Part shown: in pieces, positions 1 to 64,000 of the stretch
How positions within the stretch are numbered: position 1 is the stretch's first letter
How the letters are laid out: every line of letters begins with the position of its first letter
Assembly (NCBI GenBank): GCA_963783375.1
Contig: CAWANH010000029.1
Location: 1,056,001 to 1,120,000, forward strand
DNA: 64,000 nucleotides
Direction: 5' to 3'
Origin: Candidatus Eiseniibacteriota bacterium
GTDB lineage: Bacteria > Eisenbacteria > RBG-16-71-46 > JABDJR01
Notes under the pieces: generated by a model
The model's input: only the letters and a program-made list of their open reading frames with translations
Database searches by the model: none
Told to the model about the DNA's origin: nothing
Translations under genes and position numbers: made by a program

Positions 1-329
1 AGGGACCCCAGGAGCACCGAGGCCACTCCCTGGGCCAGGGGCACGTCGGTGTGGGTCTCGGTCCAGAGCACCGAACCCGCCACCGGCGCGTTGTAGAGGC
101 GGAAGGTCAACTTGACCGGGCCGGCCAGGGGATTGCCCGCGGGATCGGTGAAGCGTCCCTGGTACTGGAGAAGCTTGGGGGCGACCTGGGGGGAAAGCGC
201 CTCTTCGGCGCCGGCCTCCGGCCCGGAGACGGCGCCGCCTTCCGGTGCGGCGGCTCCCGGAGCCGCTCCGGCGCGAACCGGGGCCAGGAGAAAGAGAACG
301 AAGACGAACATGAACGGTCGGGCTCGCAT
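1..329 (-). CDS. Secreted protein, paralogue of 359..2323 (partial, runs off left edge)
   Basis: Manual translation from ATG at 329: MRARPFMFVFVLFLLAPVRAG...LLQYQGRFTDPAGNPLAGPVKLTFRLY...LWTETHTDVPLAQGVASVLLGS. It has a signal peptide and a GAGGGAG RBS, and matches the N-terminal domain of the next gene. Confidence 0.85.
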   Translation of the reverse strand, partial: MRARPFMFVFVLFLLAPVRAGAAPGAAAPEGGAVSGPEAGAEEALSPQVAPKLLQYQGRFTDPAGNPLAGPVKLTFRLYNAPVAGSVLWTETHTDVPLAQGVASVLLGS

Positions 330-358
330 GGTACTCCCTCGATCCGCGGGTCCGGTGA

Positions 359-2323
359 TCAGTGCGGCCGGCTCACGGTGTAGGTCACCCGGACGGAAAG
401 AACCCTCAGCTTGTCCCCCTGGGGGGTGCTGGGAAAATCGGCCACGAGCCAGTAGACGAACTCGTTGTCGTCCACCCCGGTCTCCGCGATGGTGGCGTCG
501 CTCCCCGACCTCCAGCCCGTGCTCTGCCCCTGGCTCTCCACCGACGCGATCTTGAGGGGGGAACCGTCGGTCTGAAGGGCCCGCCACAGGGAGATCTCCA
601 TCAGCGACGCGCTGTCGTCCCAGTAGGTCACGTGGAAGCCGGTGATCTGTGCGCCGTCGGGGATCTGGACGGAGGCGGTGAACTTGTCCTGGGCGCCCAC
701 GTTGCTGAGCGAGTCCACATAGACGTACCCGCCGGCGGGGACCACGGTGAACTTCCCCACCGGGGTGACCGGCCGGAAGGCCGCTCCCGAAACCGCCACC
801 GCGGTGGTCACCGGAAGCCAGTTCGGGCTCGACTGGGACACGAACCGGCCGTCGTATGCGCTCCCCGAGAAGTACGACGGGCTCAGGCTGACCGACGATC
901 CGCTCACCTGGATCCCCTGCCCCGCTCCCACCGCGAGGGTGATGTCGCCGCTCTGTCCGCCTCCGGAAAGCCCTCCGGCCACGTTCACCGCGGTGACGTC
1001 CCCCACCGTGAAGCCCATGTCTCCGGGCTGGACGGTGCCGTCGGCGATCTGGGTCGAGGTCACCGAGCCCGCGGCGAGATCCTCGGCCAACAACGACCCG
1101 TCCTTGACGTCGATGGTGGTGAGGGTCCCGTCCAGGATGTCTCCGCTCCGGATCGAGTCGTCGGTGATGTTGTCGCCGGTGATCGTCTCCAATGCGATCT
1201 TGTCTCCGGTGACTGCGCCCGGGGAGAGCTTCTGCCCGGTGATGGTCTGGTTGGCCATGTCGAACCCGGTCACGGTGAAGTCCTGCAACGCGGCCCCGGT
1301 CACCGCCCCCGGCGCGAGCTCGCGGGCGGTGACGCTCCCGGACCGGAGGTGGGAGCCGTCGAGGGTGGCCGGCGCGACCTTGATCCCGGTGATCGTGCTG
1401 TCGGCAAGGTCCACCGCGGTGATCGTGCTGTCCACGATGTCCGCTCCGGTGACCGGGCCCCCCGTCCCTCCGCTCCCGGTGTTGTCCACCCCGTCGGCGA
1501 AATCGGTGGGCACGTTCACCAGGTTGTTCCAGCTCACCAGGTTCGCCCCCTGGTTGGGAGGGGTCCCGTCCGAGGCGGCGGCCTGGTTCCGGAGCAGGTA
1601 CTGGGGATGGTCGTCGTCCAGCAACCCGGTGAGCTGGCCGTGATCGGTCACCCCGCGTCCGGTGTCGTCCACCGCGTCGGCGAAGCCGGCGGGAACGTCG
1701 CCGAGATTCATCCAGCTCACCCGGTTCGAGCCCTGGTTGGCCGGGGTTCCGTCGGGGAGCCGGAGCGAGTCGGCCAAGGCGGCCGCCGCCCCCGCGTTCT
1801 CGAAGCTCCCGGCGTCCCGGCCGTCCACCCGGTCGGCCTCCAACGCGTAGGGCACCGAGGTGACGGCAAGTCGAGGCGCCAGCACCGTGCCGCCGACCTC
1901 GATCTCCAGGTAGCGCTGGGCGGCGCTGAACGCGTTCTCCGGGAGGGAGACCAGGCTCCCCAGGAGCACCGCGGCCACGCCCTCGTTCAGGGCCACCCCG
2001 TCGTGCTCCTCGGTCCAGAGCGCGCTGCCTCCGGCGGGGAGCACGAAGAGCCGGAAGACGAGATCGACCGGTCCGGCCAGGGGCTTTCCCGCCTCGTCGG
2101 TGAACCGTCCCTGGTAGTTGAGCACCGAGGGGGAGGTGGCCGGGGCGCCCGCCGGGGGCGACACCGCCGCGGGCGCGCCCGTGGCGCCGCTCGCGGGCTC
2201 CGAGGCCTCGGTAGTTCCCGCCGCCAGCATGGTTCCCAGCGCCAGAAGCGTGATGGTTCCGGAAAGGAGGCGGGCCGACGTCGTGCCGGGGTCCCGCCGG
2301 CGGAGCACGGAAGCGATTCTCAT
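359..2323 (-). CDS. Secreted fibre/adhesin-like repeat protein (654 aa)
   Basis: Signal peptide, NYQGRFTD domain, duplicated DGTPxNQGxNxVSW...FADxVD module, HGQLTGLLDDDHPQYL motif, and a long run of about 10-aa (I/V)TxxxLxxxx repeats. Confidence 0.75.
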   Translation of the reverse strand: MRIASVLRRRDPGTTSARLLSGTITLLALGTMLAAGTTEASEPASGATGAPAAVSPPAGAPATSPSVLNYQGRFTDEAGKPLAGPVDLVFRLFVLPAGGSALWTEEHDGVALNEGVAAVLLGSLVSLPENAFSAAQRYLEIEVGGTVLAPRLAVTSVPYALEADRVDGRDAGSFENAGAAAALADSLRLPDGTPANQGSNRVSWMNLGDVPAGFADAVDDTGRGVTDHGQLTGLLDDDHPQYLLRNQAAASDGTPPNQGANLVSWNNLVNVPTDFADGVDNTGSGGTGGPVTGADIVDSTITAVDLADSTITGIKVAPATLDGSHLRSGSVTARELAPGAVTGAALQDFTVTGFDMANQTITGQKLSPGAVTGDKIALETITGDNITDDSIRSGDILDGTLTTIDVKDGSLLAEDLAAGSVTSTQIADGTVQPGDMGFTVGDVTAVNVAGGLSGGGQSGDITLAVGAGQGIQVSGSSVSLSPSYFSGSAYDGRFVSQSSPNWLPVTTAVAVSGAAFRPVTPVGKFTVVPAGGYVYVDSLSNVGAQDKFTASVQIPDGAQITGFHVTYWDDSASLMEISLWRALQTDGSPLKIASVESQGQSTGWRSGSDATIAETGVDDNEFVYWLVADFPSTPQGDKLRVLSVRVTYTVSRPH

Positions 2324-3093
2324 GGGAGCCTCACCACTTTCTGAACGTCGCGGACCTCACCCGCCCGGACCTCGAGGAAGTAGATTCCGCGGGCGGTGGC
2401 CGCGGGCGGCGTCACCGCCACCGCGTGGGTTCCGGCAGGGATGCGGCCGAGGTCTCCCCCGGCTACCTCGGCGCCCCGGATGTCGAAGAGCCTCCAGTGC
2501 ACCGGGGCTTCGACCGGCAAGGCGAAGGTGAGAACGAAGGCCTCCCGGAACGGGTTGGGGGAGGCGGCCAGAACCCGCGGGGTGGTGGAAAGCGATTCCC
2601 GGTCCAGGGTCACCGTCCAGGGGCCGAGGACCTCCTCGCCGCCGTCCCGGAGCCGGGCGCGAAGGCGGTAGCGATAGGTGGCGCCGGCCTCCACCCCGGT
2701 GTCCAGGTAGCGGTGGGGTCCGGGTCCGTCGAATGTGAGACCCACCGAGGCGTAGTCGGAGGGGATCCCGCCCGCGACCCGCGCCCGCTCCAGCCGGAAG
2801 AAGGCCACCCGCTCATCCTCGGGAACCCGCCACGAGATGGACACCCCGTCTGCTTCCACGGTGAGCTGGAGCGCGGTCAACAGCACCGGGGTGGGGATCC
2901 CGATCCCGTAGAGGAGCCCGGTCTGGACGCTGACTCCGGTCCCGGCGCTGGTCCCGGCGAAGGGAAGGCCGAAGGTGTCCTGGACGTGGATCGTGCCCCC
3001 GGCGCGGTCGCCGCCCCCGGCATCGAGACCGCCGGCAGCGTAGGCGGTGACCGGGAACACGAGGATCAGGAGCGCGAGCAGGATTGGGCGCAT
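2320..3093 (-). CDS. Secreted protein with FN3-like region and FlgD-Ig/T9SS-A-like C-terminal sorting domain
   Basis: MRPILLALLIL signal peptide, PTPVLL...YLDTGV...YRYRL region, and C-terminal PNPF...FDIRG...GIYFL...KVVRL. Overlaps the next gene by 4 bp. Confidence 0.75.
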   Translation of the reverse strand: MRPILLALLILVFPVTAYAAGGLDAGGGDRAGGTIHVQDTFGLPFAGTSAGTGVSVQTGLLYGIGIPTPVLLTALQLTVEADGVSISWRVPEDERVAFFRLERARVAGGIPSDYASVGLTFDGPGPHRYLDTGVEAGATYRYRLRARLRDGGEEVLGPWTVTLDRESLSTTPRVLAASPNPFREAFVLTFALPVEAPVHWRLFDIRGAEVAGGDLGRIPAGTHAVAVTPPAATARGIYFLEVRAGEVRDVQKVVRLP

Positions 3094-3207
3094 GAGCAGG
3101 GTTCCGTCCGGTAGCGGTCCCGGCTGGGCCAGTTCGCGAGCCGGGAGCCTAAGCTCAAAAAACAAGCCGAGATAGTGTGGATTCCATCGAGGACGATGTC
3201 AAGGCGA

Positions 3208-3708
3208 TCAGGGCTCCCCGTCGTCCTCGATCGATTCCCGGAGGGCTTTCCGGGCGGTCTCGAAGTCGAACCCCCGCCGGAGGAGGAACTGCTCGGCCTT
3301 CCGGCGCCGCTCCGGCGCGGGACGGCCGGCCAGGGCCCGGAGCTTCGCCGCCACCGCGCGGCGGGCCGAGGCCACCGGGTCCTCGGTCTCCTCCAGCTCC
3401 GCCAGGGCCCGGTCGATCACCTCCCGGGCCACCCCGCGGGCGGCGAGGTCGGCGGCGAGACCGCGGGCGCCCCGGGGCCGCGACCGCTGGCGCGAGGCGA
3501 GGAAGGCCCGGGCGAAGGCGAGGTCGTCCACCAGATCGACTTCGACCAGCCGATCGAGGACCCGGGCCGCGACCTCGGTCGCCACCCCCTTCCGGTAGAG
3601 CTTCCGCTCCAGCTCGCGGCGCGAGTTCATGCGCCGCTCCAGGGCGCGAAGGCAGATCTCCCGGGCGCGCTCTTCGGATGGGAGCCCGCCGTCTCGTTCC
3701 TCGCTCAT
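3208..3708 (-). CDS. recX: Recombination regulator RecX
   Basis: SRRELERKL, VDDLAFA, RGARGLAADL and FLLRRGF motifs; lies directly downstream of recA. Confidence 0.9.
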   Translation of the reverse strand: MSEERDGGLPSEERAREICLRALERRMNSRRELERKLYRKGVATEVAARVLDRLVEVDLVDDLAFARAFLASRQRSRPRGARGLAADLAARGVAREVIDRALAELEETEDPVASARRAVAAKLRALAGRPAPERRRKAEQFLLRRGFDFETARKALRESIEDDGEP

Positions 3709-3788
3709 GCCCCTTTCCTTCCGGACGGGAGTCGGCCCCCTGGTGTGCCGGCGCGCGGGGGGACGGCTTCACCAACCCCGCAACAGCG

Positions 3789-3813
3789 AAAAGCGAACCC
3801 CGCGGGGTTCGCT
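3789..3813 (-). terminator. Intrinsic terminator between recA and recX
   Basis: AGCGAACCCCGCGGGGTTCGCT inverted repeat followed by TTTT on the minus strand. Confidence 0.65.
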
Positions 3814-3850
3814 CCTCGACTTGGATCCTTCGACCGCGGAGCGTCCCCGG

Positions 3851-4990
3851 TCAGGCCCGGGACCTGGCCGTCCGCCGGCCGTTCTGCTTGTCCCGCTCCT
3901 CGGACGCTTCGTCGGAGGCGGATTCCTCCCGGGGCGCGGGCGCAGCGCCGCCGGCGAGAGCCGGGATCCCCAGGCTCTCGCGAATCTTGATCTCGAGATC
4001 GTCCATGATCTCCGGGTGCTCCTTGAGGAAGTTCCGGGCGTTCTCGCGCCCCTGCCCCATCCGCTCGCTGTTGTAGGAGAACCAGGTTCCCGACTTCTCG
4101 ACCAGGTTCCGGTCCACCGCGAGATCGAGGATCTCGCCGGTCCGGGAAATCCCCTCGTCGTAGTAGATGTCGAACTCGATCACCTTGAAGGGCGCGGCCA
4201 CCTTGTTCTTGGCCACCTTGACCTTCACCCGGTTCCCCACCACCTGGTCCCGGTCCTTGATGCTGGCGATCCGGCGGATGTCGAGCCGGACCGAGGCGTA
4301 GAACTTCAGCGCGTTGCCGCCGCTGGTGGTTTCCGGGTTCCCGAACATCACCCCGATCTTCATGCGAAGCTGGTTGATGAAGATGACGCAGGTGTGGGAC
4401 TTGGAGACCGATCCGGTGAGCTTGCGCAGGGCCTGGCTCATGAGCCGGGCCTGAAGCCCCACGTGGCTGTCCCCCATCTCCCCCTCGATCTCCGCCTTGG
4501 GCACCAGGGCGGCTACCGAGTCCACCACCACCACGTCCACCGCGCCCGAGCGCACGAGCTGGTCGGTGATCTCCAGCGCCTCTTCCCCGGTGTCCGGCTG
4601 GGAGACGTGGAGGTTGTCCAGGTCCACCCCGATGGTCTGGGCGAACTCCGCCGGGAAGGCGTGCTCGGCGTCGATGAACACCGCCGCGCCTCCCAGTTTC
4701 TGGGCCCGCGCGATGATGGTCAGGGCCAGGGTGGTCTTCCCGCTCGCTTCCGGGCCGTAGATCTCCACCACCCGGCCGCGGGGCACGCCGCCGATCCCCA
4801 GGGCGTGGTCGAGCCCGAGGGACCCGGTGGGGATGGAGGGAACCTTCACCGCCCGCTCCGACCCCAGCTTCATGATCGAACCCTTGCCGAACTGCTTCTC
4901 GATCTGGGAGACCGCCAACTCCAGGGCTTTCGCCTTTTCCTTGCTCATTCCTTGGTCCACCTTCGTGCCCTTCTGGGCTTCCTTGGTCAT
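3851..4990 (-). CDS. recA: Recombinase RecA
   Basis: [20 protein letters not shown] Walker [13 protein letters not shown] and [12 protein letters not shown] motifs. Confidence 0.99.
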
Positions 4991-5113
4991 GATCGTGACT
5001 CCTCGACGGGCTTGACGTGCCCCGGGCTATGACGCCCGTGGACTGTGCCCAGGTCGGGCGCGTGGGTATTGGTGGGAAAGTCGGGTAGCCGTGAAGCCTG
5101 ACGGGAGTTTCCC

Positions 5114-5142
5114 ACGGTAATGGGGAGCGTTCCCGGTGTCAA
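5114..5142 (-). promoter_or_regulatory. Sigma70-type recA promoter
   Basis: TTGACA-N17-TACCGT on the minus strand, about 125 bp upstream of the recA ATG. Confidence 0.55.
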
Positions 5143-5227
5143 CCGGGTTTCGGGGCGGGGCTCTCGCTCCCCGGCCGGGGTTGCCGTATTCTCGGCCCGG
5201 GCGTCCTCGAGCGCCCGCGGAGGGCCC

Positions 5228-6697
5228 ATGACGAAGGACGAGCAGGACATCGTGGTCATCGGCGGCGGCGCGGCCGGCCTCACCGCCGCCGGCATCTGCG
5301 CCTCCTTCGGGGCGCGCACCCTCCTGGTCGAGAAGCGCCGCCTGGGGGGCGATTGCACCTGGACCGGCTGCATCCCTTCCAAGACCCTCCTCCATGCCGC
5401 TCACGCCCACGCCGCGGAGCGCGACACCGGAGCCCCGGTGGATTTTTCCCGCCTGATGGAGCACGTCCGGGCGGTCCGCCGGCGGGTCTACGAGGAAGCG
5501 GATTCCCCCGAGATCCTCGCCCGGCGCGGGGTGGCGGTGGCGTTCGGAGAGGCGGCCTTCGCCGGCTCCCGCGCCCTTCGCATCCGCTCCGAGGCCTCGG
5601 AGCGGACGGTGCGGTTCCGCGCGGCGGTGATCGCCACCGGAAGCACCCCCGCCGTGCCCGGGATCCCGGGCCTCCGCGAGGCCGGCTTCCTCACCAACGA
5701 GACCCTCTTCGAGTTGAACGCGCTTCCCCGCCGGCTGGCCGTCCTGGGGGGCGGGCCGGTGGGGGTCGAGACCGCCCAGGCCCTGGCGCGGCTCGGGTCC
5801 GAGGTCACCCTGGTCACCCGCGCCTCGCGACTCCTGCCCCGGGACGAGCCGGAGTGCGTCGAGGTACTCCAGAAACAACTCGAAGCCGATGGGGTCAAAC
5901 TATTTTACAACAGCACGTTCTGCTCTGTGGAACGCAAGCCGGAGGGACTGCGGATCGGGCTCGATCCCGGCGGGGATTCCCTGGTGGTGGACGCGGTGAT
6001 GGTGGCGGCAGGACGGAGGCCCGGGGTGGCCGGGTTGGAGCTGGAGCGCGCGGGCGTGCGATCGGCCGCGGATGGAATCCCGGTGGACCGCCGGTGCCGG
6101 ACCGCCGCCGGTCACGTGTTCGCGGTGGGGGACGTCACCGACTCCCTCCGCTTCACCCACGTGGCCGAGGACATGGCGCGGGCGGCGGCGATGAACGCGG
6201 TGCTCCGGCTCCCCCTCTTTCGCCGGGAGACCGGGGTCGTTCCCTGGGTCACCTACACCGACCCCGAGGTGGCCCACGTGGGGCGGAGCGCGGAGGAGTT
6301 GAGGGCGGCAGGGACCGCGTTCGAGACCCTCGCCTTTCCCTACTCCCGGATCGACCGCGCCGTGACCGAGGACGCGACGGCGGGGATGATCCTGGTGCAC
6401 GCGGTTCCGCCCCGGTTCGCCGGACTCGGGGGCGGGCGGATCCTGGGGGCGAGCGTGGCCGGCCGCCACGCCGGCGAGGCCATCGTGGAGCTGGCGGTGG
6501 CCATGAAGCACCGGATCGGCCTTCCCGCTCTGGCCCGCACCGTCCACCCCTACCCGACCTGGCTTCTCGGGGTGCGCCGCGCCGCCGATCAGACCCTCAT
6601 CCGGCGGCAGCGGCCGTGGATGTCCCGCCTGGTGCGGCGACTCTACGGCTATCGCGGGGAGATCCCGGCGGGAGTGGGCTCGGACGAGGTGCTCTGA
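5228..6697 (+). CDS. Class I pyridine nucleotide-disulfide oxidoreductase (Lpd/MerA-like)
   Basis: GGGAAG FAD motif, LGGDCTWTGCIPSK redox disulfide, GGGPVG NAD motif and HPYPT. Lacks the C-terminal Cys pair of MerA. Confidence 0.85.
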   Translation: MTKDEQDIVVIGGGAAGLTAAGICASFGARTLLVEKRRLGGDCTWTGCIPSKTLLHAAHAHAAERDTGAPVDFSRLMEHVRAVRRRVYEEADSPEILARRGVAVAFGEAAFAGSRALRIRSEASERTVRFRAAVIATGSTPAVPGIPGLREAGFLTNETLFELNALPRRLAVLGGGPVGVETAQALARLGSEVTLVTRASRLLPRDEPECVEVLQKQLEADGVKLFYNSTFCSVERKPEGLRIGLDPGGDSLVVDAVMVAAGRRPGVAGLELERAGVRSAADGIPVDRRCRTAAGHVFAVGDVTDSLRFTHVAEDMARAAAMNAVLRLPLFRRETGVVPWVTYTDPEVAHVGRSAEELRAAGTAFETLAFPYSRIDRAVTEDATAGMILVHAVPPRFAGLGGGRILGASVAGRHAGEAIVELAVAMKHRIGLPALARTVHPYPTWLLGVRRAADQTLIRRQRPWMSRLVRRLYGYRGEIPAGVGSDEVL

Positions 6698-6775
6698 GCC
6701 GGATCGGTCGGCGGGATCCCGGGAGACGGACACCGCGGCGGGGAGGAACGCCGGCCGGTGGGGCGGGCCTTCGCC

Positions 6776-7246
6776 TCAGCTCGCCGCCTCGTACCGCGTG
6801 CGCACCGCTTCCATGCGCTTCCGGTTCACCCCCAGGTCCGAGTGCCCGAGGCGCGAAGCGGATCGGAAGCGGATCAACCCGGCGCGGTGGTCGAAGCGGA
6901 ATTCCACGTCGTCGATGAAGCCGATCACCGGGGTGCGGAACTCCACGTGGAGGTAGTCGGGGTCGTTCCGGGCGATGCGGGTCCGGGGAGTGGCCCGGAT
7001 CACCGCCAGCAGGCGTTCCCGGGCCCGGGCGGGCGGGCCGTCGTAGGGAATCGGCTCCATGGCGTGGGCGGGGTCGGCGGCTTCGGTGCTCACGCAGTTG
7101 GGCGAGTCCGGGCAGGGAGCGAGCCGGCCGTCGCGGAGCCCAAGGCCCCGGGGAGTCGGCGCGGTCCTGGCCCACACCATGACGGCAAGGAAACCCGCGG
7201 CCAGAACGATCAGCGTCCAGAGCACGGCGCGGTTCGTGGAGGGCAC
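6776..7246 (-). CDS. DUF1499-type protein
   Basis: N-terminal TM helix, then CPDSPNCVS, GFIDDVEF and RSASRLGHSDLGVNRKR. Confidence 0.85.
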   Translation of the reverse strand: MPSTNRAVLWTLIVLAAGFLAVMVWARTAPTPRGLGLRDGRLAPCPDSPNCVSTEAADPAHAMEPIPYDGPPARARERLLAVIRATPRTRIARNDPDYLHVEFRTPVIGFIDDVEFRFDHRAGLIRFRSASRLGHSDLGVNRKRMEAVRTRYEAAS

Positions 7247-7289
7247 GGCGCGAGCTCCTTTCGCGGGGCCGGCGCGAACGCCGTCGCGC

Positions 7290-7862
7290 TCACTTCCCCG
7301 CCCCCCCGGCGAGGCTCGCGACGTGGAGCGGCTCGTAGATCGAGCCCCCCGGGGAGAGGGTGCTCCGGATCACCCCCACCTCGCTCACGGTGAAGGAGGC
7401 GACGGGACCCCGGCCGTCGCAGGCGGCGCGGGCCGCCTCCGGATCGAATTCCCGCGTGTCCCGCCAGCGCCCGAGGGTGAGATGCGGCTTGAACGGCTTG
7501 TCCGCTTTCCCGAGCCGCGCCTCCCGGAATCCCCGCTCCAGGGTGCGGGCCAGGGCCTCGAGGATGGGCCCTCCACGCCCGGCGCCTACCCAGAGCACCC
7601 GGGGCCGGCGCCAGTCCGGAAATACCCCGACCCCCTCCAGGGCCAGCTCGAAGGGCGCGGCGCCGGCGCCCACTGCGTCCAGGACCTCCCCCGCGCGGGA
7701 GGCCTCCTCCGCGGTCAGCTCCCCGAAGAAGCGGAGGGTGAAGTGGAGGTTCCTTTCGGCGGTCCACCGGAGCGCCCTCATCGCCGGCTCGAGGCCCCGC
7801 CGGAGTTCCCCGAGCGCATCCAGCACCGCCGGGGGCGGGAACACCGCCACGAAGGTGCGCAT
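7290..7862 (-). CDS. thpR: RNA 2',3'-cyclic phosphodiesterase (2H family)
   Basis: MRTFVAV start and two HxT motifs (HFTLRF, PHLTLGR). Confidence 0.9.
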   Translation of the reverse strand: MRTFVAVFPPPAVLDALGELRRGLEPAMRALRWTAERNLHFTLRFFGELTAEEASRAGEVLDAVGAGAAPFELALEGVGVFPDWRRPRVLWVGAGRGGPILEALARTLERGFREARLGKADKPFKPHLTLGRWRDTREFDPEAARAACDGRGPVASFTVSEVGVIRSTLSPGGSIYEPLHVASLAGGAGK

Positions 7863-7879
7863 GGTGTCGGACGCGCCGG

Positions 7880-8317
7880 TCACGACTTCCCGGACGTTCC
7901 GCCGGCGAGGGCCCGGCGGCGGCGCTCCTCGGTCCGGAGCCGGGCGGCGGTGAGCGTCTCCTCGGGGTCCACCGCATCGACCTCGGTCAGGAAGGCCACC
8001 GCGCCGCCTCCCTCGCGGCGAACCCGGTATTCCCGGCCGGCCGGATCGCGCTCCAGGTAACCGGCATCGACCAGCTCCCGCCGGAGGGCCACCCGGTCGA
8101 TTTCCAGGGGCCGTCCTACGGACTGGAGCCAGGCTTCCAGGAGCCCGTCCACTTCGCGCTCGGAGAGGGAGCGGTCGGGCGCCAGGTCCCGGGTCGCGCA
8201 CCGGAAGAGGATGTGCCGGTCCCGGGGCCGGCGCGGGAGCCACGGACCTCCCCCCGAACCGAGGAGCGCGACCAGGCGGCGTTTGAATTCCGGGGCGGTG
8301 ATCGGCGTGTTTTCCAC
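7880..8317 (-). CDS. DUF2087-type protein
   Basis: SEREVD...DRVALRRELVDAGYLERD...Y pattern. Confidence 0.7.
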   Translation of the reverse strand: MENTPITAPEFKRRLVALLGSGGGPWLPRRPRDRHILFRCATRDLAPDRSLSEREVDGLLEAWLQSVGRPLEIDRVALRRELVDAGYLERDPAGREYRVRREGGGAVAFLTEVDAVDPEETLTAARLRTEERRRRALAGGTSGKS

Positions 8318-8487
8318 GGACGGTTCCTCCTTCCGGGGAATCGAGAGGTATCGAGGCTCCGCGCCGCGGGGAGGATCCGAGGGCGCGGGAGCAGACGCTT
8401 CCAGTATGCCACGATCCGGGGGGCGGCGTCCGGACGGGCGCGCGGCCCTGCCATATCCGGATCGCAGCCGACTCTCGACCGATGGGC

Positions 8488-9732
8488 CTACTTCACGCCC
8501 AGAAGCACCAACCGGAGGCGATTCACGTCGGTGGCCACCGCGCGCTCCACCACCGTCCGGCGGTCGCCGGGGTAGGTGGAGCGATAGGCGCGGGTGCCGG
8601 TGGGGGCGGCGATCGCGCTCAGGACCAGGCCGACCGGCTTCTCGGGCGAGCCGCCGGTGGGGCCGGCGATTCCGGTGGTGGCCACCACCACGTCCACCCC
8701 GCTCCGGGCGCGAAGCCCCTCGGCCATGGCCCGGGCCACCGGCTCGCTCACCGCGCCGTGCTCGGCGATCAGGGCCTCAGGCACCCCCAGAAGCTCCACC
8801 TTGGCCCGGTTCGAATACGCCACCACCCCGCGGTCCACGTACCGGCTGGATCCGGAGACCGAGGTGAGATACGCGGCGATCGATCCGCCGGTGCAGGATT
8901 CCGCGGTGGCCACCGTCCAGCCACGCTGGACCAGGAGTTCCCCCACCACCCCGGCCAGATCCTCGTCGTCGGCGCCGTAGACGTAGGTGTCGAGACCCTC
9001 CCGGATCACCCGCTCCGCGGCCTCGAGGCGCCGCCGGGCGGTGGGGGTGTCGCCGGCGCGCGCGGTGAGCTTCAGGTTCACTCCCGGGGTCTGGGGATAG
9101 AACGCCAGTTCGACGTCCGCCAGCGTGTCGAAGATCGTCCCGTAGCGGGTGACCAGGTCCGACTCGCCGACCCCCTGGGTCTTGAGCACCCGGGTCATGA
9201 GCGCGCGAACCGGCCGGTGAGCGGTGAGCCAGGGGAGGATGGAGCCGTCGAGAATGGCCCGCATCTCCCGGGGAATCCCCGGAACCACGAAGAGCACCGA
9301 ACCCTCACGCTCCATCCGGAAGCCGGGGGCGGTGCCGGCGGGGTTGGGCAGGGGATCCGCCCCTTCGGGGAGGGTGATCTGGGTGAGGTTCACCTCGGGC
9401 ATGTCCCGCCGGCCAAAGCTCCGGAAGCGGGCCTCCAGCGCGGGGAGCAGCTCGTCGCGGCGCACGCGGCCCACCCCGAAGGCCCGGGCGATCCCATCCC
9501 GGGTCCGGTCGTCGGGGGTGGGGCCAAGCCCCCCGGTGACCACCACCACTTCGGCCCGGGCCATGGCCTCCCGCACTGCGGCGGCGATGGCGTCCTCCTC
9601 ATCGTCGACGGTCACGTGGCGGGAGAGAGCGATGCCCAGGCCCCTCAGGGCCCGGGCAAGGTCGCGGGCGTTGGTGTCGAGGATGTCCCCGGCCAGGATC
9701 TCCGCCCCGATGGTGAGGATCTCCGCGTTCAT
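8488..9732 (-). CDS. cinA: Competence/damage-inducible CinA (MoCF-binding plus NMN deamidase domains)
   Basis: AEILTIG..IL.G...DTN, GGLGPTPDDRT, AESCTGG, HGAVSE and TGIAGP motifs. Confidence 0.95.
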   Translation of the reverse strand: MNAEILTIGAEILAGDILDTNARDLARALRGLGIALSRHVTVDDEEDAIAAAVREAMARAEVVVVTGGLGPTPDDRTRDGIARAFGVGRVRRDELLPALEARFRSFGRRDMPEVNLTQITLPEGADPLPNPAGTAPGFRMEREGSVLFVVPGIPREMRAILDGSILPWLTAHRPVRALMTRVLKTQGVGESDLVTRYGTIFDTLADVELAFYPQTPGVNLKLTARAGDTPTARRRLEAAERVIREGLDTYVYGADDEDLAGVVGELLVQRGWTVATAESCTGGSIAAYLTSVSGSSRYVDRGVVAYSNRAKVELLGVPEALIAEHGAVSEPVARAMAEGLRARSGVDVVVATTGIAGPTGGSPEKPVGLVLSAIAAPTGTRAYRSTYPGDRRTVVERAVATDVNRLRLVLLGVK

Positions 9733-9772
9733 GTCGGCCTCTCGGCGCCCGGACCCGCGTTCTGGACCGTGA

Positions 9773-10312
9773 CTAGTGTTCCCCGCCCGAGCCGGCGGGA
9801 GGCATCTCACCGGCGGAGCTGTCGGGGGCACCGGCCCCGGCGTGACCCGCGCTGTCCGCTCCCGCCGCCCGGCCGGTGGTGTCGGCAGCGGCGCTGTCCG
9901 CCGCCGCGGGGAGCCCCCCGGGGGTCTCCGTGATCCCGTAGCGTTTCATGAAGTCGCCGCGGCCGGGCACCGGGACGATCTCCCGGCTCTCCACCGGATC
10001 CACCTGGCCGCGCTCGGTGGTGTCGGCCAGGGTCAGCACGAAGAAGATTCCCAGGAAGGTCAGGGCGGCGAGGAGAATCAACCCGTTGAACCGCTCGTCC
10101 CACTTGAGCCCCATGAAGATCAGGGCGACCAGGCTCGCCTTGGCGGTGGCGATGGCCATGGCCACGATCAGGTTCCCGGTCCCGAAGTCGAAGTAGGAGA
10201 TCCGGACCGTCAGGAAGGTGAGGATCAGGAGCCCGACCCAGACCATGAAGTAGATCCGGATCGGGACGACGTGGTGCTTGTGTTCCGCGGCGGCGGCGTT
10301 TGCTTGGCTCAT
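9773..10312 (-). CDS. ctaF: Cytochrome c oxidase subunit IV family protein
   Basis: Three TM helices with IATAKASLVALIFMGL; last gene of the cox cluster. Confidence 0.85.
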   Translation of the reverse strand: MSQANAAAAEHKHHVVPIRIYFMVWVGLLILTFLTVRISYFDFGTGNLIVAMAIATAKASLVALIFMGLKWDERFNGLILLAALTFLGIFFVLTLADTTERGQVDPVESREIVPVPGRGDFMKRYGITETPGGLPAAADSAAADTTGRAAGADSAGHAGAGAPDSSAGEMPPAGSGGEH

Positions 10313-10319
10313 CGCGTCC

Positions 10320-10973
10320 CTACTTGATCAGGTAGAAGAGTGGAAAGAGGTAGATCCAGATCATGTCCACCAGGTGCCAGTAGAGCCCGGTCAGCTCCAC
10401 CGGGGTGTAGTAGGAGCTGGAGAAGCGCCCCCGGATGGTGTTCACCAGGATCCAGGTGATGGCGATCATCCCCGCGATCACGTGCAGGGCGTGGAGCCCG
10501 GTCATCATGAAGTAGAGCCCGAAGAAGATGTTCCCATTCACCGGGTCGGTGAGTTCGTGCGGGTTGTACCAGTACCCGGGGAGGAGCCCATGATGGAACT
10601 TCTCGGTGTACTCCACGTACTTGATGCAAAGGAAGACCGAGGCCAGGAGAAGGGTGGTCACCAACAACCCGATGGAGAGCCTCCGGTTGTCGGTCTGGGC
10701 CGCCCGCACCGCCAGGGCCATGGTGAGGCTGGAGCAGATCAGGACCACGGTGTTCGTCCCGCCGAGGATCCGGTTCAGGTTGTGGTGGGCCTCCCGGAAC
10801 ATGTCCGGGAACATGTTCTGGAAGACCACGAAGGCCACGAACATGCCGCCGAAGAGGAGCACTTCGGTGGCCAGGAAGAGCCAAAAGCCCAGCTTGGCCG
10901 AGGAGAACTCCTGGGCCGCGTCGGCGTAGTGGTGGCCGACCTCGTGACGCCAGGCCCTTGGATCGGTGCTCAT
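10320..10973 (-). CDS. ctaE: Cytochrome c oxidase subunit III
   Basis: GFWLFLATEVLLFGG, TGLHALHV and LYWHLVD motifs. Confidence 0.95.
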   Translation of the reverse strand: MSTDPRAWRHEVGHHYADAAQEFSSAKLGFWLFLATEVLLFGGMFVAFVVFQNMFPDMFREAHHNLNRILGGTNTVVLICSSLTMALAVRAAQTDNRRLSIGLLVTTLLLASVFLCIKYVEYTEKFHHGLLPGYWYNPHELTDPVNGNIFFGLYFMMTGLHALHVIAGMIAITWILVNTIRGRFSSSYYTPVELTGLYWHLVDMIWIYLFPLFYLIK

Positions 10974-11010
10974 GGACGCGATTCCTCCAGGTGCGGGTTC
11001 GATTCCGACA

Positions 11011-12660
11011 TCAGGATCCCACCGCCTCGGGTTCCGGGTTCTCCCCGTAGACCTTCTGGTAGTCGTAAGGACCGTAGGCCAGGCTCGGCTCCTCCTCGAA
11101 GTTCTCCACCGGCGGGGGCGAGGGCACGCGCCACTCCAGCCCCAGCGATCCCCACGGGTTGGCCGGAGCCTTCTCCCCCGCCCGGAGGGAGTACATGAAG
11201 TAGATCACCATGGTGAGGAATCCGAACCCGAGGATCCACGAGCCGAAGGTGGAGAGCTGGTGCAGAGGCTGGAACTGCTCGAGATAGTCGTAGTACCGGC
11301 GGGGCATCCCACGGCTCCCCAGAACGAACTGGGTGAGGAAGGTCACGTTGAACCCGATGAAGACGGTCAGGGCGGTCATCCGGGCCACCGTCTCGGGATA
11401 CATGCGGCCGGTCATCTTGGGCCACCAGTAGTGGAGACCGGCCAGGAAAGCCATCACCGTCCCCCCCATCATCACGTAGTGGAAGTGGGCCACCACGAAG
11501 TAGGTGTCGGTGAGGTGGACGTCCACCGAGAGGGCCCCCAGGAAGATCCCGGTCAGTCCCCCGATGGCGAAGAGGAAGAGAAAGGCGAGCGCGTACAGCA
11601 TGGGGGTATCGAGCGCGATCGACCCCTTGTACATGGTCGCCGTCCAGTTGAACATCTTGATCGCGGACGGGATGGCCACGAAGAAGGTGAGGAACGAGAA
11701 CATCATGGTCGAGACCTCGGACTGGCCGCTCACGAACATGTGGTGTCCCCACACCAGGAAACCGAGCACGGCGATGGCCAGTGAGGAGTAGGCCACGAAC
11801 CGGTAGCCGAAGATGTGGCGGCGGGAGAACGTGGTGACGACCTCGCTCATGATGCCCATGCCGGGGAGAATCATGATGTACACCGCGGGATGGGAATAGA
11901 ACCAGAAGAAATGCTGGAAGAGAATGGGGTCGCCGCCAAGGGCGGGATCGAAGATCCCGATGTGCATGACCCGCTCGGCCACCAGGAGGAGCAGGGTGAT
12001 GCCAAGGACCGGGGTGGCCAGCACCTGGATCAGGGCGGTGCCGTAGATGGACCAGAGGAAGAGCGGCATGTCGAACCAGCCCATCCCCGGCATCCGGAGC
12101 TTGTGCAGGGTGACCAGGAAGTTGAGCCCGGTGAAGATGGAGGAGAAGCCGAGGATGAAGATGCCGAGCCCCATCCAGATCACCGAGCTGTGGCTCTGAA
12201 CGCTGTAAGGGGTGTAGAAGGTCCAACCGGTGTCGATCCCCCCCCGCAGGATGGCCACCAGGGTGAACACCGCCCCGGTGCACCAGAGGTAGAAGCTGGC
12301 CAGGTTGAGTTTGGGGAAGGCCACGTCCTTGGCCCCGATCATGATGGGCAGGAAGAAGTTCCCGAGGGCGGCGGGGATCGACGGGATGATGAACAGGAAG
12401 ATCATGATGATGCCGTGCAGGGTGAAGACCTCGTTGTAGGTCTGAGCGGACATGATCGTCCTTCCGGGCAGGAACAGCTCCAACCGGATGAGGAGGGCCA
12501 TGATCCCTCCCAGCAGGAAGGAGGTCGAGATGGCGATGAGGTACATGATCCCGATCCGCTTGTGGTCCCGGGTGAGGAGCCACGAGCGGAGGCCGTGGGT
12601 CACGTTCAGATAGTTGGTCCCCGGGACGGGGGCGTGTGCGTCGATGGTCTCTGTCGCCAT
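11011..12660 (-). CDS. ctaD: Cytochrome c oxidase subunit I, type A2
   Basis: [23 protein letters not shown] (YS motif of type A2), WGHHMF and AHFHYV. Confidence 0.98.
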
Positions 12661-12690
12661 GGGGGTCGCCTCTCTATCCGATAGCCGGGG

Positions 12691-13626
12691 CTACTTCTGA
12701 GCCTTGATGAACTCGATCAACGCGTCGATCTGGTTGGGCTTCAGGAGCCCCTGGAACGTCGGCATCACCGGTTCGAATCCCGCCACCACCTGGGAAGTCG
12801 GGTCGAGGATGGACTGGCGGACGTAGTTCTCGTCGGCGGTGGTCGAGCTGCCGTCGGCGAACTCGACCTTGTGCCCGAAAACCCCCTTGAATGACGGACC
12901 GGTCTTCCGGCTCCCGTCCAGGGAGTGGCAGGTGATGCAGGCCTTCTGCTTGTAGAGCTGGGCCCCGTAGTCGGCCAGGCTCATCCCCGCCGCCGGTCCT
13001 GCCGAGCTCTCCTTGTACTTCTCGAAATCGGCGGGGCTCAGGACGTGGATCTTCCCCAGCATCCCCGAGTGCCCGGTACCGCAGTACTCGGTGCAGAAGA
13101 GGTCGTAGTCCCCGGTGGCCGTGGCCTGGAACCACAGGGTGGTGTAGCGGTTGGGGATGGCGTCCTGTTTCACCCGGAACGCGGGGACGTAGAAGCTGTG
13201 GATGACGTCCTCGGAGCGAAGGATGACCTTCACCGGCTGGTCCACCGGCACCGTCATCTCGTTGACCGAGGTCTCGCCGTCCGGGGACTGGATCTGCCAC
13301 AACCATTGCTTGGCGGTGACGTGATACTCCAGCGCGCCGCCCGGGGAAACGGCGAGCGCCATGTAACCCTTGAAGCCCCAGACGAAGACCAGGATGACCA
13401 GGGCCAGGGGGATCACCGTCCAGGTGACCTCGAGGGGGGTGTTGTGGGAGGCCCTGGGGGCCATGGTCTGCCCCGGCCGCCGGCGGTACTTCAGGACGAA
13501 GATCAGCGAGAGCCCCACGATGAGCAGGAAGAAGAATACGGAGCCCCAGAAGATGAAGTAGTAGAGCGAGTCCACCTGGTGAGCCATGGTGGAGGCCTGC
13601 GGCGGCATCTGGAATGTCCCGTTCAT
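12691..13626 (-). CDS. ctaC: Cytochrome c oxidase subunit II with fused cytochrome c (caa3 type)
   Basis: DVIHSF and CTEYCGTGHSGM form the CuA site; C-terminal CITCH...MP heme c domain. Confidence 0.95.
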   Translation of the reverse strand: MNGTFQMPPQASTMAHQVDSLYYFIFWGSVFFFLLIVGLSLIFVLKYRRRPGQTMAPRASHNTPLEVTWTVIPLALVILVFVWGFKGYMALAVSPGGALEYHVTAKQWLWQIQSPDGETSVNEMTVPVDQPVKVILRSEDVIHSFYVPAFRVKQDAIPNRYTTLWFQATATGDYDLFCTEYCGTGHSGMLGKIHVLSPADFEKYKESSAGPAAGMSLADYGAQLYKQKACITCHSLDGSRKTGPSFKGVFGHKVEFADGSSTTADENYVRQSILDPTSQVVAGFEPVMPTFQGLLKPNQIDALIEFIKAQK

Positions 13627-13687
13627 GCCCTGGTTCCTGTTCGTGAGGCCGATCGCCCGAAGGCTCTACGGCCGGTCTACTGTCCGC

Positions 13688-14527
13688 CTAGGCCGACGCG
13701 TGGTGGGTGCGGTGCCGCTCCTTCATCCACAGGCCGCCCATGAGTCCCCCGAGGCCGATCAAGGTCAACACACCGCCCAGCTTCATCACCTGGAAAGCCA
13801 CGACGGTGTACTTGTGCGTTCCCGGATCGTACTGGCAGCAGAACAGGATCAGCTTGTCGAGCGGCGAGCCAAGCTTTCCCTCCGAGGCCTCGATCAGGGA
13901 CAGCCGAAGATCCTTGGGGGGATACTCGATCCCGTAAAGGGTCCGGCTGATCTTCCCCTGCGGCGTCAACACGAAGATTCCCGCCGCATGGTAGTACTGC
14001 TGCGTCTTTTCGTCGTACCGGTACTTGAACCCCACCGATCGGGTGAGCGCCTCGATCGAGGGTTCCCCGCCGGTCAGGAAGTGCCAGCCGTCCCCGGCTT
14101 CCGGACGATCGAGGGACGAGATATAGTTCTGCTTCTTCTCCTTGGCCAGCTTCGGAGTGTCCTTCGGATCGAAGCTGACCGTCACCACCGCGTACTCGCG
14201 GCCCGGGGTCCAGTCCATCTTCCGGGCCGAATCCAGATAGGCGTTCAGCACCTGGGTGCAGAGCATCGGGCAGCTGTAGTAGACGAGCTGCAACACGATC
14301 GGCCGGCCCTGGTTGAAGAAAGCGTCCAGGCGCACGGGGTTGCCGTTCTCGTCGTTGAAGGTCAAGTCCCCCGGGACCATGTCTCCCGAGTGATCAACCA
14401 GGTCCACCCCCTCGAGCTGGGGCGGGGTCTGGTCGGACGACATCTGGGCGCCGGCCCCCCCCGCTAGACCCCAGGAAACCAGGATCATCACGGCCGTCAC
14501 GTGGACGGCAAACCAGCGCATGCTCAT
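13688..14527 (-). CDS. SCO/SenC copper chaperone
   Basis: CPMLC motif, WHFLTG and conserved His; lies next to ctaC. Confidence 0.9.
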   Translation of the reverse strand: MSMRWFAVHVTAVMILVSWGLAGGAGAQMSSDQTPPQLEGVDLVDHSGDMVPGDLTFNDENGNPVRLDAFFNQGRPIVLQLVYYSCPMLCTQVLNAYLDSARKMDWTPGREYAVVTVSFDPKDTPKLAKEKKQNYISSLDRPEAGDGWHFLTGGEPSIEALTRSVGFKYRYDEKTQQYYHAAGIFVLTPQGKISRTLYGIEYPPKDLRLSLIEASEGKLGSPLDKLILFCCQYDPGTHKYTVVAFQVMKLGGVLTLIGLGGLMGGLWMKERHRTHHASA

Positions 14528-14838
14528 CAACCTCCTGCCCGGGAAGCCCGGCGCTCGCGGGCCTCTTTGGCCATCAGCTCCATCGCGCGATCGATGGGAA
14601 TGTGGGCCACGCCCTTCTGCTGGTCCACCCAGCCGTAGGAATTGAGCTGGGTGGCCTCTTGGGCGCGGAGTTCCCGGAGCTTCACGTTCTGGACCGAGAG
14701 CACCTTGCGGTAGATCTCGTTGTTACGGCTCACCTCGAAGTACGAATGCAGCCACAGGATCGCGGTCACGAACAGGGCCGCGGACACCAGACCGGCGGCG
14801 AGGATCCACCCGGTTCTCACTCCGCTCGAATTCGCCAT
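14527..14838 (-). CDS. Small single-TM protein, ActG-like
   Basis: TM helix plus LNSYGWVD...HIPIDRAM; positioned between actF and SCO. Confidence 0.7.
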   Translation of the reverse strand: MANSSGVRTGWILAAGLVSAALFVTAILWLHSYFEVSRNNEIYRKVLSVQNVKLRELRAQEATQLNSYGWVDQQKGVAHIPIDRAMELMAKEARERRASRAGG

Positions 14839-14896
14839 CGGTCAGTCCCCTTCCCGAATGGACGCGATCTTTCTGAGTCCGGTCACACTACCCTCC

Positions 14897-16099
14897 TCAA
14901 TACGCGTGTTCCAGGGCCAGGGACTCGGGCAGGCGGGGATCCCCCGCGGGCACCAATGCGGCCCGGGTGAGCTTGGCGGTGAACACGAACAGGAAAACTC
15001 CTCCCACCGCCACCACGCAGACCGGGTCCAGCCAGTGGAAGGTCGCGCTCCCGGTGTGAAAGCTGGGCATCACCATCCAGAAGATGTCGAAGTAGCACAT
15101 GAAGAGCACCCAAACCGCGGTCACGGCCACCAGGGCCGGGCGCCGCTTGAGCCAGCGGGAGATGAGCAGCATGAACGGCACCGCGAAGTGCCCGACGGCC
15201 AGGAAGAGGCTCGCTCCGCCCCAGCTCCCGTGGATCCGCGGAAGGAACCACACCGTTTCCTCGGCGATGTTCCCGTACCAGATCAACATGAACTGGGAGT
15301 AGGCGATGTAGGCCCAGAACACGGTGAAAGCGAACAGGAGCCGGCCCAGGTCCTGGAAGTGGTCGGTGCGCAGGAGACCGGTCAGCCCCCCGCCGCGGCG
15401 AACACAGAAGGCGGCCAGGGTCAGGAACGCCAGGGACGAGAGCACTCCCCCCGACCAGACGTATACTCCGAAGATCGTGGAATACCAGTGCGGGGTGAGG
15501 GACATGATGAGATCGAAGGACATGAAGCTGAAGCTCAGCGCATAGAGGACCATGGCCGGGGCGGCCCGCCTCTGCAGGACCACCGTGGTCATGGGATCGC
15601 GGGTTTCATCCTGGCGCACCGAGCGCGAGTAGAAGTAGCGCGCCATCACCGTCCACAGGATGAAATACGCGGCAAGCCGAATCAGGAAGAACGGGACGTT
15701 CAGGTACCCCGCCTTGGCCTGGAGCACCGCGTCGTGGGCCGCGGCGCCGGGCTGGGCCCAGTGGTAGACGACCCCCAGGCCGGGCAGAAGGGGCAGGAAT
15801 AGCGCCGCGAACACCGGCACCGTCCACCCCGCGGTCTCGGCCAGCCGCCGGACGGCCACGCTCCACCCGGCCCGGCTGAGGTGCTGGACCAGGGTGAAGA
15901 AGAGGGCTCCCAGGCAAAGGGTCAGGAAGAAGAGATAGGCGGTCAGATAGGAGAAGAAGAACTGCTCCCGGTCCACCGCGAACCCGACGGCGGCCAGGAG
16001 GAACCCCGCCACCGCGGCAACGGCGAAGAGGGTCCGGGCGCCCTTCCAGGCCCCGCGGGGAACGTCGAATCGGTCGGTGGCGGCGGTCGTCTGTTTCAC
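14897..16099 (-). CDS. actF: Alternative complex III membrane subunit ActF
   Basis: Polytopic membrane protein with WYSTIFG, DLGRLLFAF and QFMLIWYGNI motifs. Confidence 0.9.
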   Translation of the reverse strand: MKQTTAATDRFDVPRGAWKGARTLFAVAAVAGFLLAAVGFAVDREQFFFSYLTAYLFFLTLCLGALFFTLVQHLSRAGWSVAVRRLAETAGWTVPVFAALFLPLLPGLGVVYHWAQPGAAAHDAVLQAKAGYLNVPFFLIRLAAYFILWTVMARYFYSRSVRQDETRDPMTTVVLQRRAAPAMVLYALSFSFMSFDLIMSLTPHWYSTIFGVYVWSGGVLSSLAFLTLAAFCVRRGGGLTGLLRTDHFQDLGRLLFAFTVFWAYIAYSQFMLIWYGNIAEETVWFLPRIHGSWGGASLFLAVGHFAVPFMLLISRWLKRRPALVAVTAVWVLFMCYFDIFWMVMPSFHTGSATFHWLDPVCVVAVGGVFLFVFTAKLTRAALVPAGDPRLPESLALEHAY

Positions 16100-16103
16100 G
16101 GCT

Positions 16104-16724
16104 CTACTTCAACTTCCCGCGTTCGTCCGGAGGGACGTCGGCGACGCTGGCGTTCTGGCTCCGCTCGAGGGCGCGGAGATAGGCCACAATGGCCCAGCGG
16201 TCGTCCACCGGGATCTGCGGTCCGTAGGCCGGCATGTTGCGAATCCCGTGGGTGATCACGTTGAAGATGTACCCGTCGGCGAACTGGCGGACGCGGTCGA
16301 TGTGGAACGAAGGGGGCGGCACGAACCCGTAGCCGATCACCATCCCCTTCCCGCTCCCCGTCCGGTCGTGGCAGGGAGCGCAGTAGATGTTGAAGCGGTT
16401 CCGGCCCCGCTTCAGGAGTTCCCCGGTGATGGGGCGCGGGTTGTGGGCGATGTAGTCCTCCCCGGCCTTGCCCTCGAAGTAGGCCTGGTCCGCCTTCACG
16501 AACCCCCGGGGCACCGTGCCCTCGGGCGGGGTGCGCATCATGCGATGGTCGGCGAAGAACGGGGTCTCTCCCTGGGCCTTGAACTTCCGCTGGAACTCCA
16601 TGTCCGGGATGATCATCAGCGGCCGCTTCTCCCGCGGCTGGCCCCGGGCGCATCCCCCCACGGTCACCAGGCCGGCCAGAAGGGCGAGGATCACCGCTTT
16701 CGGTATGCCTTGGTACACGCTCAT
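16104..16724 (-). CDS. actE: ACIII monoheme cytochrome c lipoprotein ActE
   Basis: Lipobox VGGC, single CAPCH, MPAYG and RWAIVAY motifs. Confidence 0.9.
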   Translation of the reverse strand: MSVYQGIPKAVILALLAGLVTVGGCARGQPREKRPLMIIPDMEFQRKFKAQGETPFFADHRMMRTPPEGTVPRGFVKADQAYFEGKAGEDYIAHNPRPITGELLKRGRNRFNIYCAPCHDRTGSGKGMVIGYGFVPPPSFHIDRVRQFADGYIFNVITHGIRNMPAYGPQIPVDDRWAIVAYLRALERSQNASVADVPPDERGKLK

Positions 16725-17278
16725 CCCTCCACCAACTCCACGTTCTCGCCCCCGGTGGTTATCAGGAGCTGGCGGGCCTTTTCCACCTCGAACATGGGAT
16801 CGTCGGCCTCGATGGCCAGGAAGAACCGGTCGTCGCTCGCCCGATGGAAGGTCGAGTGCTTGAAGACCGGGTGGTAGTACTGGGGGAGCTTGTTCAGGGC
16901 CAGCATGCCGAGGAGGGCGGCGAAGGCCGAGAACAGCACGGTCAGCTCGAACGTCACCGGCACGAAGGCGGGGATGGAGAAATACGGCTTCCCCGCCACT
17001 TTGATCGGGTAGTTCACCGCCGCGGTCCACCACTGGAGCCAGAGCCCGAGGGAACCTCCGAAGATCGCTCCCAGCAGTACGATCCAGGGCACCTTGGAGC
17101 CGGGGTTCCCCAGCACGCGGTCCAGACCGTGGACCGGGAACGGGGTGTAGGCGTCGAGCCGGGAGTAGCCCTGGGCCCGCACGCGCTCGGCGGCGTGCAG
17201 GAGATCCTGGGTGGTCGCGTATTCGGCCACCACGCCGTAGATCTCGTCCTTGGGCGCGGGGGCGGTCTTGGTGCTCAC
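16721..17278 (-). CDS. actD: ACIII subunit ActD (DUF3341)
   Basis: GTG start overlapping the actC stop; [15 protein letters not shown] and PVTFELTVL motifs. Confidence 0.9.
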
Positions 17279-18705
17279 GACGTGGGCTCCTCCGCGGGCT
17301 CCGGTTGGAGCTTCCGATGGGGATTCGCCTGGGGCAGGACCCCCTTGACCTCGAACATGGCGATCATGGGCAGGAACCTGAGGAACAAGAGGAAGAAGGT
17401 GAAGAAGAGCCCGAAGCTTCCGGCCAGGGTTCCGAGGTCCACCCAGGTGGGCTTGTAGTAGCCCCACGCCGACGGGAGGTAGCCCCGGTGGAGCGACATC
17501 ACGATCACGAAGCGCTCGAACCACATCCCGACGTTGACCAGGATCGAGGCCACGAACATCACCGGAATGTTCCGGCGGAGCTTGCGTATCCAGAAGATCT
17601 GGGGCACCAGCACGTTGCAGCTGACCATGATCCAGTAGGCCCACCAATAGGGACCGAAGGCCCGGTTGATGAACGTGAACGCCTCCACCGGGTTGGCGCT
17701 GTACCAGGCGATGAAGAATTCGGTCGAGTAGGCGTAGCCCACCATCATCCCCGTCAACAGCATGATCTTGTTGACGTTGTCCAGATGGTCGATGGTGATG
17801 AGGTCCTCGAGCTTGTAGATCCGGCGGGCGATGACCGCGAGGGTCATCACCATGGCGAAGCCGGAGTAGATGGCTCCGGCCACGAAGTACGGGGGGAAGA
17901 TGGTGCTGTGCCATCCCGGGACCACGGCCACCGCGAAGTCGAAGCTCACCACGGAGTGCACCGAGAGAACCAGCGGCGTCGAGAGGCCGGCCAGGATCAG
18001 GTAGGCCTTCTCGTAGTTCACCCAGTGCCGATTGGATCCGCGCCAGCCCAGGGCCAGCACCCCGTAGACGAGCTGGCGGATCTTCCCCTTGGCCCGGTCC
18101 CGAACGGTGGCCAGGTCGGGGACCAGTCCGGTGTACCAGAAGAGGAGGGACACGGTGAAGTACGTGCTCACCGCGAACACGTCCCAGAGAAGCGGGCTCC
18201 GGAACTGGGGCCAGATCATCTCCCAGTTGGGAATGGGCAGCGCCCACCAGATCACCCAGATACGCCCCACGTGGATGGTGGGGAACATGAGGGCGCAGAT
18301 CACCGCGAAGATGGTCATGGCCTCCGCGAAACGATTGATGGCGGTCCGCCACTTCTGGCGGAAGAGATAGAGCACGGCGCTGATCAGGGTCCCGGCGTGC
18401 CCGATCCCCACCCACCACACGAAGTTCACGATGGCGAAGCCCCAGCCCACCGGACTGTTGACCCCCCACACCCCGATCCCGGTCCAGATCAGGTAGGCCA
18501 CCATGGCCACGAACAGGCCGAGGAGGGAGAGCGCCCCCCCGAAGGCGACGTACCAGCCGACGGGGGTCTTGGCCAGGACCGGCGCCGTCACCATCCGGGT
18601 GACGTCGTCGAATCCGTGCCCGCCCTCCACCAGCCGGGAGCGGCTGCGGGGATCGTCGTAGAACTCGGGTCCCTCGGGCTTGGCGGGAATGCTCGCGCTG
18701 GTCAT
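17275..18705 (-). CDS. actC: ACIII quinol-binding NrfD-family subunit ActC
   Basis: [34 protein letters not shown] and GMWFERFVI motifs. Confidence 0.95.
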
Positions 18706-21700
18706 CACGCGCTCTCCAGCTCGGGATTGGGGTTCCGAAGCCTGGCCAGGTAGCTGGTCCGGGGCCGGGTATCCAGGTCGGCGAGCAGGGTATAGTCCCG
18801 ATCCTGCGCCTTCAGCTTGGACACCTGGGTCTGGGGGTCGTTCACGTCGCCGAACACGATGGAGCCGGTCGGGCACACCTCCTGGCAGGCGGTCCGGATC
18901 TCCCCGTCCCGGACCGCGCGCGACTCGTTCTTGGCGTCGATCTTGACCCGGTTGATCCGCTGCACGCAGTAGGTGCACTTTTCCATCACCCCCCGCATGC
19001 GGACGGTGACGTCGGGGTTCTTCTCCATCTTCTCGACTTCGGTCATGCCCCGGTTCCAGTCGTAGTAGTTGAACCGGCGCACCTTGTAGGGGCAGTTGTT
19101 GTTGCAGTACCGGGTGCCGATGCAGCGATTGTAGGTCATGTCGTTCAGACCCTCGTCGCTGTGCGCGGTGGCCTGGACCGGACAGACGCTCTCACAGGGC
19201 GCATTCTCGCACTGCATGCAGGGAATCGGTTGGTGCACCGCCTCGGCGTTCTCCATCTCGCCCACGTAGTAGCGGTCAAGCCGGATCCAGTGCATCTCCC
19301 GGCCGCGCCGCACCTGGTCCTTGCCCACGATGGCGATGTTGTTCTCGGACTGGCAGGCGGTGGTGCAGGCGTTGCACCCGATGCAGGTGTTGAGGTCGAT
19401 GGAGAGCCCCCACTGGTGGCCCTCCTTGAAATCGTATTCGCGGTCCAGATAGAGCGAGGTGGGCCCCTTCGGGAGTTCCGCCATCTCCTTGGCGAACTCG
19501 GGGTTCTTCCGGTACTCCTCGAGGGTCCCCTCGCGCATGAGGGGACGACCGTCCATGGTGAAATGGGTCTGGGTGGAGACGAGCTCGTAGGTATCGCCGG
19601 TCCGGGCGATCGTGGCCCCCTGGACGGCGTGCGCATTGTCCGAGGCGCGGATGGTGTACGCGTTGAAGCCCGGACCCTCGCCGATCCGCCCGGCCACGGT
19701 GCGTCCGTACCCCAGGGGAAGGGTGATGCTGTGGTCGGCCTGGCCGGGGGCCACCCAGACCGCCACCGTGAGCGCGCGCCCCCCCACCTTCAGGCTCACC
19801 ATGTCTCCGGTGGCGAGCCCCAGCGCCTTGGCGGTGGCCGGGCTCACCAGAGCCGCGTTGTCCCAGACCATCTTGGTGAGGTTGTCGGGAAGTTCCTGAA
19901 GCCACCCGCTATTGGCCCAGCGGCCGTCCCAGACCCGGTGATCGGGGCGAAACACCACCTCGAGGCTCTGCGGCCCCGGCGCCGCCGCGAACTTCCGGCC
20001 GGTCCAGGCCCGGCCCACCGCGGCTCCCTCGGGAGAGGCCGGAACCTCGGCGTAGGCGGTTCCGGCCACCAGGCCGTCGTTGAGCGCCCGGCGCCACTTC
20101 GCGGTCACCCCCAGGGCCCCCCACTGCTTTCCGTAGAGCTCCTGGAGAATGTCGTGCCCGTCCTGGGCCGGTCGGTCGAGGAGGAAGGCCAGGAGCTCGA
20201 TCTCGCTCTTCCCCTCGTAGAGGGGGGCGATCAAAGGCTGCTGGATGGAAAGGGTGCCGTCCCAGGCGCGCCCGTCCCCCCAGCTTTCCAGGAAGTGGGC
20301 CTTGGGGAGGTGCCAGGATGCGGCGGAGCCGGTCTCGTCACGATAGAGTCCGAGATGGACGGCGTTCTTGACCTTGCCCATCCGCTCGGCGAACCGGAGA
20401 TCGGCGGGGGCGTTGTAGACCGGGTTCCCCCCGAGCACGAACAGCGTGTCCACCTCGCCCCGGTCCATGGCGCCGGCCAGATCGGCCAGGGAGGCGGTCT
20501 GCTCCTGCGGCTGGGGCTCCTCGGTGTACCGCACCACCGGCCCCACGTTCGAAAGCGCGGCGTTCAGCGCGTGGACCAGGGCGTGAACTTCCGCGGGCTG
20601 GCCCGACCCGGCCAGGACCACGGAGCGTCCCCGGTGGCCGGCAAGATCGGCGGCCAAGGCTCCCAGGAACTTCCGCTGGTCTTCGGTCAGGGTCTTCGAC
20701 GCCTCGGCGGTGGTCCCCGCGTCCACGCCCGCCACCGCCACCCCGCGGGACGACAGGGCGCCGGCCAGGGCCAGGGCAAACCCGGCCACCTGGACGTGGG
20801 GAAGCCGAAGACGATGGTCGGCCATGGTGCCGGTCACCGAGAACGGGCTCTCCACCACGTAAAGCCGGTTCATGGTGTCCTTCTCCGAGGCCACCCGCCG
20901 CCGCGACGCGAAATCGCGGGCGTGACGCACCGAGTTGGGCTCGGTGTAGAGGAAGTCCGAATCGAGGGAGAGAACGACGTCGGCCTGATCGAGCTGGAGC
21001 TGGGTGCGAAGCGGCCGTCCGAAAGCGATCCGGGAGCCCTCGATCGGCGCATCGCGGTTCACCGGTTCGTAGACGTGCCACCGGGCCTTGGGATAGGCCC
21101 GCGCGACCTCGTCCGCCAGCGCGGCCACCGACGGAGAGCTCGTGCTCTCCATGAGGAAGCGGAGGCGGGCGCCGCCGTCGGCCCGGTGCCGGGCCAGTTC
21201 GGGCCGGACCCACGCCGCGAAGTCCTGCCAGGTCCTCTGATTCGGCCCCTGGAAAAGGTGCTGGGAGCGGTCGGGGTCGTAGAGCTCCAATGTCGCGGCC
21301 TGGGCCCACACGTGGGTGGCCCCGAGGCTCGACGGATGGTCCGGGTTCCCCTCGATCTTGGTGGGCCGGCCCTCGTTGCTGGTGACCAGGATCCCCTCGG
21401 CCACCCCCCGGAAATTCATCACGCTCGCGTACTGCTGGGGGACCCCGGGAAGCAGGTCCTCGGGCATCCGGCTGTAGGGAAGAATCCTGGCCAGCGGACG
21501 GCGACAACCCACCAGGCCGGAGAGCGCCACCGCCGCTCCCATGAGGCCCATGAACTTCCGCCGCGAGACCGGATCGCTCACCTCATCTAGCATGGAGGGA
21601 AACTTCCGGGCCACGAGCTTCTGGAACTCCGGCGTGTCGGCCGCCTCTTCGAGGCTCCGCCAGTAGGTCCTCCCGCTGATGTCCGGCCCGGCGTGGGTGG

Positions 21701-21713
21701 AGGATTCGCTCAT
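18705..21713 (-). CDS. actB: ACIII subunit ActB (Tat-exported molybdopterin-oxidoreductase-like domain plus Fe-S domain)
   Basis: YWRSLEE, SRRKFM Tat motif, [13 protein letters not shown], and [23 protein letters not shown] and CTYC cluster motifs. Confidence 0.95.
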
Positions 21714-22351
21714 CGGTGACACCCCGAGCAGTTGGTGGTCGGATTGATGTTGTTGGCCTTCTTGAGTTTCATCCCCAGGGTGAGCTGGTCCCCCGGCGGT
21801 TGGTAGCCCATGGTGGTTACCTGGTCCTTGGGCCGGAGGAACTTCTCGGGATGGCGGTGGCAATCGAGGCACCAGGCCATGTTGAGGGGCTTGGCCTGGA
21901 ACACCCGCTCCATCTGGTCGATCCGACCGTGGCAGCTTTCGCAACCCACTCCCGAGTTCACGTGGATGCTGTGGTTGAAGTAGACGAAGTCGGGGGAATG
22001 GTGGACGCGGACCCACTCCACCGGCATCCCGGTGGCAAAGCTCTCCCGCACCGGCAAGAGCTTCTCGCTCTCGGGCTTGATCAGCTTGTGGCAGTTCATG
22101 CAGGTCTGGGTGGCGGGAACCATGGCCACCGGCGAGCGCTCGACCCCCACGTGGCAGTACCGGCAGTCCATGCCGAGGTCGCCGGCGTGAAGCTTGTGAC
22201 TGTAGGGGACGGGCTGCTCCGGCGAGTACCCCACCTGGGTGGTGTAGGGCGAGAGGTTGTAGGTGGCGAATGCGATGACCCCCACGAAGAGCAGGGTTCC
22301 CACCGCTCCGGCCCAAAAGGGCGCCCGATTGGACCACTTGGGAAACAACAT
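21710..22351 (-). CDS. actA: ACIII pentaheme cytochrome c ActA
   Basis: TM anchor plus five CxxCH motifs (CRYCH, CMNCH, CESCH, CLDCH, CSGCH). Confidence 0.95.
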   Translation of the reverse strand: MLFPKWSNRAPFWAGAVGTLLFVGVIAFATYNLSPYTTQVGYSPEQPVPYSHKLHAGDLGMDCRYCHVGVERSPVAMVPATQTCMNCHKLIKPESEKLLPVRESFATGMPVEWVRVHHSPDFVYFNHSIHVNSGVGCESCHGRIDQMERVFQAKPLNMAWCLDCHRHPEKFLRPKDQVTTMGYQPPGDQLTLGMKLKKANNINPTTNCSGCHR

Positions 22352-22813
22352 GGTCTGTTTCCGTCCTCCTCGCCCGCCTCGAGACGCAGCCCGCGGTTCA
22401 ACCGCCGCCCCACGCCCCGCCGGGCCCGTTTGATAGCGGAGCAACCTCAGGTTTCGATGCGGTCCCGGGAAGGCGCCCTGGAACCGCGGAGTCGGCTCCC
22501 CACGGAAGGAAGCAGAGTCCACCCAAAGGCCGGACCGTGACAAGTGAGTCCGAAGGCCGCGAGTCCGGCACCCGGGCGAGCCACCTGATATCCGACAAGG
22601 GCGGTCCTGTTTGAGATCAAACCAACCCGTTTCGGCCTTCCCGGGAGCCCCGCGATCCGGGGATCAAGGTGCTGCCCACTTTCGAAGATGACAAAGATTG
22701 GATAACCGTCATCTACGTCTTTGCCGTCTTTCGCCCGTAAGCGCTTGTCCGAGCGGAAGTAATCCTTGTTCGAACCAACGTGCGGGAGGGCCGTTAACGG
22801 GAACCAGTCGACG

Positions 22814-22865
22814 ATCTTACTCATCCCGCCCGGGTCTGTCAGCAACTTTGTGACGAAATTCACAA
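22814..22865 (-). promoter_or_regulatory. Putative act/cta promoter with adjacent Rex- or CRP-like operator
   Basis: CTGACA-N17-TAAGAT with a TG extended -10 at 22842..22814; palindrome TTGTGACGAAATTCACAA at 22848..22865. Confidence 0.6.
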
Positions 22866-23225
22866 GTGAGACTGTCCCTCTCCGGAGCCGCCCTCGGGGG
22901 TGTAGCGGTCGAGCATGAGCCCCAGCACCCCGAGGCCCGCGGTGAAGGATCCCAGGAAGAGGAGCGGGAGGTCGGGCCAGAACATGTGGGTCTGGAAGAA
23001 GTGTGGGAGGAAGCGGGCCAGGTAGAGGAGACCGAGCCCGGACAGGATGATCTGGGCCCAGGCCGTCCGGCGCTCGGTCAGCACCGCCAGGACCATCAAC
23101 ACCACCCCGCCGGCGAGGCCGGCGATCAGGGAGCGCTCACTCCCCCACCGGGTGTAGGCCAGGATTCCTCCGGCGATCGAGACCAGCGCCAGGAGCGATC
23201 CCATCACCGCGGCCGCTCGCGTCAT
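22860..23225 (-). CDS. TMEM14-like small membrane protein
   Basis: GGILAYTRWGSERSLIAG motif and four hydrophobic segments. Confidence 0.65.
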   Translation of the reverse strand: MTRAAAVMGSLLALVSIAGGILAYTRWGSERSLIAGLAGGVVLMVLAVLTERRTAWAQIILSGLGLLYLARFLPHFFQTHMFWPDLPLLFLGSFTAGLGVLGLMLDRYTPEGGSGEGQSHL

Positions 23226-23240
23226 GGTTTTCCCTCCCTC

Positions 23241-23741
23241 TCACACGCCCCAGCCGGCCAGCCTCATGATGATCCGGAGGGCGAGGTTAGCGTAGATCCC
23301 GGCCATCAGGTCGTCGGCCACCACTCCCTGGCCGCCGGGGAGGTTCTGGGCCCGACCGGCCGGAAAGGGCTTCACCACATCCAGGATCCGGAACAGAACG
23401 AACCCGGTGAGGAGCACCGCCACCTTGGTCCCGAGGTCGGGAGCCAAACCGATCCCCAGAAACGTCACCAGCATCCCCGCCACCTCGTCGATCACGATGG
23501 CCCTGGCGTCGTGGCCGTAGAACCGCTCGGCCCGGGTACTGACCAGGACGCCCACCCAGGTCACCCCGGCCAACAGCGCCACCTGCCCCCAGATCGGCCA
23601 GCCGAGGATCCAGAGCAGGAAAGGGATCGTCGCCAGCGATCCGAAGGTGGCCGGAGCGAAGGGGGCGGCCTCTCCGATCAGGAGGAAGGTGGCGGCGAGC
23701 CGGATTCCCATCGGGGTGCCGGAGGCGGGCGAACGCTTCAT
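23241..23741 (-). CDS. pgpA: Phosphatidylglycerophosphatase A
   Basis: APATFGS, IVIDEVAG, FRILDVVKP and VVADDLMAG motifs. Confidence 0.92.
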   Translation of the reverse strand: MKRSPASGTPMGIRLAATFLLIGEAAPFAPATFGSLATIPFLLWILGWPIWGQVALLAGVTWVGVLVSTRAERFYGHDARAIVIDEVAGMLVTFLGIGLAPDLGTKVAVLLTGFVLFRILDVVKPFPAGRAQNLPGGQGVVADDLMAGIYANLALRIIMRLAGWGV

Positions 23742-24131
23742 GCCCGGCCTCGACCGACGGCAGCGGTCCGGCCGGTGGGCCAGGCATCGGCCCGGCCCTC
23801 TCTGCCGCTTCTGGGTACACGGTTCGCGACCGGAGCCCGGGATTCTTCTCTCATCGGGCGCGAACTGTAGCACGCCTTTGCCCCGATCGCCTCCCCCTTT
23901 CCCCACTACCATGCCAACTTGCGGTATCCGGCCCGGTTCCCGGGAAAGGCTACCACGTCCAACCGGGATGGGATCGGCGGCCGGCGTCGGTCCCAACTCA
24001 TGCCGGATGCGTCTATAGTTGTTTTTGATACAACATGGCGCCAAATTTCCGGATGAACGTTCATGGGCGCCCCTCCCCGTGCCGATGATCGAAGGGGAGA
24101 CGGGCCGTCGGCCAACTGGAAGGAAGCCTCC

Positions 24132-25079
24132 ATGCTGATGCAGGACTCGCAGAAACTGACCCGGAATGCCCCGGTGTTCGGGCCGGTCGATCTTCCCGAA
24201 GAGGTCGCGCTGGAGCGGCACAGCTGGCGTAACTGGATCCTGGTCACGGCCATTCTCTTCGTGACCACCACGGGGCTGGCGGCGGCCATCCTGAGCCTGC
24301 TCGAGGACCGGGGCTACAGCCCCTGGCCCTGGTCTCACAGCGACGCCGCGCTCCTGGGCGCCCTGGTGGCGGTGGAGCTCCTGTTCATCGGGTACCTCAC
24401 CGTCCAGGAGAAGCGGGTGATGGGGATGAGGAGTCATCTGGCGCGACTCCAGAAAGAGACCATCGAGCGGATGGAGGCCCACTACCGGCGCCTCGACGAC
24501 ATCCTGAAGGTGACCCGGACCACCGGCGCCACCACCGACCCTCAGGAGGTGTTCGACGTCATCACCCGGACTTGCGCCGAGACCTTCCGCTGCGACCAGG
24601 TCTCGTTCATGCTCTTCGACGCGAAGAGTGGGATGCTGGAGGTGCGGTCCGCCACCGGTCACGAGAACCTGGGCCAGGTCCTTGGGGCCCGCCAGCAACT
24701 GGGACAGGGAGTGGCGGGATGGGTGGCCGAGGCCCGCGAACCCCTCATCCTCGGGCCCCACGTCGACCCCGCCCGCTTCCGGAACCTCCAGAGCAAAGTG
24801 GCTACCCTCTCCGCGGCCATGGTGGTGCCGATCGTCCTCCGGGACGAGTTGCTCGGAGTGCTGAGCGCGAGCAGCCGGGTCGAGGGGATGCGCTACGACA
24901 AGAACGACCTTCGCGCGCTGGAGGTCTTCGCCGAGACCGCGGGGATCAGCGTTCGCCACGCCCAGCAGAGCGAGTGGATGCGGGAGACCATCCGGAAGCT
25001 CGACGCCGCCCTCCAGGAGCAGGAGATTCACCTGGGGCTCGGAAGACGGGCCCGGGAGGAAATCGCGCCGGCCGCGTGA
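24132..25079 (+). CDS. Two-TM membrane protein with coiled coil and GAF domain
   Basis: Two TM helices, then GQGVAGWVA...AMVVPI...LGVLS...YDKNDLRAL GAF signature. Confidence 0.8.
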   Translation: MLMQDSQKLTRNAPVFGPVDLPEEVALERHSWRNWILVTAILFVTTTGLAAAILSLLEDRGYSPWPWSHSDAALLGALVAVELLFIGYLTVQEKRVMGMRSHLARLQKETIERMEAHYRRLDDILKVTRTTGATTDPQEVFDVITRTCAETFRCDQVSFMLFDAKSGMLEVRSATGHENLGQVLGARQQLGQGVAGWVAEAREPLILGPHVDPARFRNLQSKVATLSAAMVVPIVLRDELLGVLSASSRVEGMRYDKNDLRALEVFAETAGISVRHAQQSEWMRETIRKLDAALQEQEIHLGLGRRAREEIAPAA

Positions 25080-25124
25080 CCGGGGCGGCGACCCGTCCGA
25101 GGCGAGGCCGGCGCCCGGGACCGG

Positions 25125-25736
25125 CTAGTCCCCCTCCTCCATCGGCTTCCGCCCGGAGAGCGCGCGGGATAGGGTGGCCTGGTCCGAGTACTCCAGGTCG
25201 CCTCCCATGGGAATGCCGCGGGCGATGCGGGTCACCCCCACCGGGTAGGGCTTGAGAAGATCGGCCAGGAAGTGCGCGGTGGCCTCGCCGGGGGGGTTGG
25301 GGTTGGTGGCCAGTATGACCTCGGTGACCTCTCCGTAGCGCACCCGCTCCACCAGCTCCCGGGAACGGATCTCGTCCGGACCGACGTTCTCCAGCGGGTT
25401 CAGGGCTCCCCGAAGCACGTGGTACTGCCCCCGGTAGCCGCCCGAGGCCTCGATGGCCAGGACGTCCATCGGCTGCTCGACCACGCAGATGGTGTCGCGC
25501 TGGCGGCGCTCGTCGCGGCAGATGAGGCAGGGGTCGTCCTCGGTGAAGTTCCCGCACACCGTGCAGGTGCGCACCTGCTCCTTCACCGCGCGGATGGCCT
25601 CGGCCAGGGCCAGCGCTTCCTCACGTCCCGTCTTCAGGAGATGGAAGGCCAAACGCTGGGCGCTCTTCCGCCCCACGCCGGGGAGCTTGGTCAGCTCCTC
25701 GACCAGGGTCTCGACGGATCGGCTGGAGAACTGCAT
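25125..25736 (-). CDS. recR: Recombination mediator RecR
   Basis: LPGVGRKSAQR, C4 zinc finger and a Toprim domain (EVILATNP, RIARGIP). Confidence 0.97.
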   Translation of the reverse strand: MQFSSRSVETLVEELTKLPGVGRKSAQRLAFHLLKTGREEALALAEAIRAVKEQVRTCTVCGNFTEDDPCLICRDERRQRDTICVVEQPMDVLAIEASGGYRGQYHVLRGALNPLENVGPDEIRSRELVERVRYGEVTEVILATNPNPPGEATAHFLADLLKPYPVGVTRIARGIPMGGDLEYSDQATLSRALSGRKPMEEGD

Positions 25737-25755
25737 GGGCGGGGCGCCGGCGCGC

Positions 25756-26082
25756 TCAGAAGAGGCCGGGGAGGTTCATCCCCCCGGTCACCTTGGCCAT
25801 CTCGGTCTGCATGAGGGTTTCGGCGTGGTTCCGGGCCTCGCGGATGGCCGCCAGCACCAGGTCCTCGAGCATCTCGACGTCGTCGGGGTCCACCGCCTCG
25901 GGCTTGATCTTGAGACCCAGCACCTCCTGCTTGCCGTTCATCCGCACGGTGACCATCCCGCCCCCCGCGGTCCCCTCCACTTCCCGGGCCTCCAGCTCTT
26001 CCTGGACCCGGGCCATCTTGGCCTGCATCTCCTGGGCCTGCTTCATGAGCTTGCCCATGTTGCCCATTCCCTTCATATGCAT
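25756..26082 (-). CDS. ybaB: YbaB/EbfC nucleoid-associated protein
   Basis: QAQEMQ, AGGGMV and DVEMLEDL motifs; lies between dnaX and recR. Confidence 0.95.
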   Translation of the reverse strand: MHMKGMGNMGKLMKQAQEMQAKMARVQEELEAREVEGTAGGGMVTVRMNGKQEVLGLKIKPEAVDPDDVEMLEDLVLAAIREARNHAETLMQTEMAKVTGGMNLPGLF

Positions 26083-26146
26083 CCGCTCCTTCGCGTGGTG
26101 ATGATGACCGAAAGCAATCCCGCCGTCCGTCCCCGGAAAACCAGTC

Positions 26147-27960
26147 CTAGGGAAGGATCTCGCCGTCGAACATGTCGAGCGCCTTCTGGAGCATCGGCTC
26201 GTCCTTGAAGATCTGACCCATGGTGCGGGTGTCCTCGGCCGCGCGCTTGGCCCGGGGCTTCTTCCCCTCCGCCGCGGGAGGGGCGGGCTCGGCCCCCGCC
26301 GCTTCGGGGGAGGCGCCCTTGGCCGGGGCACGCCGGGCGGCTTCGACCTCCGACGGGGCGACTTCGGGAGCGGCGTTCCCGGCCGGAGCGGCGGCGCGCG
26401 GCGGGCCGGGGGCACCCCGTTTCGTCCCTGGTGCGGCGGATCCCTCCAGCCGCACCGCCGGCGCGGCGCAGCCCAGATCGGCCAGGATCTCCGCCAACAG
26501 CTCCCGGGTCGTCTCCTCGGCCAGGGTGTCGGCCAGCATGCTCCCGCCCCCGGTGGCCCGGAGGATCAGGGCCCCGTCCTCGGCGGTTCCCACCGCCTCG
26601 GCGTTGTGGCAGGTGGCCCAGATGCGCTTGTTCCGCTCCTTGAGTGCCTCCATCGCGCCGGCCCAGATCCCGACGGCATCGCCTGCAGCCTTCGCGGGGG
26701 CGGCGCGCCGACTCTCACCCCCGGACCGCGAGGGGGGGGTGCCCCGGCCCTTGGCCGGGGCGCGGGGCGCCGAGGCCTCGGAGGGGCGATCGGGAGCGGC
26801 CGGAGGGGTTTTCCCCCCCAGGCGCGCCTCCAGGTCCAGGAGCCGCGCGGCGAGATCGGCCAGGGGCACCCGCGACGCGGCCTGGGCCATCTCCGCCAGG
26901 GCGAGTTCCATGGTGAGGCGCGGGTTGGGGCTCCGCCGGAGCGCCACCGTGGTGTCGGCGGCGCGCTCCACCAGATCGGTCAGGGCTTCCCGGCCGAAGG
27001 CCGCGGCCTGGGCGGTGAGACGCGGGACCTCGGTCTCCGAAGCCTCGAGTATGGAGGCCAGGGCCGGGTCGATCCGGAGCATGAGGAGGTCGCGCAGATG
27101 GCCGGCCAGCCCTTCGGCCAGCTCCCCCAGATCCGCCCCGCTGGTGTAGATGGTGTCCAGGAGGCCGAGCGCGCCCGCGGCATCGCTCGCGGCCAGGCGG
27201 TCGGCCAGGGTGAGGTAGAAGTCGGCGCCCACCAGCCCCAGGATCCGCTCCACGCTTTCCCGTTCGATCGCCCCGTCGGCGGCGGAGATGATCTGATCCA
27301 TGAGGGAGAGCGCGTCCCGCACCCCCCCGCCGCCCGCCGGGCCACCAGGGACAGGGCGTCGGGGGATGCCTCGATCCCCTCCTGCTTCATGAGCGCGGCC
27401 AGGTGGCCGGCGATCTCCCGCGAGGGGATGCGGGCGAAGTCGAAGCGCTGGCAACGGGAGAGGATGGTGGCCGGAAGCTTGAAGGGTTCGGTGGTGGCCA
27501 GGACGAAGACCACGCTGGCCGGCGGCTCTTCCAGGGTCTTGAGCAGGGCGTTGAACGCCTCGTGGGTGAGCATGTGGACTTCGTCGATGATGTAGACCTT
27601 CGACCGTCCGCCCGAGGGCGCGTAGCGGGCATTCTCGCGCAGCTCGCGCACCTCGTTGATGCCGCGGTTCGAGGCCCCGTCGATCTCCAGCACGTCCATG
27701 CTCCGGCCGCCGGTGATCTCCCGGCAGGCGTCGCATTCATTGCAGGGAACCGCGGCCGGGCCCTTCTCGCAGTTCAGGGCCTTGGCCAGGATGCGGGCGG
27801 CGGTGGTCTTTCCCACTCCGCGAGGCCCGCAGAAGAGATAGGCGTGGGCCACCCGCCCCGCGGCGATGGCGTTTCCCAGGGTGCGGGTCACGTGCTCCTG
27901 GCCCACCACGTCCTCGAACACCTGGGGGCGGTACTTTCGCGCCAGGACGAGATAGGACAT
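26147..27960 (-). CDS. dnaX: DNA polymerase III subunit gamma/tau, split by a frameshift at the G7 run 27322..27328
   Basis: [26 protein letters not shown] and SRC lie in one frame; [10 protein letters not shown] and domain III lie in another. Adding one G gives a continuous ORF of about 604 aa. Confidence 0.93.
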
Positions 27961-28018
27961 GGGTTCCCTCCGCGTTCGGGGGCGGCGGACGGGTCGGGCC
28001 GCCGCTCCGGAAGAAAAA

Positions 28019-28290
28019 GGGTCGTGCACCTGCTTTTCGACCAACACCGGGCGCCGACTACGAACGGCCAGCTCCGGCCAGGGACTCCGACGGCACACCG
28101 AGGGAATTGCTTACCGCTGCTACCTTCCGGTCCTGACGGGGTTCACAAGCCTCGATTGCGCCGGACCTGGCCCTCAACACCGCCATCTTCCGTAGTCCGC
28201 ACGCCAGATGCAGGCCTCGAGCAGGAATTCAGCCCCGCTATAGCGGATTGCGGGTACAGGGCACCGCTAACTCCCCGCCTAGCACGACCC
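28019..28290 (-). ncRNA. ffs: Signal recognition particle RNA, large (Alu-domain) type
   Basis: 5' GGTCGTGCTAGGCGGGGAGTTAGCGGTGCCCTGTACCCGCAATCCGC Alu domain; helix 8 TCAGGACCGGAAGGTAGCAGC; 3' GTGCACGACC pairs with the 5' end and is followed by a T-run; lies upstream of dnaX. Confidence 0.95.
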
Positions 28291-28408
28291 AGAACGATTC
28301 AGGCACGGTTCCGGCCGGGACGATTCCCCGGCGGAGCCGCCCGGATCCAACGGCGGGCCGACCCCGGCCGCCTCTTCCGGACCGCCGCCGCGGGCCTGAT
28401 CGGGATCC

Positions 28409-28484
28409 TGGTGGAGATGAGCGGGATCGAACCGCCGACCTCCTCGTTGCGAACGAGGCGCTCTCCCATCTGAGCTACATCCCC
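28409..28484 (-). tRNA. tRNA-Ala (CGC)
   Basis: GGGGATGTAGCTCAGATGGGAGAGCGCCTCGTT-CGC-AACGAGG...GGTTCGATCC...TCCACCA cloverleaf. Confidence 0.97.
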
Positions 28485-28719
28485 AATTCCGAGCGCCCCC
28501 CCGATGGGGGGCGGGAGCCGGATATTCTGGCACACCGCCGAGTCTTCGGGCAAGAGCCGGGGCGGCGCGGGGCGCCCCTGGGCGCGGCGATCGGGGCTTC
28601 CGGCGCAGGCTCCCGGCCCGGACCGAGCCCTGCACGCCGGGCCCGGGCGCATTTACGGCTTGCCGGAAGTCGACGAAGCGGAAACCATTGGGCCCCGTGA
28701 ACGAGACTGGAGCGTCCTC

Positions 28720-30321
28720 ATGATCCCGAGCCGGCCGCCGGGCGGCGGCGGCGACCCCATCCGCGCCGGCCGGTGGGCAGGCTACGCCTGGCTCCTCCCG
28801 GTCTGCGCGGCGGTGTTCCTGGCCGGGCAGGCGGTCCGCCCCCTCACCGACTCCAGCGAGGGCCGCTTCGCCGAGATCGCCCGGGAAATGCTCACCTCCG
28901 GCGACTGGTTCATACCCACCCTGAACCACGTTCCCCACATCCTGAAGCCGCCGCTACTGAACTGGCTCATGGCCGGCTCCATGGCCCTCTTCGGGGTGAA
29001 CGAATGGGGAGCGCGGGCGCCGGGATTCCTGGCCTTCGTGCTCACCGTGGTGCTGGTGGCGCGCCTGGCGCGGGTGCTCGGCCGGCCCGAGGCCTCGGGG
29101 TGGGCGGCGCTGCTCTACGGGCTCTCCGCCGGCCCACTCACCGCCGCCACCTTCCCCACCACCGACACCCTGCTGGTCTGTTTCGAGACCGCCGCCGCCC
29201 TGGCCTACCTGGAGCACCGCCGGGGCGCCCGCGCGGGACGTTGGTTCTTCTTCGCGGCGGCGGGTGCGGCGTTCCTGACCAAGGGACCGCCCGCTCTCCT
29301 GGTGCCGGCCGCGGTGGTGATCGGCGACCGCCTGCTCCGGCGGCGGGGCACGGAGGGGACCCGGCGACCGCTTCTGGGCTTCGGCTGGGGCTGGGCTCTG
29401 TTCGCGGTTCTGGGGCTCGGGTGGTACGTGGCGGTGGTGATCGCGCACCCCCCGGTCCTCGACTACTGGATCCATTACGAGGTCGTGGACCGGATCTTCA
29501 CGAACCACTTCGGGCGAAACCAGTCTCCGGCGATCTACCTGGCCGGGTTCGCGGGAGGGCTTCTCCCCTGGTGGTTCCTGTTTCCGGGTTTCGTCCGGCG
29601 GCGGTGGCGCGGGTTCCCACGGGAATGGCGGGGCCGGGCGGGCGCGGTGCTCCTGGCCTGGTTCGTGTTGCCGCTCATCGTGTTCACCTTCAGCAAGTCG
29701 CGGCTCGTGCTCTACGTGCTACCCCTCTTTCCGGCGCTCATCCTGGCCCTTGCGCTCGATCACCCGAGGCGCCTACGCGAGGTCCCGGGGCGCTGGTTCG
29801 GGCTCCGCCCGGGATTCGTGCTGGGCTACGCCGCGCTCTGGGCGGTGGTGTCCTGGATCTCGGTTCCCGCCGCGGGGGGAAGCAGCTGGAAGGGCGAGGC
29901 GGCCCGGCTTCGGGCGACGCTCCCCCCCGGCCCGACCGAGCTGGTGCTCTTCCGCTGGGACCGCTTGAGCTCGATCGCGTTCTACTTGAAGTCCCCGGGG
30001 GAGATCGCGGCCCTGGGGGAACGGCGACGCGGAGAGACCTGGGACACCCTGGCCGAGGAGATGCGCGAGATGCGCGACACCCCCGAGGGCGAGGCCGCGC
30101 ACCTCTTCGTGACCCACACCGGATTCGAGGAGGAGCGGTTCCGGGCGGGGATCGAGCCGCCGGCCCAGGAGGTCGGCCGCCACGGCCGCTACACGGTCTG
30201 GTTCCAGCCGCCGCTCCGTCCCGGGAAGCCGCTCGACCTTCCGCCGGATCTGGGCGAGGCGCCGAAGGGGCCGGAATTCGTCACCTTCGAGCCACGGACG
30301 GCGATGTTCGGGTTCGAGTGA
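28720..30321 (+). CDS. ArnT/PMT_2 family (GT83/GT39-like) membrane glycosyltransferase
   Basis: DSSEGRFAEIAREM...GDW, KPPL, FLTKGP and SKSRLVLYVLP motifs; many TM helices. Confidence 0.88.
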   Translation: MIPSRPPGGGGDPIRAGRWAGYAWLLPVCAAVFLAGQAVRPLTDSSEGRFAEIAREMLTSGDWFIPTLNHVPHILKPPLLNWLMAGSMALFGVNEWGARAPGFLAFVLTVVLVARLARVLGRPEASGWAALLYGLSAGPLTAATFPTTDTLLVCFETAAALAYLEHRRGARAGRWFFFAAAGAAFLTKGPPALLVPAAVVIGDRLLRRRGTEGTRRPLLGFGWGWALFAVLGLGWYVAVVIAHPPVLDYWIHYEVVDRIFTNHFGRNQSPAIYLAGFAGGLLPWWFLFPGFVRRRWRGFPREWRGRAGAVLLAWFVLPLIVFTFSKSRLVLYVLPLFPALILALALDHPRRLREVPGRWFGLRPGFVLGYAALWAVVSWISVPAAGGSSWKGEAARLRATLPPGPTELVLFRWDRLSSIAFYLKSPGEIAALGERRRGETWDTLAEEMREMRDTPEGEAAHLFVTHTGFEEERFRAGIEPPAQEVGRHGRYTVWFQPPLRPGKPLDLPPDLGEAPKGPEFVTFEPRTAMFGFE

Positions 30322-30504
30322 GGGCGACGCCCGAGGGTGCGAGGGCCGGTTGCCTGGTGCGTTCCGCCGCGGTTCGCCCGATCACGACGGTGGCGGGCGG
30401 TCGCTCACCGACTGGCTCGGGTTCATCGTGCGGGTTCGCGTTTTTGCACAACCAATGCGTTTGTATTCTGGTGGACCCGGGTACACATTGTTCACAATCA
30501 GGCG

Positions 30505-30627
30505 CCGGCGTGCTTCCCCGGGGAAGCAATGTTCGTGATAACGCCCCGGCGTGCTTCCCCGGGGAAGCAATGTTCGCGATAACGCCCCGGCATGCTTCCC
30601 CGGGGGAACAATGTTCACAATAAAGCT
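30505..30627. repeat. Three 41-bp tandem units with an 18-bp palindrome
   Basis: Units start at 30505, 30546 and 30587; consensus CCGGCGTGCTTCCCCGGGGAAGCAATGTTCGYGATAACGCC. The third copy is diverged. Confidence 0.9.
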
Positions 30628-30692
30628 GCGCTCACGAACCTGCTTGCCGGCGGAGCTGCGACCGGAGGCCCGAACCTCGCGTTGTTGATCGG

Positions 30693-31225
30693 TGGCGGAG
30701 AGGGAGGGAGAGTCGTGGCGCCCGCTACGCTCCGCCACGACATCCCCGGTCGCCGTGCTTCCTCAGGTTCCAGCGGATGACTACCTGAGTTGTCTTCATG
30801 TGGCGGAGAGGGAGGGAGAGTCGTGGCGCCCGCTACGCTCCGCCACGACATCCCCCGACACCGTGCGAACCGGAGGAGCAGCCGACAATCAACGTTGTCA
30901 TCACATGGCGGAGAGGGAGGGAGAGTCGTGGCGCCCGCTACGGCCACGACATCCCCGGTCGCCGTGCTTCCTCAGGTTCCAGCGGATGACTACCTGAGTT
31001 GTCTTCATGTGGCGGAGAGGGAGGGAGAGTCGTGGCGCCCGCTACGCTCCGCCACGACATCCCCGGTCGCCGTGCTTCCTCAGGTTCCAGCGGATGACTA
31101 CCTGAGTTGTCTTCATGTGGCGGAGAGGGAGGGAGAGTCGTGGCGCCCGCTACGCTCCGCCACGACATCCCCGGTCGCCGTGCTTCCTCAGGTTCCAGCG
31201 GATGACTACCTGAGTTGTCTTCATG
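30693..31225 (-). repeat. tRNA-Ser(CGA)-anchored tandem array, 5 units of 104-108 bp
   Basis: Units start at 30693, 30801, 30906, 31010 and 31118. Each begins on the + strand with TGGCGGAGAGGGAGGGA, the reverse complement of the last 17 nt of the tRNA. Confidence 0.97.
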
Positions 31226-31313
31226 TGGCGGAGAGGGAGGGATTCGAACCCTCGGAACCCGGAGGTTCAACGGTTTTCGAGACCGCCCGATTCAACCACT
31301 CTCGCACCTCTCC
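31226..31313 (-). tRNA. tRNA-Ser (CGA)
   Basis: GGAGAGGTGCGAGAGTGGTTGAATCGGGCGGTCT-CGA-AAACCGT, long variable arm, GGTTCGAATCCC...GCCA. Confidence 0.97.
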
Positions 31314-31373
31314 GCAAAACCTTTACATCAGGCGGGCGGAAGAGGTTAGCAGGTTTGCGTAGCGGGAACAAGA

Positions 31374-31400
31374 CGGCCGGGCCCTTCGGGAGCCCGGCCG
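31374..31400 (-). terminator. Putative terminator after the 864-aa gene
   Basis: CGGCCGGGC...GCCCGGCCG hairpin followed by TCTTGTT on the minus strand. Confidence 0.5.
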
Positions 31401-31439
31401 CCCCAAACGTCCGAATGCGGGTCCAGGTGCCCCACCCCG

Positions 31440-34034
31440 TCACTCGAGCAGGATGGCCCTTCGCACGCGGGTCTCTCCTCCCGCCTGTATCTTGATCAGA
31501 TACCACCCGGCGGCGGCCCGTCCGCCGGCGTCGGTCCGGCCTGCCCAGGTCGCGGTGTGGGTCCCGGGTCCATTCACCTCGTCAACCAGGGTGCGGACGA
31601 CCCGTCCCTGGAGGTCGTGGACCGTGACCCGCACCGCCCGGGTCTCGGGGAGCGAGTAGGAGAGGCTCATGCGCCCGCTGGATGGGTTGGGGACGGCGCG
31701 CCCCGCCGTGAATCCGGCGGGGATCCCCACCGCCGCCGGAAGCACCGCCGGCCCGATCCAGCCCCGGTTGCCGGAGCGGCTGAGCTCCGCCAGCCAGTAC
31801 TCCACCATTCCCAGGGGGGCGGCGGGATCGCGGAAGTCGTACTCCGTACGCCCGGCCAGGAGGCCCACGCTGAGACCGACGCGTTCTCCGCCCGGCTCCC
31901 GACGATAGACCAGGAACCCGGCATGGTCGGTCGCTTCGGCCACCCGCCACCGGAGCAGGGCCTCCACCCCCACACGCTCCGCGGTGAAGGACGACAACCG
32001 GACCGGGGTCGGCCCGCAGGTATCACACGGGGTGACCGCGAAGAAGTCGGGGGAATTGGGCAGGTTCCCAAATTCCGAGGAGCTCAGGGCCCCGAATGCG
32101 GTCACCGCGTACCGATAGTGAGTTCCGTTGACGACCGCGGTATCCACGAAGGTATAGCGGCCGATCGGATAGAGTGGACATCCCTGCTCGGTGACACCGA
32201 TCTGTCCCACGTTGTGGTCGAGGATGGTCCGCAGGTCCTGCGCCCCCCCGGCCGGGTTCTCCCGATACTCCGCCACCAGCGTCCACGCGTCATCGCCGGG
32301 CCCCACCCAATCTCCCTGCCAGTCGGCCACCTTCCACACCCGGTAGCCCTCGAAGATCCTCAGGCCGGAGAAGGCGTCGACGTCGTAGCACTCGGAACGG
32401 TTGTCCCACTGGAGGGTCACCTCGCCGTTTCCGGCGGGTGGAACGTAGGCGAGGAGGTTCGGATCGTGTTCCGGGTCCAGGGACGGATCGAGATTCGTCA
32501 GCGGATCCGGCGGCGCCACGTTGCCGACCCAGCGCAGGACCGCCTCCTGCCCGCTCACCCCCGTGCATGGATCGCAGTCACCGTCCACCCAAGTGCACGC
32601 GGTCGACCTGATGGTGATCGTGACCGCCGATGTATCGCAGGGATCGTCCCAGAGGATCTCTTCGCCGGGGTTCAGTACGCGGAGACAGGTCTCCTTGCCG
32701 TCGATTCCAGTTGTCGGATTCTGATCCGCGTCGACATAGGCCCCCCGGTACACCATGGCTGCGGCGGTCGAGTTCTCCCGGAACCCGGTGAATCCGTCCC
32801 CGATCACGTAGGCCATCTGGAAGCCCACGGACTCGCCCGGCTCCAGCCCCTGGAACGGCCCCGCCGCGCTCACGTGGCTGTAGTCCCCGGGGTCGGCGGC
32901 GCTCCCGGCGGCCACTCCGGGCCGGGGGTTCCCGGTGTCGAATCCCCCCAGCGCCATGAGCTGGTAGCGATCGGGATCGTTGTTGGGGAGGCTGTCCGGC
33001 GAGGTCTGGAGGAACCACCGGATGGTCCTCGGGCCGACCCGGGCGGGAGCGCGCAGGCCGTTGCCGTCGGTCGGGTGACCGAGGATCACGGTGCCGAACA
33101 CTCCAGGGACGTCGCCCCCATCGCTTCCGGTGGCGAGATCCGGAGCGTCCCACATGAACGCGGCGTTGAATTCAAGATCGGTCGAGGAACACGCTCCCGG
33201 GAGACCCGTGGAGACGGTGGTGTCCATCCGGGCCCAGCCGACCAGATCATCGCTCCAGTAGTCGCCATGGTCCCGGGGGCCGATGTCGGAATCGCAATGG
33301 ATGCCCAGGTAGATGTCGTGCAGGTGCTGATCGCCGTGATTGATGATCTGGAAGTCGAAGCCGATGAACTCGTTGATCCCATCGGTGGACCATTGGAACG
33401 AGCGCTGTCGCACCAGCACGCCGAGGGGAACGTGATCGGGACTCTGCGCGATCGCTTCCGGAGTGTCGTCCTGGTAGACACACGAAAGCATCTGGGAACC
33501 CGCGGCGGCGAAGTCCTCGTCGATCTTCCCGTCCCCGTCGTCGTCAAAGCCGTCCTGGAAGTCCTCATCGACCACGCTGTCGTGATCGTCGTCCCCCGAG
33601 GTTCCGGGACCCGGCCGTTCTCCGTGCGGCGTCCCCTGAAAGGACTCATAGATCGTCGAGCGCGAATCGAGGCTGGGGCGGAGTTCCGACGGCGTTCCCG
33701 TGGAGACGTGGGGCTGATCGTCCGAGCCATAGGCCCCGATCCATGGCGAGGAAGAGAAGAGGTACTCCCCGCCCCGCCACGCGGCGGAGTAGTCGTCAAT
33801 GTACGGGTTTCCCACGATCCCGAGGTTGGTGACCTGCAGGACCAGCCGCCCAGCGTCGTGCTGGAACAGGTAGGGCGCGTGGATGGCGTAGACGCTGATT
33901 CCCAGGACCCCCGGGGTCCCCGGGTCGGCAACCGGGGTGCGTGCCTGGGCGCTGGCGGCGGACGCAAGCAGCAAAGCGAAGGCCAGGCAGAGAACGGAGT
34001 GGAACCTGGGTACGAAGCGATCGGCACATCTCAT
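31440..34034 (-). CDS. Large secreted protein with Asp-rich Ca-binding-like repeats and FlgD-Ig C-terminal domain (864 aa)
   Basis: Signal peptide, DDDHDSVVDED/DDDGDGKIDED repeats, FEGYRVW, YRYAVTAF, and C-terminal PNP...HDLQGRVVRTL...WAGR...GWY. Confidence 0.8.
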   Translation of the reverse strand: MRCADRFVPRFHSVLCLAFALLLASAASAQARTPVADPGTPGVLGISVYAIHAPYLFQHDAGRLVLQVTNLGIVGNPYIDDYSAAWRGGEYLFSSSPWIGAYGSDDQPHVSTGTPSELRPSLDSRSTIYESFQGTPHGERPGPGTSGDDDHDSVVDEDFQDGFDDDGDGKIDEDFAAAGSQMLSCVYQDDTPEAIAQSPDHVPLGVLVRQRSFQWSTDGINEFIGFDFQIINHGDQHLHDIYLGIHCDSDIGPRDHGDYWSDDLVGWARMDTTVSTGLPGACSSTDLEFNAAFMWDAPDLATGSDGGDVPGVFGTVILGHPTDGNGLRAPARVGPRTIRWFLQTSPDSLPNNDPDRYQLMALGGFDTGNPRPGVAAGSAADPGDYSHVSAAGPFQGLEPGESVGFQMAYVIGDGFTGFRENSTAAAMVYRGAYVDADQNPTTGIDGKETCLRVLNPGEEILWDDPCDTSAVTITIRSTACTWVDGDCDPCTGVSGQEAVLRWVGNVAPPDPLTNLDPSLDPEHDPNLLAYVPPAGNGEVTLQWDNRSECYDVDAFSGLRIFEGYRVWKVADWQGDWVGPGDDAWTLVAEYRENPAGGAQDLRTILDHNVGQIGVTEQGCPLYPIGRYTFVDTAVVNGTHYRYAVTAFGALSSSEFGNLPNSPDFFAVTPCDTCGPTPVRLSSFTAERVGVEALLRWRVAEATDHAGFLVYRREPGGERVGLSVGLLAGRTEYDFRDPAAPLGMVEYWLAELSRSGNRGWIGPAVLPAAVGIPAGFTAGRAVPNPSSGRMSLSYSLPETRAVRVTVHDLQGRVVRTLVDEVNGPGTHTATWAGRTDAGGRAAAGWYLIKIQAGGETRVRRAILLE

Positions 34035-34174
34035 CGGCCTCGTCTCCTTACTTCAGCCCTAGCCCGCCATTCATACCATGGTTGAATTCAGGCTGCCACT
34101 GCTTTTGGTTGCCTCACCCCCTGAATCTGATATGTTTCGACCGCTTGCGAACTTATGACACCAGGAGGGCATCC

Positions 34175-34597
34175 ATGAAATCGAACCGGTCGGTGGTATT
34201 GCTCGCGATGGTCATGGCTCTGACGCTGGGCGCCTGCTTCGGTAAGGACGACGGCGCCAAGGCGGGGGGAAAGCTCCCCGATGACTTCGCCAGCGTCTTC
34301 CCCCTTCCCGCGAACGCGACCGTCACCAAGATGGCGGGGGCCCCCATGGCCAAGACCTTCGAGGCCTCGTTCTCCGCGCCGGGAACCGCGGTCGAGATCC
34401 GGGATTTCTACACCCGAAAGCTCGACGCGGACGGGTGGTCCATGAACGCCTCGACGGTGTCCGAAACCCCCTGGATGGACAACGGGCCGGTGTACTCGTC
34501 CACCGCCCGCGGCCACGGTTACTTCGTGACCGTCACCATCGACAAGGGGGACGGGCCCAAGACCAGTTTCAAGGCCATGGTGGGAATCAGCCGCTGA
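34175..34597 (+). CDS. Hypothetical lipoprotein
   Basis: AGGAGG RBS and lipobox LGAC. Confidence 0.75.
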   Translation: MKSNRSVVLLAMVMALTLGACFGKDDGAKAGGKLPDDFASVFPLPANATVTKMAGAPMAKTFEASFSAPGTAVEIRDFYTRKLDADGWSMNASTVSETPWMDNGPVYSSTARGHGYFVTVTIDKGDGPKTSFKAMVGISR

Positions 34598-34666
34598 TCC
34601 CGGGGGAATCCCCGTCAAGTGCCGGTCTCCGGGGCCCGGAGGTTAACGCGCCACGTTGCTAACCCA

Positions 34667-35091
<425 letters not shown>

Positions 35092-35296
35092 GCGAAGCCG
35101 AAATGTCGGTGGGACGCCTGATGCCGGTCCGCACCCCAAAACAAGCCCGGTCGGGTCACCCCGGCCGGGCGCAGGATTATACCGAATCGACCCCGCCCCG
35201 GCGAGAGAGGATCCACGCTCCGGGCCGCCCCGGTTCATCCGGGTGAACCCGATCGGTCCAGCCCCCGCTCCGGGACGAGCCCCGGCGGAGGGACCC

Positions 35297-35797
35297 CTAT
35301 TTGGCCTGGGCGTCCCGGCGGAGCCTCTCGAAGAACGCCTTGAGCAGAAGCCCGCACTCCTCGGCCATGGGTCCGGGGACCACCTCGGTGTGATGGTTCA
35401 GGGGTTCGTGGACCGAGACGTCGGTGACCGACCCGAGCACCCCCCGCTTGGGATCGGCGCTCGCGAACACGACCTTCCGGAGCCGGGCCAGGAAGATCCC
35501 CCCGGCGCACATGAGGCAGGGCTCGAGGGTCACGTAGAGGTCCGCCCCCTCCAGGCGCCAGGATCCCAGGGTATTGGCCGCCGCGGTGATGGCGAGCATC
35601 TCCGCGTGGGCGGTGGGATCCTGGAGAGCCTCGTTCCGGTTGTGCCCCCGCCCCAAAATCCGCCCCCCCTGAACCACGATCGCCCCCACCGGGACCTCGT
35701 TCTCCTCCGCGGCCTGACGGGCCTCCTCGTAGGCCATCTGCATCCAGCGAAGATCCTGGTCGGGAGTGAGCGGGGGGAGTTCCTCTTCCGGACCCAT
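35297..35797 (-). CDS. tadA: tRNA adenosine(34) deaminase
   Basis: EVPVGA, DPTAHAEM and YVTLEPCLMC motifs. Confidence 0.92.
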   Translation of the reverse strand: MGPEEELPPLTPDQDLRWMQMAYEEARQAAEENEVPVGAIVVQGGRILGRGHNRNEALQDPTAHAEMLAITAAANTLGSWRLEGADLYVTLEPCLMCAGGIFLARLRKVVFASADPKRGVLGSVTDVSVHEPLNHHTEVVPGPMAEECGLLLKAFFERLRRDAQAK

Positions 35798-35798
35798 C

Positions 35799-36545
35799 TC
35801 AGCGACCTCCGTCGTCTCCGCGATTGTCGCCCATACCCGAGGAGGGCGCCTTCTTGATGAGGGGCAGGGTGTCCGCGATCTCGGTGGACACGGTCACCGC
35901 CACCTTCTCGATGGGCGGCGGATCCGGCACCGCCTTCTCGCTGGTAACCGCCGCGCGGTGGCTGTCGGTCGCCCGGATGTTGTACTCGGGATTGTACGGC
36001 TGGGACTTCTCGGTCTTGAGATCACTGGCCGACCAGAGCAGCGTACCGTCCGGAGCGTACATCTCTACCCGGGCGCCCACCGAGGTATCCGAAGTGCCTT
36101 CCTGACTGGCGGAGATCTTGACCTCCTCCCACTTGTTCACCTCGATCGCCACCACCGCATCGTAGCCGGTGGCTTCCAGGACCGCGGCCAGCGCCTTTTC
36201 GTCCAGCTTCCGGACCTTCTGCCAACTGCTCACCAGACGGTCGAAGTCCTCGCGCACCCCGGTCCGGTCGGCGTCCCGCATGAAAGTCTCGCGGTCGGCG
36301 ATGTAGTACTTGTTGGTGCCGCCGAGAGCCCGGGTCAGGTAATCGACCATCGCGTCCGCATCCTGATTCCCGGTCGTGTTGGCCCCGGCCAGAACCGCGA
36401 CCTTGCTCACGTTGTAGCTGTCGATGTTCGTCGCCAGTTCCGTCTTCACCTTCACCGCGCCCCGCCCCCCGCTCGCGGCCTGGCATCCGGCCATCGCAAT
36501 CGCGCCCATCATGGCTACCATCCCGATCCAACCGATTCGTCGCAT
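35799..36545 (-). CDS. Hypothetical lipoprotein (LpoB/CsgG-like fold possible)
   Basis: Lipobox MAGC; abuts tadA. Confidence 0.7.
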   Translation of the reverse strand: MRRIGWIGMVAMMGAIAMAGCQAASGGRGAVKVKTELATNIDSYNVSKVAVLAGANTTGNQDADAMVDYLTRALGGTNKYYIADRETFMRDADRTGVREDFDRLVSSWQKVRKLDEKALAAVLEATGYDAVVAIEVNKWEEVKISASQEGTSDTSVGARVEMYAPDGTLLWSASDLKTEKSQPYNPEYNIRATDSHRAAVTSEKAVPDPPPIEKVAVTVSTEIADTLPLIKKAPSSGMGDNRGDDGGR

Positions 36546-36623
36546 TTCGCCACCTCCTCCATCGCCCGGCGGGCGGGGTGTCTGAGGAACCCCAACCCAC
36601 CATACGCTCCACCCAACGCCCCA

Positions 36624-37157
36624 TCAAGAACCAGACTGGGGACTCTCGGGATAGGTCTTCTTGTATTCGAGATAGTTCCGCACGCCGAACATGATGAGGC
36701 TCTCCAACTCCTCGTCGGTCACCCCGCGAACCACCCGGGCCGGCCGACCCACCACCAGGCTCCGCGGGGGGATCTCGGTGCCGGGGGTGATCAGGGTGCC
36801 CGCCCCCACCACCGACTCCTCGCCCACCACCGACCCGTCCATGAGGGTCGATCCCATCCCTATCAGGACCCGGTCCTTCACCGTGCACCCGTGAAGGAGC
36901 ACGTTGTGTCCGGCCACGACGTCGTTCCCGATCACCGTGGGCCAGGTATCGATGCTCACGTGGATGGTGGAGTTGTCCTGGATGTTGGTCCGATCGCCGA
37001 TGCGAATGAAGTTGACGTCGCCGCGGACCACGACGTTGAACCAGAGGCTGGCCTCTTCACCCAGCACCACGTCACCGATGACGGTGGCGGTGGGGGCCAG
37101 GTACACCGAGGCGGGGATGGTCGGGGTGATGCCGTGGTGCGGGATGACGAGCGGCAT
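36624..37157 (-). CDS. Gamma carbonic anhydrase family protein
   Basis: VRGDVN, NIQDNSTIH and GHNVLLHGC motifs with hexapeptide repeats. Confidence 0.92.
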   Translation of the reverse strand: MPLVIPHHGITPTIPASVYLAPTATVIGDVVLGEEASLWFNVVVRGDVNFIRIGDRTNIQDNSTIHVSIDTWPTVIGNDVVAGHNVLLHGCTVKDRVLIGMGSTLMDGSVVGEESVVGAGTLITPGTEIPPRSLVVGRPARVVRGVTDEELESLIMFGVRNYLEYKKTYPESPQSGS

Positions 37158-37257
37158 GATGGCCCTTTCGCCGCGGCCGGGACGGGGCGCGGCGTCCGCG
37201 CCGGTCCGCCGGAGAAAACCCCGGGCCGTCCTCGACCCGGGGAAGGGAATGACTGAG

Positions 37258-37334
37258 TGGTGGGCCCAGCAGGAGTCGAACCCGCAACCTTTTGATCCGT
37301 AGTCAAACGCTCTATCCAATTGAGCTATGGGCCC
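37258..37334 (-). tRNA. tRNA-Arg (ACG)
   Basis: GGGCCCATAGCTCAATTGGATAGAGCGTTTGACT-ACG-GATCAAA...GGTTCGACTCC...CACCA. Confidence 0.97.
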
Positions 37335-37421
37335 AAGCTCTTTGACCGCCAAGGACTTAGCGGAAGACAATCCCCTCCCGCCCGCGGCGCCGGGACATTA
37401 TACGGGGGAGGTCATCGCCTT

Positions 37422-38237
37422 TCAATCCTGGACTTCGGCGCCGGGGGATCTTCCCTGCCCCAAGATCCGGTCCACCGCCTCGGCCAGGTCCGCCACCACC
37501 CGGTCGGCCTGCCGGGGGGAGGCGGCGTATCGCTCCTCCCGGTACTTCCCGGTCCGCACCTGGATCCCGGTCAGGCCGGCATCCATGGCCGGGACGACGT
37601 CGCCCCACAGATCGTCCCCCACCATGGCGACCTCGCCCGGGGAAAGGCCCAGGCGACGGACCCCGGCCCGGAAGAAGTCGAGGCTCGGTTTTCCCACCAC
37701 CAGGGCCTCGGTCTCCCCGGCATACTCCAGCAGCTTCACGAAGGGTCCACAATCCAGCACCAGCCCGTCCGGTCCCTGGTAATACCGGTTCAGGGCGAGA
37801 GCCACCAGCACCGCCCCGTCGTGGAGCCAGTGGAAGGCGCGGGTCAGGGTATCGGGGGTGAAGCCATCCCCCAGATCCCCCACCAGAACCGCGTCCACCG
37901 GTTCGCCCGCCGGAGCCTGAGGGAGGACGGGCTCGACGCCGGGGAGATCCTCGGCCAGTTCGGGTACGCAGAGCCACCCCACCCGCCGGCACCCCCGCTC
38001 GGCCAGGAGATCGCCGGCCATCTGGGCCGCGGTCAGAAACCGGTCGTCGTCGATCTCGAACCCCAGCTCGCGCAGGGTGCGAAGGATCCGGGAGCGGGGG
38101 TAGAGGGTGCTGTTGGTGAGGAAGAGATGGGGGAATCCCGCCCGGCGAAGCCGGCGCACCGCCTCCACACTTCCATCGATGGCGTTCGGGTGGGTGTAGA
38201 GCACCCCGTGAACATCGGACAGGAGACCCTTGATCAT
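37422..38237 (-). CDS. HAD-IIA hydrolase (LHPP/HDHD2-like)
   Basis: DVHGVL, LTN, VGKP, MVGDD and VRTGKY motifs. Confidence 0.88.
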   Translation of the reverse strand: MIKGLLSDVHGVLYTHPNAIDGSVEAVRRLRRAGFPHLFLTNSTLYPRSRILRTLRELGFEIDDDRFLTAAQMAGDLLAERGCRRVGWLCVPELAEDLPGVEPVLPQAPAGEPVDAVLVGDLGDGFTPDTLTRAFHWLHDGAVLVALALNRYYQGPDGLVLDCGPFVKLLEYAGETEALVVGKPSLDFFRAGVRRLGLSPGEVAMVGDDLWGDVVPAMDAGLTGIQVRTGKYREERYAASPRQADRVVADLAEAVDRILGQGRSPGAEVQD

Positions 38238-38468
38238 GCTTCGTTTCCCCGCGTCTCTGACCCGCACCCAGGCCGGCGGTCTTGACGGCGTTCGCGGCCT
38301 TGTTTCCGCGAACCCCCTTCCCTATGATGGCGCACGACGCTCCGGGCGGAAACCCACGGCGTGGCTCACCCGGCCCGTTCGCGAGCCCGCGGCCACGGTG
38401 GAGATCCGTCCGCCGGCTCGGGCGTCGCGCGACGGATTCCCGCCTCCATTCCGAAGGAATCGACGACG

Positions 38469-41141
38469 ATGATCCACCCCCTCCCCTGGGAGCGCCGTTC
38501 CCCCCGACGCCGGCCTCGCCGCTCCGGGGCCGGGACCGCCGCGGCCGCCGCCCTCTTCGCCGCCGTGCTCTGGAGCGCGCTCACCGCGCCGCCGGCCCGG
38601 GCCGCGGACTTCCCGGGCCCGGAAGCGTTCTTCGGCCACCCCATGGGGGCCGATCGCCGGTTGGTGAGCTACGACGAATACCTTCCCTACTACCACCTCC
38701 TCGCCGAGCGATCGGATCGGGTGACGATCGAGACCCTCGGAAAGACCGTGGGGGGAAGGGACCTGGTCCTGGTCACCGTGTCGAGCCCGGAGAACCTGGC
38801 CGCCCTCGACCGCTACCGCAGGATCTCCTCCCGGCTGAACGATCCGCGCGGCCTCTCCCCCGCCGGGATCGATTCCCTGGTGGAAGCAGGGAAGTCCGTG
38901 CTGTTCGTCTCGCTCAACATCCACTCCACCGAGATCGGCTCCAGCCAGATGGGGATGGAGTGGGTCTACCGGTTGGCCACCGGCGGCCCGGAGACCGCCG
39001 CCGGTGCCCTCGACGACGTCATCGTGCTCCTGGTCCCCTCCATGAACCCCGACGGCCAGGTCATGGTGACCGACTGGTACCGCACCCATGTCGGCACCGC
39101 CTACGAGGGCTCGCCGCTCCCCCGCCTCTATCATCCCTACGCCGGCCACGACGACAACCGCGACTGGTTCATGCTGAACCTTCCCGAGACCCGCGCGGTG
39201 AACGACCTCCTCTACCACCGTTGGTTCCCGCAAATCGTCCTCGATGAGCACCAGATGGGACCGAGGGGGCCTCGCATCTTCGTCCCCCCCTATGCCGATC
39301 CGCTCTCCGGGAACGTGCCCCCGCTGGTGATGCGCGGGGCGGACCTGATCGGCGCCGGCATGGCCCTGGACCTGGAGGAGCGCGGGAAGGCGGGGGTGAT
39401 CTCCGGGTACTCCTTCGACGCCTATTGGCCGGGGGGAACCCGCTCCACCCCCTGGTGGAAGAACACGGTGGGCATCCTGACCGAGGTGGCCTCGCCGCGG
39501 ATCGCCACCCCGATCGATCTCGACCCCGCGGAGCTCGAGGGAGGCCGGAAGGGCCTCCCGGAATACCGCCGCCAGGTGAACTTTCCCAATCCCTGGCCGG
39601 GGGGGTGGTGGCGCCTGCGGGACGTGGTCGACTACGAGCTCATCGTGAGCGACAGCGCGCTCCGGACCGCGGCCCGCCACCGCCGGGACTTCCTGGCCAA
39701 CCGGGCGCGGATGGCCCTGGATGCGGTGGCGCGCGGGCGGGACGAGTCCCCGGCCGGGTTCGTGATCCCCGCCGGCCAACGCGATCCGGGCGCGGCGTCG
39801 CGACTGGTCGACCTTCTCCGGGAGAACGGCCTGGAGGTCGATCGCACCCTGTCTCCGGTCATGGCGTCCGGGGAGACCCTTCCCGCCGGGTCCTTCGTGA
39901 TCCCCGCCAGCCAGCCGTTTCGCCCATTCCTCCTGGAGATGATGGAACCCCAGGTCTACCCCGAGGTGCGCCAGGGACCGGGCACCCGCGCGATCTACGC
40001 CCCCTACGACGTCACCGCCTGGACCCTGCCCGAACTCATGGGGGTCGAGACCCGGGCCCTCGCTTCCCTTCCGGAAGTTTCCCTGGCCCCGGTCGAGGGT
40101 CCCACGTGGACGCCTCCCCCCCCGCTCCCGGACGCGGCCCAGGCGTCGTGGGCCCTTACCCCGACGGAGAACGACGCCTATGCCGCGGTATTCCGCCTTC
40201 TCGCCGGAGGGGTTCCGGTGAGCCAGGCCCTCGACTCGGTGAGGACTCCGGACGGTCCGCTTCCTCCGGGGGCGTTCCTGGTCACCGCGTCCTCCAGGGT
40301 GGTGGCCAAGGCTCTCGACGGCCTTCGGGCCCATGCCTTCCGTCCCGGACCCGCCGCCACCCCGGGGTTCCGCCGGCGCTCGCTCCACCTTCCCCGGGTG
40401 GGGATCTACCAGTCCTGGCTCGCCCCCACCGATGAGGGATGGACCCGCTTCGTGCTCGACGGATTCGGTCTCCCCTACACCGTGCTCCACAACCGTGACA
40501 TCCAGGACCAGCCCCTGGCCAGACGCTTCGACACCATCATCCTTCCCGACCAGAGCCTGAACGAGTTGGTTGACGGCCGGGAGGGAGGAGAGGCCGGACC
40601 CGGGGAGCGGCGGCCCGCTCCCTACGCGGGGGGCCTGGGGGCGGCAGGGGTGAACGCCCTCCGTGAGTTCGTACAACGCGGCGGAACCCTGGTGACCCTG
40701 GGCGACGCCGCCGGGCTACCCATCGTAGAGTTCGACATCCCGGTGAGGGACGCCGCGAAGGGAGTCGACCGGGCGGATCTCGACGTTCCCGGAACGCTGC
40801 TTCGGGTGGAGGTGGACCGCGCCCATCCCCTGGGCTTCGGCATGCCGCCCGAGGCCACGGTGTTCGTGACCCGCCCCCCCATCCTCACCACCGAGCCTCC
40901 CGGACCGGAGGGCAACCGGAAGGTGGTGGCCCGCTTCGTCGCCGAGGACCGGGTGGTGGCCAGCGGGTGGGCGGTGGGCGCCGCCCGGCTGGCCGGCCAA
41001 CCCGTCCTGGTGGAGACGACCCTGGGACGGGGCAGGATCGTGCTCTTCGCCTTCCGTCCCCAGTTCCGCGGACAGACCCAGGGCACCTACCGGATGTTCC
41101 TGAACGCTCTCCTCGACCCCGCCGCGCAACCCGCCCGTTAG
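38469..41141 (+). CDS. Secreted M14 zinc carboxypeptidase-like protein
   Basis: HSTE zinc motif, NPDG, NRD, DEHQM and YDVTAW. Confidence 0.85.
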   Translation: MIHPLPWERRSPRRRPRRSGAGTAAAAALFAAVLWSALTAPPARAADFPGPEAFFGHPMGADRRLVSYDEYLPYYHLLAERSDRVTIETLGKTVGGRDLVLVTVSSPENLAALDRYRRISSRLNDPRGLSPAGIDSLVEAGKSVLFVSLNIHSTEIGSSQMGMEWVYRLATGGPETAAGALDDVIVLLVPSMNPDGQVMVTDWYRTHVGTAYEGSPLPRLYHPYAGHDDNRDWFMLNLPETRAVNDLLYHRWFPQIVLDEHQMGPRGPRIFVPPYADPLSGNVPPLVMRGADLIGAGMALDLEERGKAGVISGYSFDAYWPGGTRSTPWWKNTVGILTEVASPRIATPIDLDPAELEGGRKGLPEYRRQVNFPNPWPGGWWRLRDVVDYELIVSDSALRTAARHRRDFLANRARMALDAVARGRDESPAGFVIPAGQRDPGAASRLVDLLRENGLEVDRTLSPVMASGETLPAGSFVIPASQPFRPFLLEMMEPQVYPEVRQGPGTRAIYAPYDVTAWTLPELMGVETRALASLPEVSLAPVEGPTWTPPPPLPDAAQASWALTPTENDAYAAVFRLLAGGVPVSQALDSVRTPDGPLPPGAFLVTASSRVVAKALDGLRAHAFRPGPAATPGFRRRSLHLPRVGIYQSWLAPTDEGWTRFVLDGFGLPYTVLHNRDIQDQPLARRFDTIILPDQSLNELVDGREGGEAGPGERRPAPYAGGLGAAGVNALREFVQRGGTLVTLGDAAGLPIVEFDIPVRDAAKGVDRADLDVPGTLLRVEVDRAHPLGFGMPPEATVFVTRPPILTTEPPGPEGNRKVVARFVAEDRVVASGWAVGAARLAGQPVLVETTLGRGRIVLFAFRPQFRGQTQGTYRMFLNALLDPAAQPAR

Positions 41142-41159
41142 GCGCGGCCCGGGGTCCGG

Positions 41160-42875
41160 TCAGACCCCGGCCAACCTGGCCCTGAATGCCGCGGGTTCCA
41201 GGTAGGACGGGTGATGGTCTTGGAGCAACCGGTCCAGCTTGGCGTCGTGACCGTAGAGGTCCTTTCGGAACTCCACCGTTCCGCCGGCGTCCACGAAGGC
41301 CGTCCAGTAGAGCAGGTAGACCGGCATCGGGTTCACGAGGTTCAACTGGCGGCGCTTCCCGGAGTCGATCAACCTTTTCAGCTTATCCCTGGTCCACTCC
41401 CCCTGGCCCTTCAGGAGGACGACCCCGAAGTCCAGGGGCTTCTCGATCCGCACGCACCCATGGCTCAGATCCCGTTTGGCGCGGTCGAAGAGGCGCGGCT
41501 CAGAGGTGTCGTGCAGGTAGACGCTGTACTCGTTGGGGAACATGAACTTGATGGTGCCGAGCGGGTTCCTGGGTCCGGCTTCCTGCCGGAACCGGTAGGG
41601 AAAGTTGCTGGTGTCGACGGACGCCCAGCTCACCGAGTCCGGGTTCACGGTGTCGTTGTCGCGGTCGAGCACGGTGATGTTGCGATTGACCAGGTAGTCC
41701 GGCTCCTCTTCCAGCTTGGGGAGGATCTCCTCGGTGGCGATGCTCTTGGGAACGTTCCAGCGGGGGTTCACGTCGATGTAGGTGATCCGGTCGGCGAAGG
41801 CGGGGGTGGGCTTGTACTCGCTTCCTGCCACCACCCGCATGGTGAGCACCGGCCTCCCGGCTTCCTCCACCTCCAGCCGGAAGGCGGGGATGTTCACCAT
41901 GACGTAGCGGGTGCCGAGGCTGTCGGGGAGCCACCGCCAGCGCTCGAGATTCAGGACCATGCTCCGGATCCGATCGGCGATGGGGACTTCCATCTGGGCC
42001 ACGGTCTGCCGCCCCACGATCCCGTCCTCCACGAGCCCATGGCGGGCCTGGAAGCGGCGGACCGCGGCATCCAGGGTGGAGTCGAACGCCGCGGCGGTCG
42101 AGTCCGGCCGGGAGCCGGCGGCGCCCAGATCCCCGGTCGCGGCCAGGAACCGGCGCACCGCGGCCACTTCATCCGAGGTGTCCCCGAGCGCGACCCGGAA
42201 CGTTCCGGTGATCCGGGGCCAGCCCCCTGCCGCCTCGGTCCGCCGGTAGAAGCTCAGGGCGGTTTCCAGCCGGACGTATTCGGGATGATAGGAATTGACC
42301 CCCCTCAGGGTTCCGGCCACGTCGTCGTCGAGCACCGCCCGGGTCAGGAACCGGGTCAGGTCGGGGCCGCGAGGGGCGATGTGCCAATCCTTGTCCACCG
42401 CGGCGGGGTTCACCCGCCCCTGGGAGAGATGGCGCGCGTAGGTGAGAAAGACGAAGCTCAGGTAAAGGTCCCGCTCCGCGGCCGTGCGGGCGGACCCGGA
42501 CTCCGGTTTCCACGCCTCGATCGCCTTCACCGGATAGTCCTCCGGGTCGAGCCCGTAGGATTCCGCCTCCCCGAGCACCTCCAGGAGTTCCCGGACCCGG
42601 CGCAATCCCTTCCGGTCGCCGCCCCAGGCGGGGAGATACTGGCGCGCCTCGTAGAACCGGGTCAGCTCCTTCCAGACGTGCGAGGCCTCGCGAGGCGACG
42701 CGAAACCCCGGGCTACGCCCTCCGAGTCGACGATGCGCTGGATCCAGGCGGTCTCATCGGTGGGCGCGACACCGGGAGTCTCGGACGGATCAGCCCCCGC
42801 CGAGGCCGGGAGGAGGACCAGGAAGAGCAGAACGGCGGCAACTTGGCGGAAGCGCAAACGAGGGGTCACCCGCAT
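41160..42875 (-). CDS. L,D-transpeptidase, YcbB/LdtD family
   Basis: Peptidoglycan-binding domain (FQARHGL..DG.VG), VNIPAF, NPLGTIKFMFPN and YLHDT...SHGCVR catalytic motif. Confidence 0.92.
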   Translation of the reverse strand: MRVTPRLRFRQVAAVLLFLVLLPASAGADPSETPGVAPTDETAWIQRIVDSEGVARGFASPREASHVWKELTRFYEARQYLPAWGGDRKGLRRVRELLEVLGEAESYGLDPEDYPVKAIEAWKPESGSARTAAERDLYLSFVFLTYARHLSQGRVNPAAVDKDWHIAPRGPDLTRFLTRAVLDDDVAGTLRGVNSYHPEYVRLETALSFYRRTEAAGGWPRITGTFRVALGDTSDEVAAVRRFLAATGDLGAAGSRPDSTAAAFDSTLDAAVRRFQARHGLVEDGIVGRQTVAQMEVPIADRIRSMVLNLERWRWLPDSLGTRYVMVNIPAFRLEVEEAGRPVLTMRVVAGSEYKPTPAFADRITYIDVNPRWNVPKSIATEEILPKLEEEPDYLVNRNITVLDRDNDTVNPDSVSWASVDTSNFPYRFRQEAGPRNPLGTIKFMFPNEYSVYLHDTSEPRLFDRAKRDLSHGCVRIEKPLDFGVVLLKGQGEWTRDKLKRLIDSGKRRQLNLVNPMPVYLLYWTAFVDAGGTVEFRKDLYGHDAKLDRLLQDHHPSYLEPAAFRARLAGV

Positions 42876-43000
42876 TTCCTATGATGGTTTTGGCGTCTCA
42901 ATTGCATAAACACGGGTGATCATAGCATCCGTCCCGAAACGCGTCCTCGAGGATGCGCCAGGGTCGAAGGAAACGATCCTCCCGATCGCCCCCGGAAAAC

Positions 43001-43663
43001 CTAACGATAGAGCGCCTTCACCCGTCCCCAGCTTGCCGGCTGGGTGGGGAGCGGAATCGCCGAGGCCACCTTGAGCTGGAAGGCCAGGTGCGACTGGCTG
43101 GGGGGAGTGCCGGTCCAGGTCATGGTCGCCTGCCCGGTGAGAACGAACCCATCCTGCAGGTTCTGGTTTTCGATTCGCAGGATGTCGAGTCCGCTCACCG
43201 AGCCGTCGGCCGCGGACTGGCCGCAGATGTCCACCCCGTCCAGCTGGAGCGAATCCACGATCATCGATGTCCCCCCGTCGGTGGCCCGGGTCCGGACGAA
43301 GAGTTCCGAGAACCCGGACCCGGGCGTGTAGGTCAGGGTATGCCCGCCCATGTCGAAGGTGACCAGGTCGGCCCCGGAATCGTAGGTCAAGGTGAAAGCG
43401 ACCGGGGCGCCGTTCGGCCAGGCATGGTTCGCGGTCTGGGCGGGGGCGCCGGTGTCCGGGCCCAGATCGAGTTCGAAGGTGGCGGCGCCGCCCCGGTCCC
43501 CGATCCGCCCCTCCCCGATGAAGGCGAACTGCTGGACCAGGGTCAACATGTCGTTGTCCGAGCTCAGATGGCTGGAGGGGATGCAAACCGAGGCCCCGGA
43601 GAAGGCGGGGGCTCCCAGGAAGGTCAGGGTGAGAGCGAGGGTGAGAATGCGAATCGGGCGCAT
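43001..43663 (-). CDS. Secreted protein with C-terminal SWGRVKALYR motif
   Basis: AGGAGA RBS, signal peptide, GEGRIGD...ELDL domain, ends PTQPASWGRVKALYR. Confidence 0.75.
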   Translation of the reverse strand: MRPIRILTLALTLTFLGAPAFSGASVCIPSSHLSSDNDMLTLVQQFAFIGEGRIGDRGGAATFELDLGPDTGAPAQTANHAWPNGAPVAFTLTYDSGADLVTFDMGGHTLTYTPGSGFSELFVRTRATDGGTSMIVDSLQLDGVDICGQSAADGSVSGLDILRIENQNLQDGFVLTGQATMTWTGTPPSQSHLAFQLKVASAIPLPTQPASWGRVKALYR

Positions 43664-43799
43664 CGTTCTTCTCCTTGTGGCAGCCAACCGGGACATCTGA
43701 CCATGCATACGGGGCTCGTCCAGACAGGCAAATTCCGACCGTCTGCGGGTGAGACCGAAGACAAGAATTATAGCATTCTTCAGGAGCGAATCGAGGATT

Positions 43800-44873
43800 T
43801 CAGTGATCGGCCCTCAGCGGAGGGTGGAGCAGGGTCAGCGCGTCCTGGAGGCCGGAGCTGGCCAACACCATCCCCCGGTCGTCCACCAGGACCGCCTCCA
43901 CGTTCGGCAGGCGCTCCACCAGGGACATCCCGTCCCGGGGACCCATGACGATCAGCGCGGTGGAGAGGGCATCGGCCAGGGTGGCGTCGGGAGAGATCAC
44001 CGTGGCGCTACGAAGCCCCCGGGCCGGCATCCCGGTCCGCGGGTCCAGGATGTGGTGATAACGGATCCCATTCAGGATGAAGTAGCTCTCGTAATCACCG
44101 CTGGTCGATACGGATACGTCGGTGACCCCCACGGTGGCAAAGTAGTCGGTGCCGGCTCCCCGGGGGTCGCGGATCCCCACCGTCCATGGCCGGCCGTCTT
44201 TCCGCCCCCCCGCGTACACCTGCCCTCCCCCCAGAATCAGGAAGTCGGTGACCCCGCTCGTCCGGAGCGCCCGGGCGCAAAGGTCCAGCGCGTACCCCTT
44301 GGCGATCCCCCCCAGGCCGATCTTCATTCCCGGCAAGGCGAGCCGGACGGTCCCCGCGGCGTCGTCGATCTCCACCTTCCGGTAGTCCACCAGGGCGGCG
44401 CGGAGGGCGGCCTCGGCGGAGTCGGGCACGACGGGATGAGGGGAGCGGAAGTCCCAGAGCCCCCAAAGGGCGGCCCAGGTGATGTCGAAGGCCCCGCCGG
44501 TCATCTCCCCGATGTTGATTCCCTTCCGGACCACCGCCCGGAGATCGGCGGGAACCGCGACCGCCCTTTTCCCCGCCTCGCGATTCACCGCGGAGAGCGG
44601 TGAGGTGGGCTTCCACTCGCTCATGTCGGCGTCCACCCGGCGGAAGGTCCCGAACACGGTGTCCGCGGCGGCCTGGGCCCCGGGGCCGTCGGGGACCGTG
44701 GCGGTGATGGTGGTGGCCATGGCCTCGGCGGAGAAGGTCCGGAAGGCGGTGGAGTCGCCGGCGTTCTCGCTCCCGGCGGACCCAGGCTCCCGGGCCCGGC
44801 CCGCCCAGATCGCGGCGGCGGCCAGTCCGAGCACCAGGGCGGAGAGGAAGACGATGCGGAGGTTCCGGTTCAT
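43800..44873 (-). CDS. apbE: FAD:protein FMN transferase ApbE
   Basis: AMAT, FDIT, LGGIAKGYALD, TSGDYE, HHILDP and ADALST motifs. Confidence 0.95.
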   Translation of the reverse strand: MNRNLRIVFLSALVLGLAAAAIWAGRAREPGSAGSENAGDSTAFRTFSAEAMATTITATVPDGPGAQAAADTVFGTFRRVDADMSEWKPTSPLSAVNREAGKRAVAVPADLRAVVRKGINIGEMTGGAFDITWAALWGLWDFRSPHPVVPDSAEAALRAALVDYRKVEIDDAAGTVRLALPGMKIGLGGIAKGYALDLCARALRTSGVTDFLILGGGQVYAGGRKDGRPWTVGIRDPRGAGTDYFATVGVTDVSVSTSGDYESYFILNGIRYHHILDPRTGMPARGLRSATVISPDATLADALSTALIVMGPRDGMSLVERLPNVEAVLVDDRGMVLASSGLQDALTLLHPPLRADH

Positions 44874-44958
44874 CGGGCTACGGTAGCCGATCGGGGCGGA
44901 GCCGTCGCGGTCGGAATCACGGGGCGACGGCGCGTCCCGGACCGCCCGGGAAGCGCGA

Positions 44959-45138
44959 TCAGGCGTGGGCGCCCCCGGGGTGGTCGCGCTTGTCGCAGTT
45001 GTCGCCCGCGCCGCAGGACCCGCACTGCCCCTCCACCCCGGGGGCGTCTGGATCGTGCCGGGCGAAGAATCGCTGGACCAGCACCCACCCCACGCAGAGG
45101 ACGCTCAGGGCGAGGATGCCGATCAGGTCGCCCCACAT
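44959..45138 (-). CDS. 59-aa single-TM Cys-rich protein (NqrM-like), absent from the ORF track
   Basis: MWGDLIGILALSVLCVGWVLVQRFFARHDPDAPGVEGQCGSCGAGDNCDKRDHPGGAHA; ATG lies immediately after the rnfA stop. Confidence 0.75.
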   Translation of the reverse strand: MWGDLIGILALSVLCVGWVLVQRFFARHDPDAPGVEGQCGSCGAGDNCDKRDHPGGAHA

Positions 45139-45139
45139 C

Positions 45140-45736
45140 CTAGGCGCCTCCGCTGAAGAGGCCGGCGAACCCCATGAAGGCCAGGGAGAGAACCCCGGCG
45201 ATGAGGAGGTTCATGGCCGTCCCCCGGATGAGCGCCGGGATGTTGGAGAGTTCGGCTTCCTCGCGGATCCCGGCCATCAGCACCAGGGCCAGGGTGAGTC
45301 CCCCTCCCCCGCCCAGGGCGAAGGCCACCCCCTCCACCAGGCCGTAACCCCGGCTGGTCTGGAAGAGAGCGAGGGCCAGGATCGCGCAGTTGGTGGTGAT
45401 GAGGGGAAGGAAGATCCCCAGCGCCCGGAAGAGCGCGGGGGAAAGCTTCTTGATCACCATCTCCACGAACTGCACGGTGCTGGCGATCACCACGATGAAG
45501 CTGATGAGCCGGAGATACGGGGCGTGCACCAGGATGAAGGTGTTGAGGAGCCAGGCGCAAAGGGAGGTGATGACCATGACGAAGATGTTGGCCAGCCCCA
45601 GCCGGAAGGCGGTCTCCAGGCGGCTGGACACCCCGAAGAACGGGCAGAGTCCGAGGAAGTACGAGAAGGTGAAGTTGTTGATCACCAGCGCGCTGATGAA
45701 GATCCAGAACAGGTTCGCGGGAGAGACGTTTCCCAT
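45140..45736 (-). CDS. rnfA: Rnf subunit A
   Basis: FLGLCPF, LGIFLPLITTNCAIL and MAGIRE motifs. Confidence 0.95.
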   Translation of the reverse strand: MGNVSPANLFWIFISALVINNFTFSYFLGLCPFFGVSSRLETAFRLGLANIFVMVITSLCAWLLNTFILVHAPYLRLISFIVVIASTVQFVEMVIKKLSPALFRALGIFLPLITTNCAILALALFQTSRGYGLVEGVAFALGGGGGLTLALVLMAGIREEAELSNIPALIRGTAMNLLIAGVLSLAFMGFAGLFSGGA

Positions 45737-45739
45737 GTG

Positions 45740-46390
45740 CTAAGCCGCCCTTCCCTTGACATACCGCTGGGCCAGCTTCGCCCGTCCCTCTTTCACCGCG
45801 GCGAAGACGAGCAGCAGCGAGCCGAGCATGAGGAAGCCCCCGGGGGGAAGGATCATGATCACCCAGGGCTCGAAGTGCGGCCCGAAGAGCGACACCCCGA
45901 AGAACGACCCGCTCCCCAGGATCTCCCGCAGACCGCCCAGCATGAGGAGGGCCATGAGGAAGCCTCCGCCCATCCCCAGAGCATCCATGACCGCCGGCCC
46001 CACCCGGTTCCGCGACGCGAAGGCCTCGGCGCGGCCGAGGATGATGCAGTTCACCACGATGAGGGGGATGAAGGCGCCCAGGGCCCGATGCACATCGGGG
46101 GAAAGCGCCTGAAGCGAGAAGTCGGCCACGGTGACGAAGGTGGCGATGATGATGATGTAGGTGGAGATCCGGACCTGGCGGGGAATGATGTTCCGGAAGA
46201 CCGAGATCAGGAAGCTCGACATCACCAGCACGAACAGGGTCGCGCCGCCCATGGCCAGGCCGTTGATCGCGCTGTTGGTGACGGCCAGGGTCGGGCACAT
46301 GCCGAGCACCTGGACGAAGACCGGGTTCTCCTTCCAGAGCCCCTTCAAGAACTCGGCGTAGGCCTGACCCGGTTCCTGGATCGGCGCCAT
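45740..46390 (-). CDS. rnfE: Rnf subunit E
   Basis: ENPVFVQVLGMCPTLAVT, IPLIVVNCIILGRAE and PPGGF motifs. Confidence 0.95.
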   Translation of the reverse strand: MAPIQEPGQAYAEFLKGLWKENPVFVQVLGMCPTLAVTNSAINGLAMGGATLFVLVMSSFLISVFRNIIPRQVRISTYIIIIATFVTVADFSLQALSPDVHRALGAFIPLIVVNCIILGRAEAFASRNRVGPAVMDALGMGGGFLMALLMLGGLREILGSGSFFGVSLFGPHFEPWVIMILPPGGFLMLGSLLLVFAAVKEGRAKLAQRYVKGRAA

Positions 46391-46391
46391 G

Positions 46392-47108
46392 TCACTCCCC
46401 TCCCGACCCGGCCGCGTCCGGGCGGCCGGGGGCGTCCGGCGCCTCACCCACGGGGGCGGCGCCCCCGGAATCCGGGGCCGATCCCGTCGCCGGAAGACGG
46501 GACAGCCACTCGTCGTTGGTGTTGCGAACGATCTTCACCACCGCGGTCGAGGAGATGGTGGCCCCGGTGATGGCGTCCACCTCGTTGGGGGCGTTCCGCC
46601 CCCCCTTCACCAGCTTGATCTCGGGCTGGACCGAGAGGTCCCTGAAGTTGGCGGCGAAATCGGGGTCCTTGTAGATCCGGTCCCCCAGACCCGGGGTCTC
46701 CCGGCTCTCCAGGATCTGAAGCCCCACGATCATCTCCCGCGCCGGATCGTAGCCGTACAGGAGCTCGATCGTGTCCTGGAAGCCCGCCCCCTTCCCGGGG
46801 ATGGCGTACCCCTTGAACGCGCCGGCGGAGTCGAAGGCGGCGTACACCGCCTCCGCGTCCTCGGCGCCCGATTCCTTGGGAACGAGCTGGCCGTCGGCCC
46901 ACTCCATCCGCTCCAGTTTCACCGACCCGGGAACCACCTGGAACACCGCCCGCCGGAGCGCCTCCGCCTTGTTGGCTTCGATCCGGGGGAGGGTGACCTC
47001 GTAGGCGCTCACGATGGCCAACCCGGAGAAGAGGCCGGCCAGGGCCAGGGTGATCACCAGCCGGGCGGTACGGGGTTGTGCCTCGGGAACGGGGGGCTTC
47101 GCGCTCAT
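46392..47108 (-). CDS. rnfG: Rnf subunit G
   Basis: TM helix, ETPGLG, and DAITGATISS FMN attachment motif. Confidence 0.93.
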   Translation of the reverse strand: MSAKPPVPEAQPRTARLVITLALAGLFSGLAIVSAYEVTLPRIEANKAEALRRAVFQVVPGSVKLERMEWADGQLVPKESGAEDAEAVYAAFDSAGAFKGYAIPGKGAGFQDTIELLYGYDPAREMIVGLQILESRETPGLGDRIYKDPDFAANFRDLSVQPEIKLVKGGRNAPNEVDAITGATISSTAVVKIVRNTNDEWLSRLPATGSAPDSGGAAPVGEAPDAPGRPDAAGSGGE

Positions 47109-48109
47109 GCCCGCCTCCCCCGGCCGAAGGCCCGAGGCTGGGTCGCCCGCTCGATGAGCGGGGTGACCGCGTTCATGAGCAGGATTGCGTACATGACCCC
47201 CTCGGGGAGGCCGCCCCAGATCCGGATCAACACCACCAGGACCCCGATCCCCAGACCGAACAGCCACGCCCCTCTGGGCGCCACCGGTGAAGTGACCGGA
47301 TCGGTGGCCATGAACACCGCCCCGAAGAGGAGCCCCCCGCTGAACAACATGAAGAGAGGGGAGGGAAACTTTTCCGGTGAAAGGAGATAGATCACCCCTG
47401 AAAGGACCGTGACCGTGAGGAGGATGGAGGCCGGGATCCGCCAGTCGAAAGTCCTCCGGGCCATGAGCCAGAGCCCGGCCAGGATGATCACCGCGGCGCT
47501 GGTCTCCCCCAGCGAACCCGGGATGTGCCCCCCCAGGAGCCCGGAGAGGGCGGTGGCCTGGTGCTGGAACTTCATGAGACCCAGCGGCGTGGCGGTGGTG
47601 ACCGCGTCGGCGGCAGGGTGCATGAAGGGGAGGGCGAGGTTTCCCGCCCGCACCGCGAACAGGCCTCCCGGAGCCGACCAGGTGGTGATGACGGTGGGGA
47701 AGGCGGCCTGGAGGAAAGCGCGTCCCACCAGGGCGGGGTTGAAGAGGTTGTGCCCGAGGCCTCCCCAGACGATCTTCCCCAGCCCCATGCCCACCACACC
47801 GCCCAGGAACGCCATCCAGAGCGGGAAGCCCGGGGGAAGGGTGAGCCCCAGGATGATCCCGGTCACCGCCGCGCTGCCGTCCTTGAGGGAGAGCCCGCGC
47901 CGCTCCGGCTTCAGGAACAGCCACTCGGTCCCCATGGCGCCGGCGGTGCTCGCCGCCACCACCAGGAGCGCGGAGAGCCCGAAGGTGTACATCGCCACCA
48001 GGAGCACCGGCACCAGGGCCCAGACCACATCCCCCATCAGCCGGGGAGTGGTGACCCCCTGGGCCAGGAACGGCGAGGTCTGGACCTGCAGCCTCGGTTC
48101 GCTGCTCAT
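47105..48109 (-). CDS. rnfD: Rnf subunit D
   Basis: DGSAAVTG, GGLGHNLFNPA, TTATPL, GSLGETS and FMATDPVTSP motifs. Confidence 0.95.
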   Translation of the reverse strand: MSSEPRLQVQTSPFLAQGVTTPRLMGDVVWALVPVLLVAMYTFGLSALLVVAASTAGAMGTEWLFLKPERRGLSLKDGSAAVTGIILGLTLPPGFPLWMAFLGGVVGMGLGKIVWGGLGHNLFNPALVGRAFLQAAFPTVITTWSAPGGLFAVRAGNLALPFMHPAADAVTTATPLGLMKFQHQATALSGLLGGHIPGSLGETSAAVIILAGLWLMARRTFDWRIPASILLTVTVLSGVIYLLSPEKFPSPLFMLFSGGLLFGAVFMATDPVTSPVAPRGAWLFGLGIGVLVVLIRIWGGLPEGVMYAILLMNAVTPLIERATQPRAFGRGRRA

Positions 48110-48122
48110 CGTCTTCTCGCGG

Positions 48123-49457
48123 TCATTTCGCGACCGTCTTCCGCCCGCGGATCGCCGACTTGGCCACCCGGATGAGCTGGACGACGGGGATTCCCGAGGG
48201 GCAGGCGTAGCTGCACGACCCGCACTCCATGCAGTCCATCACGAAGAACTTCTCCATCTCCTCGTAGCGGCCGGCGCGGGCCAGGCGGCCGAGGCGGGAG
48301 GGATTCAGGAAATTGGGACAGGCTTCCACGCAACGCCCGCACCGAACGCAGGTGTACTCGTTGGGGATTCGGGCCTCCGCCTCGGTGAACGCCAGGAGTC
48401 CCGAGGTGCCCTTGAGGATCGGAACGTCGAGGCTGGAGAGCGGGGAGCCCATCATCGGCCCCCCCATCACCACCTCGCGGGCCTCGGCGGTCAGCCCGCC
48501 GCAGTAGTCGAGCACCGCGCGAACCGGCGTTCCCACCGGAACCAGGAGGTTGGCCGGACGCTCGATCCCCGGCCCGGCGACCGTCACCACCCGCTCGATC
48601 AGGGGTCGCCCGTGGTCGAAGTAGTCGGCGAGAGCGGCCATCGTCCCCACGTTGTTCACCACCGTCTCGACGTCGAGGGGAAGCTTTCCCGCCGGCACCT
48701 CCACCCCGTAGATGGCGCGGATGAGCATCTTCTCCGCCCCCTGGGGATACTTCACCTTGAGCGGAACCACGCGGATCTTCGAGTCCTCGGGGATGGCGCC
48801 GCGGAGGGCCTCGATGGCGTCGGGCTTGTTGAGCTCGACCCCGATCGCCGTCTCCTCCACCCCCAATCGCTCGGCCAGGATCTCGATGCCTCGAACGATC
48901 GCTTCCGGCCGCTCCACCATGACCCGGTGGTCGGTGGTGAGGAACGGCTCGCACTCGCACCCGTTCACCACCAGGCGTCGGACCCGCTTCCCCTCGGGGA
49001 GCTTGTACTTGACGTGGGTGGGAAACGCCGCGCCTCCCATCCCCACCAGCCCCGCCCGCTGGACGTGGGCCACGAAGTCGTCGATGGACAGGCTCCGCCA
49101 GTCGATAGGGGGAAGGCCGTTGAGCTTCTGGGTGGCGAAGGGATCGGCCTCGATCTCGATGGACTCGGTGAGTCTGCCGTTGGGGTGGAGCCGCGGGGCG
49201 ATGGCCGCGATGCGGCCGGTGACCGGGCTGTGGAGGGTGGTGGAGACGAAGCCCCCCGGCTCGGCCACCAGCTGGCCGCGCACCACCCGCTCCCCCACCT
49301 CCACCACCGGACGGCAGGGCGCCCCGGTGTGCTGGCTCAAGGGCAGGATGTAACGCTCCACGAAAGGCATCCGGGCGGTCGGGAGGTGCTCGGTCTCCTC
49401 CTTGTTCTCCTCGGGATGGATGCCGTGGCGAAAGGTGCGGGGCAGAAAGCGGGTCAC
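48123..49457 (-). CDS. rnfC: Rnf subunit C
   Basis: GMGGAAFPT, NGCECEP, YPQGAEK, GGPMMG and two CxxCxxCxxxCP motifs. Confidence 0.96.
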   Translation of the reverse strand: MTRFLPRTFRHGIHPEENKEETEHLPTARMPFVERYILPLSQHTGAPCRPVVEVGERVVRGQLVAEPGGFVSTTLHSPVTGRIAAIAPRLHPNGRLTESIEIEADPFATQKLNGLPPIDWRSLSIDDFVAHVQRAGLVGMGGAAFPTHVKYKLPEGKRVRRLVVNGCECEPFLTTDHRVMVERPEAIVRGIEILAERLGVEETAIGVELNKPDAIEALRGAIPEDSKIRVVPLKVKYPQGAEKMLIRAIYGVEVPAGKLPLDVETVVNNVGTMAALADYFDHGRPLIERVVTVAGPGIERPANLLVPVGTPVRAVLDYCGGLTAEAREVVMGGPMMGSPLSSLDVPILKGTSGLLAFTEAEARIPNEYTCVRCGRCVEACPNFLNPSRLGRLARAGRYEEMEKFFVMDCMECGSCSYACPSGIPVVQLIRVAKSAIRGRKTVAK

Positions 49458-52400
49458 CGGTTCTCCTCTCCGCCGCCGTTCGCGGGCCGGGCGCCGGCCA
49501 AGGCCAGGAGACGCCCTCGTACCCGCTGGGTGAGCTCGGCTTCGGTCCGGCCCCGGGTCTCGGCCAGGCGCGCCTCGTAGTCGGCGCGGAGCGCTTCGAG
49601 GGCGGCCGCGTGTTCGTCCCGGAGCGCGGCCAGGGCTCCGGCCCGCGCTTCCTCGAGGGCGGCGGGCGGAAGCGCGGTGCCGGCCAGCTCCTGGAGCGTG
49701 CGCCAGGCGGCCATCCGCTCCTCCACCGCGCGGACCAGGGCCGGGCTCACCCGGAGCAGATTTTCCGTCTCGGGCTCACCCACCGTAGGTGTTTTCTTTT
49801 TGCGGACTTCCCCGGATAGCTTCAAGTAATCGATAAGGGGTGTCGGCTCGATGTCGTCCGCGGTCAGCGGGGTGAGCTGGGCGGCGAAGCGCCCTTCCTC
49901 CGCGGCCCAGGCCGCGGGGGTGAGCACTTCCCCGTTCCGGTTCCTGGCCCAGCCTCCCGCGGGATCCGGGTTGGCGGAGATGTCCACCCGGGGGCGTTCG
50001 CCGATTGGGTCCAGGGGCGAGCGCCGGATGAGCGGGAAGGTCCGCGCGGCCACCGCCCGCCACGCCCGGGTAAGGGCCTGGTCGGCGGGGAAGCCGTGGC
50101 GCTCCGGACTCGGAGCATGAACTCGGATGAGCGCCGGCCCGTCGAAGGCCACCGCCTCGGCGACCCCGGGCTCCAGATGCCCGGGATGGGCGATCGAGGT
50201 CTGAAGGACGTAGGCCCGCGGATGGGCCAGGGCGAAGAGCGCCACGTCGTGCCGCATGGCCGAGGAGGGTTCCGCCGCCGCCATCACGTCGCCGCTCTCG
50301 GCCAGGCCGAGGTGAGCCTCGGCGAGGAGGATCCACTTCACGGGAACGTCGCCGTCCAGAAGGTTCACGAAGCCGGCGAGCCCCGGTCCGGCCAGCGCGT
50401 CCTCGTTCACGACGAGGAAGAGCGGTGGGCACTGGGCCCGCTCTTCGGGAGTCAGGTCCCGCCAGGTGAGGCGGGCGAGCCGGGGCGCGGCCCCCGCGGC
50501 CTCGGCCGGCCGATCCAGCTCCAGACGGGCCCGGCGGATGGCCACGAACCCGTCGAGGGCTTCGCGGAGCTGGCCTTCGAGAATGCCCCGGGCGATCTCC
50601 GCGCTGTCTCCGGTGGCGTCCACGGTCACCGGCACGGCGAAGGGGTTCTCCGGGAAAGCCCCGGCCCAGGCAGCCGCGGTTCCCGGTCCCACCACCACTC
50701 CGAAGGGCGCCCGGCCGGCGCCCGACTCCCCCTCGGTGAGCCGCCAGTGGAGGTCGGCCAGGGTGCGCGCGGAGTCCACCAGGCGGCGGAGCCGGGCCAC
50801 GTCCACCCGCCCGGTCTCGAAGGCGGTCTCGATCCGGTTGGAGAGCTCGGTCAGATCCGCGTCGGGCCGGCGCACCTCCCCCAGGCCCTTGGCCAGGGCG
50901 TCGAGGTCGGCGGTGGGAAGGGCCCCGGCCATGGATTCCCGGATGGCGCCAGCCAGTTCATTTCGCGTCTTTTCAATCGTTTCCAGAGTTTCCTTGAGAC
51001 GGGGCTTCAAGTGGGCGGCGGCGCTCCCCAGGATCTGCCGCACCGCGATCCGCTCCCCCGAGCCGGGCTCGGCGGGGTCCCCGCCGGCGAGCACGTCCCG
51101 CCCGGCGCGGCCCAGAAGGTCGGCGGCCAGGGCACCGACGTCGCTCCGGGACCGGGCGATCTCCAGCGCGGCGGGCGAGGTCTCGGGGAGGGTCTCGAAG
51201 CGCCGGTGGAGCGCGCGGGCCTCGGCCAGACGATCGGAGGTCTGGGGAAGGGCGACGAGCGCCCCCGGCTCGCAGACCGCCACGCACACCCCGCAGGCCT
51301 TGCAGGCATCGGGGTTCACGGCCAGGGTGAACAGGTCCCCGCTTCCCCGCATGGTCCGCTCGGGGACCTCGAAGAAGGGCTTGGTGCGAGCCACGGGAAG
51401 ATCGGCGATCTCCTCGCGAACCGCTCCGAAGGCCTCGGCGAGGCCGGCCTTCCGGTCCTCGGGCAAGGGCATCTTCTCGATCAGGCTCGTGAACGCACTC
51501 GCGAACAGCGGGCCGGCCGTGGCGCCCGCGGTGTCCTGAGCGGCCAGATCCTGGTTCACCCGCGCGGCGAGCTTCGAGGCGGCCATGCGAAGCGCGTCGG
51601 CGCTTCGGCCCCGCTCGCGGGCCCGGGCCATGCCGAAGTCGAGAAGGGCGGAGGCGGAGAGAACCGCCGGCTCCACCGCGCCGTCGGGACACGCGCTCCA
51701 GCAGGCGCCACAGGCGGTGCAGAGCGCGGGTTCGAAGGCGGGAAGGGTCGCGCGCGCGCCGGATAGGTCGGCGAAGGTCGAGGCCAGGGGAGGCACCGCG
51801 CCCACCGCCAGGTACGGATCGGGAACCAGCCCTTCGGCGGAGTGGTCGCGCGCCAGCACCCCGACCTGGTCCCAGAACCGGGGAAGGCTGTCCATGGTGT
51901 CGTCGGCCTTCCCCAAGCGGCGGACCGCGGCGGGGGCGCCAAGCTCACCTTCGGGAGCGGCCTCGGCGGTGGCGACGTCGGAGCCCATCGCCTCCAGGAG
52001 CGCCACCTCCCCGAACCCGGCCAGACAGGAATCACCCTCCGGCTCTCCCCCCGCCGTTTCCTTCCGGGCGGCGGCCAGCTTCCGCGGGTTGAGATCGACC
52101 TTCCCCTCGGCCTTCAACACGCCGAGAAGGGCGCCGGCCACCCGCGCGTCGCGCTCGGCGCGGGGCGCGTCGTGGGCCACCGCGACCGCGTAGAGCCTCA
52201 AGGTGTTTTCGCGGGCGGAACGGCGCACCGCCTCCCCCAGCTGCGTCAGCAACCCGCCCGAGGCCGGGTCCCGGACCACCAGGAGAAAGGCGCCGGGCCG
52301 GAGCCCCTCCAGAGCCTCCGCGGGGACCGGAGTTCCCGATCCGATCCACACCGCGCCTTCGGGGGCGACGTCGTCCCCGGGGTCCTTCAGATCGTCCGGC

Positions 52401-54058
52401 GCGTAGGTGAGCCGGTCGCACACCGCGGCGCCGAACCGCTTCCAGGAGAGGCCGGGTCGGGTGCGAACCCGTCCCGGGGCGGAGCGGACCAGGAGGACCG
52501 CCGCCTCGCCGGCCACCCCCTCTCCCCCGCTTCCCGCCGCGCGGTGGACGTTCACGGTGACCGCGCCGGCGGGTCGGACGTCGGGCGAAGCCTCCGCGGC
52601 GCGGAGCCCCCTGGCCGAGGCCCCGGGATAGGCGCGCCGAAGCGCGTCATGAAGGACCTGGCGCTTGGGGTAATCGGTATGGGCGGGCGCGAAATCCACG
52701 CCGAGATAGACCGGCGAGCGGCCGGCGCGCTCCAGTTCGCGAGCGGCGGCGGCGAGATCCCCGGCGCGAAGGGGCAGGCCCCCCAGGCCGTAGAACGCGG
52801 TGGTGAGCCGCGGCATGTCCTTCTCGCTGACCGCGGGAAGTCCGGGATGGGCGTCGCTTCCGTGGCGCGCGTTCTCACGGGAGCGCTCCAGGGCGGAGCG
52901 GACCGCGGCGGTGAGCGGGGCCTCGGCAAAGCCGGGAGCCCCGACGCGCTCGAGCACCACGGCCGCCTTCTTCCCGGCCACCAGCTCGGCCACCCGGGCC
53001 GCGGGGAAGGGCGAGAGGGCGCGGATCCCCACCACCCCGGCCTTGAGCTTCCCGTGGGCGCGAAGATGATCGGCCACCGCTTCCGCGGTCTCCACCGCCG
53101 AGCCCAGGGCCACGAAGACGACCTTGGCGTCGTCGGTCCGGTAGGCGCTCACCGTCCCGTGTCGACGGCCGGTGACCCGGGCGAAGTCCTCGAAGGCTCG
53201 ATCGAGAATCTCCGGGAGGTGCTCGTCGAAGTAGACCCGGCGGGCGGCATCGGCCAGGGCGTGCCGGTCGGGGCCTTCGGGACCGCCGGCGCCCAGGGGC
53301 CGCTCGACGTCGTGCCAGCGGGGAACGCGGGACCGGTGCTTTCCGAAGAGCACTTCCTGGGCGGCGGTCGGCGGATGGATGGTCTCGCGCGGGTCGCCCA
53401 GGAAACCGAGCGCGGTCGCGCGGGCCGGGAGCCGAACCTCCTGGACCGAGAGCGCGGTCTCGGCCGCGTCCATGGCCACCAGGGCCGGGGTCAGGGCCTC
53501 CTCGGCGGTCCGCCGGGCGATGAGGGCGAAGTCGCTCACCTCCTGGACGTTCGCCGCCACCAGGACCGCGGCGCCGTTTCGGGCGGCGGCGTGGACGGCT
53601 TCGTGTCCGGATCCCAGGGCCGTTCCCGGTCCGGTCCCGGCCCGGGCGGCGAGGTGCACCACCACCGGAAGCCGGCGGATCGATGCCTGGGTCCACAGGT
53701 CGATGGCCCCGGAGAGGTCGGGGCCGGAAAGGAAAGCGGCGGCCCGAAGGCCGGCGGTGGCCATGCCGAGAGCGGCGGCGAGATCCCCGCGGGGCCCCGC
53801 GCCCTCCACCGTACCGCCGGGGCGGCCGAGGAGATTCAACCCGTCCGCGGCCACCTGGGCGGCGAACGCCTTCCCCGCCGCGGCGGCGGGAAACGTGGCC
53901 CCAAGGGCGGCGGCGTCGGCGGAACCGGCCTCGGTCAGGGCGGCGGCGGTGGTCCCGTCGGTGACCGAAGCCACCCCGGGGTGGATCCCGTCCCCGGACG
54001 GCGCGGCCCCGACCAGGCGGCGATAGACACGATGCGCGGAACCGCTGAGGTCAACCAT
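49454..54058 (-). CDS. PFOR-like multidomain protein (1534 aa) with degenerate active site and intact 2x[4Fe-4S] domain
   Basis: Collinear with single-chain PFOR (GSAVETAE, YGLGG, NPDACKACGVCVAVC, RTFPL, WRTLQELAG), but the YPITP, GDG and proximal-cluster Cys motifs are missing. Confidence 0.8.
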   Translation of the reverse strand: MVDLSGSAHRVYRRLVGAAPSGDGIHPGVASVTDGTTAAALTEAGSADAAALGATFPAAAAGKAFAAQVAADGLNLLGRPGGTVEGAGPRGDLAAALGMATAGLRAAAFLSGPDLSGAIDLWTQASIRRLPVVVHLAARAGTGPGTALGSGHEAVHAAARNGAAVLVAANVQEVSDFALIARRTAEEALTPALVAMDAAETALSVQEVRLPARATALGFLGDPRETIHPPTAAQEVLFGKHRSRVPRWHDVERPLGAGGPEGPDRHALADAARRVYFDEHLPEILDRAFEDFARVTGRRHGTVSAYRTDDAKVVFVALGSAVETAEAVADHLRAHGKLKAGVVGIRALSPFPAARVAELVAGKKAAVVLERVGAPGFAEAPLTAAVRSALERSRENARHGSDAHPGLPAVSEKDMPRLTTAFYGLGGLPLRAGDLAAAARELERAGRSPVYLGVDFAPAHTDYPKRQVLHDALRRAYPGASARGLRAAEASPDVRPAGAVTVNVHRAAGSGGEGVAGEAAVLLVRSAPGRVRTRPGLSWKRFGAAVCDRLTYAPDDLKDPGDDVAPEGAVWIGSGTPVPAEALEGLRPGAFLLVVRDPASGGLLTQLGEAVRRSARENTLRLYAVAVAHDAPRAERDARVAGALLGVLKAEGKVDLNPRKLAAARKETAGGEPEGDSCLAGFGEVALLEAMGSDVATAEAAPEGELGAPAAVRRLGKADDTMDSLPRFWDQVGVLARDHSAEGLVPDPYLAVGAVPPLASTFADLSGARATLPAFEPALCTACGACWSACPDGAVEPAVLSASALLDFGMARARERGRSADALRMAASKLAARVNQDLAAQDTAGATAGPLFASAFTSLIEKMPLPEDRKAGLAEAFGAVREEIADLPVARTKPFFEVPERTMRGSGDLFTLAVNPDACKACGVCVAVCEPGALVALPQTSDRLAEARALHRRFETLPETSPAALEIARSRSDVGALAADLLGRAGRDVLAGGDPAEPGSGERIAVRQILGSAAAHLKPRLKETLETIEKTRNELAGAIRESMAGALPTADLDALAKGLGEVRRPDADLTELSNRIETAFETGRVDVARLRRLVDSARTLADLHWRLTEGESGAGRAPFGVVVGPGTAAAWAGAFPENPFAVPVTVDATGDSAEIARGILEGQLREALDGFVAIRRARLELDRPAEAAGAAPRLARLTWRDLTPEERAQCPPLFLVVNEDALAGPGLAGFVNLLDGDVPVKWILLAEAHLGLAESGDVMAAAEPSSAMRHDVALFALAHPRAYVLQTSIAHPGHLEPGVAEAVAFDGPALIRVHAPSPERHGFPADQALTRAWRAVAARTFPLIRRSPLDPIGERPRVDISANPDPAGGWARNRNGEVLTPAAWAAEEGRFAAQLTPLTADDIEPTPLIDYLKLSGEVRKKKTPTVGEPETENLLRVSPALVRAVEERMAAWRTLQELAGTALPPAALEEARAGALAALRDEHAAALEALRADYEARLAETRGRTEAELTQRVRGRLLALAGARPANGGGEENR

Positions 54059-54902
54059 GAAGCCTCCGACCGGGAGCCGTGGGCTCCTCCTCGGTGAACT
54101 GTTGGCCCGCCACCCACTGGATTGCGCCGGTGGGGCAGCGCCAGGTCGCGACGGGAGAGGCCGGCCCGCCCGCCGCGTAGTCCACGACGGGGAGATTGTT
54201 TTCCATGCGGATGAGACCGGGAGGGGCGTCCTGGGCGCAACGGCCGCAGGCGTCGCAGACCACCTTGCACACCGCGCGCGCCTCATCGGCGGCGAGCGGG
54301 GCCATGCACTGGACGATCAGCCGGTGGCTCACCGGAAGGATCTCGAAGAGGTCGCGGGGGCAGGCGGTCACGCAGTCCCCGCAGGCGGTGCACTTGTCCA
54401 CGTCCACCACCGGGAGCCGCATCTCGTTCATGCTGATGGCGTCGAAGGTGCATGAGACCTCGCAGTCCGCGAGCCCCAGGCATCCCCACGAGCACTTGAG
54501 CCCGCCGCCCCCCACCAGGTGCGCCCCCCGGCAGCTCTCGTATCCCGAGTACTCCGCGGTGCGGGCGGCGCGGCCGAGCCCGCCGGCGCAGTGGAGGCGG
54601 GCCACCCGCTTCTCCTCCGCCCCCGGGTCCACCCCGAGGAACTCGGCAATCAACTCGATGCCCTCCGGGCTCGACACCGTGCACTTGCTCGGGGCCAGGG
54701 CCCCGGCAACCACCTTCTCCGCCAGGCCGCGGCAGCCCGGCTCGCCGCAGGCCCCGCAGTTGGATCCGGGAAGCATGCCTTCCACCGTCTCCACCCGGGG
54801 GTCTTCCTCGACCCGGAGGAAGCGATAGGCGACGGCGAGGATGACCCCGAAGGTCAACCCCAGCCCGCCCATGATGATCGCCGCCTGGATCAGGTTGCTC
54901 AC
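54051..54902 (-). CDS. rnfB: Rnf subunit B
   Basis: TM helix, LPGSNCGACGEPGC, GCLGLADC and DKCTACGDCVTACP motifs. Confidence 0.93.
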   Translation of the reverse strand: MSNLIQAAIIMGGLGLTFGVILAVAYRFLRVEEDPRVETVEGMLPGSNCGACGEPGCRGLAEKVVAGALAPSKCTVSSPEGIELIAEFLGVDPGAEEKRVARLHCAGGLGRAARTAEYSGYESCRGAHLVGGGGLKCSWGCLGLADCEVSCTFDAISMNEMRLPVVDVDKCTACGDCVTACPRDLFEILPVSHRLIVQCMAPLAADEARAVCKVVCDACGRCAQDAPPGLIRMENNLPVVDYAAGGPASPVATWRCPTGAIQWVAGQQFTEEEPTAPGRRLHG

Positions 54903-54911
54903 GCCGCGCTC

Positions 54912-57437
54912 CTAGTTGAACTTCGCCGCCCGCTGGACCAGATCCTCGAGACCGGGTTCCTCGGGGTTCAGGGGCGCGCCGGGGTGGATGATGCGGGCCG
55001 GACACTTCTCCGCCGCCCGCACCAGGTCCGAGAAGGTTCCCGCCTTGACGTCCTGGATGAAGGCCTTCTTGTCCGCGTTGTAGGCGAACATCTGCGGGTT
55101 CAGGTTCGTGCACTCGTTGCAGGTGGTGCAGAGATCGGTGTCGATGTAGGCCTCGAGGGCCATCGGCTCCTCTTCGGCGGGGGCGGGGGCCGGCTCGGCC
55201 GCCGCGGGGGCCGCCGGCTCCGAGGCCTCGGCGGGAGCGGCCACCGGGGCCGGGCGGGTCGCCGGCATGCCCGCGCCCAGCACCGTCGAGGCGTCCGCGC
55301 TCAACAGGGCGGCGGTGAGGCGGTCGGCCACATCCTCCGCCGCGCTCAGGCGTACGGCCTCGAGTTCCGCCGCGTGTTCGGCCTTCAGGGTATCCAGCTC
55401 CTCCGCCGTCCGGGCGGCCGCCTCCTCGCGGGCCCGCTTGACCGCGTCCTCGACATACTCGCTCCGGACCCCGGCCAGCTCCTGGAGGGTGCGCCAGAAG
55501 TCCAAACGGTCCCTGGCGGCCAGGGCCAACCGCCGGGTCACCGCAAGGCGGGTCATCCGGTTGGACGCGTCCACCGCCCAGATGAAGGGGACCCGGGAAG
55601 CGGCCTCCTCGGACTCGAGGGTAAGCCACTCGGCCAGGGTCGCCAGGACGTCATCGGGAATTTCATCGGGAACGGGAAGGAAATGGGCGGCATAGGCCGG
55701 CTCCAGGAGCGCGAAGTCGGCGAAGGTGAAGGGAAGGGCGATCCGGCCGTCCCTGCCGTCCGCCTCGACCACTTCCAGCTCGTAGACCGGCCAGTCGCCC
55801 TCCGGCCCGGGGTTCTCCGAGAAATCCAGACGCCGGGCCCAGGTCGCCCCCGCTTCGGGGTCGTACCGGAAGAGGGGATGGGCGCGGCCTTCCAGGGCGG
55901 CCCCGGCGTACAGCCAGGCGCCCAGGCGTGGCTCGCCGGTCCCGAGCCCCCCGCCCAGGGCCACCACGTGGAGGGCGGGATGGCTGGCCCGGACCGCCCG
56001 GGTGAAGCCTTCCATCATGTGGAGGGGACGCGCGGCGGAGGTCTCGTTCACCAGCGCCTCGCGATGGCTGATTCCCAGATAGCCGGGCTCGAACCGGTAG
56101 CCGGCCAGGGGGTCATCGAGACGGGTGGCGGGCGCGTCGTGGTGGACCGGCTCCCCCGCCGCCGGGTTCTCGGCCGGGTTCACCGCGACCAGGATCTGCA
56201 CCGGACGCCCGGAGAGGATCAGCCGGGAGACCGAGAGCATGCCCTCGGCGGCCACGTGGCGGGCGGAGACCATCGCCACCACCGGGGACAGAAGCAGAAG
56301 CTCGTCGAGGCTCATGGCTTCCCAGTCGAACTGGGCCAGCCAGGGGTCGTGGCGGGCGGGTTCGTAGGCGCCCTTGACCTCCAGCCGGGCGGTGCGGACC
56401 GCCTTCAACGTGTCGGCGAGCCAGGCCGCCTGCTCGTCGAACCGCTCCGCCGCTTCCAGGCAGGGGTCGGCATGTTCCACCACCTGCCAACCTTCCAGGC
56501 TCCGGGCCCGGTCGAGGGATCCGTCATGCACCAGATGGAGCGGCGGCTCCGTCTCGGCGGTGAATGACTCGAGGGCGGCCACGGCGTGCTCCACGCGTTT
56601 CCGCCGGGGGGGGCTCATGGCCAGGCTTCCCCGGGGGGCGCCCAGGGTGCCGGCCAGGGCCGAGGCGTCGATGAACCGGGATCCGGCGTTCCCCATGGAT
56701 CCGTCCAGACTATCCGCCTCCCGGGACTCCGGACGCTTCCGCCGGTCGATCTCCAGCAGGGCGCGAAGCTCGCCGGCCAGTCGCTTCACTTCGACGGCGA
56801 AGGCGGCGCGCCGGGGGCGGAGCCGGCTCCGGGCCGCCTGCTCCAGGAGAATCACCGGTGCGTGCTCGCTCCAGGGAAGGAACCGAGCCCCGTCGGGGAC
56901 CCCGTCCATGAACGCAACGAGGGACTCCTTGAGAATCCGGGCGTCGCCGGCGGGGAGCTTGAGCTCGGCGGCAAGCTCCCGCATCGCGTTCTCGAGGACC
57001 CGGCGGGCGTCGAGCGGGTCGGTCGCGCCGGCCGCAGCCTGGCGCACCCGGCGCTCGAGGCGGAGGAGGTTGTCCCGGAGAATGCGCGACGACTCCCCTT
57101 CGGGAACGGTGCGGGCCAGGAACTCGGTCACCGGGACGCAAAGCGCGTTCTCCGGGTCGTCCTCCAACGGAGGCAGGTAGAGCGGATAGTCCGAGCGCAC
57201 CTTGGCGGGATCGCGGAACGGAGCGAGGAGCGCGGGCAGGAGCCCCGCCCCGGTCACCGCATCCGTGCCCTCGGAAAGGGACCCGGCCAGGTGGAACCGG
57301 CGGAGATCCATCACCGCCTCCACCGGCGCCGCCCTCTCCCCTCCGGGGGGGATCGCCGCTCCGGTCATCTCGGGCATGACCGGTTTCCCGGTCGCCGGCG
57401 GAGTCTTCTGCTCTTCAGGGGCCATCCTCGTCTCCAT
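54912..57437 (-). CDS. PFOR C-terminal-like domain fused to a C-terminal ferredoxin (841 aa)
   Basis: PLFRYDP, TFADFA and FWRTLQELAG motifs, an Ala/Pro linker, then CTTCNEC...AEKCP. Confidence 0.75.
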   Translation of the reverse strand: METRMAPEEQKTPPATGKPVMPEMTGAAIPPGGERAAPVEAVMDLRRFHLAGSLSEGTDAVTGAGLLPALLAPFRDPAKVRSDYPLYLPPLEDDPENALCVPVTEFLARTVPEGESSRILRDNLLRLERRVRQAAAGATDPLDARRVLENAMRELAAELKLPAGDARILKESLVAFMDGVPDGARFLPWSEHAPVILLEQAARSRLRPRRAAFAVEVKRLAGELRALLEIDRRKRPESREADSLDGSMGNAGSRFIDASALAGTLGAPRGSLAMSPPRRKRVEHAVAALESFTAETEPPLHLVHDGSLDRARSLEGWQVVEHADPCLEAAERFDEQAAWLADTLKAVRTARLEVKGAYEPARHDPWLAQFDWEAMSLDELLLLSPVVAMVSARHVAAEGMLSVSRLILSGRPVQILVAVNPAENPAAGEPVHHDAPATRLDDPLAGYRFEPGYLGISHREALVNETSAARPLHMMEGFTRAVRASHPALHVVALGGGLGTGEPRLGAWLYAGAALEGRAHPLFRYDPEAGATWARRLDFSENPGPEGDWPVYELEVVEADGRDGRIALPFTFADFALLEPAYAAHFLPVPDEIPDDVLATLAEWLTLESEEAASRVPFIWAVDASNRMTRLAVTRRLALAARDRLDFWRTLQELAGVRSEYVEDAVKRAREEAAARTAEELDTLKAEHAAELEAVRLSAAEDVADRLTAALLSADASTVLGAGMPATRPAPVAAPAEASEPAAPAAAEPAPAPAEEEPMALEAYIDTDLCTTCNECTNLNPQMFAYNADKKAFIQDVKAGTFSDLVRAAEKCPARIIHPGAPLNPEEPGLEDLVQRAAKFN

Positions 57438-57538
57438 CGGGATCCTCCCGGCCGCCGCCTACCGGCGAACGGTCCAGTCCGGTTTCCACCCGTAGCTCGG
57501 CCTCCGGACCGGCCGCGGATGGGTCTCGCGCCGCTCGC

Positions 57539-58492
57539 TCAGATGGCGAAGCGGTCCAGGGCGTTCTTCATCCCCTCGAGCCTCTCCTCCGCGGTCATTT
57601 CCATCCCCTGGGCGGTGTACTCGTCGTAACGGGGAGCGTCGGGGTTCCGGTAGAAGAGGCCGATGGCCAGCGGATCGACGCTCTCCGCCAGCTCCCGCGC
57701 CTTGGCCAGATCCGAGGGATCGTGCTCGAGCTGGTTCTTGTACATCTTGGCCACGGGGGGATCGGCGGTGATTCCCTTCTCGTGGGTGAGGAGCTGGATC
57801 GCGTCCGGGTTGTCCCGCACCGAGTCGAAGATGTGATCGGTGTAGGTGGGACAGCGCTGGAGGATGTGGACGAAGCTCAGGCCCTTGTGGTGGTAGGCGG
57901 CGAGAAGCGTCTGGTAGAGGTGGAGCGGATTCCAGTCCACCGTCCTCGCCACGAACGACACGTTGGTGAACCCCAGGGTGGCCTGGAGCGGGTTCAAGGG
58001 CGGGAGCCAGGCTCCGCGGGGATGGGTGTTGGTGGAGAAGCCGATCGGGGTGGTGGGCGAAGTCTGCTTCTTGGTGAGCCCGTAGACGTTGTTGTCGAAG
58101 AGCATCACCGTCATGTCCATGTTGTACCGCACGGCGTGGATCCAGTGCCCGGCGCCGATGGAGCAGCAGTCGCCGTCCCCGGTGGCGACCCACACCTGCA
58201 TGTCGGGGCGGCGGGACTTGATCCCCTCGGCCACCGGCAGCGCGCGGCCGTGAAGGCCGTGGAACCCGTAGGCGTGCATGTAGTGGGGGAAGCGGCTGGA
58301 GCAGCCGATCCCCGAGACCGAGGCGATCTTCTCCGGGGGAATCTGCTCGTCCCGGCAAATGCGCTGGACCGCGCTCAGGACCGCGTGGTCTCCGCAGGCC
58401 GGGCACCACCGGGCCACCCCGCCCTCGTAGTTTTCGAGGGTGAAGTAACGATCCGGAACTTCGAGGGACCAATCCGTCTTCAATCCGAACAT
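57539..58492 (-). CDS. 2-oxoacid:ferredoxin oxidoreductase beta subunit
   Basis: WCPACGD, SGIGCSSR, HGRALP, GDGD and NNVYGLTK motifs. Confidence 0.95.
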   Translation of the reverse strand: MFGLKTDWSLEVPDRYFTLENYEGGVARWCPACGDHAVLSAVQRICRDEQIPPEKIASVSGIGCSSRFPHYMHAYGFHGLHGRALPVAEGIKSRRPDMQVWVATGDGDCCSIGAGHWIHAVRYNMDMTVMLFDNNVYGLTKKQTSPTTPIGFSTNTHPRGAWLPPLNPLQATLGFTNVSFVARTVDWNPLHLYQTLLAAYHHKGLSFVHILQRCPTYTDHIFDSVRDNPDAIQLLTHEKGITADPPVAKMYKNQLEHDPSDLAKARELAESVDPLAIGLFYRNPDAPRYDEYTAQGMEMTAEERLEGMKNALDRFAI

Positions 58493-58577
58493 CTGACCTC
58501 TCCTTCGGCCGCGGCCGAGTGGGTGTCGTGCCCGATGACCCGCCGGAGCCCGTCGAGGCCCGGCCGGCGCCCGGACG

Positions 58578-60506
58578 TCAAGCCTTGACCGTCTCCCGTC
58601 CCGTCGTCTTTCCCATCCGCTTCAGGGCCTCCCGCACGATCATGGACGGCGGAATCGGGTGGCCGGGGACGATCGACCAGCAGTCGATGTCCATGAGCGT
58701 CCGCTCCCGGAGCAGGACGGCGAGCTGGCCGGTGCGCCGGTTCGTCTCGTCGATGAGCGGCGACTCGGGATCATCGCTGTAGTTGATTTCCATGGTCAGC
58801 ACCTTCTTGAACTTCGAGAAGATCTCCTTCAGGCCCGGTTCCAGGGGCGAGAGGAACCGGAGGTGCACCGAAGAAACCGCGTGGCCGTCGGCCCGCATCC
58901 GGTCCACCGATTCCTGGATGGAACCCTCGCTGGATCCCCAGCCCACGATCAGGAGGTCCCCCTCCGGGCCGCCGTAGACCTCCGGGGGCTTGAGGGAACG
59001 GCCCAGGGCGGCCAGCTTCCGGCTCCTCATGTCGCAGCCGAGCTGGTTGGAGACGGTGTCGTAGGCCACCTTGCCCCAGCGGGTGTGGGCGAGCCCGGTG
59101 AGCACGTACTCCCCGCCGGGCTGGCCGGGAATCGGACGCGGGCTCAACCCCGTCTCCGGGTCCCACTCGTAGGGGGCCACCCCCTCCTCCCACGGCGACT
59201 GGTCCACCGGCGGTGCGAACCACTCGGCGGCCACCTCGGGACGGGGGAATGGCTGAACGCCGGTGGCCAGGTTGGCGTCGGTGAGGACCAGGACCGGGGT
59301 CCGGAAGTCCTCGGCCAGCTTGCGGGCCATGACCATGAAGTGGAAGCACTCCTCGATGGTGGCCGGGGCGATCACCACCTTGGGGGAGTCGCCGGGGGCC
59401 CCGTAGATCGCGGCCAGGAGGTCACCCTGCTCCACCTTGGTGGGTAGGCCGGTGGATGGACCGCCGCGCTGGACCACCAGGAGCACCAGCGGAATCTCCG
59501 CCATGACCGCGAAGCCGATGAACTCGGTCTTCAGAGCCATCCCGGGGCCCGAGGTGATGGTGCAGGCCGTCTTCCCGGCGTAGCTCGCTCCAAGGGCGAA
59601 GCCGATGGCCGCGATCTCGTCCTCGGCCTGATGCAGGCACCCTCCGGTCCGGATGAAGGCGCCGCCCAGGTAGTGGGACACCGAGGTGGCGGGAGTGATG
59701 GGGTACATCGCCGCCATCTCCATCCCCGAGGCCATGATGCCCAGCCCCGCGGCCTGGTTCCCGTTCATCACCACCAGAGGCTTGTCGTTTTCCCATCGCG
59801 GAACCTCGAAGGCCATCGCGATGTTCTCCTCGGCGTAGCGGTAGCCCGCCTCCACCAGCTTCTGGTTCAAGGCGATGACCTTGTCCCCCTTCCGCCCGAA
59901 GACGAACCGCACTTCGTCCATGGCCTTCTGGAGGTCTCGCCCGTAGATCTCGCAGAGCATGCCGAGGACGAACATGTTCTTCCCGACCCTCGCCTCCGGC
60001 GCCACCGCGGCAACCTTCTCCTCGATGGGTGTCTCGTGTACCACGAAACCCAGCTCCCGGAACTCCGCCACCGACGCCGCGTACTGCTTGCGGATTTCCT
60101 CCTGGGGATCCTCGGCCCACTTGCTCTCGAGGAGGATCACCGTCCCCTTCTTGAACGCGTTCGACTCGATCCGGCCGTAGAGCACCTGCTCGTTGAAGGC
60201 GACCACGAGGTCGGCCTCGTCACCCATGTTGGTAACGTACTTGGAGCCGAATCGCACGCGGATGCCGCTGGCGCCGGCGCGGGAGCGGGCCGGGGGCTTG
60301 ATCTCGGCGGGGATGATCTCCACCGTCCAGACCCCGTTCCCCATCTTCGCGCTCACCGTCCCGAAGGTCTGGCCCGCCTTCTGGGCCCCTTCGCCGGAAT
60401 CGCTCACGATCTCGACGATCTGCTCTTCCACGCGGGTGCGGGAGCCGTTCCGGTCCGGGGCGCTCTCGCCCGCCGTCGTGAAAACTCTTGTTTCATTCTT
60501 GGTCAT
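58578..60506 (-). CDS. 2-oxoacid:ferredoxin oxidoreductase alpha subunit (gamma-alpha fusion)
   Basis: DSGEGA, YPITPAT, AEDEIAA, TSGPG and QRGGPSTGLPT motifs. Confidence 0.95.
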   Translation of the reverse strand: MTKNETRVFTTAGESAPDRNGSRTRVEEQIVEIVSDSGEGAQKAGQTFGTVSAKMGNGVWTVEIIPAEIKPPARSRAGASGIRVRFGSKYVTNMGDEADLVVAFNEQVLYGRIESNAFKKGTVILLESKWAEDPQEEIRKQYAASVAEFRELGFVVHETPIEEKVAAVAPEARVGKNMFVLGMLCEIYGRDLQKAMDEVRFVFGRKGDKVIALNQKLVEAGYRYAEENIAMAFEVPRWENDKPLVVMNGNQAAGLGIMASGMEMAAMYPITPATSVSHYLGGAFIRTGGCLHQAEDEIAAIGFALGASYAGKTACTITSGPGMALKTEFIGFAVMAEIPLVLLVVQRGGPSTGLPTKVEQGDLLAAIYGAPGDSPKVVIAPATIEECFHFMVMARKLAEDFRTPVLVLTDANLATGVQPFPRPEVAAEWFAPPVDQSPWEEGVAPYEWDPETGLSPRPIPGQPGGEYVLTGLAHTRWGKVAYDTVSNQLGCDMRSRKLAALGRSLKPPEVYGGPEGDLLIVGWGSSEGSIQESVDRMRADGHAVSSVHLRFLSPLEPGLKEIFSKFKKVLTMEINYSDDPESPLIDETNRRTGQLAVLLRERTLMDIDCWSIVPGHPIPPSMIVREALKRMGKTTGRETVKA

Positions 60507-60697
60507 GAGCTCTCCCTGCCTTCTCTTCGTCGAGCTGGGTTTTTTCGGGTGTATGTCCGTTTCCGGCTTTGCGGTTGGGGCCGTTTCGGGGTCCGAGGCC
60601 GCTGGCCGCCCTCTCTGGCATCAGGTCCTCAGTCGGTCGGTCTCCGTCTCCGGGGGCGCGTTCCTGAGGTCAACCCCTCACGGGGCGTGCGTCGTCC

Positions 60698-61141
60698 TCA
60701 ACTGCTCTCCCCCAGATCGGTGTACATGGCGTCGCCCAAGAGCGAGGTTTCTCGGGCCTCGTGGACCTGGACCCGCTGGGACAGCGCGGTCACCTCCCGC
60801 ATCACCTCGGCCAGCGGCCCGTCCAGGCACGCCCGGGCCTTCTCCGAGACCCGGTTGACCTGGGCAAGAAGCTCCCGGTGCTCGTCGAGGAGACGCTGGA
60901 GGTTGGCGAGCAGGTGCGGCGCGGTGTCTCCGATGATCTCGTGGAAACCGCTCGGCGCCTCCTCGCGGGTAAAGTGGATCTCCAGGCGCATCCGGAATTC
61001 TTCCAGCATCGGCACCAGGACCCGAAGGTCGCTGGTCTTTTCCATGCGCCCCAGGCTCTCCTTGAGGGCGCTGTGCTCGTGGGCAATCTGGTCCCTCGGA
61101 GCCTGGTCGGCGGAATTCAGACCGGAGCGCTGCTCTTTCAT
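60698..61141 (-). CDS. Hemerythrin (HHE) domain protein
   Basis: HEH, HFTREE, EH and HEARE ligand pattern; AGGAG RBS. Confidence 0.75.
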   Translation of the reverse strand: MKEQRSGLNSADQAPRDQIAHEHSALKESLGRMEKTSDLRVLVPMLEEFRMRLEIHFTREEAPSGFHEIIGDTAPHLLANLQRLLDEHRELLAQVNRVSEKARACLDGPLAEVMREVTALSQRVQVHEARETSLLGDAMYTDLGESS

Positions 61142-61461
61142 CTCGACTCCCTGGCGCGGAAACGCCCATGTCGGTGTCGAATCCGGACTTGGCCGCCGGG
61201 CCCGATTCCGAACCCCGGTGACCATTTTTCCCACGGATGGTCGCACAGGTTTGTTCCACCCACCATTTCGTTTTAGCGAACCGTATGATCTACTGAGGGA
61301 AACGATACAACATGATCGATTTAGTCGTGTTGCGACTCCCTCCCCCGAAAACGGTCCAGATAGCCCCGGTTTTGGTCCCGATGGGCGCTGGCTGGTAGAA
61401 TTGAGGCTGTTCGTGGGACTCCTCCTGCCGCCCTCACCTCCATCGCCCAAGCGACGGAACC

Positions 61462-64000
61462 ATGAAAAACCTTGTTTCAGGTCGTGTGTTTAACCGGTCC
61501 ACCTCCTCTACCCCGATCACCGTCGCGGTCTTCCTGGCCCTGCTCCTGGCGGTTGGGCCGGCGGGGGCGCCGGCGGAGGCCTCCCCCATCGTCATCGGCC
61601 CCGGTCCGGCGCTGGGCACCGACCGGGCCGGGGTCACCTGGCGCCAGGAGTTCCAGGACTGGACCCACGACGACCTGAGGGCCCTGGACGACGCCGGTCT
61701 GGGAGACTCGGTGTACGGGTTCGGAGACGGCCTGGACGATTCGAGGGACCTTGTCGCCTTCTACGAACGGGAGGAGGGGGCGAACCTCTATTTCCGGGTG
61801 GACCTCTACGACCTCGCCCTGGGCGCCGAGGCCTCGGCGCTGGACATCTACGTGGCCGTCGACGCCGCCCCCGGGGGCCAGGTGTGGTTCCCCGACTTCC
61901 TGGACTGCGCCACCGACCGGCCGTGGGAGCTGTGCGTGGCGGTGTATCAGGCTGGAACCGTCGAAGGCGTCGACTACCGGGTGTTCCGGTCGGATTTCAG
62001 CCCCGTGGCCACCGGTTACCTGGGCTCCTACTTCAACCGCGAGATCGACGCGGTGGAGTTCGGGGTCACCCGCCAAACCCTGGTGGACGCGGGATGGGAC
62101 GGGACGACCCCCCTCACCTTCCAGATCTTCACCGCCAGGGACGGAGCGGAAACGAACTGCGCCGGAGGCGGGAACTCCAGCGATTTGGCCGACGCCTTCG
62201 TGGACGACGACCGCGGCTGCTCGGACGGAGTCCTGAACGGGGGGATCTCCTCCACCGGCACCGCCGGGGTGGTCTACTACGCGTCCATCGCCCATGGAAA
62301 CCAGTCGGTGAACCGGGTCCAGGACATCGGGGCCCACATCTACGACCCCCAGTCGAACACCGGGATCTCCGGGGGCACCGGATTCCAGCGCACCCTGGAC
62401 ACCCACGAAATCTTCGGGGTTCCCCTGAACATCCACCCCAGCGGAACCCTCACCATCGCCGCCAACTGGGCGCGGACCGCCGGCGGGGCCTCGGATCCCC
62501 AGGACGGGCCCGCGTTCCTGGCCCGGATCCGCGACTTCGTGGACGACGACCAGTCCCACGACCCGGGATCGTTGATCGGCGGCGTGCTGGCCGAGCACAT
62601 CATGCCCTACTTCGAGGGGCCGGTGAACGCGGCCTCGATCGCGCTGGAGGACAGCCTGAACCGGGCGGTGTACGGGGTCGGCGCCCAGGATGCGCGAGTC
62701 ATGCACACCCCGGAACGGGTGATCCGTTCCCAGTCGACCGGACTGTCGCCGCTCGACGGGCACACCTTCGCCGACATCGCGGCCAGTCCGTACGTCGCCA
62801 CGTATCTGGACGAGGTGACCCACCTCCACGACTGGTTCCATCCCGGCGAGTCGTGCGACCCCGATGCCGGCTATCGCCACAAGGTGCACGAAATCAACGG
62901 CGTCTACTGCTTCATGATCAATGACCGCGAGGACCAGGCCAAGTTCGGGAACCACGACGGCGGCATGACCCTGGACTCCCGGTACAGCCTGCTGCAGAAG
63001 GCCCTCTACGGGAACTCGAGCGAGATCGTGACGGTGTTCGACGACTGGGAGGCCCTGGCCGGGAAGTCCTTCAACCCCGCCTCGGGCCTGAGCGTGCCCA
63101 ACGACAACCCGAACCAGTACCACAACACCATCCGCTGGGCGGCCAATCACCCCTGGATCCGGATCTCGAACCTCCGCGACCTGCTGGACCTCGCGCTGGG
63201 CGATCCCGCCGATTTCGTCATCGACCACGGCACGCGCTACGACCTCCCCATCGACACCTACCAGTGGCTCCGGCACGCGTCGGAGGACTCCTACCACAAC
63301 TGGTACTACGACCAGGACGGCGGGTCGGCGGGAAACGAGCAGGACTTCTACAACCTGGTGCCGGTGGTGACCGGTTCCCAGGGGGACTACCACTCCCGGA
63401 GCGCCACCCCCGCCGCCGACGGGCCGCCGCTCCCGAGCGGAATGAAGCTGGGCGACATGAACACCCCCGGCACGCTTCTCCACGCGTCCTGGGCCGCGCT
63501 GGAAAACGCGCCCGCCGGGGGGCTCCGCGCCCTGGGCGAGGCCGGCTTCCTGGCCATGATCTACGAGACCGCCTGGCACGAAGAGGACCAGAACGACTAC
63601 TCCGACACCGGTTGCTACGAACCGTGGCTCTCTCCGGACGGAAGCTGGGACGGGGTGAACACCTGGGCGTTGAAGCTCCAGAACCACGCCCGCCAGGCCG
63701 GGTTCTACGCCGCCGCCGCCGGGTGGGCCGCGGATGTCCGCAACGGCCTGGTCGGCCCGGCCACCACGACCGAGGCCACGGATCTGGACTGGGACGGCGA
63801 GAACGAGTACGTGATCCGGAACCAGAGGGTGTGGGCGGTGTTCGAGCGCTACGGCGGTCGGTGCGTGCTGGCCGCCGCCTACGATCCGGCTGCCGGGGAA
63901 GCCGTGGTCGTGGTGGGGGCCCCCCTCACCAATCCCTCCGCGCCGGGGGAAGAGGAGTACACCGGAGCCTCGGCCAGCCGATGCTCGGCGTTCAAGGACG
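61462..64000 (+). CDS. Large secreted protein with GH57-like barrel (partial, runs off right edge)
   Basis: Open frame from ATG 61462 to the window end, signal peptide, and HGNQ, EHIMPY, TPER and DDWE motifs in the order expected of GH57 conserved regions. Confidence 0.65.
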   Translation, partial: MKNLVSGRVFNRSTSSTPITVAVFLALLLAVGPAGAPAEASPIVIGPGPALGTDRAGVTWRQEFQDWTHDDLRALDDAGLGDSVYGFGDGLDDSRDLVAFYEREEGANLYFRVDLYDLALGAEASALDIYVAVDAAPGGQVWFPDFLDCATDRPWELCVAVYQAGTVEGVDYRVFRSDFSPVATGYLGSYFNREIDAVEFGVTRQTLVDAGWDGTTPLTFQIFTARDGAETNCAGGGNSSDLADAFVDDDRGCSDGVLNGGISSTGTAGVVYYASIAHGNQSVNRVQDIGAHIYDPQSNTGISGGTGFQRTLDTHEIFGVPLNIHPSGTLTIAANWARTAGGASDPQDGPAFLARIRDFVDDDQSHDPGSLIGGVLAEHIMPYFEGPVNAASIALEDSLNRAVYGVGAQDARVMHTPERVIRSQSTGLSPLDGHTFADIAASPYVATYLDEVTHLHDWFHPGESCDPDAGYRHKVHEINGVYCFMINDREDQAKFGNHDGGMTLDSRYSLLQKALYGNSSEIVTVFDDWEALAGKSFNPASGLSVPNDNPNQYHNTIRWAANHPWIRISNLRDLLDLALGDPADFVIDHGTRYDLPIDTYQWLRHASEDSYHNWYYDQDGGSAGNEQDFYNLVPVVTGSQGDYHSRSATPAADGPPLPSGMKLGDMNTPGTLLHASWAALENAPAGGLRALGEAGFLAMIYETAWHEEDQNDYSDTGCYEPWLSPDGSWDGVNTWALKLQNHARQAGFYAAAAGWAADVRNGLVGPATTTEATDLDWDGENEYVIRNQRVWAVFERYGGRCVLAAAYDPAAGEAVVVVGAPLTNPSAPGEEEYTGASASRCSAFKD

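Follow-up and report, generated by a model that had tools for sequence, protein, structure and literature searches.

tRNA-linked repeats (TLRs) have been known in Escherichia coli since 1978 (Egan and Landy 1978 and Rudd 1999, as cited in PMC8144298). According to the accessible text of that paper, they comprise 22 units at ten loci, with one to five units per locus, lie right behind a tRNA or rRNA gene in its own orientation, are defined by 18-19 bp of identity with the 3' end of the gene upstream, and have no known function. In strain K-12 they include the 178-bp repeats of tyrT/tyrV (rttR), the 181-bp repeats of serX, the units of the lys operon, and rrA, rrB and rrF (PMC8144298). RrA, RrB and RrF are transcribed and processed, bind Hfq and CsrA and have modest phenotypes, and for RrB both co-transcription and processing to discrete RNAs have been shown (PMC8144298); the mode of action of rttR is termed unknown in the available part of a preprint (bioRxiv 10.1101/2024.07.17.603846). 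Genomic islands that target tRNA and tmRNA genes cross over at subsites in the T-loop/junction region and have tmRNA as their most enriched target (PMC4383910).

Here we analyse a 64,000-nucleotide stretch of a Candidatus Eiseniibacteriota genome (the window; its positions are used below unless a contig is named). A preliminary description of this stretch had reported a tandem array of about 108-bp units behind the tRNA-Ser(CGA) gene, each ending in the tRNA's own 17 nt including CCA, and both points hold. The gene lies at 31226..31313 on the minus strand (ARAGORN), as does the array at 30693-31225, which contains five units of 104-108 nt and is called by TRF with period 108, 5.2 copies and a score of 913. 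Unit 1 begins at the first base 3' of CCA and there are no gaps. The tail copied exactly in each unit runs from T60 to A76 of the tRNA (31226-31242, minus strand). Unit 1 (31118..31225, 108 nt) is made up of a 54-nt 5' segment and a hairpin module that opens with GGGGATG at 31172, and its tail copy is at 31118-31134. Unit 2 (31010..31117, 108 nt) is identical to unit 1, as is unit 5 (30693..30800, 108 nt), which carries the last full tail (30693-30709); unit 3 (30906..31009, 104 nt) is unit 1 minus 4 nt in the upper hairpin, and unit 4 (30801..30905, 105 nt) is a mosaic in which a different 51-nt 5' segment precedes a last 55 nt identical to those of unit 1. The 5' segment of about 50 nt had been called variable; it is in fact identical in units 1, 2, 3 and 5, with unit 4 alone differing, and the consensus proposed for the unit fits four of the five units but not unit 3, where the 4 nt of hairpin are missing. 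Genes flanking the arrays encode a glycosyltransferase, an FlgD-domain protein and a tRNA deaminase-like protein.

These arrays are almost certainly TLRs. As in E. coli, they adjoin the 3' side of a stable-RNA gene in the same orientation, and their units start right after CCA, end in an exact 17-19-nt copy of the 3' end of their own gene and number 1-6 per locus (1-5 in E. coli). In the serX, tyr and lys regions of K-12, we find that the units share 18-19 nt with the host tRNA and have a host-matched GGAT arm and GAGCGAAGCG-type hairpins; the pairing of the tail start with an upstream GGAT arm, and the order GGAT, GAGCGAAGCG, ATCC plus tail, are common to both groups. A covariance model built from Eisenbacteria units alone detects all seven full tyr/serX TLRs in these K-12 regions, if weakly, at 16.7-19.8 bits (tRNA genes there reach 3.5-13.3 bits), and the lys units at only 3.5 bits. 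The earlier pointer to the E. coli tyrT repeats was therefore apt, given the shared hallmarks and this weak cross-detection. Differences are that the Eisenbacteria units are shorter, with one unbranched hairpin instead of a multi-branched core, an arm of 4-6 bp instead of about 10 bp and a 5' segment without a terminator, and that the family is confined to tRNA-Ser, with a separate unit type at tmRNA. The Rfam family RtT (RF00391) has no match at E ≤ 10 between 30400 and 35200 of the window, where its gathering threshold of 45 bits is not reached, and none in five genomes at E ≤ 1, with a positive E. coli control. By their hallmarks the arrays thus belong to the TLR class but not to this Rfam family; they may be homologous to the E. 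coli TLRs or convergent with them. They are a new lineage-specific family of a known class and not a new kind of system, so that the label "undescribed system" was too strong, the class being in print (PMC8144298). The literature searched, which included few subscription journals, holds no paper on this Eisenbacteria family or on TLR origin.

Other known systems are less close. As with tRNA/tmRNA islands, whose att sites lie in the T-loop or junction (PMC4383910), the tRNA gene is followed by a detached piece of its 3' end that is about as long, the hot-spot genes are the same and, at two loci, island-like inserts interleave with units; but the units measure about 90 bp instead of at least 2 kb, have no integrase gene inside or nearby and leave no room for an attP of about 250 bp, and no integrase gene lies between the tRNA and the displaced fragment. 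REP/BIME elements and their RAYT partners also involve short palindromic non-coding units in tandem clusters, and CGTC-type REPs are reported to lack a dedicated transposase (PMC3733652), as the Eisenbacteria units seem to. The latter, however, are not dispersed but found only at tRNA-Ser, form no head-to-head dimers and occur in a group in which 10 of 10 genomes are without a Y1 transposase. An array of repeats and inserts beside a fixed anchor is likewise seen in CRISPR loci and casposons, and casposons duplicate tRNA 3' ends. In contrast to these, the genome of the window has no Cas1, the inserts are homologous to each other and not foreign, and terminal inverted repeats are absent; CRISPR-like variable spacers were rejected on the identity of the 5' segment in four of the five CGA units and the lack of a phage match. 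A tRNA-primed or CCA-initiated retroelement would be accompanied by a reverse transcriptase gene, and there is none in the genome of the window (G000) or in its relatives G001-G003.

Arrays in the genome and its relatives

All four genuine tRNA-Ser genes of G000 and its tmRNA gene are followed by arrays. The preliminary description recorded the CGA array but missed a second one within the window, behind tRNA-Ser(GGA) (35001..35091, minus strand), which belongs to the same family and contains three units of 110, 112 and 112 nt (34667..35000, minus strand; TRF repeat span 34665-35017), the first of them with a 2-nt deletion in its tail. A probable remnant of an older unit follows (34600..34666, minus strand), judged by eye and unscored from its likeness to the 5' segment of a tRNA-Ser unit in G002. 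On the same contig, two units lie behind tRNA-Ser(GCT) (C29:1125051-1125268) and three plus a partial unit behind tRNA-Ser(TGA) (C29:1126164-1126493), the latter ending in the TGA gene's own, different tail. The tmRNA array (C3:189174-189335, minus strand) has two full 81-nt units and a partial one, unrelated in sequence to the Ser units. Within 600 nt, the longest 3'-anchored repeat is 16-18 nt at the four tRNA-Ser genes and tmRNA but 3-7 nt at the other 44 of 49 CCA-ending tRNA/tmRNA calls, which excludes chance. Elsewhere in the genome there is no Ser unit, a result on which motif scan, covariance-model search and tail search agree. In the tmRNA units, which measure 45-124 nt in relatives, an arm is complementary to tail positions 61-71; by eye, their GNA loops are on the antisense strand, opposite to those of the Ser units.

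A double-tail pattern matched 10 of 206 genomes of the phylum; six of these belong to the family of the window, and the other four matches are tandem tRNA-Ser genes, not units. Within the family, full units are present in G000-G004 and G006 at 1-6 per locus; G005 has a degenerate unit (by eye), and G007, which is 75% complete, has no tRNA-Ser match. The GGA gene of G001 and the CGA and GCT genes of G004 carry no unit, and five genomes outside the family have tRNA-Ser genes without units. Arrays at tmRNA occur in G001, G003 and G004, with a partial tmRNA unit in G006. The covariance model, built from 28 of the 36 distinct units, was run on ten genomes of the order, and every match is at a tRNA-Ser gene; outside the family its matches, in 3 of 151 genomes of the class, are tRNA genes or coding DNA. 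Four metagenome contigs yielded more units, every one behind tRNA-Ser, and phage and viral contig collections gave no unit match. The unit family is lineage-specific, belonging to one Ca. Eisenbacteria family and always located behind tRNA-Ser. A record titled Deltaproteobacteria (L163/L249) has the order lipoprotein, deaminase, tRNA-Ser(GGA) together with a family unit and may be mislabelled. Horizontal transfer to "Deltaproteobacteria" (L163, 89.8 bits) was rejected, since this record shares the gene order of the window and is therefore most likely a relative.

Units of the same layout occur further afield. A pattern scan of GTDB, with a forced GGGA position and a 17-nt minimum, returned at least 120 stretches, 80 of which were examined and 64 re-matched. 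Among the matches listed, 33 of 64 have a T-loop before the second tail and are mostly tandem tRNA genes; the remaining 31 are non-tRNA units, at least seven of them of this family and at least one from a probable relative. At least 23 of the matches listed are non-family units, with tails of 17-22 nt, and come from Actinobacteria, Patescibacteria, Verrucomicrobia, Gammaproteobacteria, Bacillota and one unclassified record. Among these matches, 7 of 24 non-family units have an arm that runs on into an inverted copy of the T-loop, with 6 or 7 of 7 nt matching, and 12 of 23 contain GCGN(1-2)AGC. Two tRNA-Ser genes of Saccharibacteria (G210) have different T-loop variants, and the direct and inverted copies in each unit match the local variant.

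Hairpin module and host-exact tails

The units follow one plan, consisting of a 5' segment, GGGA, a core of 26-35 nt and the tail. In the hairpin module, for which unit 1 (31118..31172, minus strand) may serve as the example, the TCCC that opens the tail is the pairing partner of GGGA, covarying inner helices follow, and the apex is a C-GNA-G mini-hairpin. The GGGA/TCCC pairing (positions 60-63) is present in 28 of 28 alignment rows. Double-sided changes occur at 8 of 8 inner pairs and 90% of cells pair, compared with 38-52% in slid controls, and none of 500 shuffles covaries as strongly, although the genomes are related, so that neither the identity nor the covariation counts are independent, and the latter are inflated by the relatedness of the sequences. 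Twelve cells hold G-U wobbles, and these point to the transcribed strand as the one that folds, whether as RNA or as single-stranded DNA. The apical loop is usually C-GNA-G or C-GNNA-G, where each of the four bases is seen at N, and several loops are GNRA-compatible tetraloops. Of 24 distinct cores, 13 contain GCGN(1-2)AGC on the sense strand and 0 on the antisense strand (shuffled mean 1.6), and GNA accounts for about 6% of comparable triloops in the genome. The GCGNAGC motif forms an unusually stable mini-hairpin as DNA that is less stable as RNA, and is known from single-strand origins and N4 promoters (available text of PMC13037366); judged from their sequence, the apical loops look tuned for DNA. 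Replication direction was dismissed as what sets the strand of the mini-hairpin, because by GC skew tRNA-Ser and tmRNA are both on the leading strand and their GNA loops are on opposite strands.

The acceptor part of the tail has no specific pairing: the 14 nt before GGGA pair with their own tail at a mean of -7.3 kcal/mol, and the mean is -7.4 in shuffled controls and -7.5 with other tails (34 units scored, four of them mis-anchored; G004 TGA not anchored). A tRNA mimic (minihelix) with a rebuilt acceptor stem was rejected, since tail pairing is no better than with shuffles or foreign tails. Folding z-scores are modest, with a mean of -1.2. The 5' segment measures 51-59 nt and the whole unit 102-114 nt in 35 of 36 distinct units, while identity of the 5' segment between genomes is 53% (49% when shuffled). 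No terminator-like site is present on the transcribed strand between tRNA and array or in the 5' segment. Origin of the module from a decayed tRNA-Ala(CGC) is not favoured: in G006 the hairpin start agrees with the 5' end of that tRNA in as many as 11 of 12 nt, but the count is as high as 10 for other tRNAs, and pairing with the tail dictates half of the match.

An exact host-tRNA tail ends 46 of 47 units, across four tail types, and the lone exception is the 2-nt deletion mentioned above. Tail lengths are 16-19 nt, and in all Ser and tmRNA units the identity sets in between positions 58 and 61. No unit of the 47 has a foreign tail, the expected intermediate of exchange. The bodies, on the other hand, group by genome. 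Leaving out two units, mean core identity is 76% for units of the same genome behind another tRNA (87 pairs) but 61% for those of another genome behind the same tRNA (107 pairs), and for TGA units the same comparison gives 71% vs 60%. On a tree of 41 tail-less bodies, from which the 75-nt G004 unit was left out and whose model is violated by recombination among units, the genome labels require 9 changes against a minimum of 6, and those of the tRNA 19 against a minimum of 3; all eight bodies of G006 group together (98/92) and span three tail types, and the topology test rejects a TGA clade (p-AU 0.0001). Host-exact tails on bodies that group by genome mean that bodies move between tRNA-Ser genes and take on the tail of the gene they reach. 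Mixing is not complete: G000 and G002 have TGA units that are sisters, so that exchange across tail types is rare.

Junctions of mosaic units fall just after the tail or within the GGGGAY block, and many arrays finish in a partial unit. Longer inserts interrupt two arrays. At tRNA-Ser(TGA) of G006, a 622-bp insert (G006:C14:2946441-2947062) with near-identical units on both sides is bounded by a 54-bp duplication of the tRNA gene that starts from the anticodon loop. It has a single ORF, lipoprotein-like by eye, and no integrase inside. The tmRNA array of G001 contains a 3.2-kb insert (G001:C8:116881-120092) with an 18-nt duplication. This insert encodes one 928-aa protein, kinase/TPR-like by eye, and at its right end 22 nt match the end of a unit and 18 nt match the tmRNA, as if a unit had been the target.

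Explanations for growth and spread

The reading that we prefer needs only host machinery, and we see about an even chance that its whole mechanism is right: recombination or slippage from tail to tail, gene conversion, a hairpin acting at the DNA level, and a largely selfish or neutral element. An array would grow, shrink and reshuffle through recombination or replication slippage between the direct 17-base copies, and it is this direct repeat that would turn a trailer of about 54 nt and a hairpin module of about 55 nt into an expandable unit. The tRNA's own tail, fixed by selection, would serve as the master copy and overwrite the tails of incoming units. Gene conversion may carry bodies from one tRNA-Ser gene to another, with the GGGGAY block and the tail ends that these genes share as anchors, and such anchoring would limit their spread to genes with near-identical tails. 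The hairpin would be kept mainly at the DNA level, its mini-hairpin-capped stem stabilising a looped-out strand and favouring re-copying, in which case the element would be largely selfish or neutral. It is probable that transcription of the tRNA extends into the units and that trimming then yields CCA-ended RNAs as a by-product, as reported for RrB. The inverted copy of the host T-arm in relatives from other phyla suggests that the first module may have arisen as an inverted-plus-direct copy of a tRNA 3' end. Several observations sit uneasily with this preferred reading. A neutral model does not explain a 5' segment of fixed length (51-59 nt) at 53% identity; conversion across different tails would need very short anchors of about 4-8 nt; the foreign-tail intermediate is absent among 47 units; and tyrosine recombinases are present in 10 of 10 genomes, so that a recombinase acting in trans may be involved. 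TLRs have been unexplained since 1978, and the Eisenbacteria family adds facts that can be tested on those of E. coli K-12: bodies move from one tRNA gene to another while the tail is always that of the gene at hand, searches for a dedicated enzyme among the usual classes found none, the apical loops seem adapted to DNA, and several phyla have single units of this layout behind tRNA-Ser.

The enzyme searches bear on any element with a mover of its own. The preliminary description had noted no integrase, transposase, cas or reverse transcriptase gene in the window, and for the families searched this holds: there is no match to tyrosine integrase (PF00589), serine recombinase (PF00239), Cas1, reverse transcriptase or Y1 transposase. 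Beyond the window, the RAYT/Y1 transposase (PF01797) is found in 0 of 10 genomes. Reverse transcriptase (PF00078) is present in 2 of 10 genomes and absent from G000-G003, which hold the longest arrays, and Cas1 (PF01867) is absent from G000 and G001 and present in G003, G004 and G006 (3 of 5 genomes). Small GIY-YIG proteins are missing from the six genomes with full units, where only frames of at least 246 aa were found, and the two small GIY-YIG genes, in G005 and G008, are not near tRNAs. Serine recombinases occur in four of five genomes, none at arrays. None of these families tracks the arrays, and RAYT, reverse transcriptase, Cas1, small GIY-YIG and serine recombinase were accordingly rejected as partners. 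G000 has five tyrosine recombinases, none in the window or at tRNA-Ser arrays, and two of the five are probably XerC/D. Two G000 tyrosine recombinase matches (C5:4964-5398 and C28:1350637-1351071) have the same score and the same 330-aa frame, and possibly represent a duplicated or integron-type integrase. In G004, reverse transcriptase and Cas1 share one 720-aa frame (G004:C1:145824-147593), likely an RT-Cas1 fusion. The earlier proposal of a non-autonomous element with a dedicated enzyme, to be checked by a co-occurring integrase, HUH nuclease or reverse transcriptase, thus finds no support, also because an element with its own core would not show the host tail at every locus. Tyrosine integrases acting in trans may have a role.

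Such a role is developed in the suggestion, in our view improbable, that the units are gene-less micro-cassettes: in a folded single strand, the GGGA arm and the tail would together recreate a double-stranded recombinase site, and the unit would be inserted by a tyrosine integrase. This putative integrase would target the T-arm/acceptor junction, be borrowed from passing islands or from the host, and perform an attC-like single-strand exchange. Integron attC cassettes move by single-strand exchange. The start of tail identity at 58-61 coincides with the region of the T-loop/junction crossover subsites of islands, whose most enriched target is tmRNA (PMC4383910), island-like inserts interleave with units at the G001 tmRNA and the G006 tRNA-Ser(TGA), and both the DNA-type mini-hairpins and the ruler-like 5' length fit. 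However, no integrase gene lies beside the tRNA-Ser arrays, units are absent from phage and viral collections, both interleaved inserts may equally stem from unequal exchange between direct repeats, and a cassette would bring its own tail, yet bodies cross tail types. Extended to all TLRs, as pan-bacterial gene-less single-stranded-DNA micro-cassettes whose hairpin rebuilds the T-arm site and which tyrosine recombinases insert in trans behind matching tails, the suggestion is similarly doubtful; if it is true, no site-specific mobile element would be smaller, and the hot spots at tRNA-Ser and tmRNA would gain decoy sites for integration.

That the units are functional small-RNA cassettes, cut from the tRNA precursor at each CCA with copy number as dose (for example as a protein sponge), appears equally unlikely. 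The conserved structure with its double-sided changes at all eight inner pairs, matched by none of the 500 shuffles, the wobble pairs on the transcribed strand, the conserved length and the lack of a terminator-like site between tRNA and array all agree with an RNA, as does the precedent of the processed, Hfq- and CsrA-binding RrA, RrB and RrF of E. coli (PMC8144298). Against it speak the acceptor stem, which is not rebuilt (-7.3 kcal/mol vs -7.4 and -7.5), the modest mean z-score of -1.2 and the genes of relatives without a unit (G001 GGA, G004 CGA and GCT). Function would moreover not require a host-specific tail, and in the available text of PMC8144298 the scores for CsrA binding are under 0.01 for the remaining 19 TLRs of E. 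coli.

It is highly improbable that the tail is a target-site duplication, or a copied primer-binding site, left by a reverse transcriptase or Cas1-like integrase that inserts bodies of about 90 bp. This would directly explain host-exact tails on mobile bodies, and the retroviral primer-binding site is 18 nt long. Reverse transcriptase is nevertheless missing from G000-G003 and Cas1 from G000 and G001, units have no terminal inverted repeats, and the 5' segments are homologous between loci without a match outside the arrays in the genome or in phages, and are therefore not acquired spacers.

An assembly artefact or one-off local duplication can be set aside almost entirely: among the contigs of four public DNA runs none spans the CGA array, but full units are present in six independent assemblies, four of them with 3-20 contigs, and in metagenome contigs, and units within one array differ. 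A junction between two units (30958-31095, 138 nt) is also covered by a public contig that is identical to the window, although its run may be the source sample. The one-off slippage duplication considered previously is refuted, since homologues exist, species differ in copy number and bodies move between tRNA genes. Nine public runs came up for this DNA, all of DNA and none of RNA. In the possible-source run X1, a piece of the GGA unit has about twice the flanking depth, and run X2 contains a variant unit near 30841-30898, perhaps from another organism.

Two further features of the window were recorded. After the CGA array, at 30489-30623, there is a 41-bp repeat (x3.3) with CCCGGG-centred palindromes. 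Similar palindromes, often clustered, occur throughout the genome (100 matches to a loose pattern, some by chance) and also follow arrays in G001-G003; because the genome has no RAYT, this is a REP-like family without a known mover. A dnaX-like gene (26147-28098, minus strand) is seemingly split over two frames (ORFs 26980-28098 and 26147-27736), which appears to be a frameshift, either programmed or an assembly error.

What the first reader, a model, noticed from the sequence alone, without database searches (positions are those of the whole stretch)
43800..61141. Rnf operon interleaved with an active OFOR and two PFOR-derived subunits, a candidate oxoacid-driven ion-pumping supercomplex
Seen: one co-directional run of hemerythrin, OFOR alpha, OFOR beta, 841-aa PFOR-like/ferredoxin, rnfB, 1534-aa PFOR-like, rnfC, D, G, E, A, a microprotein and apbE. 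rnfB overlaps the 1534-aa gene by 8 bp, which overlaps rnfC by 4 bp. Known: canonical operons are rnfABCDGE or rnfCDGEAB and use soluble ferredoxin. Inference: the PFOR paralogues wire OFOR directly to RnfB, coupling 2-oxoacid oxidation (or reverse carboxylation) to ion translocation. I know of no biochemical characterisation of this arrangement.
Basis: partly seen in the sequence, partly recalled or inferred. Interest (0 to 1): 0.8.

Follow-up and report, generated by a model that had tools for sequence, protein, structure and literature searches.

The report
Rnf pump with dead-PFOR ferredoxin arm
This operon packs the Rnf membrane ion pump together with an intact two-subunit 2-oxoacid oxidoreductase and two pyruvate-oxidoreductase relatives that have lost their catalytic residues, one carrying a ferredoxin on a flexible tether, which likely lets the enzyme hand electrons straight to the pump; parts of the gene order are in print, but I found no biochemical test.

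Summary
The gene order and the 8- and 4-bp overlaps are confirmed (minus strand). KorAB keeps every catalytic motif. The 1534-aa protein is a full-length PFOR pseudoenzyme: ThDP, catalytic-Glu and proximal-cluster ligands are gone, two [4Fe-4S] motifs remain. The 841-aa protein is a paralogue of its C-terminal half plus a tethered ferredoxin. Both are under purifying selection. The order is conserved across several phyla, and the three special parts co-occur in 37 of 43 positive genomes among 201 searched. Both dead proteins are paralogues of an intact 1,650-aa PFOR-ferredoxin fusion that occupies the same rnfB-rnfC slot in sister operons; where that fusion joins this operon, the 841-aa protein lacks its ferredoxin. 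Best reading (0.55): a scaffolded 2-oxoglutarate:NAD+ ion-pumping assembly with a swinging-arm ferredoxin. No physical contact is shown. The backbone is the known rnfBCDGEA type. The order appears in a 2014 paper and a 2019 supplement, both taking the genes for ordinary PFOR. This scan reported the system before in at least 13 other genomes. New variant of a known kind; interest 0.68.

The parts
60698..61141 (-). Hemerythrin-like (HHE) protein, 147 aa; first gene; accessory
   Evidence: PF01814 E 5e-7; present in 8 of 60 testable related loci
58578..60506 (-). KorA, OFOR alpha (domains III-I-II), 642 aa, catalytic motifs intact
   Evidence: TIGR03710 509 bits over cut-off 483; best PDB match M. 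marinus OGOR 6N2N_A E 3.5e-84; YPITP and EDE motifs in 89 of 89 same-type loci
57539..58492 (-). KorB, OFOR beta (ThDP domain VI, proximal [4Fe-4S]), 317 aa; Arg67 at the position of MmOGOR beta residue 63
   Evidence: PF02775, PF12367; alignments to 5B46_B and 6N2N_B; CxxC, GDGD, QxC in 93 of 93, Arg in 91 of 93
54912..57437 (-). 841-aa dead PFOR domain-VI paralogue with helical insertions, 54-residue C-terminal helix (660-713), disordered linker (714-757) and single-cluster ferredoxin (760-841)
   Evidence: hhalign to the 1534-aa family 100%, E 4e-52; AF2 pTM 0.77; VIA Z 23.5, rmsd 4.8, 286 aligned to 6CIN; PF13370 and 1DAX match; dN/dS 0.20
54051..54902 (-). RnfB, 283 aa, 20 Cys, polyferredoxin type
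   Evidence: TIGR01944 79 over 69
49454..54058 (-). 1534-aa full-length PFOR pseudoenzyme; keeps two domain-V [4Fe-4S] motifs (C780-C790, C919-C929); lost YPITP, catalytic Glu, GDG and proximal Cys
   Evidence: AF2 of residues 700-1534 pTM 0.84, VIA Z 29.1, rmsd 4.2, 477 aligned to 6CIO; dN/dS 0.22 over residues 1-970
48123..49457 (-). RnfC, 444 aa
   Evidence: TIGR01945 522 over 246
47105..48109 (-). RnfD, 334 aa
   Evidence: TIGR01946 318 over 207
46392..47108 (-). RnfG, 238 aa, flavinylation motif DAITGAT
   Evidence: TIGR01947 100.6 against cut-off 102; PF04205; sequence
45740..46390 (-). RnfE, 216 aa
   Evidence: TIGR01948 241 over 213 (run on the longer GTG-start frame); ATG start
45140..45736 (-). 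RnfA, 198 aa
   Evidence: TIGR01943 224.5 against cut-off 229.3
44959..45138 (-). 59-aa protein, hydrophobic N-terminal stretch and Cys-rich tail; NqrM-like build (resemblance only)
   Evidence: no Pfam hit; a 36-99-aa ORF with 3 or more Cys follows rnfA in 79 of 95 testable loci
43800..44873 (-). ApbE flavin transferase, 357 aa
   Evidence: PF02424 E 7e-84

Best explanation
The operon encodes a complete rnfBCDGEA-type Rnf pump, an intact KorAB and two catalytically dead PFOR paralogues, which likely form a scaffold on Rnf so that the ferredoxin tethered to the 841-aa protein would carry electrons between KorAB and RnfB. Shown: gene content and order; intact KorAB motifs; loss of ThDP, Glu and proximal-cluster ligands in both paralogues; paralogy with an intact PFOR-ferredoxin fusion (LP) that fills the same rnfB-rnfC slot in sister operons; purifying selection. 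Predicted (AF2): PFOR domain V/VI folds, long C-terminal helices, a disordered 45-residue tether. Inferred: the 1534-aa protein keeps LP's docking role on Rnf; the 841-aa protein binds KorAB and the 1534-aa protein through the shared helical insertions and C-terminal helices; the substrate is 2-oxoglutarate; net reaction 2-oxoglutarate + CoA + NAD+ -> succinyl-CoA + CO2 + NADH with ion export (probably H+ here) under anoxia in this organism, and possibly the ion-driven reverse (carboxylation) in sulfur oxidisers. The two 1534-aa clusters would be an optional relay.
For: Synteny 65/70, 67/73, 60/65, 47/51. In 201 genomes of one gammaproteobacterial order, the 841-aa type (42), this KorB type (42) and the 1534-aa type (38) coincide: 37 have all three, 158 none (kin are not independent). 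The intact LP sits between rnfB and rnfC in 38 of 40 hand-picked gammaproteobacterial loci and directly after rnfB in 71 of 80 metagenome loci, so the slot itself is tied to Rnf. In LP operons that add korAB, a 335-aa minimal homologue of the 841-aa protein follows korB (47 of 80 loci; hhalign 97.9%, E 6e-13), so KorAB comes with such an adaptor. Ferredoxin bookkeeping: 0 of 77 1534-type, 100 of 107 841-type and 86 of 87 LP proteins carry the C-terminal ferredoxin; 6 of the 7 841-type records without it (5 distinct loci) sit directly before an LP that has it. Each operon type has its own RnfC clade (supports 1.0, 1.0, 0.93). dN/dS 0.20 and 0.22. sucCD is inserted after the 1534-aa gene in 6 of the 80 loci and 6 of 20 further loci, pointing to succinyl-CoA. 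All members are transcribed at similar levels in the Escarpia symbiont cluster of the same order (PMC6315080 Table S1).
Against: No physical interaction is shown. G425 has korAB plus an 841-type protein with three tandem ferredoxins and no RnfC, LP or 1534-type match; G001 has korAB plus 841-type but no 1534-type match; both are genomes of unstated completeness. In Thiotrichaceae loci the genes are scattered (L062, L069, L074, L077), although 1534-type genes occur in the three such genomes searched and same-type rnfC in the two searched. This is the genome's only Rnf, and the genome also has an ordinary PFOR, a second KorAB, a further POR-type alpha/beta pair and at least one small free ferredoxin, so this Rnf may also serve a soluble pool. 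LP without rnf in view: L123, L124.
Confidence: 0.55

Rival explanations
1. Two separate modules share an operon. KorAB plus the 841-aa protein is a soluble enzyme with a built-in ferredoxin; the 1534-aa protein is an Rnf accessory or assembly factor; they couple by diffusion or through free ferredoxin, with no stable supercomplex.
For: korAB plus 841-type without a matching Rnf or 1534-type gene in G425 and G001; korAB plus 841-type apart from an LP-type Rnf in G005; operon split in G572 and in Thiotrichaceae. Free ferredoxin present.
Against: Loss of the 841-type ferredoxin exactly where LP supplies one is hard to explain unless the 841-type protein and LP sit in one particle; near-perfect co-occurrence; the gene order interleaves the two modules around rnfB.
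Confidence: 0.25
2. A fixed wire: electrons pass from KorB through the 841-aa ferredoxin and the two clusters of the 1534-aa protein into RnfB, and these clusters are required.
For: Both domain-V motifs are kept in 72 of 78 homologues and 69 of 77 locus proteins; the gene overlaps rnfB and rnfC.
Against: Seven Planctomycetota loci have neither motif yet keep the whole operon and the 841-type ferredoxin; RnfB is a full 20-Cys polyferredoxin that needs no completion.
Confidence: 0.1
3. The dead paralogues are regulators or protectors rather than couplers, for example sensing CoA esters through the retained domain III or shielding oxygen-labile clusters, with the hemerythrin as oxygen sensor.
For: Full-length fold retained; the residues that replace the ligands are themselves conserved (E997 in 77 of 78, S1000 in 78 of 78); many hosts are facultative or microaerobic by their record titles.
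Against: Does not explain the conserved tethered ferredoxin or its complementation by LP; the hemerythrin is in only 8 of 60 loci.
Confidence: 0.07
4. The two genes are decaying relics of a duplicated PFOR with no present role.
For: They evolve faster than korAB and rnf (dN/dS 0.20-0.22 against 0.07-0.13), and some homologues are shortened or split.
Against: dN/dS well below 1; full-length open frames across several phyla; invariant family-specific residues.
Confidence: 0.03

Closest known systems
'rTCA cycle cluster 2' of the Escarpia laminata symbiont (Rubin-Blum et al. 2019, PMC6315080; main-text passages, Text S1 passages and whole Table S1 seen; Fig. S4 not seen)
   Same: Table S1 lists sucD, sucC, por, rnfB, por-like, korB, korA, nuoF*, frdx*, ferredoxin: the order of my loci L244, L245, L258, L259. 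All are expressed; Text S1 says rnf clusters are colocalised and cotranscribed with por genes.
   Different: It treats por as an active PFOR and Rnf as recycling a ferredoxin pool. It does not mention lost catalytic residues, a tethered ferredoxin or a complex with Rnf. I did not have the Escarpia sequence; loci with the same order carry the dead type.
rnf2 operon (rnfBCDGEA) of the Solemya velum symbiont (Dmytrenko et al. 2014, PMC4287430; passages seen)
   Same: PFOR genes between rnfB2 and rnfC2; pyruvate proposed as electron donor for Rnf.
   Different: One sentence, no analysis; whether it is the intact LP type or the dead type was not checked; korAB not mentioned in the passage.
Rnf complexes with solved structures (C. 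tetanomorphum 7ZC6, A. woodii, A. vinelandii; review PMC12174285, passages seen)
   Same: Six core subunits, ApbE for flavinylation, RnfB as electron entry from ferredoxin.
   Different: The review describes RnfB accepting electrons from cytoplasmic ferredoxins; the only extra subunit in the passages seen is cofactor-free RnfH.
Two-subunit OGOR of Magnetococcus marinus (6N2N) and Sulfolobus OFOR (5B46)
   Same: Domain order, catalytic motifs, beta Arg at the 6N2N residue-63 position.
   Different: These lack domain V and use free ferredoxin (recalled; the Joule 2019 paper is not held). KorA here has a longer domain-III loop (EIKPPARSRAGASG) and travels with a ferredoxin-bearing adaptor.
Homodimeric PFOR (M. 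thermoacetica 6CIN, D. africanus 1B0P; TIGR02176)
   Same: The 1534-aa protein keeps domains I, II, III, V, VI in order; the 841-aa protein keeps domain VI.
   Different: No ThDP or proximal-cluster ligands; large helical insertions and a long C-terminal helix; 124 bits against a cut-off of 911.

Membership tests
Rnf complex | Six subunits RnfA, B, C, D, E, G | tested here: met
   Best NCBIfam hits are Rnf models for all six; B, C, D, E over cut-off, G (100.6/102) and A (224.5/229.3) just under
Rnf complex | Cofactor ligands (RnfC two [4Fe-4S], RnfB polyferredoxin, RnfG flavinylation Thr, RnfA/RnfE Cys pairs) | tested here: met
   Cys motifs; DAITGAT, GLCP/TNC, GMCP/VNC read from the sequences; motif roles recalled
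Rnf complex | Ferredoxin:NAD+ activity with Na+ or H+ translocation | not testable with these tools
   The F-ATPase c subunit reads FIEALTIY, without the Na+-site Ser/Thr and Gln (signature recalled), hinting at H+
rnfBCDGEA operon type | Order B-C-D-G-E-A | tested here: met
   type named in PMC3534657; one gene inserted between B and C
Two-subunit OFOR (KorAB) | Alpha YPITP, catalytic Glu, Arg; beta GDG ThDP motif and proximal-cluster Cys | tested here: met
   TIGR03710 over cut-off; TIGR02177 233 under its cut-off 262
2-oxoglutarate-specific OGOR | Preference for 2-oxoglutarate | tested here: inconclusive
   Arg at the MmOGOR beta-63 position in 91 of 93 (its role is recalled, paper not held) and sucCD insertion in 6 of 80 loci; needs an assay
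PFOR (1534-aa protein) | Domain architecture I-II-III-V-VI | tested here: met
PFOR (1534-aa protein) | YPITP loop and catalytic Glu | tested here: not met
   ATFPA in place of YPITP; Pro at the Glu position in 62 of 78; YPITP in 0 of 77
PFOR (1534-aa protein) | GDG ThDP/Mg motif and proximal [4Fe-4S] Cys | tested here: not met
   GDG column variable; Cys positions hold E997 (77/78), S1000 (78/78), S1317 (70/78)
PFOR (1534-aa protein) | Two domain-V [4Fe-4S] motifs | tested here: met
   72 of 78 homologues
PFOR/OFOR beta (841-aa protein) | Domain-VI fold | tested here: met
   VIA Z 23.5 to 6CIN, 19.2 to 9BT4; Foldseek E 1.2e-6
PFOR/OFOR beta (841-aa protein) | ThDP motif and cluster Cys | tested here: not met
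   Only two Cys before the ferredoxin domain; no GDG in the consensus
Single-cluster ferredoxin (841-aa C-terminus) | CxxCxxC...CP | tested here: met
   C770, C773, C776, C812; PF13370; 1FXR Foldseek rmsd 0.9 over 58
NqrM maturation factor (59-aa protein) | DUF539 profile match | tested here: inconclusive
   No Pfam hit at E 1; same build and position beside apbE as described in PMC12174285

The most novel reading that the evidence does not exclude
A widespread, undescribed class of respiratory complex: an ion-pumping 2-oxoacid:NAD+ oxidoreductase in which Rnf carries a PFOR-derived cytoplasmic platform with exactly one kind of swinging-arm ferredoxin and interchangeable catalytic heads (LP for pyruvate, KorAB for 2-oxoglutarate, or both), built in this lineage from two pseudoenzymes, and run backwards for CO2 fixation in sulfur-oxidising symbionts, where the gene annotated as the cycle's PFOR would be dead.
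Probability: 0.45. Interest if true: 0.88.

Novelty: new variant of a known kind. Interest (0 to 1): 0.68.

Why it matters
Rnf is understood as exchanging electrons with a diffusible ferredoxin pool. A tethered, scaffolded route would let a cell conserve the roughly 170-180 mV gap (recalled values) between 2-oxoglutarate oxidation and NAD+ as ion motive force, or spend ion motive force on carboxylation, while keeping low-potential electrons away from oxygen and competing enzymes. The layout is common: 295 matching stretches in one genome per species and 42 of 201 genomes in one order, including bivalve symbionts and marine sediment bacteria by record title. It also changes annotation: the 1534-aa gene is labelled PFOR in databases and probably in symbiont carbon-fixation models, but it lacks the residues for the PFOR reaction. 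It is also a clear case of an enzyme duplicating into two dead copies that divided up its non-catalytic parts.

Tried and rejected
No RNA holder was listed for window 49500-59400; that is no evidence on expression. Promoter and terminator scans were at chance level (0 promoters against 0.5 expected; 7 terminators against 7.3), and no FNR, CRP or Rex consensus was found upstream. A search for ATP-citrate lyase (PF16114) found nothing, but the control genomes did not ring either, so it is uninformative. My recollection that korABCD is interleaved with rnf in tubeworm symbionts was wrong: it is interleaved with flx-hdr. The idea that KorAB replaces a missing 2-oxoglutarate dehydrogenase is rejected here: E1 is present. 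The RnfB tail differs by operon type (GxQF with korAB, a basic tail without), but types are separate RnfC clades, so this is one event and I did not count it. The 'prox' and 'GDG' flags for 1534-type proteins are regex artefacts (domain-V motif, shifted windows) and were ignored in favour. In one search proteins under 1350 aa (1534/LP) or 650 aa (841-type) were left out, and some loci are the same genome fetched twice. L018 was dropped from alignments A5-A7 for a short ORF call. Literature searches: korABCD+Rnf, rnfBCDGEA, rnfB/rnfC/korAB/gene cluster/ferredoxin oxidoreductase, 'between rnfB', PFOR+Rnf+supercomplex, Allochromatium+rnf, MmOGOR Arg63 (85), pseudoenzyme+ferredoxin oxidoreductase+Rnf (123, 0 papers), fused or C-terminal ferredoxin+PFOR+Rnf. 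None gave a biochemical study or a note of the dead residues; most hits were seen as listings only. Biegel 2011 and Chen 2019 are not held, and most subscription papers are not searched. Passages of PMC12542636, PMC5317091, PMC4853749 and PMC9324843 had nothing on this layout. Inter-protein co-evolution was not attempted: about 70 paired rows are too few.

Full report
OBSERVATION. The 13 genes lie on the minus strand from 61141 to 43800 with gaps of 191, 85, 101, 9, -8, -4, 13 and -4 bases down to rnfG, and 1, 3, 1 and 85 after it. Pfam and NCBIfam give hemerythrin, OFOR alpha and beta, six Rnf subunits and ApbE. GC content matches the rest of the window. A genome of the same genus (G032) is the record behind L002, titled Candidatus Eisenbacteria. 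Without the insert the order is rnfBCDGEA, a type named in PMC3534657 (passage).

THE ACTIVE ENZYME. KorA's best solved relative is M. marinus OGOR (6N2N_A, E 3.5e-84). YPITP and EDE are present in 89 of 89 KorA, and CxxC, GDGD and QxC in 93 of 93 KorB, from loci of this type. KorB has Arg at the position of residue 63 of 6N2N beta, where the broad-range Sulfolobus enzymes have Lys; that this Arg binds the 2-oxoglutarate carboxylate is recalled, as the paper is not held. In 6 of 80 loci and 6 of 20 further loci, sucC and sucD are inserted right after the 1534-aa gene. In 3 of 60 and 7 of 20, SdhB-like, SdhA-like and NuoF-like genes precede korA. Both point to the succinyl-CoA step.

THE 1534-AA PROTEIN aligns end to end with PFOR domains I, II, III, V and VI; the AF2 model of residues 700-1534 (pTM 0.84) matches 6CIO at Z 29.1. 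In 78 homologues YPITP has become consensus ASFPA, the catalytic Glu position holds Pro in 62, the GDG column is variable, and proximal-cluster Cys positions hold Glu (77), Ser (78) and Ser (70). Both domain-V cluster motifs remain in 72. Among 77 full-length locus proteins, 69 keep both motifs, 1 keeps one, and 7, all from Planctomycetota records, keep neither.

THE 841-AA PROTEIN is a paralogue of residues 750-1520 of the 1534-aa protein without the cluster motifs (hhalign 100%). Its model (pTM 0.77) has a domain-VI core (Z 23.5 to 6CIN), long helical insertions, a 54-residue helix, a disordered Ala/Pro linker (714-757) and a single-cluster ferredoxin. Against a close relative (L001) dN/dS is 0.20 for this gene and 0.22 for the 1534-aa gene (first 970 codons), against 0.07-0.13 for korA, korB and rnfB. 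They are maintained, under looser constraint.

CONSERVATION. One scan of one genome per species found 295 stretches encoding an 841-type relative; I examined the best 80, titled Eisenbacteria, Planctomycetota, Gammaproteobacteria, Thermoanaerobaculia and Gemmatimonadota. korB is directly upstream in 65 of 70 testable loci, rnfB directly downstream in 67 of 73, the 1534-type gene next in 60 of 65, rnfC in 47 of 51. Of 20 further loci picked for long contigs, 19 have korAB-841-rnfB-1534. In 201 genomes of one gammaproteobacterial order, 42 have the 841 type, 42 this KorB type and 38 the 1534 type; 37 have all three and 158 none. Relatives are not independent, so this is a description, not a test.

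ORIGIN. Both dead proteins are paralogues of an intact PFOR of about 1,650 aa (LP) that has YPITP, the Glu, GDG, all cluster Cys and the same C-terminal ferredoxin. LP sits between rnfB and rnfC in 38 of 40 hand-picked gammaproteobacterial loci, and directly after rnfB in 71 of 80 metagenome loci. In 47 of those 80, korAB and a 335-aa gene precede rnfB; that gene is a minimal homologue of the 841-aa protein (97.9%, E 6e-13). Four layouts result: I, rnfB-LP-rnf; II, korAB-335-rnfB-LP-rnf; III, korAB-841-rnfB-1534-rnf (this window); and a hybrid, korAB-841-LP-rnfB-1534-rnf. In an RnfC tree of 136 sequences, I and II are each one clade (1.0) and III with the hybrids a third (0.93), the hybrids lying next to the window's lineage; the tree is midpoint-rooted, so the order of events is open. 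The C-terminal ferredoxin is on 86 of 87 LP, 100 of 107 841-type and 0 of 77 1534-type proteins, and 6 of the 7 841-type records lacking it are hybrids in which LP follows and has it. The operons thus keep one source of tethered ferredoxin, which argues that these proteins share one particle.

MECHANISM (inferred). The 1534-aa protein keeps LP's place on Rnf. The 841-aa protein, like the 335-aa one, recruits KorAB. Its ferredoxin swings between KorB's proximal cluster and RnfB, which in solved Rnf complexes is the entry point for cytoplasmic ferredoxin (PMC12174285 passage). In this genome, which also has 2-oxoglutarate dehydrogenase E1, the unit would be the anoxic, energy-conserving route from 2-oxoglutarate to succinyl-CoA and NADH. 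The ATP synthase c subunit lacks the recalled Na+ signature, so H+ is the likelier ion. In sulfur oxidisers with the fumarate-reductase-like, NuoF-like and sucCD genes, the reverse direction is plausible.

AGAINST. No contact between proteins is shown. G425 has korAB and an 841-type protein with three ferredoxins but no RnfC, LP or 1534-type match; G001 lacks a 1534-type match; G572 and several Thiotrichaceae have the genes apart. LP has no rnf in view in L123 and L124. The window's genome has only this Rnf, plus other OFORs and a small free ferredoxin, so a soluble route may run in parallel.

WHAT IS KNOWN. PMC4287430 (passages) notes PFOR genes between rnfB2 and rnfC2 in the Solemya symbiont. 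PMC6315080 Table S1 (whole table) lists sucD, sucC, por, rnfB, por-like, korB, korA, nuoF*, frdx*, ferredoxin as 'rTCA cycle cluster 2' with expression of 2.37 (por), 2.64 (por-like), 2.70 (korA), 2.98 (korB) and 1.65 (rnfB) log(TPM+1); its Text S1 (passages) reads por as an active PFOR; its Fig. S4 could not be seen. PMC11636981 (passage) reports korAB and a 'PFOR-like' gene decreasing together under sulfide limitation; one of its supplements was unreadable. Nine literature searches found no note of the dead residues or the tether, and no biochemistry; subscription papers are mostly outside the library. Earlier notes of this scan describe the same system in at least 13 other genomes; my four-layout analysis preceded, and those notes are not independent support.

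VERDICT. Observation confirmed; interpretation partly supported and sharpened. New variant of a known kind; scaffolded tethered-ferredoxin coupling 0.55; interest 0.68.

Noticed in passing
L136:1905-2924 and 46 other loci among L123-L202: A 335-aa protein with no real Pfam hit between korB and rnfB in LP-type operons is a minimal PFOR domain-VI derivative ending in a conserved short helix (D.LA.WLL) like the tip of the 841-aa C-terminal helix.
   Followed up: partly
L229 (G425:C65:168271-171063): 841-type protein of 972 aa with three tandem tethered ferredoxins after korAB, in a genome where no RnfC, LP or 1534-type gene was found.
   Followed up: partly
L028, L041, L043, L243-L245, L248, L250, L258, L259, upstream of korA: SdhB-like, SdhA-like (no membrane anchor seen) and NuoF-like genes: a candidate soluble NADH-dependent fumarate reductase attached to the operon.
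   Followed up: partly
L003, L005, L007, L010, L016, L040, L066: Planctomycetota 1534-type proteins that have lost both domain-V cluster motifs, so carry no cofactor ligands at all.
   Followed up: partly
L115 and L116 (G056); L203 with L051 (G156): Single genomes carry two Rnf operons, one of the LP type and one of the korAB/dead-PFOR type.
   Followed up: partly
L012:1727-6403: A divergently transcribed nqr-like operon lies directly upstream of korA.
   Followed up: no
RnfB C-termini in L001-L262: The RnfB tail is WxxGxQF in korAB-containing operons and a longer basic tail (KG..A(K/R).I.RK) in LP-only operons.
   Followed up: partly
L122 (G052:C9): korAB followed by an 841-type gene broken into several pieces.
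   Followed up: no
window 61462-64000 (+): Large protein with a signal-like N-terminus, open at the window end, divergent from the operon; a similar gene flanks the operon in L002 and L076.
   Followed up: no
window 43001-43708 (-) and 41160-42875 (-): Downstream: a 235-aa protein with a signal-like N-terminus and no Pfam hit, then an L,D-transpeptidase (YkuD, scaffold and peptidoglycan-binding domains).
   Followed up: no
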